Shown here: piece by piece, positions 1 to 64,000 of the stretch
Layout of the letters: every line of letters begins with the position of its first letter
Numbering within the stretch: the stretch's first letter is position 1
Assembly: GCF_009914755.1 (NCBI RefSeq)
Contig: NC_060938.1
Length of the DNA: 64,000 nucleotides
From: the human T2T-CHM13v2.0 reference genome, Homo sapiens
Direction: 5' to 3' (one strand)
Translations under genes and position numbers: made by a program
Notes under the pieces: model-generated
The model's database searches: none
Told to the model about the DNA's origin: nothing
The model's input: the letters and a program-made list of their open reading frames with translations, nothing else

Positions 1-3000
1 ATAGAATGGAGTGGAGTGGAATGGATTGGAGTGTTGTGGATTGGAGAGAAGTGGAATGGCATGGAGTGGAATGGAATGGCATGGAGTGGAGTAGAGAGGA
101 GTGGAGAGGACTAAAGTGGAGTGGAATGGAATGGAGTGGAATGAAGTGGAATGTAGTGCAGTGCAGTGGAGAGTAGTGGAATGGACAGGAATGGAATCTT
201 ATGTAATGGAATGTAGTGGAGTGGAGTGGAATGTAGTGGAGTGGAGTGCGGTGGAACAGAATGGTACGGAATAGAGTGCAACGGAATGGAACAGAACGGG
301 TGCTGAGATTGTGCCACTGCGCTACAGCCTGTGTGACGGAGGGAGATCCTGTCGAATAAAAGGAGTGGAATGGGATGGAGTGGAGTGCAGTGGAGTGGTA
401 TGGAGTGGAGTGGAGTGGAATGGAATAGAATGGAATGAAATGCGTGCTGAGATTGTGCCACTGCACAACACCCTGTTTGACAGAAGGAGACCCTGTCGAA
501 AGAAAGGAGTGGAATGGGTTGGAGTGCAGTGTAGTGTAGTGGAGTGTAGTGGAATGGAGTGGAGTGGAGTGGAATGGAGTGGAGTGGAGTGGAATGGAGT
601 GGAATTCAGTGGAGTGGATTGTAATGGAGTGGAGTGGAGTGGAATCGAGTGGAGAAGAGTCGAATGGAATGGAGTGCAGTGAAATGGAAAGAACGGGACT
701 GTAGTGGAATGGAGTGGAGTGGAGTTGAATGGAATGGAATGGACTGGAGTGGAATGGAATGGAATGGTGCGTAATGGAATGGACTGGAATGCAGTTGAAT
801 GGAATGGAGTGGAGTGGAACAAAATGGAATGGAAGGAACCAGAATGAAACGGAACAAAATGTGTGCTGAGATTGTGTCACTGTGCTACAGCCTGTGTGAC
901 AGAGGGAGGTCCTGTCGAAAGAAAGGAGTGAAATGGAATGGAATGGGGTGGAGTGGAGTGGAGTGGAGCAGAACGGAGTGGAGTGTAGTGGAGTGGAATG
1001 CAGTGGAGTGGAGTGGAATGGAGTGGAGAGGAGTGGATGGAGTGGAGTGGAGTGGAATGGAGTGGAATCGATTGGAATGGACTTGAGTGGAATGGAATGG
1101 ACTGGAGTGGAATGGAATGGAATGGAGTGGAATGGAATGGAGTGAAGTGGAGTGGAATGGATTGCAGTGGAGTGGAGTGGAGAGGAATTGTGTGTAATGG
1201 AACAGGGTGGAGTGGAATGGAATGGAATGGAGTGGAGTGGAATTTACTGGAGTAGAGTGGTATGGACTAGAGTGGAATGGAATGGAATGGAGTGGAACGG
1301 AATGGAATGAGTGGAGTGGAGTGGAATGTCGTGGAGTGGAGTAGAATGGAGTGGAGTGGAATGGAATGCAACGGAATGAAGTTGAGTGGAATGGAATGGA
1401 GTGGTGTGGAGTAGACTTGAGTGAAACGGAAAGGAATGGAGTAGAATGCAATGGAATGGAAAGGAATAGGTGTTGAGATTGTGCCATTGCTGTACAGCCT
1501 GTGTGACAGAGGGAGAACCTGTCGAGCGAAAGGAGTGGAATGGGATGGAGTGGAGTGAAGTGGAGTGTAATGGAGTGGAATGGAGAGGAACAGAGTGGTG
1601 TGGAGGGGAATGAAGTGGAGTGGAGTGGAATGGAGTGCAGTGGAGTGGGGTGGAGTGGAATTGAGTAGAAAGGAATGGAGTGGAGTGTGGTGGAATGGAG
1701 TGGAGTGGAGTTTAATGAAATGGATTGGAATGGAATGGAATGGAATGGAGTGGAGTGGAGTGGAGTGGAATGGATTGGAGTAGAGTGGAGTGGAGAGCAG
1801 TGGAATGGAGTGGAATGGAATGGAATGGAATGGAATGTAGTGGAATGGAATGGAATGGAATGGAATGTAGTGGAATGGAATGGAATGGAATGGAATGTAG
1901 TGGAATGGAATGGAATGGAATGGAATGGAATGTAGTGCAATGGAATGGAAAGGAATGGAATACAATGGAGTGGAGTGGAATGGAATGGTGTGGAGTGGAG
2001 CAGAAAGGAATGGAGTGGAACGGAATGAAGTGGAGTGGAGTTGAGTCGAATGGAGTGAAATGGAATGAACTGGAATGAAATGGAGAGGAGTGGAATGGAA
2101 TGGATAGGCGCGGATTGGAGTAGAGTAGAATAGAATGGGATGGAATGAAATGGAGTGGAGGGGAGTGGAATTTAGTGGAGTGGAGTGGAATTGAGTGGAG
2201 GGTAGTGGAGAGCAGTGGAATGGAATGGAATGGAATGGAATAGAATAGAATAAGTGCAGAGTTTGAGCCACTGCACTGCATCCTGTGTGACAGAGGGAGA
2301 TTCTGGCGAAAGAAAGAATTGGAATGGGAAGGAGTGTTGTGGATTGGAGTTCAGTGGAATGGAGTGGAATGGAGTGGAGTGGAGTGGAGTGGAGTGGAAT
2401 GGAGTGGAATGGAGTGGAATGGAATGGAATGGAATGGAGTGGAGTGGAATGAAACAGAATATAGTGGAATGGAGTGGAGTGGAATGTACTGGAGTGGAGT
2501 GGAATTGACTTGAGTGGAAATGATTGGAATGGAGTGGTGTGGAATGGATTGGAGTGTGGTGGAATAGAGTGGAGCGTAGTGGAGTGTAGTGGAGTTGAAT
2601 GGAATGGAACGGAGTGGCGTGGAATTGAATGGAATGGAATGGAGTGGAATTTACTGGAACGGTGTGGAATGGGCTGGATTTGAATGGAACGGAACGGATT
2701 TTAAAGGAAAGGAATGGAGTGGAATGGAGTGTAGTGGAGTTGAGTGGAGTTGAATGGAGTGTAGTGGACTGGAGTGCAGTGGAGTCCAGTGTAATGGAAT
2801 GGAAATCTATGGACTGCAGTGGAATGAAATGCAGTGGTTTTGAGTGGAGTGGAGTGGAATAGAATGGAATGGAATGGAAAGGTGGAGTGGAGTGGAATTC
2901 AGTGGAGTGGATTGCAGTGGAATGGAACGGAATGGAATGCAATGTAGTGGAGTTGTTTAGAGTGGAGTGGATTGGAAAGGAATGGAAAGAAATGGAGTGG

Positions 3001-6000
3001 AATGGAGTGCAGTAGAGTTGAGAGGAGCGGAATGGATTGGAATGGAATCAGATGTAATGGAATGTGGTGGAGTTGAGTTGAGTGGAGTGGAACGGAATGG
3101 AAAGGAACAAAACATAATGGAACGGAACGGAATGTGTGCTGAGATTGTGCCACTGCGCTACAGCCTGTTTGACAGAGGGAGAGCCTGTTGAAAGAAAGGA
3201 GTGGAATGGGATTGGGTGGAGTGCGGTGGAGTGGAGTGGAGTGGAATGAAGTGGAGTGGAGTGGATTGGAGAGGAGTGGATGGAGTGGAGTGGAGTGGAA
3301 TGGAATGGGGATTAGAGGAAAGGAATGTAGTGTAGTGGAATGGAAAGGCCTGAAGTGGAATGGAATGGAATGGAGTGGAGTGGAATGGAGTGGAGTGGAG
3401 TGGAATTGAGTGGAATGCAATGCAGTGGAGTGGAAGGGAATTAAATGGAATGGGGTATAATTGACTGGAATGGAGTGGAATGGACTGGAGTGGAATGGAT
3501 TAGAAAGGAGTGGACTGGAATGCAATGGAGTGGAGTGGAGAGGTGTGGAGAGGAGTGGATTGGAGTGCAATGGAGGGCAATGGAGTGGAGTGTAGTCGAG
3601 TGGTGTGGAATGGAGTGTAGTAGAGTGGAATGGAATGGAGGGGAGTGGAATGGAATGGAGTGGGGTGGAGTGGAGTTGAGTGGAATGTAATATAATGGAA
3701 TGGAATAGAATAGAATGGAATGGAATGGGTGCTGCGATTGTGCCACTGCACTACAGTGTGACAGACGGAGATCCTGTCGAAAGAAAAGAGTGGAATGTGA
3801 TGGAGTGTAGCGGAGTGCAGTGAAGTGGAATGGAGTTGAGTGGAATGGATTGGAGTGGAGTGTAAAGGACTGGAGTGGAGTGGAATGGACTCGAGTGGAG
3901 TGGAGTGGACTGGAAAGAAATGGAATGGAATGAAATGGAATGGAATGCACTGGAATGGAATGGAATGGTGTGGAATGGAATGGGTGCTGAGATTGTGACA
4001 CTGCACTGCAGCCTGTGTGACAGAGGGAGACCCTGTCGAATGAAAAGAGTGGAATGCGATGTAGTGGACTGGAGTGGATTGGAGTGGAGTGGAGTAGAAT
4101 GGAGTGGAGTGGAGTGCACTGGAGTTGAGTGGAGTAGAGTGGACTGGAATGGAATGGAATGGAGTGGAGTGCAGTTGAATGAAGTGGTGTGGAAGAGAGT
4201 AGAGAGAAATATAATGGAATGGAATGGAACTGAATGGAGAGGGGTGGAGTGGAGTGCAGTGCAATGTAATGTAATGGAATGGAATGGAATGGAAAGGAGT
4301 GGAGTGGAGTGCAATGGAATGGAGTGCAATGGATGAAGTGGAGTGGAGTGCAGTGGAGTGGAATGGAGTGGAATGAACTGGAATGGAATGGAGTGGAGTG
4401 GAATGGAATGGAGAGGTGTGAAGTGGAGTAGAGTGGAATGAAATGGAATGTAATAAAGTAGATTGGTGTGGAGTGGAATTGAGTGGAGTGCAGTGAAATG
4501 GAATGCAACGGAATGGAATGGAGTGGAGTTGAGTGGGGTGGAGTGGAAAGGAATGGAGTGGAATGGAGTGGAATGAAGTGCAGTGAAGTGGAGTGGAGCC
4601 AAATGGAGTGGAATGGAATCGGATGTAATGGAATATAGTGGAGGGGAGTGCAGTGGAGTGGAAAGGAATGGAACGGAACAGAATGGAATGGAACGGAATG
4701 AAATGTGTGCTGTAATCACGCCACTAAGCTACTGCCTGTGTGATAGAGGGAGATCCTGTCGAGAGAAAGGAGTATAATGGGATTGAGTGGAGTGGAGTGG
4801 AGTGGAATGGAGTGGAGAGGAGTGGAGTGATGTGGAATGGTGGGGAGTGGAGTTTAATGGATTAGAGTTGAGGGGAATGCAATGGAATGGAGAGGAGTGG
4901 AATGGGATGGAGTGGAGTGGAATGGACTGGAGCGGGGTGAAATGGACTGGAGTGGAATTGAATGGAATGGAGTGGAGTGGAATGGAAAGGAATGGAGTAG
5001 AATGGAGTGGAGTGGAGTGGAGTGCAATGGAGTGTGGTGGAATGCAATGGAGTATAGCGGAATAGAATGGAGTGGAGTGGAATTTACTGGAATGGAGTGG
5101 AATGGACTGGAGTCAACTGGAATGGAGTTGAGTGGAGTGGAATGGAGTTGAGTGGAGTGGAATGGAATGGAGTGGAGTGGAGTGGAAAGGAATGGAGTGC
5201 AGTGGAGTGGAGTGGAGTGAAATGGAGTGGAGTGGAGTGCAATGGAGTGTGGTGGAATGCAATGGAGTGGAGTGGAATAGAATGGAGTGGAGTGGAATTC
5301 ACTGGAATGGAGTGGAATGGACTGGAGTCGACTAGAATGGAGTTGAGTGGAATGGAATGGAGTTGAGTGGAGTGGAATGGAATGGAGTGGAGTGGAGTGG
5401 AGTGGAATGGAATAGAGTGGAGTGGAGTGGAGTGAAATGGAGTTGAATGGAATGGAATGGAATGAAATGGATACTTAGACTGTGCCACTGTGCTACAGCC
5501 TATGTGACAGTAGGGGAACCTGTCAAAAGAAAGGAGTGGAATGGGAAGGAGTGTAGTGGAGTGTTGTGGAGTGGAGTGGAGTGGAATTGGAGATTAATGT
5601 AACGGAGTGGAGTGGAATGGAATGGAATGGAGTGGAGTGGAATGGATTGGAGTGGAGTGGGGTGGAGAGCAGTGCAATGGAGTGGAGTGGAATGGAATGG
5701 AATGGAATGTAGTGGACTGGAATGGAATGGAGTTGCGTGGAGTGGAGTTCAGTGGAATTGAATGGAATGGAATGGAACTGAGTGGAATGGAATGGAATGG
5801 AATTGGTGCTGAGATTGTGCCACTGCTCTACAGCCTGTGTGATAGAGGGAGATCCTGTCGAAAGAAATAATTCTAATGGGAAGAAGTGGAGTGGATTGGA
5901 GTTGAGTGGAATGGAATGGAATTGACTGAAGTGAAATGGAATGGTATGAATGGTAAAGGAATAGAATGGAGTGGAGTGTGGTGGAATGGAATGGAGTGTA

Positions 6001-9000
6001 GTGAAGTGCAGTGCAGTTGAGTGGAATGGAATGGAGTGGAGTGAAATGGAGTGGAAAGGAGTTGAGTGCAATTTACTTGAAAGGAGTGGAATGGAATGGA
6101 GTGGAATGGAAACACAAGGAGTTGAATGGAGTGTAGTGTAGTGGAGTGGAGTGGAGTGGAATGGAATAGAGTGGAGTGGAGTGGAGTGAAATGGAGTGGA
6201 ATGGAATGGAATGGAATGAAATGGATACTTAGATTGTGCCACTGCACTACAGCCTGTGTGACAGAGGGAGATCCTGTCAAAAGAAAGAATTGTAATAGGA
6301 AGGAGTGGAGTGGATTGGAGTTGAGTGAAATGGAGTGGAATGGAACGGAGTGGAGTGGAGTGGAGTTGAATGGAATGGGGTGGAGTGGAATGGAGTTGAG
6401 TGGAATGGAGTGGAATGGAATCTGATGGAATGGAATGGAATAGAATGGAATGGATTATGGTGGAGTGGAGTGGATTGGAGTGGACTAGAATGGATTGGAG
6501 TGCAATGAAATGGGATGGAATGGAATGCCATCGAGTGCAGTGGAGTGGAGTGGACTGGAGTGGCGGAGAGTGGAACGGAGACGAGTGGAATAGAATGGAG
6601 TGGAATAGAATGGAATGGAATGCAATGGAATGGAATGCAAAGGAATGGAATGCAATGGAATAGAATGGAATGGAATGGTGAAATGAAATGTGAGCCGAAT
6701 TTGTGCCACAGCACGCCAGCCTGGGTGACAGAGTGAGATGCTGTCGAAAGAAAGAAATGGAATGGAATGGAGTGGAGTGGAGCGGTGTGGAGTGGAGTGG
6801 TGTGGAGTGGAATGGAATGGGATGGACTGTAATGGAATGGAGTGCAGTGGAGTGGAGTGGCAGAGAGTGGAATGGAGTCACGTGGAATGGAATGGAATGG
6901 AATGGAATGGAGTGGAATGGAGTGGAATAGAATGGAAAGGAGTGGAGTGGAGTGCAGTGGAGTGGAGTGGAGTAAAGTGCAGTGGAGTGGAGTGGAGTGG
7001 AATGGAATGGAATGGATTAGTGAAATGAAATGTAAGCTGAGATTCTGCCACAGTACTCCAGAAAGGGCGACAGAGTGACATCCTGTCGAATGTAAGGAAA
7101 GTAATTGAGTGGATTGGAATGGAATGGAATGGAGTGTAGTGGAGTGGATAGGAGTGTAGTGGAGTGGAATGGAGTGGAGAGGAATGGAATGGAAGGGAGT
7201 GGAGAGGAGTGAACAGGAGTGTAGAGGAATGTAATGGGATGGAATCCAATGGAATGAAATGGAGGGGAGTGGAGTGGAGTGTTGGGGAGAGGAATGGAGT
7301 GGTATGGAATTGGATGGAATTGAATGTAGTGGAGTGGAGTGGCATGGAGAGGAGTGGAGTAGAGTGGAGTGGAATGGCACGAAATTGAATGGAGTGGAGC
7401 CGAGTGGAGTGGAGTGGAGTGCAGTGGAGTGGAATGGAATATAGTGGAATGGAAATGAATGGAATGGAAAGGAATGTAATGGAATAGAGATGAATGATGA
7501 AATGAAATATGAGCTAAGATTGTAACACTGCACTCCAGCCAGTGTGACAGAGTGAAATACTGTCGAAAGAAAGGAATGGAATGGACAGGTGAAGAATGGA
7601 ATGGAATGGAATGGAGTGGAGTGGAGTGCATTATATTGGATTGGAGTGGAATGGAAAGGGATGGAATGGGATGGAGTGGAGTGGAGTGGAGTTGAATGGA
7701 ACGGTGTTGTATGGAATGGAATGGAATGGAATTGAATGGAATGCAGTGGAGCAGAGTGGAGTGGAATTCGCAGGAGTGGAATGGAAAGGCATGGAATGGA
7801 ATTGAATGCGTTGCAATGGAATGGAATGCAATGGAATGCAATGGAATGGAATGGAATGCAATGGAATGGAATGGTGAAATGAAATGTGAGCTGAGATACT
7901 ACCACTGCACTCCAGCCTGGGTGACACAGTGAGATCCTCTCAAAAGAGAGGAGAGGAATGGAATGGAATGGAGTGAAATGTAATGGAATGGAATGGAATG
8001 AAATGGAATGGAATGGCATGGAATGGAATGGAGTGGAGTGGAGTGGAATGAAATAGAATGGAGTGGAATGGAATGGGATGGAGTGGAAAGAATGGAGTGG
8101 AGGTGAGTGGAGTGGACGGGAGTGGAGTGGAGAGAAATGGAGTGAAACGGAATGGGATGGAATGGAATGGAGTGGAGTGGATTGGAGTGAAGTGGAGTGG
8201 AGTGGAGCGGAGTTGATTGGAGTGGAGTGGAATGGAGTGGAATGCAATGGAATGGAATGGTATGGAATGGAACGGGGGAGGGGAGTGGAGTGGAGTGGAG
8301 TGGAGTGGAATTGAGTGTAGTGGCACGGAATGGAATGGAAAGGAAAGGAATACAATGGAATGGTGAAATGAAATGTGAGCTGAGATTGTGCCCCTGTATT
8401 CCAGCCTTTTTTGACACAGTGATATCCCGTCGAAAGGAGGGAATGGAATGGAATGCGGTGGAATGGAATGTGATGGAATTGAATGAAATGGAATGGAATG
8501 GGGTTTAATGGAATGGAATGGAATGGAATGGAATGGAATGGAATGGAATGGAATGGAGAAATTAAATGTGAGCTAAGATTGTGCCACAGCACTCCAGTCT
8601 GGGTGACAGAGTGAGATCCATTTCGAAATAATGGAATGGAATGGAATGGAGTAGAGTGGAATGACTGCAGTGGCGTGGAATGGAGTGGAGTGGCGTGGAG
8701 TGAAGTTGAGTGGAGTGGAGTGGAATGGAATTTAGGGGAATGGAATGGAATGGAATGGTGAAATGAAATGTGAGCTGGGATTTTGTAATTGCACTCCATT
8801 TTGGGTGACAGAGTGAGATCCTGTCGAAAGAAAATAATGGAATGAAATGGAGTGGAAAAGAATGGAATAGAATGGAGTGGAGTGGAGTGGAGTGGAGTGG
8901 AGTGGAGTGGAATGGAATTTAGGGGAATGGAATGGAATGGAAGGGTAGGGAAGGGAATGGAATGGAAGGGAAGGGAATGGGGAAATGAAATGTGAGCTGA

Positions 9001-12000
9001 CATTGTGGCACTGCACTCCAGCCTGGGTGACAGAGTGAGATCCTGTCGAAAGAAAATATTGGAACGGAATGGAGTGCAATGTAATGGAATAGAGTAAAGT
9101 GGAGTGGAAAGGAGTGGGATGGAATGTGATGGAATGAAATGGAGTGGAGTGGAGTAGAGTGAAACGGAATGGAGTGGAGTGCAGTGGAGTGGAGTGGAAT
9201 TCATTGGAATGGAATGGAATGGAATGGAAAGGAATGTAACAGGTGCTGAGATTGTACTACTGCGCTACAGCCTGTGTGACAGAGGCAGATCCTGTCGAAA
9301 GATAGGCGTGGAATGGGTTGGAGCAGAGTGGAGTGGAGTGGAAGGGAGTGGAGTGGAGTGGACTGGAGTGGAATGGAGTGGAGTGGAGTATAGTGGAGTG
9401 GAATGGAGTGGAGAGGAGTGCAGTGGAGTGGAATGGAATGGAATGGACTGGAGTGGAGTGGAATGGAATGGAGTGGAGTCGAATGGAATGGAGTGGAATG
9501 GAGTGGCGTGGAATGTAATGGAGTGGAGTGGAATGGAATGGACTGGAATGGAGTGGAATGGAATGGAGTGGAGTCGAATGGAATGGAGTGGAGTGGAATG
9601 GACTGGAGTGGAATGGAATGGAATGGAGTGAACGGAATGGAGTGGAGTGAAGTGGAGTGGAATGGATTGGAATGGAATGGAATGGAATGGAATTAAGTGG
9701 AGTGGAGCAGAGTGGAGTGGAAAGGAATGGAATGGAGTGGAATGGAGTGCAGTGAAGTGGAGAGAAGTGCAATGTAGTGAAATGGAATCGGATGTAATGG
9801 AATGTAGTACTGTGGAATGGAGTGAAGTGGAGCGAAATGGAATGGAACGGGACAGAACGGAATGGAACGGAACGGAATGGGTGCTGAGATTGTGCCACTG
9901 CACTACAGCCTGTGTGAAAGAGAGAGATACTTTAGAAAGAAAGGAATGGAATGGGATAGAGGGGAGTGGAGTTTAGTGGAGGGGAATGGAGTGGAGTGGA
10001 ATGGAGTGGAATGGAGTGGAGTGGAGTGAAATGGAGTGGAGTGGAGTGAAATGGAGTGAAGTGGAGTGGAATGGAGTGGAGTGGAATGGAGTGGAGTGGA
10101 GTGGAATTCAGTGGAGTGGAGTGGAGTAGAATGGAATGCAATGGGATGGAATGGAATGGAATGGAGTCGTCTGGATTGGTGTGGAGTGGAGTGAAGTGGA
10201 TTGAAGTGGAATGGAGCGGAATGGAATAGGATGGAATGGAATGGAATGAAGTGGAGTGGAGTGGGGCGGAGTGGAGTGCAGTGGAATGGAGCGGAATGGA
10301 ATGGGATGGAGTGGATGGAGTGGAGAGGAGTGGAGCGCAGTAGAGTGAATAGGAGTGGAATGGAGTGGAATGGAAACGAATGTAATGGAATGTAGTGGAG
10401 TGGAGTGGAACGGAGTGGGATGGAATTGAATTGAATTGAATGGAATGGAATAGAATGGAATGCACTGGAATGCAATGGAATAGAATGCAATGAAATGGAA
10501 AGTTGACATGCAATGTGAGCTGAGATTGTGCCACTGTACTCCAGCCTCAGTGACACAATGATACCCTGTCAAAAGAAAGGAATGGAATGCAATGGAGTGA
10601 AATGGAATGGAATGGAGTGGAGTGGAGTGGAGTGGATTCGAGTGGAATGGAGTCGAATGGAATGGGATGGAGTGGAATGGAGTGGAGTGGAGTGGAGTGA
10701 AATAGAGTGGAATGGAGTGGGATAGAATGGAATACAGTGGAATGGTGAAAAGAAATGTGAGCTGAGATTGTGCCACTGCACTCCAGTCTTTGTGACAGAG
10801 TGAGATCTTGTGGAAAAAAAGGAATAGAATGGAATAAAGAGGAATGGAATGGAAGGGAATGGAATGGAATGGAAGGGAGTGGATTGGAGTCGAGTGGAAT
10901 GGAGTGGAATGGAATGTGATGGAATGGAATGGCAAGGATTATGGTGGAGTGGAGTGGATTGGAGTGGAGTAGAGTGGAATGGAGTGGAATGAAATGGGAT
11001 GGAATGGAATGCCATCGAGTGCAGTGGAGTGGAGAGGACTGGAGTGGCGGAGAGTGGAATGGAGTCGAGTGGAATAGAATGGAATGGAATGCAATGGAAT
11101 GGAATGCAAAGGAATGGAATGCAATGGAATAGAATGGAATAGAATGGAATAGAATGGTGAAATGAAATGTGAGCTGAATTTGTGCCACTGCACGCCAGCC
11201 TGGGTGACAGAGTGAGATGCTGTCGATAAAAGAAATGGAATGGAATGGAGTGGAGTGGAGCGGTGTGGAGTGGAGTGGTGTGGAGTGGAATGGAATGGGA
11301 TGGACTGTAATGGAATGGAATGCAGTGGAGTGGAGTGGCAGAGAGTGGAATGGAGTCGAGTGGAATGGAATGGAATGGAATGGAATGGAATGGAATGGAG
11401 TGGAATGGAGTGGAATGGAATGGAAATGAGTGGAGTAGAGTGGATTGCAGTGGAGTGGAGTGGAGTGTAATGGAATGGAATGGAATGGATTAGCGAAATG
11501 AAATGTAAGCTGAGATTCTGCCACTGTACTCCAGAATGAGTGACAGAGTGACATCCTGTCGAATTTAAGGAATGGAATGGAGTGGAGTGGAATGGAATGG
11601 AATGTAGTGGAGTGGATAGGAGTGGAATGGAGTGGAATGGAGTGGAGAGAAATGGAATGGAAGGGAGTGGAGAGGAGTGGATGGGAGTGGAGTGGAATGG
11701 AATGGAATGGGATGAAATCCAATGGAAAGAAATGGAGGGGAGTGGAGTGTTGGGGTGGAGTGGAATGGTATGGAATTGGATGGAATAGAATATAGTGGAG
11801 TGGAGTGGGATGGGGAGGAATGGAGTAGAGTGGAGTGGAATGGAACGAAATTGAATAGAGTGGAGATGAGTGGAGTGGAGTGGAGTGGAGTGCAGTGGAG
11901 TGGAATGGAATATAGTGGAATGGAAATGAATGGAATGGAAAGGAATGTAACGGAATAGAATAGAATGATGAAATGAAATATGAGCTGAGATTGTAACACT

Positions 12001-15000
12001 GCACTCCAGCTAGTGTGACAGAGTGAAATATTGTCGAAAGAAAGGAATGGAATGGACAGGTGTAGAATGGAATGGAATGGAGTGGAGTGGAGTGGATTAT
12101 AGTGGAATGGAGTGGAATGGAATGGGATGGAATGTGATGGAATGGGATGGATTGGAGTGGAGTGGAGTGGAATGGAACGGTATGGTATGGTATGGAATGG
12201 AATGGAATGGAATGGAATGCAGTGGAGTGGAGTGGAGTGGAGTTCGCAGGAGTTGAATGGAATGGGACGGAATGGAATTGAATGCATTGCAATGGAATGG
12301 AATGGAATGGAATGCAATGGAATGGAATGGAATGCAATGGAATGGAATGGAATGGAATGCAATGGAATGGAATGGAATGGAATGCAATGGAATGGAATGG
12401 AATGAAATGGAATAGAATGGTGAAATGAAATGTGATCTGAGATACTGCCACTGCACTCCAGCCTGGGTGACAGAGTGAGATCCTCTCGAAAGAGAGGAAT
12501 GGAATGGAATGGAGTGAAATGGAATGGAATGGAATGAAATGGAATGGAGTAGAGTGCAGTGGAGTGGAATGGAATAGAAAGGAGTGGAATGGAATGGGAT
12601 GGAGTGGAAGTAATGGAGTGGAGGTGAGTAGAGTGGAGTGGATGGGAGTGGAGTGGAGAGAAATGGAGTGAAATGGAATGGGATGGAATGGAATGGAGTG
12701 GAGTGGATTGGAGTGAAGTGGAGTGGAGTGGAGATGATTGGAGTGGAGTGGAATGGAGTGGAATGCAATGGAATGGAATGGTATGGAATGGAATGGGGGA
12801 GGGGAAGGGAGTGGATTGGAGTGGAATTGAGTGTAGTCTGATGGAATGGAAGGGAAAGGAAAGGAATACAATGGAATGGTGAAATGAAATGTGAGCTGAG
12901 ATTGTGCCCCTGTATTCCAGCCTTTTTTGAAACAGTGATATCCTGTCGAAAGGAGGGATTGGAATGGAATGGGGTGGAATGGAATGGAATGCAATGGAAT
13001 GGGGTTTCATAATGGAATGGAATGGAATGGAATGGAATGGAATGGAATGGAATGGAGACATTAAATGTGATCTAAGTTTGTGCCACTGCACTCCAGTCTG
13101 GGTTACAGAGTGAGATCCATTTCGAAATAAAGGAATGGAATGGAATGGAGTAGAATGGAATGGCTGGAGTGGCGTGGAGTGGAGTGGAGTGGCGTGGAGT
13201 GAAGTTGAGTGGAGTGGAGTGGAATGGAATTTAGGGGAATGGAATGGAATGGAATGGTGAAATGAAATGTGAGCTGGGATTTTGTAATTGCACTCCATTT
13301 TGGGTGACAGAGTGAGATCCTGTAGAAAGAAAATATTGGAATGGAATGGAGTGGAAAAGAATGGAATAGAATGGAGTGAAGTGGAGTGGAGTGGAATGGA
13401 ATGGAACGGAATGGAATGGAATGGAAGGGAAGGGTAGGGAATGGAAGGGAAGGGAATGGGGAAATGAAATGTGACCTGACATTGTGGCACTGCACTCCAG
13501 CCTGGGTGACAGAGTGAGATCCTGTCGAAAGAAAATATTGGAATGGAGTGCAATGTAATGGAATAGAGTAAAGTGGAGTGGAAAGGAGTGGGATGGAATG
13601 TGATGGAATGAAATGGAGTGGAGTGGAGTATAGTGCAAAGGAATGGAGTGGAGTGGAGTGGAGTGGAAAGGAATGGAGAGGAGTGGATTGGAATGGAATG
13701 GAATGGAATCGAATCGAATGGAATGCTGAAAAGAAATATGTGTTGAGATTGTGCCACTGTGCTACAGGCTGTGTGACAGAGGGAGATCCTGTCGAAAGAA
13801 AGGAGTGGAATGGAAGGGATTGGAATGGAATGGAAACGAATGGAATGTAATGGAATGGAAGGGAATGGAATGGAAGGGAAGGGAATGGGGAAATGAAATG
13901 TGAGCTGACAGTGTGGCACTGCACTCCAGCCTGGGTGACAGAGTGAGATCCTGTTGAAAGAATATATTGGAATGGAATGGAGTGCAATGGAATGGAATAG
14001 AGTGGAGTGGTTTGGAAAGGAGGGGAATGGAATGGGATGGAATGAAATGGAGAGAAGTAGAGTGGAACGGAATGGAGTGGAGTGGAGTGGAAAGGAATGG
14101 AGAGGAGTGGAGTGGAATGGAATGGAATGGAATGGAATGGAATGGAATGGAGTGGAATGGATTGGAATGGAATGGAATGGTGAAAAGAAATATGTGTTGA
14201 GATTGTGCCACAGCGCTACAGGCTGTGTGAGAGAGGGAGATCCTGTCGAAAGAAAGGAGTGGAATGGAAGGGATTGGAATGGAATGGAATAGAATGGATA
14301 GGAGCAGAGTGGATTGGAATGGAGTGGAGTGGAGTGCAGTGGAATGGAATGGCATGGAATGGAATGGAATGGTGAAATGAAATGTGAGCTGAGATTGTTC
14401 ACTGCACTCCAGCATGGGTGACAGAGTAAGATCCTGTCAAAAGAAAGGAATGGAAAGGAATGGATTTAGAATGGAATGGAATGGAATGGAAAGGAAAGGA
14501 ATGGAATGGAGTTGAATGGAGTGGAGTGGAATGGAGTGGAGTGGAGTGGAAATGATTGAAATGGAATTGGATGGCATGGAAAGGAGTGGAGTGGACTGGC
14601 ATGGAGTGGAGTAGAGTGGAGTGGACTGGACCGGATTGGAGTGGAGTGGAGTGGAATGGATTGGAGTGGAGTAGAGTGGAGTGGAGTGGAGTGGAATGGA
14701 ATGGAATGGAATAGAATGGAATAGAAAAGAATCAATGGAATAGTGAAATGAAATGTGAGCTGAGATTGTGCCACTGCACTCCAGGCTGGGTGACAGAGTG
14801 AGATACTCTCAAAATAAAATAATGGAATGGAAGGCAGTGGAATGGAATGGAATGGAATGGAATCTAATGGAATGGAATGGAATGGAATCTAATGGAATGG
14901 AATGGAATGGAAAGCAATGGATTGGAATGGAATGGAGTGGACTGGAGTGCAGTGGAGTGAAGAGGAGTGGAGAGGGGTGGAGTGGAATGCAGTGGAATGG

Positions 15001-18000
15001 AGCAGAAAGAAATGGGATGTAGTGGAATGGAGTGGAGTGGAGTGGAATGGAATACAATGGACTGCAATGGAATAGATTGCAATGCAAAGGAAAGTTGACA
15101 TGTAATGTTAGCTGAGATTGTGCCACTGCACTCCAGCCTGTGTGACAGAGTGATATCCTGTGAAAGAAAGGAATGCAATGCAATGGAGTGAAAAGTAATG
15201 TAATGGGATGGAATGGAGTGGAGGAGAGTGGAGTGGAGCGGAGTGAAATGGAGTCGAATGGAATGGGAAGCAGTGGAATGGAATGGAGTGGAGTTAAGTG
15301 GAGTGAAATAGGGTGGAATGGAATGGAATGGAAAGGAATGCAATGGAACGGTGAAATGAAAAGTGAGCTGAGATTGTGCCACTGCACTCCATGCTTTGTG
15401 ACAGAGTGAGATCCTGTGGAAAGAAAATAATGGAAAGGAATAGAGTATAATAGAATGGAGGAGTGAAGTGGAGTGGAGTGGTGTGGAGTGCAGTGGAGTC
15501 AACTGGAATGGAGTGGAATGGAATGGGATGGAATGGAATGTCATGGAGTGCAGTGGAGTGGATTGAAGTGGAGTAGAGTGGAATGGAGTGGAAAGAAATG
15601 GGATGGAATGGAATATCATGGAGTGGAGTGGAGTAGACTGGATTGGAGTGGAGTAGAGTGGAAAGCAGTTGAGTGGAATGGAATGGAATGGAATGGAATA
15701 CAGTGGAATGCAATGGAATGGAATGCAATGGAATAAAATGAAATGGAATGGTGAAATGAAATGTGAGCCTAGTTAGTGCCACTGCATGCCAGCCTGGGTA
15801 ACAGAGTGAGATGCTGTCAAAAGAAAGGAATGGAATGGAATTCACTGGAGTGGAGCAGAGTGGAGTGGAGTGGTGTGTAGTGGAATGGAGTGGATTGGAA
15901 TGCCATGCAGTGGATTGCAATGGAGTGCAGTGGAGTCAAGTGGACTGGAGTGGAATTGAGTGGAATGGAATGGGAAGGAATGGAATGGAGTGGAGTGGAG
16001 GGAATGGAGTTCACTGGAATGGAATGGAGTGGAATGGAATGGAATGCAATGGAGTGGATTGGATTTCAGTGGAGTGGAGTGGAGTGGACTGGAATGGAAT
16101 GGAATGGAATGGAATGGAATGGAATGGAATGGAATAGTGAAATGAAATGTAAGCTGAGATTCTACCACTGCACTCCAGACTGGGTGACAGAGTGACATCC
16201 TGTCGAATGTAAGGAATGGAAGGGAAAGAAGTGGAATGGAATGGAATGGAATGTAGTGGAGTGGAGTGGAGTGGAATGAAATGGACTGGAAAGAAATTGA
16301 ATGGAATGGAGTGTAGGGGAGTTGAAAGGAGCAGAGTGGAATGGAATGGAAGGGGATGGAAAAGAATGGAATGAAATTGATGGGAGTAGAGTGGAATGGT
16401 GGGGAGAGGAGTGGAGTGGTATGGAATTGAATGGAGTGGAGTGGAGAGGAGTGGAGTAGAGTGGACTGGAATGGAAAGGAATGGGGTCGAGTGGAGTGGA
16501 GTGGAGTGCAGTAGAGTGGAATGGAAGGTAGTGGAATGGAATTGAATGGAATGGAAAGGAATGGAATGGAATAGAATGGAATGATGAAATGGAATATGAG
16601 TTGAGATTGTACCACTGCACTCCAGCGTGGGTGACAGAGTGAAATCCTGTTGAAAGAAAGGAATGGAATGGGAAGGAGTGGAATGGAATGGAAGGGAATG
16701 GAATGGAGTGCAGTGGAGTGGAGTGGAGTGGAGTGGAGTGCAGTATAGTGGAATGCAATGGGATGGAATGGAATGGAGTGGAGTGGATTGGAGTGAAGCA
16801 GAGTGGAATGGAATGGAATGGAATGGAATGGAATGGAATGGAATGGAATGGAATAGAATGGAATGGAATGGAATGGATTGGAATAGAATGGAATGGAAAG
16901 CAGTGGCATGGAGTGGAATGGAGTGAAGTGGAGTGGAGTGGAGTGGAATTGAATGGAGTGTAGCGGAGTGGAGTGGAGTGGAATTGAATGGAGTGGAAAG
17001 GAATGGAATGGAGTGTAGCGGAGTGGAGAGGAGTGAAGTGGAATGGAATGGAGTGGGATGGAATCGATTGGAATGAAGTGGAGTTTAGTGGAGAGGAGTG
17101 GTGGGAAGTGTAGTGGAGTAGAATGAAATTGGATGGAATTGAATGGATTGGAGTGGAGTGACGTGGAGAGGAGTGGAGAAGAGTGGAGTGGAATGGCATG
17201 CAATGAAATGGAATAGAGTGCAGTGGAGTGGAGTGGAGTGGAATGGAATGTAGTGGAAATGGATTGAACGGAATGGAAAGGAATGGAATAGAATAGAATG
17301 GAATGGTGAAATGAAATATCAGCTGAGATTGTTCCACTGCACTCCAACATGTGTGACAGAGTGAAATCCTGTTGAAAGAAAGGAATGGAATGGAAAGGAG
17401 TTGAATGAATGAAACGGAATTGAGTGGAGTGGAGAGAAGTGGAGTACATTGGAGTACATTGGAAAGAAATGGGATAGAATGGAATGGAGTGAAGTGGAGT
17501 GGAGTGGAATGGAATGGAATGGAATGCAGAGGAGTGGAGTTCACTGGAGTGGAATGGAACACGATGGAATGGTATTGAATGGAATGGAATGGAATGCAAT
17601 GGAGTGCAATGGAATGCAAAGGAATGGGATGCAATGGAATGGAATCGAATGGTGAAATTAAATGTAAGCTGAGATAGTGCCACTACATCCAGGTCTGGGT
17701 GACAGAGATCCTGTCGAAAGAAAGGAATGGAATGGAATGGAGTGAAAAGGAATGGAATGGAATGGAGTGAAATGGAATGGAATGGAATGGAGTGGAGTGT
17801 AGTGGAGTGGAATGGAGTGGAATCGAATGGGATGGAGTGGAATGGAATGGAATGGAGTGGAGTGGAGAAGAATGGAGTGAAAAGAAATGGGATGGAATGG
17901 AATGGAGTGGAGTGGAGTGGAATGGAGTGTAGTGGTGTGGAGTGGAGTTGATTAGAGTGTAGTGGAATGGACTGGAGTGGAGTGCAGTGGAATGGAGTGG

Positions 18001-21000
18001 AGTGGAATGGAAGGGAATGGAATGCAATGTAATGGTGAAATGAAATGTGAGATGAGATTGTGCAATTGTATTCCAGCCTTTTTTGACACAGTGAGATCCC
18101 ATCAAAAGAAAGGGATGGCATAAAGTGGAGTAGAATAGAATGGAGTGGAATGGATTGGAGTGGGCTGGATTGGAGTGGAGTGCAGTGCAGTCGAGTGGAA
18201 AGGAGTGGAATGGAATGGGATGCAATGGAATGACATGGAGTGGAGTGGAGTGAAGTGAATTGGAGTGGAGTAGAGAGGAATGGAGTGGAATTAAATGGGA
18301 TGGAAAGGAATGGCATGGAGTTGAGTGGAATGGAGTGTAGTGGATTGGAGTGTAGTGGAGTGGATTGGAGTGTAGTAGAGTGGAATGGAATGGAATGGAA
18401 TGGAATGGAATGGAATGGAATGCAATGGAATGGAATGGAATGGTAAAATGAAATGTGAGCTGAGTTTGTGCCACTTAACGCCAGCTTGGGTGACAGAGAC
18501 AGATCCTGTCAAAAGAAAGGAATGGAATGGGGTGGAGTGTAGTGTAGTGGTTTGGAGTTCAATGGAGTGCAATGGAATGGGATGGAATGGAATGGAATGG
18601 AGTGCGGTGGAGTGGAGTGGAGTGGAGTGGAGTGGAGTGGAGTGGAGTGGAGTGGAGTGGCATGGAGTGGAATGGAATGCGATGGAATGGAATAAAGTAG
18701 AGTGGAGTTGAATGGAGTGGACTGGAGTGGAATGTAGTGGAATGGAATGGAATGAAGTGGAGTGGAGTGCAGTGGAGAGGGGTGAAGTGGAATGGAGTGG
18801 AATGGAATGGAATGGAATGGAATGGAATGGAATGGAATGGAATGGAATAGTGAAATGAAATGTGACCTGAAATTCTGCCACTGCACTCCAGACTGTGTGA
18901 CAGAGTGAGATCCTGTCGAATGTAAGGAATGGAATGGAATAGAGTGGAATGGAAAGGAAAGGAATGGAATGGAATGGAATGGAATGGAGTGGAGAGGAGC
19001 AGAGCGGAATGGAGTGGAGTGGAATTGAACGGAATTGGAAGGAATCGAATGGAACGAAGTGGAACGGAGTGGAATGTAGAGAAGGGACGAGGAGTGGAAA
19101 GGAATGGTATTGGATGAAATGGAATGGAGTGGAGTGCATTGGGGTGAAGAAGAGTGGAATGGAATGGAATGGAATGGAATGGAGTGGAATGGAATGGAGT
19201 GGAGTGGAGTAGAGTGGATTGGGGTGGAGTGTAATGGAATAGAATGGAATGGAAAGGAAAGGAGTGGAATAGAATGGAATGATGAAATGAAATATGAGCT
19301 GAGATTGTGGCACTGCACTCCAGCCTGGGAGAAACAGTGAGATCCGGTCAAAGGAAAGGAATGGAATGGAAAGGAGTGGAATGGAACGGAATGGAATGGA
19401 ATGGAACGGAACGGAACGGAACGGAACGGAACGGAATGGAATGGAGTGGAGTGGAGTGGAGTGCAGTAGAGTGGAGTGCAGTATAGTGAAATTGAATGGG
19501 ATGGAATGGAATGGAATGGAGCAGAGTAGTGTGGAGAGGAGTGGAATGGAATTGAAAGGAATGGAATTGAAAGGAATGGAATGGAGTGCAGTGGAGTGAA
19601 GTGGACTGGAGTGTGTAGGAGTGGAATGGAATGGGATGGAATGGAACTTAAAGAAACATAATGCAATTGAATGCAATGGAATGGAATGCAATGGAAAGGA
19701 ATGTGAAATGAAATGCTAGCGGATATAGTGCCACTGCACCCCAGGCTGGGTGACAGAATGAGACCTTGTCGAAAGAAAGGAATGGAATTGAATGGAGTTG
19801 AATGGAATGGAATGGAGTGGAGTGGAGTGGAGCTGAGTGGAGTGGACTGGATTTGACTGGAGTTGAGTGGAGTGCAGTGGAATGGAATGGGGTGGAGTGG
19901 AATGTAAAGGAGGGGTGAGGAGTGGTGTGGAGTGGAGTGAAGTGGAATCGAGTGGAATTCAATGGGATGGAATGGAGTGGAGTGGAGTGGAATAGATTGC
20001 AATGGAATGGAATGGAATGGAAGGGAATGTAATTGAGTGCAGAGGAGTTCATTGGAGTGGAATGGAATGCAGTGGAATGGGAAGGGATGTAATGTAATGG
20101 AATGGAATGGAATGGAGTGGAATGGAATGGAATGGAATCATGAAATGAAATGATAGCTGAGATTATGGCGCTTAACTCCATCCTGGGTGATGGAGTGAGA
20201 TCATGTCGACAGAAAGGAATAGAACGGATTGGAGTGGAATGGAATGGAGTAGAATGCAGTGGAGTGGAGTGGAGTGGAATGGACTGGAATGGAATGGATT
20301 AGAATGCAGTGGAGTGGAGTAGAGTGGAATGGACTGGAATGGAATGAGATGGGAAGGAGTGGAATGGGGTGGAGCAGAGTGGAGTGAAGTGGAATGCAAT
20401 GGAGTGGAATGGGGTGGAGCAGAGTGGAGTGAAGTGGAATGCAATGGAGTGGAATGGAAAGGGATGGAATGGAATAGAGTGGAGAGGAGTGGAGTAGAGT
20501 GCAATGGAATGGAATGGAGTGGAGTGGAGTGGGGTGGAATGGAGAGGAGTGGACTGGAATGGAATGGAATGGAATGGAGTGGAATAGAGTGGAATAGAAT
20601 GGTGAAATGAAATCTGAGCTGAGATTATGCCTCTGCACTCCATCCTGGGTGACAGAGTGAGATCCTGTCGAAAGAAAGCAATGGAATGGATTGGAGTGGA
20701 ATGCAATGGAATGGAATGGAATGGAAAGGAATGGAATGGAATGGAAAGGAGGGAATGGAATAGAATGGAGTGGGGTGGAGTGGAATGGAGTTGAATGGAA
20801 TGGGATGTAATGAAATGGAGTGTAATGGACTGGACTGGAGTGGAATGGAGTTGAGTAGAGTGGAAGGGACTGGAATGGAATGGGATGGAATGGAATGGAA
20901 TGGAGTGGAGTGGAGTGGGGTGGAAAGGAATGGGATGGAGTTGAGTGGAGTGGAGTGAAATGGAGTAGAATGGAAAGGAATGGAGTGGAGTGGAGTTGAA

Positions 21001-24000
21001 TGGAATGGAATGGAATGAAATTGAATGCAATAATGAAATGAAACGTGAGGTGTTATTGTGCTACCGCACTCCAGCCTTGGTGACAGAGTGAGATCTTCTT
21101 GAAAGAAAGGAATTGAATGGAATGGAGTGGAATGGAATGGAATGGAATGCAGTGGATGGAGTGGAGTGGAATAGAGTGGAACGGAATGTGATGGAGTGGA
21201 ATGGAATGGAGTGGAGTGGAGTGGAATTGAGTGGAATGGAAAGGGATGGAATGGAATGGAATGGGGAGGAGTGGAGTGGAAGGGAGTTGAGTGGAGTGGG
21301 GAGGAATGGAATGGAATGGAATGGAGTGGAGTAGAGTGGCGTGGAGTGGAGTGGAGTAGAGTGGAGTATAGTGGAGTGGAGTGGAGTATAGTGGAGTGGA
21401 ATGGAGTATAGTGGAATGGAGTGGAATGGAATGGAATGGAATTAAGTGGAGTGGAGTGCAGTGGAATGGAATGGAATGGAATGGAATGGAATGGAAAGGA
21501 ATTGAAAGGAATGGAATGCAGTGGAGTGGAGTGGAGTTCACAGAAGTGGAATAGAATTGAATGGAATGCAATGGAATGGAATGCAATGCAATGGAAAGGA
21601 ATGGAATGCAATGGAATGAAATGGAATGGAATGCAATGGAATGCAAAGGAATGGATGGTGAAATTTAATGTGAGCTGAGATAGTGCCACTGCATTCCAGC
21701 CAGGGTGACACAGTGAGAGTCTGTCGACAGAAAGGAATGGAATGGAAAGCAGTGAAACGAATGGAATGGAATAGAATGGAGTGGAGGGGAGGGGAGTGGA
21801 GTGGAGTGGACTGGAGTGAAATGGAGTCGAATGGAATGGGATGGAGTGAAATGGAATGGAGTGGAGTGGACTAGAGTGAAATAGAGTGGAAAGGAATTGG
21901 ATGGAATGGAATGCAATGGAATAGTGAAAAGAAATTTGAGCTGAGATTGTGCCACTGCACTCCAGCCTTTGTGAAAGAGTGAGATCCTGTGGAAAGAAAG
22001 GAATGTGATGGAATGGAGTGGAATTGTATGGAATGGAATGGAGTGAAGTGGAGTGGAGTGGAGTCGAGTGCAATGGAGTGGAATGGAATGGGATGGAAAG
22101 GAATGGCATGGAGTGGAGTAGAGAGGAGTGGATTGAAGTGGAGTAGATTAGCATGGAGTGGAATGGAATGGGATGGAATTGAATGCCATGGAATGAGGTG
22201 GAGTGGAGTGGACTGGATGGAGTGGACTGGATTGGAGTGGAGTAGAGTGTAATGGAGTGGAGTGGAATGGAATGGAATGGAATGGAATGCAGTGGAAAGC
22301 AATGGAATGGAATGCTATGGAATAGATTGGAATGGAGTGGTGAAATGAAATGTGAGCTGAATTTGTGCCAATGCCCGCCAGTCTGGTTGACAGGGTTACA
22401 TGCTGTCAAAAGAAAGGAATGGAATGGAATGAATTGGAGTGGAGCTGAGTGGAGTGGAGTGGTGTGGAGTGGAATGGAGTGGAATGGAATGGGATGGAGT
22501 GGAATGGAATGGAGTGTATTAAGTGGAGTGGCATGGAGTGAAATGCAGTGGAATGGAATGCGATGGAATGGGATGGAATGGAATGGAGTGGAGTGGAGTG
22601 GAATAGAGTGGAATAGAGTGGAATGGAGTGGAATGTAATGGAATGGAATGGAGTGGATTGGAGTGCAGTGAAGTGGAGTGGAATGGAATGGAATGGAATA
22701 GTGAAATGAAATGTAAGGTGGGATTCTGCCACTGCACTCCAGACTGGGTGACAGAGTGACATCCTGTCGAATGTGAGGAATGGAGCGGAATGGAGTGGAA
22801 TGGAATGTAGTGGAGTGGAGTGGAATGGAATGGAGTGGAAAGGAATGGAACGGAATGGAGTGGAGCGGAGTGGAGAGGAGTGGAGTCGAATGGAATGGAA
22901 TGGGATGGAATCGAATGGAATGAAGTGGAGGGGAGTGGAGTGGAGTGTTGTGGAGAGGAGTGGAGTGGTATGGAATTGGATGGAACTGAATGGAGTTCAG
23001 TGGAGTTGGGTGGAGAGGAATGGAGTACACTGGAGTGGAATTGAATGGAATGGAATGGAGTGGAGTTGAGTGAAGTGGAGTGGAGTGGAGTGGAATGCAA
23101 TGTAGTGGAATGGAATTGAATGGAATGGAAAAGAATGGAATGGAATAGAATGGAATGATGAAATGAAATATGAGCTGAGATTGTGCCACTGCACTCCAGC
23201 AGGGTGACAGAGTGAAATCCTGTTGAAAGAAAGGAATGGAATGGAAAGGACTGGAATGCAATGGAATGGAATAGAGTGGAGTGGAGTATACTGGAAGGGA
23301 GTGGAATGGAATGGGATGGAATGGAATGGAGAGGAATACACTGGAGTGTAGTGGAGTGGAATGGAATGGAATGGAATGGAATGGAATGCAGTGGAGTTTA
23401 GTTCACAAGAGCGGAATGGAATGGGATGGAATGGAATGGAATGCAATGGAATGGAATGCAATGGAATGGAATAAAATGGAATGCAATGGAAGGGAATTGT
23501 GAAATTAAATGTTAGCTGAGATAGTGCCACTGCACTCCAGCCTGTGTGACAGAGTGAGATCCTGTCGAAAGAAATTAATGGAATGTAAAGGTGTGAAGTA
23601 TGATGGAATGGAAGGAAACGGAATGGAGTGGAGTGTAGTGTAGTGGAATGGAGCGTAATGGAGTGGAATGGAATGGGATGGAGTGGAATGGAATGGAGTG
23701 GAATGGAGTGGATTGAATTGGAGTAGAGTGGAGTTGACTGGATTGAAGTGGAATGGAGTGGAGTGGAATGGAATGGAATGGAATGGAATGGAATGGAGGG
23801 GAGTGGAGGGAGGTGGAGGGGAATGGAGTGGAGTGGAATGGAATGGTAAAATAAAATGTGAGCTGAGATTGTGCCACTGTGTTCCAGCCTTTTTTGACAT
23901 AGTGAGATCCCATCAAAAGAAAGGACTGGAATGGAATGGGGTGGAATGGAATGGAGTAGAATGGAACGGAGTGGAGTGGGTTGGAGTGGAGTGCATTGGA

Positions 24001-27000
24001 GTGGAGTGGAGTCAAGTGAAATGGAGTGAAATGGAATGGAAGGGAATGGAATGGCATATAGTGGAGTGGGGTGGAGTGAATTTGAGTAGAGTAGGGTGGA
24101 ATGGAGTGGAATGGAGTGGAATGGAATGGGATGGAAGGGAATGGCATGGAGTGGAGTGGAATGGAGTGGATTAGAGTGGAGTAGAGTGGAATGGAAAGGA
24201 ACGGAATTAAATGGAATGGAATGGAATGGTATGGAATGGAATGGAATGCAATGGAATTGAATGGAATGCAATGGAATGGAATGGAATGGAATGGAATGGA
24301 ATGGTGAAATGAAATGTGAGCTCAGTTTGTGCCACTGCACGCCAGCCTGGGTGACAGAATGAGATCCTGTCGAAAGAAACGAATGGAATGGAATGGAGTG
24401 GAGTGTAGAGGTGTGGAGTGATGTGGAGTGGAATGGAGTGGAATGGAATGGGATGGATTTGAATGGAAGGAGTGTAGTGGAGTGGATTGGAGTGGAGTGG
24501 AGTGGAATGGAATGGAATGGAGTGGAATGGAATGGAATTGAATGGAATGGAATGGAATGGAATGTTGTGGAGTGTATTGGAATGGAGTGAAATAGAGTGT
24601 AATGTAATGTAGTGGAATGGAGTGGAGTGGAGTGCAGTGGAGAAGGGTGTAGGGGAATGGAATGGAATAGTGAAATGAAATGTGAGCTGAGATACTCCCA
24701 CTGCACTCCAGACTGTGTGACAGAATGAGATCCTGTCGAATGGAATTGAATAGAGTGGAATGAAATGGAGTGCAGTGGAGTGGAGCAGAGTGGAGTGGAG
24801 TGGAGTGGAATGGAATGGAATGGGATGGAATCAAATGGTATGAAGTGGAGGGGAATGGAGTTGAGTGGAGGGACGAGGAGTGGAATGGAATGGAATTGGA
24901 TGGAATGGGATGGAGTGGAGTGGAGTGGGGTGGAGAGTAGTGGAGTAGAGTGGAATGGAATGGAGTGGAGTGGAGTAGAGTGGATTGGAGTGTAATGGAA
25001 TAGAATGGAATGGATAGGAATGGAATGGTATAGAATGGAATGATGAAATGAAATATGAGCTGAGATTGTGCCACTGCACTCCAGCCTGGGTGACAGAGTG
25101 AGATCCTGTCAAAGGAAAGGAATGGAATGGAAAGGAGTGGAATGGAATGGAATGGAATGGAATGGATTGATTGGAGTGCAGTGGAGTAGAGGTGAGTGGA
25201 GTTCACAGTAGTGCAATGGAATGGAATGGAGTGGAGTCGAGTGCAGTGGAGTGGGTTGGAATGGAATGGAGTGGAATGGAATGGGATGGAATGGAATGGA
25301 GTGGAGTGGAGTGGAGTTCACAGGAGTGCAATGAAATGGGATGGAATGGAATTGAATGGAATGGAATGGAATACAATGGAGTGGAATGCAATGGAATGCA
25401 ATCGAATGGAATTGTGAAATTAAATGTGAGCTGAGATAGTGCCACTGCACTCCAGCCTGTGTGACAGAGTGAGATCCTGTTGAAAGAAATTAGTGGAATG
25501 TAAGAGAATAAATTATACTGGAATGGAATGGATTGGAGTGGAGTGGAGAGGAATGGAGCTTAATGGAGTGGAAGGGAATGGGAAGGAGTGGAATGGAATG
25601 GAGTGGAGTGGAGTGGAGTGGAGAGAAATGAGGTAAAATGCAATGGGATGGACTGGAATGGAGTGGAGTGGAGTGGAGTGAATTGGAATGGAGTGGATTT
25701 GACTGGATTGCAGTGGAATGAAGTGGAGTGGAATGGAATGGAATGGAATGGAATGGAATGGAGGGGAGTGGAGTGGAGTTGAGGGGAATGGAGTGGAGTG
25801 GAATGGAGTGGAATGGAATGGAATGGAATGGTGAAATAAAATGTGAGCTGAGATTGTGCCACTGTGTTCCAGCCTTTTTTTGACACAGTGAGAGCCCGTC
25901 AAAGGAAAGGAATGGAATGGAATATGGTGGAATGGAATGGAGTGGAGTGGATTGGAGTGGAGTGGAGTGGAGTCAAGTGGAACAGAGTGGAATGGAATAG
26001 GATGGAATCGAATGGCATGTAGTGGAGTGGGATGGAGTGAATTTCAGTGGATTAGGGTGGAATGGAGTGGAATGGAATGGGATGGAAGGGAATGGCATGG
26101 AGTGTAGTGGAGTGGACTGGAGTGGGTTAGAATGGAATTGAATGGAATGGTATGGAATGGAATGGAATGGAATGGAATGGAATGGAATGGAATGGAATGG
26201 TGAAATTGAATGTGAGCTGAGATAGTGCCACTCCACTCCAGCCTGGGTGACAGATTGAGATCCTGTCAAAAGAAAGGAATGGAATTGAATGGAGGGGAAT
26301 GGAATGGGATGGAGTGGGGTGGAGTGGAGTGGAGTGGAGGGGACTGGATTTGAGTGGAGTCTAGTGGAACAGAGTGGAATGGAATGGGGTGGAGTGGAAC
26401 GGAATGGAATGGAGAGGAGTGGTGTGGAGTGGAGTGGATTGGAATTCAATGGGATGGAATGGTATGGAGTGGAGTGGAATGGAGTGGAGTGGAATGGAAT
26501 GGAATGGAATGGAATTGGAATGGAATGGAATGGAATGGAATGGAGAGGAGAGGAATGGAGTGGAATGTAGTGTAATTGGAAAGGATGGAATGGAATGGAA
26601 TGCCATGGAATAGAATTAGGAATAGAATGGAATGATGTGGAATGGAATGGAGTAGAATTCAGTGGAGTGGAGTGGAGTGGAGTGGAATGTAATGTAATGG
26701 AATGGGATGGGATGGAGTGGAATGGAATGGAGTGGAGTGGAGTGGAGTGGAGTGGAATGGAGTGGAATGCAATGGGATGTGATGGAATGGAGTGGAGTGG
26801 AGTTGAGTGGATTGAAATAGAATGGAATGGAGTGGAGAGGAGTGTAGTGGAATGGAATGGAATGGAATGGAATAGAAGGGAATAGAATGGTGAAATGAAA
26901 TGTGAGCTGAGATTGTGCCACTGCACTCCATCCTGGGTGACAAGTGAGATTCTATCGAAAGAAAGGAATGGAACGGATTAGAGTGGAATGGAATGGAGTG

Positions 27001-27420
27001 GGGTAGAGTGGAGTGGAGTGTAGTGGAGTAGAGTGGAATAAAGAGGAATGGAATGGGATGTAATGGAAAGGAATGCAGTGGAGTGGAGTAAAGTGGAGTG
27101 GAGCGGAGTGGAGTGGTGTGGAGTGGAGTGGAGTGGAGTGGAGTGGAGTGGAGTGGAATGGAATGGAATGGAATGGAATGGAATGGAATGGCACGGTGAA
27201 ATGAAATGTGGGCTGAGATTGTGCCACTTCACTACAGCCTGGGTGACGGAGTGAGTTCCTGAAGAAATAAAATAATGTAATAGAATGGATTGGAATGAAA
27301 TGGAATGGAGTGTAGTGGACTGGAGTAGAGTGGAATGGAGTGGAGTAGAGTGGAAGGGAATGGAATGAAATGAGATGGAATGGAATGGAATGGAATAGAA
27401 TGGAGTGGAGTGGAGTGCAA
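1..27420. repeat. Satellite III (HSat3)-like diverged (GGAAT/GGAGT)n pentamer array, continuing off the left edge of the window
   Basis: Continuous 5-bp periodicity of GGAAT, GGAGT and variants (GCAAT, GCAGT, GTAGT, AGAAT, GAAAT, GGAAC). G-rich strand is on + throughout. Ends at ...TGGAGTGGAGTGCAA (27420). Confidence 0.95.
301..27270 (+). repeat. About 67 interspersed Alu-3'-end-derived cassettes (~60-75 bp) within the satellite
   Basis: Consensus (GTGAAATGAAAT)GTGAGCTGAGATTGTGCCACTGCACTCCAGCCTGGGTGACAGAGTGAGATCCTGTCGAAAGAAAGG matches the Alu right-arm end GTGAGCCGAGATCGCGCCACTGCACTCCAGCCTGGGCGACAGAGCGAGAC(C/T)C(T/C)GTCTCAAA. Examples at ~301, 445, 863, 1470, 6690, 7888, 12432, 14757, 25057, 26903, 27208. 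Confidence 0.92.
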
Positions 27421-27759
27421 AAATCCTCAATAAAATACTAGCAAGCCGAATTCAGCAGCAAATCAAAAAGCTTATCCACCATGATCAAATGGGTTTCATC
27501 CCTGGGATGCAAGGCTGGTACAACATACGCAAATCAGTAAACGTAATCCATCATATAAACAGAACCAACGTCAAAAACCACGATTATCTCAATAGATGCA
27601 GAAAAGCCCTTTGACAAAATTCAACAACCTTCATGCTAAAAACTCTCAATAAATTAGATATTGATGGGACGTATCTCAAAATATTAAGAGCTATTTATGA
27701 CAAACCCGCAGCCAATATCATACTGAATGGGCAAAACCTGAAAGCATTCCCTTTGAAAA
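27416..27759 (+). mobile_element. L1PA ORF2 internal fragment (RT region), lacking both 5' and 3' ends
   Basis: Translates as [34 protein letters not shown]... and [37 protein letters not shown]. Aligns to 47922-48268 of the full-length L1 in this window. Frameshifted. Confidence 0.95.
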
Positions 27760-28015
27760 TCTCAGTTACCTTTCTTTTGGATATGTGTGTGAGGAAAGAG
27801 TACCTACAAACTACCCTTTTAGTTAAATGCCATATACAATAAATATTAATACCTACAGTCCTCATGTTGTACATTAGAGCCCTCAATTTGTTAATTCTAC
27901 ATATCTGCAACTTTGCATCCTTCGAATTCTCTCTCTCCATTTTCTCTTCTCACCCCCAGCCCCTGGTAACCACTGTTTTATACTCTATCTCTGCATATTT
28001 ACCTTTTTGCTGTTT
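27760..28015 (-). mobile_element. Old L1MA-type 3' UTR fragment
   Basis: Motifs 'gtcctcatgttgtacattag', 'ctgcaactttg', 'cccccagcccctggtaaccactgttttatactct' are typical of antisense L1MA 3' ends. Confidence 0.6.
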
Positions 28016-29354
28016 TTGTCCTGAGAAGTTTATTGGGACTTTCAGCTAGGAGATAATATGTTCTGAGTCTTGATTATCTCAAATTATATCAGGTAAGAAG
28101 TTTTACTTGTCTGGAGAGCAGAGAGCAAGTGCATAATTTTATGCAGAAGAGGGAATAAAGAGAATTCTCTAATTAAAATTTGAATCAGAAATATGGTTCA
28201 TATTTTTATGTACAACAATCTCTAAGGCTTCTTGGAAAGGAACTAGCTGCCTGATTTTTTTTCATTTGAATCCTCTAATACATGAAGAGGATGATTCTAC
28301 CATACCAATCACAAGAATGATATCTGTAGAATCAAAAGTTGAAATCCTATTATCCTAGAAGTTTTTTCAGAAAACTTGAACATGTATTGAAATGTCATGC
28401 TGGTCATATATGTTACAGCAATGAGGAATTTACTTATTATATACTTTAGCTTTTTAGCCCTTTCCCTGCCCACCAGAAATGTTTCTTTTGAATCCAATTT
28501 GGTCCTCAGAGTTTTAGAATGTTAAGGAATGTATAGGGGTATCTTTTTTCTTCTTTTTTTTTTTTGTCAAGCTATTGTATATTTTTACTTTACCTGTTTG
28601 GGTATGTAGTTACTATTTGTTTGGACTGTCATACTAGAAAAAAATTATAGTGAATTTTACATGTATGGAGTCTTCATTAATCTGTATAAACTGACAAGTT
28701 TAGAATATCAAAGTCATCACTGTAAAAAATAAAGTGATATTTTATCTGGTCTATCTCCTTGCAAATAAAAGAACAATAAATTCTGTACTATTATGAAATA
28801 TAAGAGCTTGAAAATTTTTCAAGCGTCTTGTATAGAATGGCCTTCGAATTCAAGGTATAAACTACAACAAAACACTTTCGAGATCTAGTTTGATTGAAGA
28901 GTGCATTCTTACTTATTTATATATTCTCTGCAATTTCTGATTCAAGATAGTCCACAATTCTAAAGGAAAACCAAAATAGAATAATAATTATAAAACAAAA
29001 TAAAAAGTAATTGAGGAAGATAATTGAGCAACTTATTCTTGACAACTAGCTTTTTAACAAACAGAAAAGTGCACTAAAAATACTGCCTAGTTGTTTAAAG
29101 TAGGCTGAGATCTGACTGTATCCCCTGAGTGACATAAAGAAAAAACTACCTTTGAGGAAGCACAGTGATTAAATTTAAAAGATTTATTGTTTAACCTCAG
29201 GAAGACTTTCAATAACTTTTTATAAATTGTATACAGTTAATGGAAGACATGCTAGGCTTCTTGTAAGAATTTATTCCAGATCACTGTGTATAATTAATGG
29301 CTTGTCTACATATTTTTTCAATAAAACTGTTCATGAAGAATTTTAAGTATGCAC

Positions 29355-29500
29355 TTTCAGTAACAGAATGGATATATCTTTGTGAAGATACCATTTATGT
29401 ACCATAACATCCAAAGCATAATGAGGAGATTTTGATACACTGCAGATTTAGAACTGAGTTGGAAAACAAAACTTCAACATACTGTCTTGTCAGCACAAAG
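29355..29500 (+). repeat. ~146-bp direct repeat, copy 1 (likely donor)
   Basis: CAGAATGGATATATCTTTGTGAAGATACCATTTATG...TACTGTCTTGTCAGCACAAAG is repeated 741 bp downstream with roughly 90% identity. Confidence 0.92.
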
Positions 29501-29947
29501 CAAATAAATTCATCACTGTCAGTTGAGATTTAAATTCACAAACTTATAAGCAATAAAATCAAAGTAATTTTGTTATAAGTTTTTTGACACCAGATTATAT
29601 GGGGTAAATAATTTACTTTCTAATCAAGCAATTGATACATATAAACCTGAAATAGAGAGTTTTGCCTTTTAATTAGATACATTGTTACGCAAAGAGTGGT
29701 TGAAGCTGCAGTGGAGAATTATCTTTTTCTCTTTTTGCTGTTCTTACAAGGACAGTTTCTAGAATTCTTTTCAAAACAATAGAACAGAAAATTTCACTTA
29801 CTTAATTTAACTTTTGTTAAAGTACTTTGCCAAAATTAGCAAACTATGAAAGGAAAGTTTGCCTTTTCAATATATATGTAAGTGGCAAGTAAAAGTTGTT
29901 CTTAAATCACGTGATCTCATAGAAATAACATGGGATAAAAAGAGTTC

Positions 29948-30655
29948 TGAAGGTGTTCAGGAAATGCCAGTCCTAAATGTATTGCTTTGGTGTACTGATT
30001 ATATTGAACTGAAAATATTTGAAAAATAACAACTGTGGGACATGCTTTCTCTGCACTCCCTTTACGTTCCTCAAGAGAGATCCTCCAAAAGGAATTTTCA
30101 ATACCAGAATGAATGTATCTTTGTAAAGATACCATTTATCTACCATAACATCCAAAGCATGATGAGGAGATTTTTATACACTGCAGATTTAGAACTGAAT
30201 TGGAAAACAAAGCTTCAAGATACTGTCTTGTCAGCACAAAGACATTCATCTCCTTCCTAGGAGTTTCATCAGCCAGGGAAAATTGACTCCTCATATCACA
30301 GGAGACAAGACTAAGAGTCCATTCCACACCAAGGCAGACTGCCACAAACTATCATCTATGCTCCTAGGGGTCTGGTCATCTTTCCCAAAAGTCATTTGCT
30401 CTCCCTTAAGTTTCCTACATTCTTCCTCCTGCCTTCCCTACAAGCTCCTAAATCTCCCTGGGTTTTTTTCTTGGTGGTGTTTTGTTTGTTTTGTTTTGTT
30501 TTGTTTTTGATTCCACGTTTCTTTCCTGTGATTCCCCCATGCGTGTAATAAATGTGTACACATTTTCTTCTTTTGACATGCCTGTTATCCATTTATTCAA
30601 TAGACTCAGTTATCATACCTTCAGAGGGTAGAGGGAAAGGTCTCCAAGTCCTACA
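29948..30655 (+). mobile_element. ERV1 solo LTR, MER34/MER39-like, carrying an internal insertion
   Basis: TG...CA termini (TGAAGGTGTTCAGGAAATGCC... to ...GTCCTACA), 4-bp target-site duplication GTTC (29944-29947 and 30656-30659), AATAAA at ~30547, and a 5' end resembling MER34/39 as recalled. Confidence 0.75.
30096..30241 (+). repeat. ~146-bp direct repeat, copy 2 (inside the LTR)
   Basis: Near-identical to 29355-29500. Confidence 0.92.
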
Positions 30656-32283
30656 GTTCCAAAAGAAAATAGCTAGTAATGCAAATGCAAAAGTCATATA
30701 AACTTTGAGACAAAGTTAGCGTCTTATATGGTACGTTCAGAAAGAAGAGGTGTGTTGCACACCAAGGGACATTTTCCTGGTCTTAGCTACTAAGTTTCTC
30801 TGAGAAGAAGCAGTTACTACTACAGCAGTTAAACACCTGACTCCCAAATTATAAAAGCCTAAGTGTTCAGATTAAATCATGAGTTGTCACCTGTGAATCA
30901 TAAAGTCTGAACTCTTTAAATTGCAAACACACATAGAAAAACGATTCTTACACAGGGATCCATGAGTGGAACTGCAAAGTTTTGTCAAAATCTATATATA
31001 TGTTTTCTTTTTAAGGGTCATAGATTTCAATATATGTTAAAAGATATCTGGGGCTAGTAAAGATTAATAACCATTTTCAGTTTTGTGCTGAAATTGGCAA
31101 ATCATGGCTTTTCTCCCTCCAACACACCCCCTCCCGCCTCAGCACACCACTGGTTAATCTTTATTTTCAGGAGAGAAAAAGATGTTTCATATTAATAAAG
31201 GTAAATTATACACTTGTTTGTTTTATACTTTTCCACCTCTTAAGCTTAATCGTGTTTTAATAATGTATAATTGAATACATTAACATTTAGATGTTAGTAA
31301 ATGAATAACAAATGTTCATTGTTTCTCTTGAGTAGAGGAATAAAAATTTTGCACCTGTTGTATAGAATGATTTTTAAAATCTCATTCAATCCTTCAGAAG
31401 TTTAAGATTTTTTTTCAAGAATTTTTATATAAAATTTTTACTCAGAAGCAGATAGCTCACAAAAAGTATGGGGGTTTTTTGGATTATAAATAAACTATTC
31501 CACTCACCAAGATGCTGAGACATCCTACTTTGTGGTATTTTGAAATAAAAACAAAACACAAGAATGTGACGATGAAGCAAGTGAAAATTAAAAGAGTACA
31601 GACTTTAGAAGTATCATAAGCTAAAAATAAAATGAAACAAACCTGTAAAGGAACCAAAAGCCCAGGTAGATATAATACAGTAAATTATGAGAAGCTAAAA
31701 AAAATGAGGAGGTGATAAACAATAAAGTGAAAATCTCTGATAAAGCCAAAACTACTTGAATGGCAGTCAACAAAACAGAAGAAAAAAATGACACTCATAA
31801 CAAGGCAGAACTATGGAAATGCATCCCTGGGGGTAAGATAATAGAGTTGCGAATTAGTGGAGGTGGATCACAAATACTGGCCAAATAAAGCCCGCTAACA
31901 TAATTCAAAGGACAGAGAAATTCTGTAGCTGAAGATAAAAAGTCTGAAATACATTATGGTATAGTCAAATGAGTGTCATTTCTAATAGACACACTTATTT
32001 TTCAAGAGTTGATAATATGAAGTAAAAATTTAGTATGCAAAGTTCAAATTTTCCATTTGTTGAGTAATTCATTTTTATTAAATATTTTCCAACAATTAAA
32101 CTAAAGTGGTACCAGAACAGAGTAGACATTCTGAGTTTTCACTTTACAAAAGCTACACATAAATCTACGTACTTCTTAAGGGTATAAACAAAGTCAGAGC
32201 CTGTGTGATATTTCAATAAACAATTGGAGAAAATTTTTTTAAGAATAGATTATATACATATTGACCTCTTTGAGAACCTTATT

Positions 32284-34094
<1,811 letters not shown>

Positions 34095-34132
34095 TGAGAT
34101 CCTTATTGTGAGATTCAATTCAGAATCTGGGA

Positions 34133-34429
<297 letters not shown>

Positions 34430-35999
34430 CAGAATCTGGGTCTTAACCAGATTTGCCATTATAAAATGAAATGAAACCAAAACCACCAGTCAATATCTGT
34501 AGCAGTGTTATTGTTGGGGAGCATGCACGTTTGTTTGAGCTTACTTATATATACAGAGCTGTTTAGCTTAATCTTTAAATTGAAAATTTTTAGTATTTTT
34601 AGAATGTTTTAGATACTTTGATGAATAAATTTTGTGTTAACAAACTACTATTAATAAAACTTATAAATTAAATATTTCTGAACACATTGGCAGAGGTAAA
34701 TGATAAAGTTATATTCACACAATTAGTTTTTCTTGCACAGAATTGACATTTTGTCAAAAAGTTAAAATCTTTGAAATGTGTTTTCTGTCCTCATCTTTCC
34801 CCTTTTGAGCATTTTTCCCCCTGGGTTGGTTATAAAATATTCCCTAACTTCAGGCATCTGGTTAAGTTTTGGGTTTTCTCCCTTCCTACCAACTCATATG
34901 GATTGGTAATGATCTGATAGAAGACAATTGCCAAAAATCAATCAAATATGTTTTAAATGAAACTTCTCCAATATAATATTCATATTAATCCTTCTTTAAT
35001 TGCTGAATGAGTAATAATTGTTCACTGACCCTTAAAATCCTAAAACTTAATCAGCTCACTGGAGTGGATGAATGGATGTTTGTCTAGATGAGAATGCTTA
35101 AGGTCTACTTCAAGGAGTTCATAATAGTAAAAATGTCCTTTTCTTCCATCAGAAACTTCATCCTGGATCTTTTCATCCTTGTTTTTCTACTAGCTCTCCT
35201 TCTCCAAATACACTGACTTGGAACCCCAGTTTCAGTGGTGGACTGCGTGGATTTGATTCTAAGCTATGCTATAATGAGAAAGTAGCTCTAACCCTATTCT
35301 CATTTTCTTCACCTGTAATATAGAAATCATCATCAGACAATATACAGATAGGGGCCAGTTATTTCACAGATAATAATAGGTGAAAATGGAGAGTATGTGG
35401 GTGTAGGCATGGAAAAGTGAGTTTAAATGGTTTCAGGAGTCTGTGGAAATTGTCTTTGGGTGATTCAATGTTCTCAGGGAAGCACACCCAAAAAGACATT
35501 GAGGATTTCTGGGGAAGTGTTAGGGATTAGAGACAGGATAAGATACAAAACTAGGAAAATTAGAGAGTGAATAGATTGGAACATATGTAGTATGATTGAT
35601 TGATAGGCGGCACTCAGATTCTCAGTTTCAAGTGGGATATTTTTCAATTTGATCCATATAGCTAGTTGCTCAAATATATGTGGGGATTTGGTGGAAATTT
35701 GGATCTAACCAGGGTTATTTTCCTGGTTAGATTCAGCAAAGTGAAAGAGAAACAAGGAAGTTGAAGTTTCCTGGGAATGGTTGGCCACGGAATTTAGGCA
35801 GGAGAACAGGAAATAGAGTACATCAGTAGGTAAGGGTCATTATAAATATGATAAAATAATAGTTTGGAGGTCTCAGAGAGATTGAAAAATTTTATGTCAG
35901 CGTATGAAAGGGAATGATTAAAGGAGGAGTTCAGAGAATGGGATGAATGAAATTGTGACTACAGAGGAGTTGCTATTATAAGTAACGACGATGCTTCAC

Positions 36000-36189
36000 T
36001 CAGTTCCTCTGGAAGTGTGGTCCCTGTGCTAGCAGCAACAGCATCACCTGGGAACTTACTAGAACTGCATATTCTCAGGTTACACCCCCAGATCTTCCAA
36101 ATATGAAATTCCAATAGCAGGTCTCAGCAATCTCTTATTGTAACACAACTGTAGGCAATTTTGAGGCACACAGTAGTTAGCACAACTGG
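36000..36189 (+). mobile_element. MER5A (hAT-Charlie MITE)
   Basis: AAGTGTGGTCCC...AGCAGCAACAGCATCACCTGGGAACTT...ATTCTCAGG...CAGCAATCT...ACAACTG matches the MER5A pattern. Confidence 0.75.
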
Positions 36190-36194
36190 TCTAG

Positions 36195-36890
36195 TGTATG
36201 TCTTATTTGGTCTTCCTCCCCGGTTCACAGTACAGAGCTCCTAAAACTTGAAATTTCCTGATAGAGATGAGAGGACCATCCTTTACTAGTCATAAGTCCC
36301 TCTTAGCCATACCTGAGTTTATGCTATTGACATGACATGAGTGGTGGTTGGAGACCCGTATGGCTTCAGGGTGGGTGCTTGACACCAGAAACATGAAGGC
36401 ATAACTAGATGGTTAAAACTGTCAGCCCTCTCCTCCATCACCTCTGAGGTGCTGGGAGGGTGATACAATGATATACTTAGAGGTCATATGGCAGCTTTGT
36501 GCCCCTTTTCACCATACCTGGCCCTATGTGTCTCTTCTATTTGACAGTTCCTGATTTGTATCAGACAGTAACTGTAAGCAAAGTGCTTTCTTGGGTTCTG
36601 TGAGCCATCTTAGCAAATTATAGAACCTGGGGAAGGAATCCATGGAAGTGCTAATTTATAGCCAGTTGGTCAGGAGTATGGCAGGCCCACAACTCCTCTC
36701 TAATGGTGGGGGGGTGGCAGTCTTGTGGTCCTGAACCCTGAACTTGTGGGATCTGATGCTATCTCCAGATAGATAGTCTCAGGATTGAATTGAATTGTAG
36801 GACACCATTTGGTGTCCTGAGAGTTGAAAAATTGATTGGGGTGAGACTAAACCAACAAATTTCATCTCAGAAGTTTGAGTAGAAATAATT
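36195..36890 (+). mobile_element. MER21-type solo LTR
   Basis: Contains ACAGAGCTCCTAAAAC, CATACCTGAGTTTATGCTA, GGTTCTGTGAGCCAT..AGCAAATTAT, TTTATAGCCAGTTGGTCAG and TGTGGGATCTGATGCTATCTCCAG...GATTGAATTGAATTGTAGGACACC. Ends are approximate. Confidence 0.75.
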
Positions 36891-37714
36891 CTGTTGGAAA
36901 ACATTATCGTTAGATCAAAGGTGTTAATAGAACTGAGAGATCAAAATGGCAAAGAGTCATCTATGATTACACATTGTTGACATAAACTAGAATTAAGACA
37001 AGAGTATGTCAAAGAGAGTTACATTGAGCCAGGGATAAAAATAGTCAATTGATTGATTAGAATTTAGTAAATGCTATTTTTTGAAAAATTAATATTTAGT
37101 TAATTAATGGAGATACTTAATTATCTCCATTTTGACTTTAAATTTAAAACTAAAAAATTGATATTTTATCTATTTTCCATAAATGGAAATTGAAAAGCAA
37201 TAGCAAAATGCTTCGACAGAAAATCTGCCCTTCTTATTCCCAAGAGGAAGAATGGCCAACTACCTTAAGAATAAGTTAGAAAAACTTTCATAATTTTTTA
37301 AGTTGCCATATTTTATAGCTTTGAACAAGTTGAATTATTAACTAGACTGCCCAGGGAATGGAGCCATCTAATATAATTTCCTTACTATTTAGATAAAATC
37401 TTTGTTGTTGAAAATCTTAATCATTTTTAATGATCCTGTTTTCAGAGCCTGATATTAATGATTCGTGAAACTCATTAAATGCAGTTATGCATCTGATTTG
37501 AAAATCATGAGGGAGATTTTTGGTCAGATATGCATAGCAAATCTATGTCACTAGACATAAGTCCCTTCTACCCATGCCACAACCTTTATGTCTACTCTTG
37601 AATTGAGGTTTTGCTACGTTTTATTTTTGAGGTTTAAGAATTATTCATTTAACTGTCGGAAAATTGTGTTTCTCTTGTTAGAATAGAGCCCAATTTATCC
37701 TTTCTATTTTTCAT

Positions 37715-37945
37715 GGAGACATGAAAGTATGTGAATTTGCAATCAGAGAAACCTGAGTTCCACCATGCTTTCTTCCTCTTGCAAGCCATGAAATCCACAG
37801 TGGGTTAGTGGATATTACAAACCTCTGGTCCCACCTTATTAAGATGGAAAAAAATAAGACTAATTGAAAGAACAAATGTGGTAATGAGAAGAAATGGTAT
37901 CAATAAAATTCCTGGAACACAGTAAGTTCTAACAAATGCTAGTTC
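37715..37945 (+). mobile_element. MIR relic
   Basis: Degenerate MIR-like core, ending CCTGGAACACAGTAAGTTCTAACAAATGCTAG. Confidence 0.45.
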
Positions 37946-40029
37946 TTTTCTTTCATAATTCAAAATCTAAATAGAAGCCAGTTGGTAATTCCAAGATAAT
38001 AGTATGAAGACAAAAAAAATGTTTGTTAACTGACCTTCAACCATTGAGACCTTATCTTATAGGAAGCAAAATTAACAAATATTTTCTCCCTTCTACAAAT
38101 GTATACCCTCTGAGAAAGAGAGACAGTGTTCCAATCAAGACGATGACAGTATTCTGTGCACACATAGGAAAGGAAGAAGAATCAGAGAGAACCTTTAAAA
38201 AGACAATTTTAGATAGGCATCCTATTTTTACCGGCAATAACATTTTTTAGAACTTACGGCATACAAAATAGACCTTAAATGGACTCAGTGTTGAGAAATT
38301 TTTATAAGGCTGCTTTATTTTCTTCTATGGTAAATCTAGGAACCAATAAAATAGCTTTGATAATTCACTCATTACATTCTTTCCTAACTAAACTATTTAC
38401 ATTATAAACTTTGTTGATATGCTGTGCTTTTGCATTAATAATTCTCATGTGTCTCATTTGTGAATACATGAAAACTAGTTGTAAAATAAGGAAAATGTAA
38501 TTTTGAAACATCTTCAAAAACAGTTGCATAATTTAACAAATGTTTATAAATTTTCGTCCTTACTCTAAAACCATAGATATCCTAAAATTGACTGAAGGTA
38601 AAATGATTTTTAAAGAACTGGATTTCTCACCATGAGTTATTTTATCTCCATACAAACTGTGGTAGTGTTATACAATGGTTAAGAAGAAATTACTTAAAAA
38701 TGAGAATAAAGATACAGCTTATTAACACTTCATTTTGTGGATGAGACCTGAAAAATTAAACTTTTCTTCTAGAGACAAGTTGTAGTTGTGTATATAGAGT
38801 GTGAATAGATAGTGTCCATATTTTACTGTCATTATTTAAACAGAAACATGCAATTTGCACTTCAAAAACCTACTACAAATTAACTGTGTCATTTGGAAGT
38901 GTCAAAATTATCTCATTAATGATCAGATAGGCTTTTGGCTCATTGTAATGAGATGTTCCTATAAACCTAATTTGAAAGACAAAGACAGAGTTTGGAGTCT
39001 TTAATTCTTGGTAAAAATCAGTAGCTCTATTTAGGGCTATATTTGCAAAATACTATTTCAACTCAAGCATATTTTTATTTACAAGGCACTTCACAAATGT
39101 TGACCACAAAGATGTTTCTACCTAGCAGAAATAATTATAGTTACATATAGTTGTCTAGGAATATCTTAAACATGGGGTATTAAAATAACTTTCAAGAACA
39201 AGAAGAAATGTTACACCAGGCATTTTTGCAACTAGTGCTCTATTTCAGTGCAATATTTGTGGCAATTAAAAAACATAAATGGCTTGGATATATAGCTAAG
39301 TTATCAAAGGAAAAATATGCAAAGGCATGATTATTTTATAAATGTGCCACATATGTGACTTGAGGTACAAATCCTCTAAGTTTAAAATTGTCTTTTTAAA
39401 AAAGAAATCAAAACAGACAAGTGGGCAATGAGTTATGGATACTATTATAGGGTACCCTGATAAACTAGTAAGAAGACGACTTTTGGTACTGAAAATTCCA
39501 ATTAACCACATGCCCCCATTAAGGCCATGATCACTGCCAATTTTTACTCACAAAGGCTGGAGCTAGAGTTATATGGAATTCCATATGTATCTAAACCATA
39601 GATTTATCAATTATCACTTAAATACAACTTGGAAGACACTATCCAAAATTTGTAGGGCTTGGCCTTATTCTAGAGAAACATACACTGGAATAGGCAGTTG
39701 GATTTTAAATTCAGTCTTAAATCTGTTGAAAATAATGCATTTTTTTCTCAGAGATGAGATATTGTTCAACTCTTTTGACTTATTTTAGATTTGATAATAT
39801 ACAGTTCAAACACCATGGAGATTTACTAATCTGAATGAACACATACCAAATTTGTCTTTGCTCCAGTCTCGAAATTTGAGATTAATTCTAGCTGCTGAAG
39901 AAATTTTCCAGTGTTAGGAGTATGCTTCAATGCTAGTGACCGGTACTACTTTCTGGTAAACTATAGATGACATGTGTGCTTTCATTGCCTAAACTCACTT
40001 TGTAGAACACCATTAAATGAAAATCATCA

Positions 40030-40330
<301 letters not shown>

Positions 40331-40345
40331 TCAGTGACTCTTTGT

Positions 40346-40418
40346 TTTTCATGCTGATAAACTATTACGCAGAAAAAGAAAATTTTCATGCTGATAAACT
40401 ATTACACAGAAAAAGAAA
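40346..40418 (+). repeat. 37-bp tandem duplication (2 copies)
   Basis: TTTTCATGCTGATAAACTATTAC(G/A)CAGAAAAAGAAA at 40346 and 40383. Confidence 0.9.
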
Positions 40419-40480
40419 TGTATCCATTATGGACAATTAAAAGGGCTATACAATCTCTCTCATTGTATGATTCTAGTTTT

Positions 40481-40812
<332 letters not shown>

Positions 40813-41619
40813 TAACACAATTCTTATTACTTCTGTTTCAATTTTACAAAGCCATAGGTTTTTAATCTGGGAAACCTTTGAGAAAACATCCAGATAAATT
40901 TATAAATAGAAAAATAAATTCAGACACATATAATTAAGTTTATGATCTAACAAGTGGGTGACAACCGAAAACTTTCCAAGTTCCATAAACTGAAGTGAAA
41001 GGATCACTTTCCTGAAAATATTACAAAGGCTTGATAATTACCTGGATTGTACTAAAACCTACACAATCTAGTATATTCTATAGCAGCAATTCATAAAGAC
41101 AGCTTCACTTACCATGTAGAATTTATACATACATTAAATTTAAGGAATGCATTACTTGCTATTGGAGTAGGATAATAAACTCCCAGCAGAACTGATTTTC
41201 ATGAATGCCTATTAAACTATCATTGATGTAGAAATTAAACAATATATTAAGCTATTCAGACCCAGATTGTGAGAGACAGAGAAAAACTTCAAAAAAGTTC
41301 AGCTACCAAATCCCTTCCTCAATAGCTCTTTGAGTCTCAAGACAGTTTCAACCACACACATCCTCAGAGTCTTATGGTCCAAACAACATTTGACTGCAGC
41401 TCTAAAGTAAGCAAACATTTGAAAAGAAACTCAAAGATCTATACCTGTAGTTATGGTCAAGGAAGTCCACCTACTGGTGGGTGAGCATGGCAAGGATAGG
41501 GACTAAGCCAAATGATGGGTTTACCAAAACAGAAACAAGAGAAGTCATTGGAAGCACAGTCCAGGTTATAACAGGAGCCCAGGCACTTGATGTGGGAACC
41601 CTATTTGTCTCATTCAGCA

Positions 41620-41745
41620 CCTAGAGTTTTAACGTCCTATGAGGCACAGCTAATGCCCTTCATTATTTTTTTGTAATTGACTGCATAGTTTAGAACTATG
41701 CCTTGAATTTAATATCTATCTGTTGAATAAATGAATTAATAATGA
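41620..41745 (+). mobile_element. L2 3' end relic
   Basis: Ends ...ATCTGTTGAATAAATGAATTAAT, the typical L2 terminus. Confidence 0.4.
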
Positions 41746-42407
41746 TGAAAATCTGTCCACAGGTTATGTGCAGTACTGAAGAGCAACTTCAGCTATTGAG
41801 GTATGTATCAGAAGTCTTACTCTCCAAAAAGCCTCTGGTTAGTTACTGATATACGTTGCTGATAATTTCACTCTCACAATGTAGGGGAAGCAGGAATGTT
41901 ATCTGGCCTCTTGGCTCCACTTCCTTTGCCTTCCACAGATCTCTCTGCTGGTTCACAGAGGAACACTTTCGTGGCTCTCAGTTCATTTTGCAATTCTGCT
42001 AGAATCTCATTCCATCCTCAGTTGTAACTACCTTGTCCTTCACCCAACGCTTATTTACGGAGGGACAGATAGCAAGAAGAAATCGCACTCTGGATTACAA
42101 AGTGGGAAGACACACCCCTTGGCCAGAATGCCTGCCTCCTATGTTCATGAAGGATATTTCTAATTGATCTCGGCACTCTTTTCCATTGAGCCCATGTCCC
42201 AAATTGGCCGTGAGTTAGGGAGAGGACTCTAGAGTGGGAAAGCTGTACCCAAAACTTCCCTAATCTGACTATCAAGCCTAAAAAATTAAACTTTCAATTC
42301 AACATCCCTTGTTTCTCCAACTTGGAGTGCCTGATGGTGTGGGAAGCCCCTACTCATAAAAATTCATAGTTGAAGATTGTTGGTAATTTTGCCCAACCTC
42401 CTTCTTT

Positions 42408-42857
42408 TCTTTTTATTCTACTTTAAGTTCTAGGGTACATGTGCACAACGTGCAGGTTCATTACATATGTATACATGTGACATGTTGGTGTGTTGCACCC
42501 ATTAACTCGTCATTTACATTAGGTATATCCCCTAATGCTTTTCCTCCCCTAGCCCGTCACCCCACAACAGGCCCCGGTGTGTGATGTTCCCCTTCCTGTG
42601 TCCGTGTGTACTCATTGTTTAATTCCCACCTATGAGTGAGAACATGTGGTGTTTGTTTTTTTGTCCTTGTGATAGTTTGCTGAGAATGATGGTTTCCAGC
42701 TTCATCCTTGTCCCTACAAAGGACATGAACTCATCATTTTTATGGCTGCATAGTATTCCATGGTGTATATGTGCCACATTTTCTTAATCCAGTCTATCAT
42801 TGTTGGACATTTGGGTTGGTTCCAAGTCTTTGCTATTGTCAGTAGTTCCTCAATAAA
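42408..42857 (-). mobile_element. 5'-truncated L1PA 3' end (~450 bp)
   Basis: TACTTTAAGTTCTAGGGTACATGTGCACAACGTGCAGG...ACAGGCCCCGGTGTGTGATG. TSD CTCCTTCTTT at 42398-42407 and 42858-42867. Confidence 0.93.
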
Positions 42858-44217
42858 CTCCTTCTTTCTTTGCCTAGTTACACCTCAATGCAACCTGCTG
42901 GCAGGCCAGCCTTAAGCCCAGCAGTCCAACCATGCATCTAAGCTGAGTTCTCATCAGAGCCAACTTCAATTATAAACAACTGAGATGATGCCAGAGGCCA
43001 GAATCCCTGAGAACCCAATTTGCTGTCATCACCACAGCTGAAACAAGGCGCTTGGCATCTAGAAAAGCTGATCTGTAGGAAATTTCCAATAGAGTTCAAG
43101 TTTTTCTAAGTTTAAAGTGTACAATATCATCAAGGTGAGACACTCAAGATAAAACTAGGCTTGTGTTTAAATATAATAAAAATATTTGAAGAATAGTAAG
43201 AGTGGTGACTACTTTTACACAGGAATGTTTCAAATAAATTGTTTTTTTCTTGTGCCTTTTAAATTTTGTGATTTGTCAATGAGATGCTGACATGTTTTTA
43301 ATGAAGCATGCCTTGTAAAATAATAAGTGAATGAAAACTACACAGTAATATTTACATCAACAAAGCTAGAAGAAGACTGTATGTCTCAAGAGGCTCCATC
43401 ATCTACCCAGTGGCCACTTCACCAAATTAAGATCCAAATACCAAAAAGAAAAGTAATTAAAATTTGTGTTGTATGCCTTATAAGACCAAACCTATAAAAT
43501 GAGGGGAAACTTCACAATTACTTGTAATTTGCTCTGTGGAATTGTAACAGATGGATTATAAAGATGATTCCATGATAAACATGTAAATGTGGTTACTACC
43601 TTCTGTGCTTTCTTGGTTCATATTTTTATTGTTTTTTTCTTTATAAACAGATAATTCATTCTTATCTATGGCAATGCAAACTTTTCAGATGTATTGAATA
43701 TGTCATAGTGTTTTTCTATTGTAGGCATCTCTAAAAAAGTTATAGAAAACAAACAGAGAAAAGTCTGGTGTTGGAAAGGAGAGAGAAATAAAGCTTGTAA
43801 AGGAATGAAGATTAGAGCTTTCTGGAGATAAAAATTCTTAGAAGATACAAAAGCTAGTTACTGAATTAGATGAAGGTTCTTTTTCAGTTTTTCCCAGTTG
43901 TTCACCTCTTAGAAGGCACATATTCACAGCAGAAAAGAAAAATGTGTTAAAAAGAAAATACCTCGGTGTAGTGAGACTGTAATTTCATGAGGGCATTACT
44001 GAAGACTCACTTTTTCCAGCATCACTCAGCATGGTATTATGCATGTGTGTAATGTAAAGGAAAGTGAATACGCATTCTTGGATGGGTGATCAAATCGTAA
44101 TTCCAGAATATAATCAGAAGCTGATTCATTATCCTCTTGAGATTTCACAATCTTTTCATCAGGAATTAAAATTCAGAAGAGGGTAAATGTATCTAATCAG
44201 TTGAAAGTTAAAAATTA

Positions 44218-45231
44218 GAGGATGGAGGCAACATGGCCGAATAGGAACAGCTCCAGTCTACAGCTGCCAGCGTGAGTGATGCAGAAGACAGGTGATATCT
44301 GCATTTCCAACTGAGGTACCAGGTTCATCTCACTGGGGAGTGCTGGACAGTGGGTGCAGCGCACCATGCATGAGCCAAAGCAGGGAAAGGCATCACCTCA
44401 CCTGGGAAGCAGAATGGGTCAGAGAATTCCCTTTCCTAGTCAAAGAAAGGGGTGACAGATGGCACCTGGAAAATCAGGTCACTCCCACCCTAATACTGCG
44501 CTTTTCCAACAGGCTTATCAAATGGCACACCAGGAGATTGTATCCAGCACCTGGCTTGGAGGATCCTACACCCACGGAGCCTCACTGTTTGCTAGCACAG
44601 CAGTCTGAGATCAAACTGCAAGGTTACAGTGGGGCTGGGGGAGGGGCTCCCGCCATTGCTCAGGCTTGAGTAAGTAAACAAAGCAGCCAGGAAGTTCGAA
44701 CTGGGTGGAGCCTAACACAGCTCAAGGAGGCCAGCCTGCCTCTGTAGGCTCCACCTCTGGGGGCAGGACACAGACAAACAAAAGACAGCAATACCCTCTG
44801 CAGACTTAAATATCCCTGTCTGACAGCTTTGAAGAGAGTAGTGGTTCTCCCAGCATGCAGCTTGAGATCTGAGAATGGGCAGACAGCCTCCTCATGTGGG
44901 TTCCTGACCCCTGAGTAGCCTAACTGGGAGGCACCCCCCAGTAGAGGCAGACTGACATCTCACATGGCCGGGTACCCCTCTGAGTCAAAACTTCCAGAGG
45001 AACGATCAGGCAGCAGCATTTGCAGTTCACCAATATCCACTGTTCTGCAGCCACCGCTGCTGATACCCAGGCAAATAGTGTCTGGAGTAGACCTCCAGTA
45101 AACTCCAACAGACCTGCAGCTGAGGGCCCTGACTGTTAGAAGGAAAACTAACAAACAGAAAGGACATCCACACCAAAACCCCATCTGTATGTCACCATCA
45201 TCAAGGACCAAAGGAAGATAAAACCACAAAG
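44218..45231 (+). promoter_or_regulatory. L1 5' UTR: internal sense promoter and antisense promoter region, CpG-decayed, retaining the 129-bp segment (~44975-45103)
   Basis: UTR is ~1014 bp. YY1-type motif AACATGGCCG near the 5' end. Extra segment between GGCCGGGTA and CCAACAGACCTGCAGC that L1HS lacks. Promoter function is inferred from family knowledge. Confidence 0.7.
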
Positions 45232-46245
45232 ATGGGAAAAAACAGAGTAGAAAACCTGGAAACTCTAAAAATCAGAGTGCCTCTCCTCCTGCAAAGGAAT
45301 GCAGCTCCTCACCAGCAATGGAACAAAGCTGGACGGAGTATGACTTTGACGAGTTGAGAGAGAAAGGCTTCAGAAGATCAAAGTACTCCGAGCTAAAGGA
45401 GGAAGTTCGAACCAGTGGCAAAGAAGTTAAAAACTTTGAAAAAAAATTAGACGAATGGATAACTAGAATAACAAATGCAGAGAAGTCCTTAAAGGACCTG
45501 ATGGAGCTGAAAACCATGGCACAAGAACTACATGACAAATGCATAAGCCTCAGTAACCGATGTGATCAACTGGAAGAAAGAGTATCAGCGATGGAAAACG
45601 AAATGAATGAAATAAAGCATGAAGAGAAGTTTAGAGGAAAAGGAATAGAAGAAATGAACAAAGCCTCCAAGAAATATGGGACTATGTGAAAAGACCAAAT
45701 GTATGTCTAATTGGTGTACCTGAAAGTGACGGGGAGAATGGAACCAAGTTGGAAAACACTCTGCAGGATATTATCCAGGAGAACTTCCCCAATCTAGTAA
45801 GGCAGGCCAACATACAAATTCAGGAAATACAGAGAATGCCACAAAGATACTCCTCGAGAAGAACAACTCCAAGACACATAATTGTCAGATTCACCAAAGT
45901 TGAAATGAATGAAAAAATTTTAAAGGCTGCCAAGAGAAAGGTCAGGTTACCCACAAAAGGAAGCCCATCAGACAATCTGCTGATCTCTCCTCAGAAACTC
46001 TACAAGCCAGAAGAGAGTGGGGGCCAATATTCAACATTCTTAAAGAAAATAATTTTCAACCCAGAATTTCATATTCAGCTAAACTAGGCTTCATAAGTGA
46101 AGGAGAAATAATATACTCCACAGACAAGCAAATGCTGAGAGATTTTGTCACCACCAGGCCTGCCCTAAAAGAGCTCCTGAAGGAAGCACTAAACATGGAA
46201 AGGAACAACTGGTACCAGCCACTGCAAAAACATGTCAAATTGTAA
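45232..46245 (+). pseudogene. L1 ORF1p (RNA-binding protein), frameshifted
   Basis: ATG at 45232 is out of frame with the EQSWTEYDFDELRE... segment (45318-45689). Further frame breaks occur before KRPNVCLIGVPESDGENGTKLENTLQDIIQENFPNL (45686-46087) and near 45930. Stop TAA at 46243-46245. Confidence 0.92.
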
Positions 46246-46308
46246 AGACCATCAAGGCTAGGAAGAAACTGCATCAACTAACGAGGAAAATAACCAGCTA
46301 ACATCATA

Positions 46309-50130
<3,822 letters not shown>

Positions 50131-51019
50131 ACAATGAGAAAACATGGATGCAGGAAGGGGAACATCACACACTGGGGACAGTTGTGGGGTGGGGGGAGGG
50201 GGGAAGGATAGCATTAGGAGATATACCTAATGTTAAATGACGAGTTAATGGGTACAGCACACCAACATGGCCCATGTATACATATCTAACAAACCTGCAC
50301 GTTGTGCACATGTACCCTAAAACTTAAAATATAATAATAAAAAAAATTAACAGGAGACTTTTATACAGATAAATTTGCTTTGCATCATGATCAGCACTAA
50401 AGAGCATCATAGATTTAAACCATATTTTCACAGTTAAAACAATGTAACCAAATATGCAATATATTATGTAACATTCTACAAGATGTTTTCAAACATGCAA
50501 ACTGACCTTTAAAACAATTTTGCATAAAATAACATTTCTAGGTAAGAGAAAATACAGACATGTGGTTAGGGCAAAATATTTCTGTTCAAATTACAAAATA
50601 CTGAATGACAAATCACAGGATAGAAAAGAATTATATTGTACCTGGAATTTGAAGTCTTCAAATTTATTTAGATATACGTATCTATATGTATTAATAGAGA
50701 CATATTTAACTGATTATAAGTTTAGAACATTTATATTTTAAAGATGTCATTCTTTAAAAATTATTAATATCTACAGGATTGATACAGATATTTTAATTTT
50801 AAACAAATATTTTTCACTAATGTGACCAGTATTTATGTCCTATTTCATTAAACAGACATTTCAAGATTTTTTAGAGTTAATTTTTAAAAATTAAGTATCA
50901 CAAATATTTCTGAAGTACTACCTTAAAAAATAAAACTCTTTCCTAGCTTTTCATATAGTTAAACATTTTCATAATGACTAAAAAGATAAAAATAAATTAG
51001 CAACCATAATTAAATTAGA

Positions 51020-51290
51020 ATTCTACTTTTTATATCAGATGAAATACTACATAAAATGTCCAGAAAATCTAGTGTTAATGAGGCTGTGCAGCCTGGACAT
51101 TTGATGTCTCATCTGTGGGAATGTGAACTAACCCAACCATTCTGAATAATTATTGACTCTGTGTGTTAACAGTCTAGAGTCCTGAAACAAGGATCTTAAT
51201 TCTAAAATAAAATCCTATTCTAAGAATATACCAAGGGTTGATAATCAAGGAAGTTTCAAAGTTATAGAGAAGAACCTTCATCCTAGCATT
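51020..51290 (+). mobile_element. Ancient L1M relic
   Basis: AGTGTTAATGAGGCTGTG...TGTGGGAATGTGAACTAACCCAACCATTCTG resembles degenerate L1 ORF2 3' sequence. Confidence 0.35.
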
Positions 51291-51492
51291 ATATATGTAA
51301 TCATCCATATAAACCACATAGTGTTGAATGAAATTACAGAAAAACAAAGAGCCTACAGAATATGTTTCTCTTTGTGTACAACAGTAAATGTACACATCTA
51401 TCCATGTAAAATTTTACATCTCAGGAAGATAGGTACCAACATGTTAACATGCTATATCTATAAGATAAGAAATTTTACTTTCCTACAATTTC

Positions 51493-51604
51493 ATACACAC
51501 ACACACTCTCAAACATACATACCCACACACCGAGGATATATACACACACAAATATATATATAAACATACATGTTTATATAGGTACACACACACATACATA
51601 TACA
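51493..51604. repeat. Degenerate (CA/TA)n low-complexity tract
   Basis: Alternating ACAC/ATAT runs. Confidence 0.7.
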
Positions 51605-51949
51605 CAGATGGTCAACAAATTATAATGGTTCAATTTATGATTTTTTTTACTTTATGATGAAGCAAAAGTGATAGCTTTGAATAGAATATAACCATTCTGC
51701 TTTTCACTTTCAGTACAATATTCAACAAATTACATAAAATATCCAAAACTTTATTATAAAGTGGGTTTTGTATTCAATGATTTTGCCCAATTGTCAGCTG
51801 ATGTAAGTGTTCTGAGCACATTAAAGGTATGCCAGGCTAAGCTGTGATATTCAGTAAGTTAGGTATTAAATACATTTTTAACTTACTGTATTTTCAATTT
51901 ATAATCAGCTTATCAAGACTTAACCCCATTGTACATTGAAAAGCATTTG
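51605..51949 (-). mobile_element. MER47A (TcMar-Tigger MITE)
   Basis: Reverse complement matches MER47A: AACCATTCTG.TTTTCACTTTCAGTACA, TTTGCCCAA.TGT.AGCT.ATGTAAGTGTTCTGAGCAC.TT.AAGGTA.GCCAGGCTAAGCT. CAGATG terminus on the left and a TA flank on the right. Confidence 0.8.
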
Positions 51950-52052
51950 TATTGCATTAAACATGTTATATATATTTTTAATTGAAATTACTGGCAACTT
52001 TTGAAAAAATGTAATGAAATAATGTGCTTTGCTATTGGTTAAAGTGTTTTTG

Positions 52053-52368
<316 letters not shown>

Positions 52369-52884
52369 GTTTTCAGCTTCAAGTAACAGAATAGTCAACT
52401 AATTAAAGAAAAAAACAAGGAGCAACTTTTACCAAATCGCACAACAAATAGATGGTATCAATGCTTACTTAATTCAACATGATCCACTTTGTGATTCTCT
52501 TATCTTTCTACCTATGTTTTCAAGATGGCTATGGCATTCCCAGCCTTACAACTTCATGTGACAAAATCCAATGGCAGGAAATAATAAGTGACGGCATTTT
52601 GGAACTTTAAGGAAAAACTTTAAGGATTGGAAAACAGGGATGCCATATGTCCAGTAACATGGGATAGCCGTTCCTAATTAAGGATTGCTGTATGTCCTGA
52701 ATGACTTTCTAATGTAATGAAGGTGAATAACCTGCTTTGTTTAATTATACAATCCCAAATGTAACTGCCTAAGTGCCAAGTACTTTTGCATGGTTTTAAT
52801 ATGCCATGAATTTTGCAAGAATGAAACTACTATGTATATGAGAAAAGATGGTAGATTTTTTCATTTAGATACTCATTTCAGAGT

Positions 52885-53304
52885 CTCAATAGGAAAAACA
52901 GAACACACTCAAACTAAGATAATTTAACATGGGTTTATTTCCAAAGAGACTACTTACGAAAATGTCAGGGGAGAAGGGTGAAGGAATCACAGAAATCACA
53001 CCCCACAATAACTCTGGGTTAGTAGCAGCAGGCAGAGTTCTGGGGAGTAAACTTCCCTGATCACGCAAGGAAACACTAATTTTCTTATGAAAAAGATTGG
53101 TCAAGGAGACCTAGCAGAGAGGGAGTTTAGGCAATAACCCCCAATCCCATTTCCTCCTTCCCTTTAATCTCATGAACATGCATAGAAGGCAATGAGCAAG
53201 GGAACAGATTGAGATATTCAATATGGACCATTCCACTTGGACAAAAGCCAGTAAATAGGGGAGTATAACAGGGGACAAGGGCCAAACAGAAAGTATCTAT
53301 TACA
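52885..53304. mobile_element. Probable ancient ERVL/MaLR-type LTR relic
   Basis: AGGAAAAACAGAACACACTCAAACTAAG...TTTATT start and ...GGGCCAAACAGAAAGTATCTATTACA end resemble old LTRs. Family not resolved. Confidence 0.3.
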
Positions 53305-56174
53305 TTTACCAATGCAGATCAATCATGTCAAAAACAGAAATGGCAGTTTTGGCATTTGGTTATTCAATGAAACTATATTTGTAGTTTTTTATTTACAATG
53401 TTTCAAGGTATGGGCGAAGATATGAAAATATCATTATGTTCTATTTTATTTGATATGTAAATGTTCTGGCACAATTATATACATTTTGGATCATATATTG
53501 ACAGTAAATTATTTCTCCTTTGTTAGCTTCAGCATAACATTAATATTTTCAACAACTTGAATGCATACATTGTGTTCTCACTAATAGTTTAGAATAGTGA
53601 AGGGGTCTTTGAAGAATTTCTTATGAAGTAGAGGCATTGGGTCAGACAGAGACGAAAACCATTGGCTTAGATTAATCACTATTTATCCTAGGGCTGAAGA
53701 GGGCCAATTGAAGACACAAATGTCCAATCCCTTTATGACCTTGGAGTTCTATGAACCAGAGAAATAGAGACTGGTTCTTAAGGAGGTAATAAGTGTGCCT
53801 TCTATGGTTTATAATAATATGCATTGTCTTAACAATCGAATACTTAAAAGTTAATGCCCTCATAATATGCAAAATTTTTAATAAGCACATTGGTCCCTGT
53901 GTTCAAGTAGTTGGTAATCAAATTAGCGAAGTATGGTAAGTCTTTTGAAGAGCATTAAACAGCAGAGAATGTAAGAAATTTGTCTCTATAATAGTGTGGG
54001 CCTTCTGTGTTTCCTAAGGGCACATTCATATGATCTAATAACTGAGCAGAGAGAAGCCTAAAGGATAGTTTTTGGTTTCATTTGTTTGTTTTTCCAATTA
54101 ACATACATTTCTAGATTAAAGGTCAACTATCTTTTCCTTGGGAGTCAACTATAGGAGAAGATAGTGAAGAGGCAAGGAAAATTACAGCAGCTCAACAGCT
54201 TTACCCTGGAAATATCTGTATTGTGTACCGCTATAGCCTACCTTTATCAGTCAGATAACAATGTCAAAGAGGCAAGCTTGGCACCATTGCTCTTAGTGAA
54301 TCCCTGCTGCCAGCCTTTTATCCTAAGTGCTCTCCAAAGACCCATTTAATGGACCTTCCTGAAATTGTGCTCAGGATCAATATGAGGCTCATTGATACAG
54401 CATTTTTGGAACTCACCATTTGCTTATTTATTAAACCTGGGATAGTTGCCCGACTTCTATCATCTGAAATCCTCTCCATGACTTTCAAAGTTACCAACAT
54501 TGGTTCCAACATCATTCCTAGAAAACATTTCAGTGGAGTATATTTATCTGACATTTGACTGTATTTATAGCAGTAAGAATCTATGATGATTCCTCCCAAA
54601 ATAATCCCACAATTACACATTTTGGGTCACCTTGAGGGTCTTATCCTTAATATCAGAGATCTGTTCTATACATTTGAGTCTTAGAAATAATTACTAGCTT
54701 CTCTCTGAATTTAACTGAGGTTCCTTACTTTTATTCAGCCTGTTACCTAAATTACATAATGTATTGAAGGCTATAAACTGTCCAAATTTCTGATTACATT
54801 GAGTTAAAAATGGGAATATGACTTTCTTTTTCTAACTTGGCAAAGATTATGTTTTTTTTCATGAAGAAATATAGGCATATTTAAACACTCAGGATCTGAG
54901 AATTTGAAATACATGAAACTTAGCAAGTGGTCTTTAAGTAGTTTTCATTTCTAAATTATAGTACATACCATTGAATGCTACAGAAGGAAAGACAATGAGG
55001 GATTACTCATAAACATTGCCTTTATGATATCCTTCCAAAGAAAACCAAGTGTCCCTGTGCTTGGACTCATAAAGCAGAAATGCTTACCTTGCTTTTATGT
55101 CACTAACAAACAATTGTGCCTAGTCATTTAATTCTAACGCATTTAAGCCATCTAGAGAGTGGAGCCCCTAGGGAAAACTACAAATGGAAAATTCATTGAT
55201 TTTTGATTTTGCTTTCCTATGGATTAAATTTAACACTTTCTTGTAAATCTCTCCCTTTACAGATCATATGTGATAAATAGTTATCCAACTTTCTAGATGT
55301 CCACCCAGAGCTGCTTCCATATGAAGAGGTGGAAACGGATTCTGTGCATGATACTGGTTAGGATCGGGAACTGTTTTTTTTTAAAGGAGATTTTTAAAAT
55401 TTGTTTTCCTTGTACACATAGCCTTAATATTGTGTTGCTAACTGCCCTCTGGGAACAAAGTCATACCAATCACAAATACATTGCCTAAAGTGGGATGGTT
55501 ATTACTCTGCTGTGAATTGCACCTCCTATTATGTTTTAAAGATGCTACAAACTTGAGACATTACTATGTAGATGACATTCCCAGCAAATCCCCAAACAAC
55601 ACTTAATGAGATTTCAAATACCAGGATCATGAAACAGTAAGAGATATAAGGAAATAAAGAAAAACACAGTATATGTGTAGAAGGCATTAAAACACAAATT
55701 TTATAATTACGAATGCATATAATAAGGAACAAGTTTTATTCTAAATAGCAATTATATCAGAACTACGATACAGGGAATAAAAGTGAATATTAAGCCATTG
55801 TACCAACAATAACAGAGCCCCTTTTCTGCTGCGTGATGGAATTTAGTGTTTACTAAGGAAGAAAAAAATGCAAGATATCTTAAATTTGGTACTTTCCAAC
55901 AAATTTAAGAAATGTGTACACACTTGAGGAGACTTAAGAAGTCTCTGACTAAAACACTAGAAAAGAAAAGCAGTGAAAAACCAAATAAGTATTACTCAAC
56001 AATAACAACATTTGTTACTATTATATTAATATTAAACACACTATTAAGCAACAACATTTCAGTTACTCACTGAGCCCAAAGTCATTTTTCATGAACCATT
56101 CACAACACTGATAACCTATTGAAAAATGATTGAAAACAAAAAAGCTTATTTCTTTCCAAGTCCTTTTAAAGCCT

Positions 56175-56320
56175 TCTCTTGTGTCATTTCATATAATCCT
56201 TATAACAAATCTATGGAGTATATACTGACTTTATCTCTGTACAGAAAAGAAAACTGAATCACATTCAGAATAAGTTGCAAAGATCCCCAGATAATCAGTG
56301 TCATAGGTGAAATATGATGT
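56175..56320 (-). mobile_element. MIR relic
   Basis: CATTTCATATAATCCTTATAACAAATCTATG...TACAGAAAAGAAAACTGA is the antisense MIR core. Confidence 0.55.
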
Positions 56321-56345
56321 CACAGTGTACTCAAGAGTAATTTAG

Positions 56346-56585
56346 GGAAGCAGTACAAATGATGGTTGAAAGCACAGGTTCTGGGATAAATAGCCTGAAG
56401 TCAAAATCTAGTTCATATCCTCAGTGGCTGTGTGATCTTGGGAAATTTCCCTTAACTCTCTGTGTCTTGATTTTATAGTTTCATCCATTTTTGCCTCTCA
56501 TATGATCTGGTGAGCGTTACACTAGTTTATGCTTCTAGGACACTGAAAACAGTGCCTGGCTCTTGATAAATATTAACAATTTTGT
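56346..56585 (+). mobile_element. MIR
   Basis: GATGGTTGAAAGCACAGGTTCTGG...GGCTGTGTGATCTTGGGAAATTTCCCTTAACTCTCTGTGTCT...AACAGTGCCTGGC. Confidence 0.65.
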
Positions 56586-57197
56586 TTCATTTTCTTCACC
56601 TTGAGTATTTCATGGCCAGATGGAAATCAATGTCAATATGAAAAAATGTTCATAATTCAGCAGGAAGAAATACAAAACCATATAAACAACTTTGTTTTAT
56701 TGGCAAGTGTATTTGGAAGCTATGTTAAATTGAGAAGGGGAAGGGAAAGCCTCTAAGGATATCGATTAATCAATGACTGAAAGCTGATGAGACTTGTCTG
56801 GAATTTTTTTTTGGAGACTCTGAGACTTAAAATTTTGACAAAATAAGGAGATGAATTGAGTAGTGTGGAAGAGACATTTTCTGAAGTCAGCAGAGAAAGG
56901 AGAGACAAATATGGTAAGGGGAAAATGGTATGAAGTAATAATATGAATGAAGTGCTTTCTAAAGTATAACACATGTAAGTTGTGTTAAATGTAAACTATC
57001 ATGATTATATCATTACTGTCTGACTGATACAACTATATCCACCTCAGTTAGCCACATAAGATCAATTTTCCTATATCTTAGAGAATACCAGTAACCTCCA
57101 GTTCAGAAACAGCGTAAATATCTATCCACAGCTGAGCAGACACATACAGCTAGCTACCAGATGAAATGGGCTATATCTTCAAATACTATTGTTTTCC

Positions 57198-57424
57198 ATT
57201 TTTTAACTGTGGCAAAACACACTCAACAATTTGCATCTTAACCACTGTTAAGTATACAATTCAGTGTCATTAAATGTATTCACAATGTTGTGCAAGCATC
57301 ACCACCACCCATCTCCATAATTCTTTTTGTCTTGTAAAATTGAAATCCTGTATCCATTAAAAAGTGACTCCCCATTCCCCGCCCTCCCAGGGCAACTACA
57401 GCTTTACTTTCTGTCTTGATGAAT
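57198..57424 (-). mobile_element. L1MB-type 3' end
   Basis: TTAACCACTGTTAAGTATACAATTCAGTG.CATTAAAT.TATTCACAATGTTGTGCAA.CATCACCACCA.CCATCTCCA...CTCCCCATTCCCC. Confidence 0.7.
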
Positions 57425-58049
57425 CATACAATATCAAATGGAATTTTTAAGATATTTAAAATCTTTTGTCTGGAAGCGAAGTGGAAGTTAATATCAATGG
57501 CTATGCCTTCAGTGAGTTCTCAGACCACATTGCAATGTAGTTAACTATTTATCTTTTATTACGTTCTAGACCTATTATTTCTTTCTGGCACAAAAATATC
57601 TTCTTTGTAGATTATGGCATTTACCTCTATCTCCACACCTTTCTGCGTCTGTCATCCACAGATCATCAGCCTCTTGCTTAGTCTCCATTTAATGACAATT
57701 TCTATTTAGTATACAAGAGTCCTTCCCCCCGCAATGCAATTTCTTCACTCTGAAAAGCTCTGACTCTGGCTACTGGTCTCTGTTATGTACTCATCCCTAG
57801 AGCCATGTCTTCAAATATTTCTCAGAACTTCTTCACATCTAAAAATCTAGGATTAATGTATTGCTCTCTGATTATATTCTTCTGGTATTTCAAGTATCCT
57901 GTATAACTTCTTCATCTGCCCTTGCTTTTCTTCTACATCAAGATGTCAAGTTCATGGACTTCCCAATTAATCATTTTAAAAATTTATTTCAAGCCTTTAT
58001 GAGTCACTACAATGTACATATGTTCTCAGGAATTATGACCCTACAATTT

Positions 58050-58430
58050 GTATATGAGAATAGTTCCTGTGTCAGGCATTATGGACATAAGAGTAAATAA
58101 ATTCTAGCCCCTGCCTACAAGGAGCTAATTCCCAGCCTAAGACAGATTGTAAGCCAATAATATGCAGAGTTGTAAGTCTAAGGAAACTGATTGGGATGTA
58201 CCTAATTCGAGCTGGGAATATCAGAAGAAAAACTTTTTGAAAGTCATGAGACATGAGCTGTGCCTAAAAGAATAAAAATAGAGTGAGAAATAAGAATAAA
58301 TAAATTAGGGAATGAGATGGGTATAATAGTAGAAAAAGGAAATCTCTTTAGATAAAACAGGGTATGAGAGTATATAGGAGGCTTATTAACTCAGTGTGGT
58401 TGGAGAAAACAGGTTGAAAGGAGAAATAGG
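58050..58430 (-). mobile_element. L2 relic
   Basis: CCTGTGTCAGGCATT...GCCCCTGCCTACAAGGAGCT followed by purine-rich L2-like sequence. Confidence 0.45.
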
Positions 58431-59058
58431 GGAGAAAGTTACAAACGGAATCAAATGTGTTAGTAGTTGAGGGAAAAGCAAATATTGAATACGACCCATA
58501 GATCTTGGATAAACCAGTGTTTGGTAGTAGCTTACATAAAAGGTTGTGACAAAATAACCAGAGATATGTGGAGAAAATAATAACTGAGTGTTATATTTCC
58601 TCTCAGTAGAAACCTAAAAAAAAAAATGTAATCACATACTGATCTTTTAACTGACCTCCACTTATCTTGCTGCCTGGATTGGTATATATAGTCCTCTGCC
58701 TGAAAAATTGCTCAACACTTTTGAAAGGTTGTTTCTCACTGTTACTCCCAGGCATTTCTGCTAACACCAGCTGAGTTGTAAGGGGCCCTCCAGGAGGCCT
58801 AGGTTGTTCTCCTTATCACATATATTATTTTCATTTATCAATTTACCCAGAACATCTAATGAAATATTATGGACACCAATAACATGAATACAAATACAGC
58901 TATAGTCCCTAAAAAGTAAATTGATGTCTCTTGAAAGACTGTCATGTCTTAGATGCTAAATTTGGAGTATGTGTTTCTAATAAATAAATAGCTTGCTTTA
59001 ATAATTCTGATTTATGAATGTAATATAGGGGAGCAGCTTTTATTTCATCCTTAATCTT

Positions 59059-59229
59059 AAAAAACAATTAGCCGGGTGTGGTGGCGGGCACCTGTAGTCC
59101 CAGCTACTCAGGAGGCTGAAGCAGAAGGATGGTGTGCACCTGGGAGGCGGAGCTTGCTGTAAGCCAAAATTGTGCCACTGCACTCCAGCCTGAGTGACAG
59201 TGTGAGACTCTGTCTCAAAAAAAAAAAAA
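59059..59229 (+). mobile_element. 5'-truncated Alu (right arm only, AluY-like)
   Basis: AATTAGCCGGGTGTGGTGGCGGGCACCTGTAGTCCC...GATGGTGTG.ACCTGGGAGGCGGAGCTTGC, with an A13 tail. Confidence 0.88.
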
Positions 59230-59637
59230 GATCATACAAGGAGTAAATGATGATTTAGCATAAAACACAACTTGAGCCTAAAACACAGATCATAGGGCTC
59301 AAACTTTGTTATTTTATGGGATTATACTAACCAGTTAATATTCAAAATTTACCATTTCAAAAGAAGAAATATTGGTCTGGGAAAATTGCCATTGCTTATA
59401 CAGAAGAATGGAGGAATCTTTTTGAGAACAACAATTCTAATGATCTTCTTCATCACTGGTTCCAAAACCAAGCCCATGGAAGGCCTGCATAGGGATAATG
59501 TGGAGAACATGCAAAAGAAATACACATCACCAGCTCCTCAACTCAGAGCTCCAAGGGAATGGCCAAGGAAGCTGTATTGTCCTAAGAAATTTGAGACTGT
59601 TTTGACTTACAATAAATCCTGCTCAATCATATGTATG

Positions 59638-59640
<3 letters not shown>

Positions 59641-59688
<48 letters not shown>

Positions 59689-59692
59689 AGAG
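59641..59692. repeat. (AC)22(AG)4 microsatellite
   Basis: Perfect dinucleotide run. Confidence 0.95.
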
Positions 59693-60188
59693 ACGGTGTT
59701 GTCAGTGAAGCCTCTAACATTGCATCTTGACTGGACAGATTTGACAATTAAAATGGCTGGAAGAAAATAGGTTTCATAAGTGTCACTTACTATTCACATT
59801 ACACATTAAAAGGACATCTCCTAAATTAAATCTTGTCTATGATAAAAAGGCAGAAAATCATGACCCAAGGCTCATTTATAACTGCAGAAATGTTCAAGAT
59901 AGACCAATGCTTGCTATGTTTAGGAAGTGACAAGAAAGTACAGGTCTTTATAATCTACCATTTTGCCCCTTTTGATACCAGGTGACCTTCATAATGCAGG
60001 CTATAGAGAATTACAAGATTTGTCAGAGATTTCAGGTCTTTGGAAAGCTATGCTCTTTCACAAGAACAGCCATGGAAACAGGAAGAAAGTCAATTCCCAC
60101 TTAAGGTAATCAGAATTTACAAATATTCCTTTCTTCATTGAAATCTCAATAGGCACTTCGATATTATATTTAATTAATTCTTTTGTTA

Positions 60189-60563
60189 CAATCATGCATC
60201 ACATAACAACATTTTGGTCAAGGATAGTGCACTTGTATGACAGTGGTGCAATAAAATCATAACACTGTATTTGTACTGTACCTCTTGTATGTTTAGACAT
60301 GTATAGATACACTTACTGTATAGATATAAGTAAGTATAGATATACTTGACTGTTGTGTTACAATTGCCTACAGTATTCAGTACAGTAATATGCTGCACAG
60401 GTTTGTAGCCTAGGAGGAATAGGCTATACCACCTAACCTAGGTATGTAATCAGCTATAGCATCTAGGTTTGTGTAAGTAAACTCTGTGATGTTCATACAA
60501 TAATAAAATTGTCCAGCAATGCATTTCTCAGACACACCCCTGTCATTAAGTGACACATGACTG
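60189..60563 (+). mobile_element. Tigger3a (MER7A) MITE
   Basis: Terminal inverted repeats CAATCATGCATCACATAAC... / ...TTAAGTGACACATGACTG with TA on both sides. Internal TTACAATTGCCTACAGTATTCAGTACAGTAA...GGTTTGTAGCCTAGGAG. Confidence 0.85.
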
Positions 60564-62484
60564 TATTAGTTAACACTATGGGAACTTCATGGGAAATGGA
60601 AACTCTAGCTCCACCATAAATAGAAACTGTTTATGTCAAAAAACACATAAAAGCATAGTTGCAAGATTACAATTCCTTCCAGATATTTCATTTAGTACCT
60701 CCACAGATCATTAACTTCCTGAATAGCATTCTTGTGTTTCCACTGCCTCACATTTGATTTCAGGTCATTCCATCAATTGTCAAAGATGCATCCAACATTA
60801 ACTTTCCAACTACTGGTTTGGATTGTGTCAACATTGTCATTCTGGGCCACAACAACACAAAAGGCTAACTCAGTGAGGTAACATAGACACTGATCAGTGA
60901 GATTTTGCTGATGGGTGGTACCATTTTTTACCAAGATCAAGGGTATTCATACCTTCAGGCATCTAGATAACATTGAAAAGGGCAGGTTCATAGATAAAAA
61001 GGGAAAGAGGAAGGGTTTTTGCAGTATATATGAGCTACCATGTCTCCTGTTTAACCTGAGTCTGAAGAGATTCAAAGTGCAGGTGCCATGAATGCCTCTT
61101 TAATAGCTCCATGTCGATTGATTTTCTGGGCTACACTTCACAGCATTCAAATTGCTAAATGCATATAAACTAGTAGTGGATATTTATTACCTGGATTTGT
61201 GCTTCTGAGTGACCTTATCTATAGTTATGTGCTTCAGTGATCCAACTTGGGGTGCACTCCAAACTTTGATAAATTAAAGACCCTGCATATTCCTTGAGTA
61301 ATGCTACACTGACAACTGATTTAGTGAATGCCACTGTGAAAATAATAAACCTCTTGGTGAATATATTTAGACATGTCTTGGAACCTGTACACATCTTAAC
61401 CAGGGATGTTACTTGGTCTTTTTATGTTCAGGAGTGTCTGGAGATAGAAAAACATACAGGATTGTAATTGTTGCCTGTGAGACTAACAGAAAATTCAAGC
61501 TAGTGAAGTATGTTTATGCATGGCACACTTCTCACCAGCAATTTTAGGAAGTTCTACCCACAACCCATATGTCTTTTGATATGTGGGTTACCTTGGAGAG
61601 AGAAAAAGAAACTCTGAACACAAGCATGAAATACTTTCGAATTTTATCTAGAGTTGGACTTGTCCAAAAGCTTTTGTATAAACTTGCTTGATGAGGAACT
61701 GTTGTCCACTGGTACCTTCACCGTACAATCCACACACAACCAAACTTCACAACTGGACACCTAAATTTGCACTTTGTTTGGTAAAGTTGAATGAAAAATG
61801 TTGTCTTTTAAGCTTATGTTCTCTTATGAAAGCTGTTATTAGATTAATTTTACTCCAAGATATGCCAGTTAGGAAATAACTTCCCATTTAATTTCACCAG
61901 CTCCCTGTGGGTGGACTAATTACTCATACATCACACTTACTCTGGTGGTGAAATGCCTCAAAAGAAGGTCTCCAGAGTGTTGCTTTACCTAGAAGGACAA
62001 GAATGAAGAGACATAAAAATCATTCATTAAGAAGGAAGAAGATTTTCCTTGCCTAGATTTTCACTTGTAGGATCCAATTAATTTTATCACTTAATATTTT
62101 GTCCTGGTGGGCATTCACTTTACAAATTTGTAAGGTCAGTAGAAATGGAAACTTTTGGAAATCAAACTGTAAATGTTCTGTAGACGTTGACAGAAATAGC
62201 TATTTGGAGCTGCGCTTTTACCAACTAGACACTCTGAGAAAATCTGTGAGAGGATATTTTCAGGAAGTCATTGAACCCCCTAAAAATCAAGTTTATTGCT
62301 TTTACCATAAATATAAATAATTTATTTATTATCAACCACTTTCAATATTCGAATAAGTAACTTTATTGTTTATTTCATTGACATGATCTACATAGACATG
62401 CAATTTATCTTCTTTTGCGATACATTCAGAAAATTTGCTGCCTGAAAAAGCCATGTTTTGAAATTACCACCTGTTTGATGATTG

Positions 62485-62729
62485 TTTTTTTATACTTTAA
62501 GTTTTAGGGCACATGTGCACAACGTGCAGTTTAGTTACATATGTATACATGTGCCATGTTGGTGTGCTGCACCCATTAACTCGTCATTTAGCATTAGGTA
62601 TATCTCCTAATGCTATCCCTACCCCCTCCCCCCACCCCGCAACAGGCCCTGGTGTGTGATGTTCCCCTTCCTGTGTGCATGTGTTCTCATTGTTCAATTC
62701 CCACCTATGAGTGAGAACATGCAGTGTTT
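62485..62729 (-). mobile_element. Short L1PA2/3-like 3' end (~245 bp)
   Basis: TATACTTTAAGTTTTAGGG.ACATGTGCAC...CATTTAGCATTAGGTATATCTCCTAATGC...GAGTGAGAACATGCAGTGTTT. Confidence 0.92.
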
Positions 62730-64000
62730 CATTTCCACTTAAGTATCTATCTCTATTTGTCCTTTATTTTCACTTCCATCCTAGCTCTATCCCTTGTCTC
62801 CTTCGTGTGTCTCAGGATAAGTGCCCTATAACATTTTATACTTCTGGAAACCCTTCAATATAATGTTATTACATGTAAAAATAAAAAGTCTGTTTTAGCG
62901 AACTCTTTCTTCACAAATTATCTTTTCCTAGTTCCCTATTAGACAATTTTTGTAGGCTCCATATGCTATTAATTTATATTCACTTTTAGAAGAATTTTCA
63001 TCAAAAGCAAAAGTCTTATGTAAATTGTTTATATGCTATTTGTACTTCTGTGTATATATACACGCATAGCCACATACATATATGTAACTCCAGAGGCCTG
63101 CCTGGACTGTTAAATAACTGTATTGAACAAGAGCAAGAAAAAGCTGTTCAAATTTCAAACAACAAGTTGAACTGAAGAGCTCACATCTTTGAATGAAATA
63201 GACACTAGTAGCCTTTAAAAATTAAACATTTCTACTGTTTTAAAAAATTATAGGCATCATAGTATGAGGAAAAAATGTAATAATCCTTTTTAATTCTTGC
63301 CATTTTATTAACCACGGACTCCTTATGCCCTGACTTCATTGGTACCCCTTTGAGATTAAACAGAACAATTAATTTAAAATTCTGATAAATAAATAAATTG
63401 CACCATTTACTTGAGGTACTCTTTCACCTTTCAAGAAATATTTTGAGAATTCATTAGCTAAATATTGCTATAATGCAGGCTAGTAATAAATAGAAATAAT
63501 GATTTCATTGTAAAGTTTAAACTAATGATGGTATGATCTGGAATTTTTGTTAACCTAGAAGACATAATTAGCTCTACAGGTGAAATGAAAGACAAAATCA
63601 CTTCACATATTAGTAAAAAACAAATAATATAACTTTATAAGCTACTGCTGTTCTTTTGCTGTTAAGAACCAATGACATCTGTAATTAGGGAAGATTATGG
63701 AAAGGTTAAAGGTGAGAATACATGCAGTCTATATACAGGAAACCCAAACTGTTTAGGTTAAGGAAATGTCTGCAAAAGTCATATTAATTAGCAGGTTCAC
63801 AGGAAACTAACATTTATTGTATAAATTCCATGGTCAAATGTATTAGGGCTCCACGCACACAACTGTGCGCCATCTATGTTACCACACAGTGCTTACTTCT
63901 TTCAGTCTTTATTCATTTCTCTCCTAATGGTCTGTATGGTATTATTACATAGTTGTAAAAACCTTCCATGAGGCAGAAATTTCATTTAATGATACAGCTT

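What the first reader, a model, noticed from the sequence alone, without database searches (positions are those of the whole stretch)
301..27270. Composite satellite whose unit is 'Alu 3' end + its tail turned into (GGAAT)n'
Seen: about 67 co-oriented copies of the last ~55-60 nt of an Alu. Where the poly(A) should start, each reads GTC-GAAA-GAAA-GGAAT-GGAAT, a gradient from A-rich tail into the pentamer array. All Alu CpG positions are TpG in the cassette consensus (GAGCTGAGATTGTGCC, GGGTGACAGAGTGAG). The end GAGA(C/T)CCTGTC resembles AluJ (GAGACCCTGTCTC) rather than AluS/Y (GAGACTCCGTCTC). Established: Alu tails seed microsatellites, including disease pentanucleotide repeats such as those at the RFC1 and ATXN10 loci. 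Inference: one old, already CpG-decayed AluJ-like element grew a GGAAT tail, and the [Alu end + tail] block was then tandemly amplified. This would be a fossil record of how this SatIII-type array was born, rather than many independent Alu insertions. I cannot tell from here whether this subfamily is already catalogued.
Basis: partly seen in the sequence, partly recalled or inferred. Interest (0 to 1): 0.8.

Follow-up and report, generated by a model that had tools for sequence, protein, structure and literature searches.

The report
Alu-tail fragment inside HSat3 satellite
This stretch of human chromosome 14's short arm is an ordinary, already described kind of satellite III DNA whose repeat unit carries the last 56 bases of one ancient Alu element, copied many times from a single ancestor.

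Summary
A profile search finds exactly 67 cassettes, all on the + strand, between window 300 and 27271. Each holds the last ~56 nt of an Alu plus a GAAAGAAAG tail remnant, set in GGAAT/GGAGT pentamers.

The Alu breakpoint is uniform (Alu profile position ~229) here and in 10 sampled arrays on chr1, 7, 10, 16, 17, 20, 22 and Y. So there was one truncated Alu that was then amplified, not many insertions.

This window is not the birthplace:
- The array runs ~113 kb on chr14, with a 77-kb cassette-free middle.
- Its end junction recurs in at least 25 other places at 81-99% identity.
- Cassettes occur on at least 15 chromosomes.

Alu fragments in HSat3 repeat units are already in print.

The "tail turned into GGAAT" origin is not shown. 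No founder with upstream Alu sequence exists in CHM13. The same genome holds precedents for both routes:
- Alu tails that became (GGAAT)n inside their target-site duplications (chr1, chr2).
- A young Alu inserted into HSat3 with a duplicated target site (chr21).

The AluJ assignment cannot be settled from 56 nt.

The parts
1..27418 (+). Window part of a ~113-kb HSat3 array (chr14:1,339,983-1,453,418), GGAAT/GGAGT pentamers on the + strand
   Evidence: TRF gives period 5 over 550-27191, 5,238 copies, 67% matches. GC skew is 0.68-0.87 up to 27 kb and then collapses. The array ends at ~27418 against L1-like sequence.
300..27271 (+). 67 cassettes, each the Alu 3' end (56 nt, Alu profile positions ~229-284) plus a GAAAGAAAG tail remnant; median spacing 393 bp (144-882)
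   Evidence: nhmmer hits, full-length Alu profile (63 of the 67 detected, hmm_from median 229), unit lengths.
300..6286 (+). Domain of 12 derived 'type A' cassettes (GGTGCTGAG...CGCTACAGCCTGTGTGACAGAGGGAG) in GGAGT-rich spacers. Four more lie at 9243, 9880, 13739 and 14193
   Evidence: Alignment and clusters. Type A scores lower against Alus than type B, so it is the more derived form.
6690..27271 (+). Domain of mostly 'type B' cassettes (TGAAATGAAATG-GTGAGCTGAGATTGTGCCACTGCACTCCAGCCTGGGTGACAGAGTGAGATCCTGTC-GAAAGAAAGGAATGG), arranged in nested higher-order blocks
   Evidence: Cluster string HIJKLMNK at 6690-8992 recurs at 11169-13471. HIJ triplets recur at 15763, 18455, 22352 and 24316. Nearest-neighbour offsets are ~4.5, ~5.8, ~6.5 and ~1.9 kb at 85-97% identity.
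6329..7886 (+). One arm of the youngest internal multi-unit duplication (partner 10823-12364, offset 4494, 89.4% identity over 1,576 columns)
   Evidence: It is the only self-alignment of at least 250 bp at 84% identity or more with 28-nt words.
10823..12364 (+). Second arm of that duplication
27209..27271 (+). Last, degenerate cassette of the array (tail reads GAAGAAATAAAATAATG)
27419..27760 (+). Non-satellite flank that looks like L1 ORF2 sequence (my reading of the letters, no tool name). The junction with the array is itself duplicated genome-wide
   Evidence: Sequence. Window 26901-27900 matches end to end at 25 other places at 81-99% identity, and positions ~516-859 alone match dispersed repeats at 92-94%.

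Best explanation
The region is a composite, A-type human satellite III (HSat3) nested tandem repeat on the distal short arm of chromosome 14.

Unit structure. The basic unit has a median length of ~390 bp. It consists of the last 56 nt of one Alu right monomer, a 9-nt decayed tail remnant (GAAAGAAAG), a run of GGAAT/GGAGT pentamers, and a conserved A-rich end (GGTGAAATGAAATG) that abuts the next cassette.

History.
- Shown: every cassette, here and on the other chromosomes sampled, descends from one Alu truncated at the same position. That Alu had already lost its CpGs.
- Inferred: the block was amplified together with its pentamers by unequal exchange. The units diverged to ~22% pairwise. Multi-unit blocks of ~2-6.5 kb were then re-duplicated.
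- Shown by paralog identities: the whole array with its flank was copied as a segmental duplication among the five acrocentric short arms and to pericentromeres of chr1, 3, 4, 9 and Y.

Function. It has no demonstrated function. The cassette lacks the left-monomer Pol III promoter, so it cannot act as an Alu (inference from established Alu biology).

Origin. How Alu and pentamers first came to lie together is open. I put capture of an Alu that had retrotransposed into an existing pentamer array at about 0.5. I put growth of the pentamers out of the Alu's own tail at about 0.3.
For: Copy number and orientation: 67 of 67 cassettes lie on the + strand.

Uniform breakpoint: a full-length Alu profile (289 positions) gave 176 hits. 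These were 63 in the window array, 23 in the 100 kb upstream, and 90 in ten 4-kb samples from chr1, 7, 10, 16, 17, 20 (two), 22 and Y (two). The median start is 229 in 11 of the 12 sets and 231 on chr7. The minimum is 220. One hit starts at 247 and is the edge copy. Ends lie at ~284. Each locus uses one strand.

Conserved flanks: GAAAT GAAAT lies upstream in 43-44 of 66 units. GGAAT GGAAT GGAAT GGAGT lies downstream. These flank motifs are cassette-linked. In the 77-kb cassette-free middle of the same array, GAAAGAAAGGA occurs 0 times and GTGAAATGAAATG once.

Genome-wide spread: the same 5' junction AATGTGAGC with the 3' junction gives 243 matches against 0 for the control. A 60-nt core with up to 3 mismatches gives 231 against 0.

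Nested structure. Divergence is 12.7% from consensus and 21.8% pairwise over the 56 Alu columns.

Paralogs: 25 other end-to-end copies of the array/L1 junction at 81-99% identity.

Tail remnant is typical of Alus: 17 euchromatic Alus end in TGTC-GAAAG/AAAAG-type tails.

Literature (passages only):
Against: Subfamily membership is not pinned down. None of the 14 top subfamily-specific 24-mers of Altemose 2014 Table 1 occurs exactly in the window, and the wider 24-mer test could not be run.

Only 40 kb outside chr14 was sampled with the profile. The genome pattern counts are exact-end matches that catch only 6 of the 67 window cassettes, so rare longer copies could be missed.

Rhie et al. derive the fragments from AluY of PAR1. 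That fits poorly with a founder that had lost all its CpGs before amplification.

The 12.7% divergence from consensus, added to the time needed to lose all CpGs, exceeds what a standard neutral clock allows for an Alu. So rates in this array are unusual or my ordering of events is incomplete (inference).

I could not read Bandyopadhyay 2001, Choo 1990/1992 or Jarmuz 2007. The statement that this exact unit is in print rests on how others cite them.
Confidence: 0.88

Rival explanations
1. Tail-born. An old Alu in ordinary DNA had its poly(A) tail mutate stepwise (AAAGA, AAGGA, ATGGA) into a (GGAAT)n microsatellite. This is the route known at SCA31. The [Alu end + tail] unit was then amplified and founded this cassette-bearing HSat3 lineage.
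For: Precedents in the same genome:
- chr1:110.09 Mb (L011): a full Alu whose tail is replaced by (GGAAT)n(GGGAAT)n(AGAAT)n, all enclosed by a 10-nt TSD ATCATCACTG.
- chr2:109.66 Mb (L019): an Alu followed by a pure (GGAAT)203 of 1,015 bp, enclosed by a TSD (9 exact; about 15 nt with one mismatch by my reading).
- chr18:5.73 Mb (L012): tail followed by (AATGG)5(AATAG)n, though no TSD was found there.

The SCA31 (TGGAA)n lies in the poly-A tail of an AluSx (PMC8773600, passages).

In the cassette, Alu homology ends exactly at the natural 3' end and is followed by a typical decayed tail. The unit's distal end is A-rich (GAAAT GAAAT), as at the distal ends of L011 and L012. The founder was old before amplification.
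Against: No copy with upstream Alu sequence exists next to the junction (0 matches; none of 17 lies in HSat3).

The same array holds 77 kb of cassette-free GGAAT/GGAGT satellite with no cassette scars.

A rough extrapolation gives ~2,700 cassettes (243 x 67/6), or about 1 Mb. HSat3 totals 47.6 Mb. Most HSat3 would therefore need another origin or loss of the cassette.

The 'gradient' is only two pentamers long. An equivalent one is produced by simple insertion in L013.

The left edge of the chr14 array is a cassette truncated against beta-satellite-like repeats, not a full Alu.
Confidence: 0.3
2. Capture. An Alu retrotransposed into a pre-existing (GGAAT)n array at an A-rich variant site and decayed there. 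An unequal exchange between Alu position ~229 and a downstream pentamer then created a unit holding only the Alu's 3' end, and that unit was amplified.
For: Direct precedent at chr21:5.97 Mb (L013). A young Alu with intact CpGs sits in HSat3. Its A-tail is on the GGAAT strand and it is flanked by a 12-nt TSD GAAAAGGAATGG. No cassettes lie in the 20 kb around it.

The orientation of all cassettes (A-tail strand = GGAAT strand in all 12 sets) is the one expected for L1-endonuclease nicking of the T-bearing complementary strand (inference).

Cassette-bearing loci share their GGAAT/GGAGT mix with neighbouring cassette-free HSat3.

Alu-bearing units are a small minority of HSat3.
Against: No 5' part of the Alu and no 5' TSD survive anywhere.

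If GAAAGGAATGG were the TSD, the tail remnant would be only ~4 nt.

An Alu old enough to lose all CpGs requires a pentamer array at least as old. I could not test that without other primates.
Confidence: 0.5
3. Independent Alu insertions into a satellite, each later truncated (the reading that the first reader's refutation test addresses).
For: Alus do insert into HSat3 (L013).
Against: All 176 profile hits start at about position 229 (min 220; one at 247, the edge copy), and each locus uses one strand. The flanks are conserved on both sides. All share CpG-to-TpG changes. No individual TSDs are seen.
Confidence: 0.01
4. Chance juxtaposition. A rearrangement, rather than retrotransposition or tail growth, joined an expanding pentamer array to an unrelated old Alu.
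For: Rearranged junctions are common here, for example the cassette truncated against beta-satellite-like repeats at chr14:1,339,983 and the array/L1 junction.
Against: The junction falls exactly at the Alu's natural 3' end plus a tail remnant of the kind seen in 17 ordinary Alus. That would be a coincidence for a random breakpoint.
Confidence: 0.1

Closest known systems
HSat3 subfamily A4 and its acrocentric clones (pR-1, pR-2, pR-4, pTRS-47, pE-2; Bandyopadhyay 2001, Choo 1990; classified in Altemose 2014 Table S1)
   Same: It is a pentamer (CATTC/GGAAT)n satellite rich in GGAGT on the short arms of all five acrocentrics. In Altemose's Dataset S2, 24-mers holding CCACTCCACTCC belong to 3A4 (18 of 24) or 3A5 (6 of 24), and such runs dominate this array. 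It lacks the B-type decamer. Altemose's preprint cites Bandyopadhyay 2001 for TE fragments inside HSat3 units.
   Different: Membership was not shown. The published top 3A4 24-mer is absent as an exact match (2 hits at one mismatch). I could not see the clone sequences or the CenSat label. No Alu-derived 24-mers appear in Dataset S2.
'HSat3-Alu fragments' of the T2T-Y paper (Rhie et al., preprint 10.1101/2022.12.01.518724)
   Same: Alu fragments are interspersed with HSat3 on Y and the acrocentrics. They cluster together without grouping by chromosome and are interpreted as seeding events. I find the same cassette at chrY:11.19 and 62.07 Mb.
   Different: They label the fragments AluY derived from PAR1. 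Here the founder had lost every CpG before amplification and its end reads CCTGTC, which does not look like a young AluY. From the passages I saw, they do not state a single breakpoint or a tail remnant.
HSat1B / DYZ2 (2.5-kb unit with one Alu per repeat; Frommer 1984)
   Same: It is a classical satellite whose repeating unit includes an Alu-derived subunit.
   Different: Its partner is an AT-rich sequence rather than pentamers. It has a larger Alu portion, a 2.5-kb homogeneous unit and over 98% identity between units. Here the pairwise divergence is ~22%.
SCA31 (TGGAA)n and other pentanucleotide expansions in Alu poly(A) tails
   Same: The motif is the same (TGGAA = GGAAT). It sits directly 3' of an Alu body, with A-rich variant pentamers alongside. 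Natural examples are at chr1, chr2 and chr18 of this genome.
   Different: Those tracts lie between a full Alu and its TSD and are single arrays of up to about 1 kb. Here only 56 nt of Alu remain, no TSD is present, and the [Alu end + pentamers] block is itself the repeat unit of a 100-kb satellite.

Membership tests
Human satellite III (HSat3) | Built from diverged (GGAAT)/(CATTC) pentamers | tested here: met
   TRF period 5, consensus TGGAA, 550-27191. GGAAT 54 and GGAGT 42 per kb.
Human satellite III (HSat3) | Pericentromeric or acrocentric short-arm location, shared among acrocentrics | tested here: met
   The window is chr14:1.426-1.490 Mb. Copies at 97-100% identity lie on chr13, 15, 21 and 22 short arms.
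HSat3 A-type versus B-type | B subfamilies carry the decamer CAACCCGAGT (motif recalled; its complement is in the HSat3B1 24-mer of Altemose 2014 Table 1) | tested here: not met
   0 hits at up to 1 mismatch in the window array and the 100 kb upstream. 1 hit in ten sampled loci. So it is A-type by exclusion.
HSat3A4 (Altemose 2014) | [quoted passage not shown] | tested here: inconclusive
   The top 24-mer of each of 14 subfamilies gives 0 exact hits. The fuller list in Dataset S2 could be searched only by term. The script test on the array was not run.
Alu (the cassette as an Alu fragment) | Sequence homology to the Alu right-monomer 3' end beyond chance | tested here: met
   Scores of 39-43 against a shuffle maximum of 17. 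The cassette profile finds the window's five true Alus at E 1e-10 to 1e-15. Alu profile positions 229-284.
Alu (as an independent retrotransposon insertion) | Full or 5'-truncated element with its own poly(A) and target-site duplication | tested here: not met
   The breakpoint is identical and both flanks are conserved across copies. There are no individual TSDs.
AluJ subfamily | Diagnostic bases of the J consensus (recalled: ...GAGACCCTGTCTC end; GTGATC rather than GAGATC) | tested here: inconclusive
   The cassette has GAGATCCTGTC (J-like end, one change) but GCTGAGATTG (S/Y-like). No Dfam or Repbase consensus was available in the tools.
Tail-born pentanucleotide repeat (SCA31 type) | The repeat tract lies between the Alu body and the 3' copy of its TSD | tested here: inconclusive
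   The cassette has lost its 5' end and any TSD. The feature is met for L011 and L019, and the opposite (TSD made of pentamers) holds for L013.
Satellites that include TE fragments in their repeating unit (Altemose 2021/2022 sense) | A TE fragment recurs at a fixed place in a tandem unit | tested here: met
   67 cassettes at a median spacing of 393 bp with a conserved unit layout.

The most novel reading that the evidence does not exclude
The whole cassette-bearing HSat3 lineage was seeded when the poly(A) tail of one old Alu mutated into a (GGAAT)n microsatellite and expanded. On a rough extrapolation this lineage comprises some 2,700 units on at least 15 chromosomes. That is the same mutational route that causes SCA31. 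Loci such as chr2:109.66 Mb, where an Alu tail has grown into a pure (GGAAT)203 inside its target-site duplication, would then be living examples of the first step from retrotransposon tail to classical satellite.
Probability: 0.3. Interest if true: 0.6.

Novelty: already known. Interest (0 to 1): 0.3.

Why it matters
As it stands, this is a well-formed example of something already in print: HSat3 arrays on the acrocentric arms and Y that carry Alu fragments in their units.

The cassette is still useful. It is a single-origin marker that distinguishes one HSat3 lineage among look-alike pentamer arrays. It could therefore serve to trace exchanges between acrocentric short arms and pericentromeres.

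If the tail-born origin were shown, it would link disease-type pentanucleotide expansion at Alu tails to the birth of a classical satellite. That would be a concrete answer, for one lineage, to where satellites come from. That part is not shown here.

Tried and rejected
- Rfam at gathering thresholds over the whole window gave 0 matches, so nothing points to 7SL/SRP rather than Alu.
- Self-BLAST for a clean higher-order repeat failed at low stringency. The pentamers give hundreds of ~80% alignments. Only cassette clustering and one 89% duplication were informative.
- Altemose 2014 Table 1 24-mers gave no exact hits.
- Dataset S2 holds no Alu-derived or junction 24-mers (0 occurrences for 10 terms). 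A control call (49) found the two whole Table 1 24-mers I gave it, so the search works.
- Three founder searches found no copy with upstream Alu sequence next to the pentamer junction.
- The left edge of the chr14 array was examined for a full Alu. It is a cassette cut at profile position ~20 (Alu position 247) against what I read as beta satellite.
- A 10-kb query for paralogs could not be scored. A 1-kb query worked.
- Papers not held: PMC1821104, PMC332295, PMC1682629. PMC1971745 held no relevant text.
- Dating by a neutral clock was considered and dropped. The time to lose all CpGs plus 12.7% later divergence exceeds the age of Alus, so the rate here is not the genome average.
- Independent insertions were rejected (see rivals).
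Full report
**1. What is there**

The first 27.4 kb of the window is pentamer satellite. TRF reports period 5 (TGGAA) from 550 to 27191. GC skew is +0.68 to +0.87 up to 27 kb and then collapses.

A 17-nt motif from the cassette, allowing 3 substitutions, hits 59 times on + and 0 on -. A profile built from those copies finds 72 hits in the whole window at E<=1e-3.
- 67 lie on the + strand between 300 and 27271.
- The other 5 lie in the non-satellite flank on both strands. They are ordinary dimeric Alus with A-rich linkers and poly(A) tails.

The 67 starts are: 300, 443, 861, 1470, 2254, 3134, 3728, 3983, 4705, 5473, 5806, 6227, 6690, 7032, 7510, 7886, 8375, 8568, 8770, 8992, 9243, 9880, 10515, 10757, 11169, 11505, 11981, 12432, 12891, 13067, 13269, 13471, 13739, 13900, 14193, 14384, 14755, 15108, 15363, 15763, 16149, 16597, 17321, 17665, 18047, 18455, 18862, 19295, 19718, 20155, 20615, 21045, 21670, 21937, 22352, 22714, 23171, 23512, 23858, 24316, 24682, 25056, 25426, 25843, 26212, 26902, 27209.

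**2. It is Alu, and one Alu**

The cassette consensus aligns to the last ~56 nt and the start of the tail of the window's five Alus. Local scores are 39-43 (type B) and 28-34 (type A). Shuffle means are ~10 and shuffle maxima 14-17.

I built a full-length Alu profile of 289 positions from 9 Alus of this genome. With it, 63 of the 67 window cassettes are detected. All begin at profile position 220-236 (median 229) and end near 284.

The same holds elsewhere:
- 23 hits in the 100 kb upstream on chr14.
- 90 hits in ten 4-kb samples from chr1:128.6, chr7:57.7, chr10:39.0, chr16:35.7, chr17:27.8, chr20:29.8 and 31.7, chr22:12.5, and chrY:11.2 and 62.1 Mb.
- The median start is 229 in every set except chr7 (231).
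- Each locus uses one strand.
- The only late start (247) is the copy cut at the array edge.

After orienting by the Alu strand, all loci are GGAAT-rich. So the Alu sense strand is always the GGAAT strand.

Both flanks are conserved. GGT GAAAT GAAAT G lies before the cassette (GAAAT in 43-44 of 66 units). GAAAGAAAG then GGAAT GGAAT GGAAT GGAGT lies after it.

Independent insertions are excluded.

**3. State of the founder**

I compared the cassette with a young Alu that still has its CpGs (L013). The four CpGs in this segment are all TpG in the cassette. A fifth site, CA in L013, is TG in the cassette.

All changes are C-to-T on the same strand. For five sites that is about 1 in 16 by chance (my arithmetic). 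It matches the C-poor + strand. I leave it as a minor unexplained point.

The subfamily is not decidable.
- The end GAGATCCTGTC is one change from the J-type end as I recall it.
- GCTGAGATTG matches the S/Y form rather than J.
- No Alu consensus library was available.
- Rhie et al. label such fragments AluY.

**4. Internal architecture**

Units have a median length of 393 bp and a range of 144-882 bp. Cassettes differ by 12.7% from their consensus and by 21.8% pairwise over the 56 Alu columns.

There are two forms.
- Type B is closer to Alu.
- Type A is derived. It comprises about 16 of 67: the first 12 cassettes plus 9243, 9880, 13739 and 14193, by my reading. It sits in GGAGT-rich spacers and scores lower against Alus.

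Clustering shows nested repeats.
- The run of eight cassettes at 6690-8992 recurs at 11169-13471. Offsets are ~4.5 kb and nearest-neighbour identities 91-97%.
- A three-cassette motif recurs at 15763, 18455, 22352 and 24316.
- Other nearest neighbours lie ~1.9, ~5.8 and ~6.5 kb apart.

The youngest block duplication is 6329-7886 versus 10823-12364 at 89.4% identity.

**5. Wider setting**

On chr14 the array runs from 1,339,983 to about 1,453,418.
- The left 7.3 kb has 22 cassettes.
- The next ~77 kb has none.
- The right ~29 kb has 2 + 67.

The cassette-free middle also lacks the cassette-linked flank motifs: GAAAGAAAGGA occurs 0 times and GTGAAATGAAATG once.

The left edge is a cassette truncated against a tandem repeat that I read as beta satellite. 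The right edge abuts L1-like sequence.

That right junction (window 26901-27900) is found end to end at 25 other places:
- 97-99% identity on chr22, 15, 13 and 21 distal short arms.
- 95-96% at chr3:95.54, chr13:10.63, chr4:49.53 and chr22:7.76 Mb.
- 81-89% at further short-arm sites, chr9:76.69, chr1:128.0 and chrY:11.5 Mb.
- Only 40 of 14,017 candidates were scored, so this is a floor.

A 121-nt piece is 100% identical on chr13, 15, 21, 22 and chr3.

Genome-wide counts:
- The cassette with its own 5' and 3' junctions occurs 243 times by an exact-end pattern, against 0 for the control.
- A 60-nt core with up to 3 mismatches occurs 231 times, against 0.
- Chromosomes hit are 1, 3, 4, 7, 9, 10, 13, 14, 15, 16, 17, 20, 21, 22 and Y.
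- That pattern catches only 6 of the 67 window copies. A rough extrapolation is therefore ~2,700 cassettes.

This window is thus one paralog of an old, widely copied duplicon, not a birthplace.

**6. Tail-born or captured?**

Searches for a founder were all negative.
- Alu-type sequence upstream of the breakpoint plus the cassette's 3' junction: 0 matches.
- The same with any short tail before GGAATGGAATGG: 0 matches.
- With up to 3 mismatches: 17 matches. All are ordinary euchromatic Alus whose tails read TGTC-GAAAG..., and none is followed by pentamers.

The 17 matches do show that TGTC-GAAAGAAAG is a normal decayed Alu end. So the A-rich piece is a genuine tail remnant.

A looser search (TTGCAGTGAG, 55-85 nt, GGAATGGAATGG) gave 11 matches at 8 loci against 0 for the control. 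These matches provide precedents for both routes.
- Tail-born:
  - chr1:110.09 Mb: tail replaced by (GGAAT)n(GGGAAT)n(AGAAT)n inside a 10-nt TSD.
  - chr2:109.66 Mb: pure (GGAAT)203 inside a TSD.
  - chr18:5.73 Mb: (AATGG)5(AATAG)n after the tail, with no TSD found.
- Capture:
  - chr21:5.97 Mb: a young Alu inside HSat3 with a 12-nt TSD GAAAAGGAATGG. Its junction (poly(A), GAAAAG, GAATGG...) looks like a gradient although it is a plain insertion.

I weigh capture somewhat higher (about 0.5 against 0.3) for three reasons:
- Cassette-bearing units are a small part of HSat3. HSat3 totals 47.6 Mb.
- They share the GGAAT/GGAGT mix of neighbouring cassette-free satellite.
- A satellite is a ready-made amplifier for a captured fragment.

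This weighting is inference.

**7. Comparison with what is known**

- Altemose et al. [quoted passage not shown] For HSat3 they cite Bandyopadhyay 2001.
- Altemose 2014 Table S1 (read whole) places Bandyopadhyay's all-acrocentric clones pR-1, pR-2 and pR-4, with pTRS-47 and pE-2, in HSat3A4.
- In Dataset S2, 24-mers with CCACTCCACTCC are 3A4 or 3A5. Such runs dominate this array.
- Rhie et al. (preprint, passages read) describe HSat3 intermingled with Alu fragments on Y and the acrocentrics, and speak of seeding events.
- SCA31's (TGGAA)n in an AluSx tail is in PMC8773600 (passages).
- I could not read Bandyopadhyay 2001, Choo 1990/1992 or Jarmuz 2007.
- Two searches found no paper that states the single breakpoint or a tail origin for HSat3. 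That is weak evidence of absence.

**8. Verdict**

The feature is real and its single-origin amplification is well supported. The kind is already known. The origin-from-tail reading is possible but unshown. The AluJ label is unsupported. Interest is modest.

Noticed in passing
L019 (G000 chr2:109,659,452-109,664,451), repeat at locus 375-1390: A euchromatic Alu whose tail runs into a perfectly pure (GGAAT)203 of 1,015 bp, enclosed by the Alu's target-site duplication. The motif is the same as the SCA31 expansion. I could not tell which gene, if any, it lies in, or whether it is polymorphic.
   Followed up: partly
L011 (G000 chr1:110,089,849-110,090,749, minus strand): A full Alu with no poly(A) left. 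The tail is replaced by ~270 nt of (GGAAT)n, (GGGAAT)n and (AGAAT)n between the Alu body and a 10-nt TSD ATCATCACTG. G-rich variants lie next to the Alu and A-rich ones are distal.
   Followed up: partly
L013 (G000 chr21:5,968,399-5,969,404, minus strand): A young Alu with nearly all CpGs intact, inserted into cassette-free HSat3 with a 12-nt TSD GAAAAGGAATGG. It shows that HSat3 can be a retrotransposition target at A-rich variant pentamers.
   Followed up: partly
L009 3500-4000 (chr14:1,339,500-1,340,000): The left boundary of the HSat3 array is a tandem repeat that I read as beta satellite. It joins a cassette cut at Alu profile position 247, at a CACCTG/CACTGC look-alike that may be a microhomology junction.
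   Followed up: no
chr14:1,347,300-1,424,500 (L001-L008): 77 kb of cassette-free GGAAT/GGAGT satellite lies between the two cassette-bearing domains. It has its own long periodicities: 20-mer offsets peak near 0.8, 5.25, 6.5-6.6 and 11.9 kb.
   Followed up: no
window 300-27271: All five Alu CpG sites of the cassette decayed to TpG on the same strand and none to CpA, while the window's ordinary Alus show both outcomes. With five sites this may be chance.
   Followed up: no
window 44231-50357: A ~6-kb stretch with strong positive AT skew (0.29-0.43) and no tandem repeats. It is masked in NCBI's file. I take it to be a long L1 on the + strand but did not check.
   Followed up: no
G000 chr3:95.39-95.54 Mb and chr4:49.53-49.64 Mb: Non-acrocentric pericentromeres carry copies of this same array. 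The tested pieces are 96-100% identical on chr3 and 95-98% on chr4, which implies fairly recent exchange with the acrocentric short arms.
   Followed up: no
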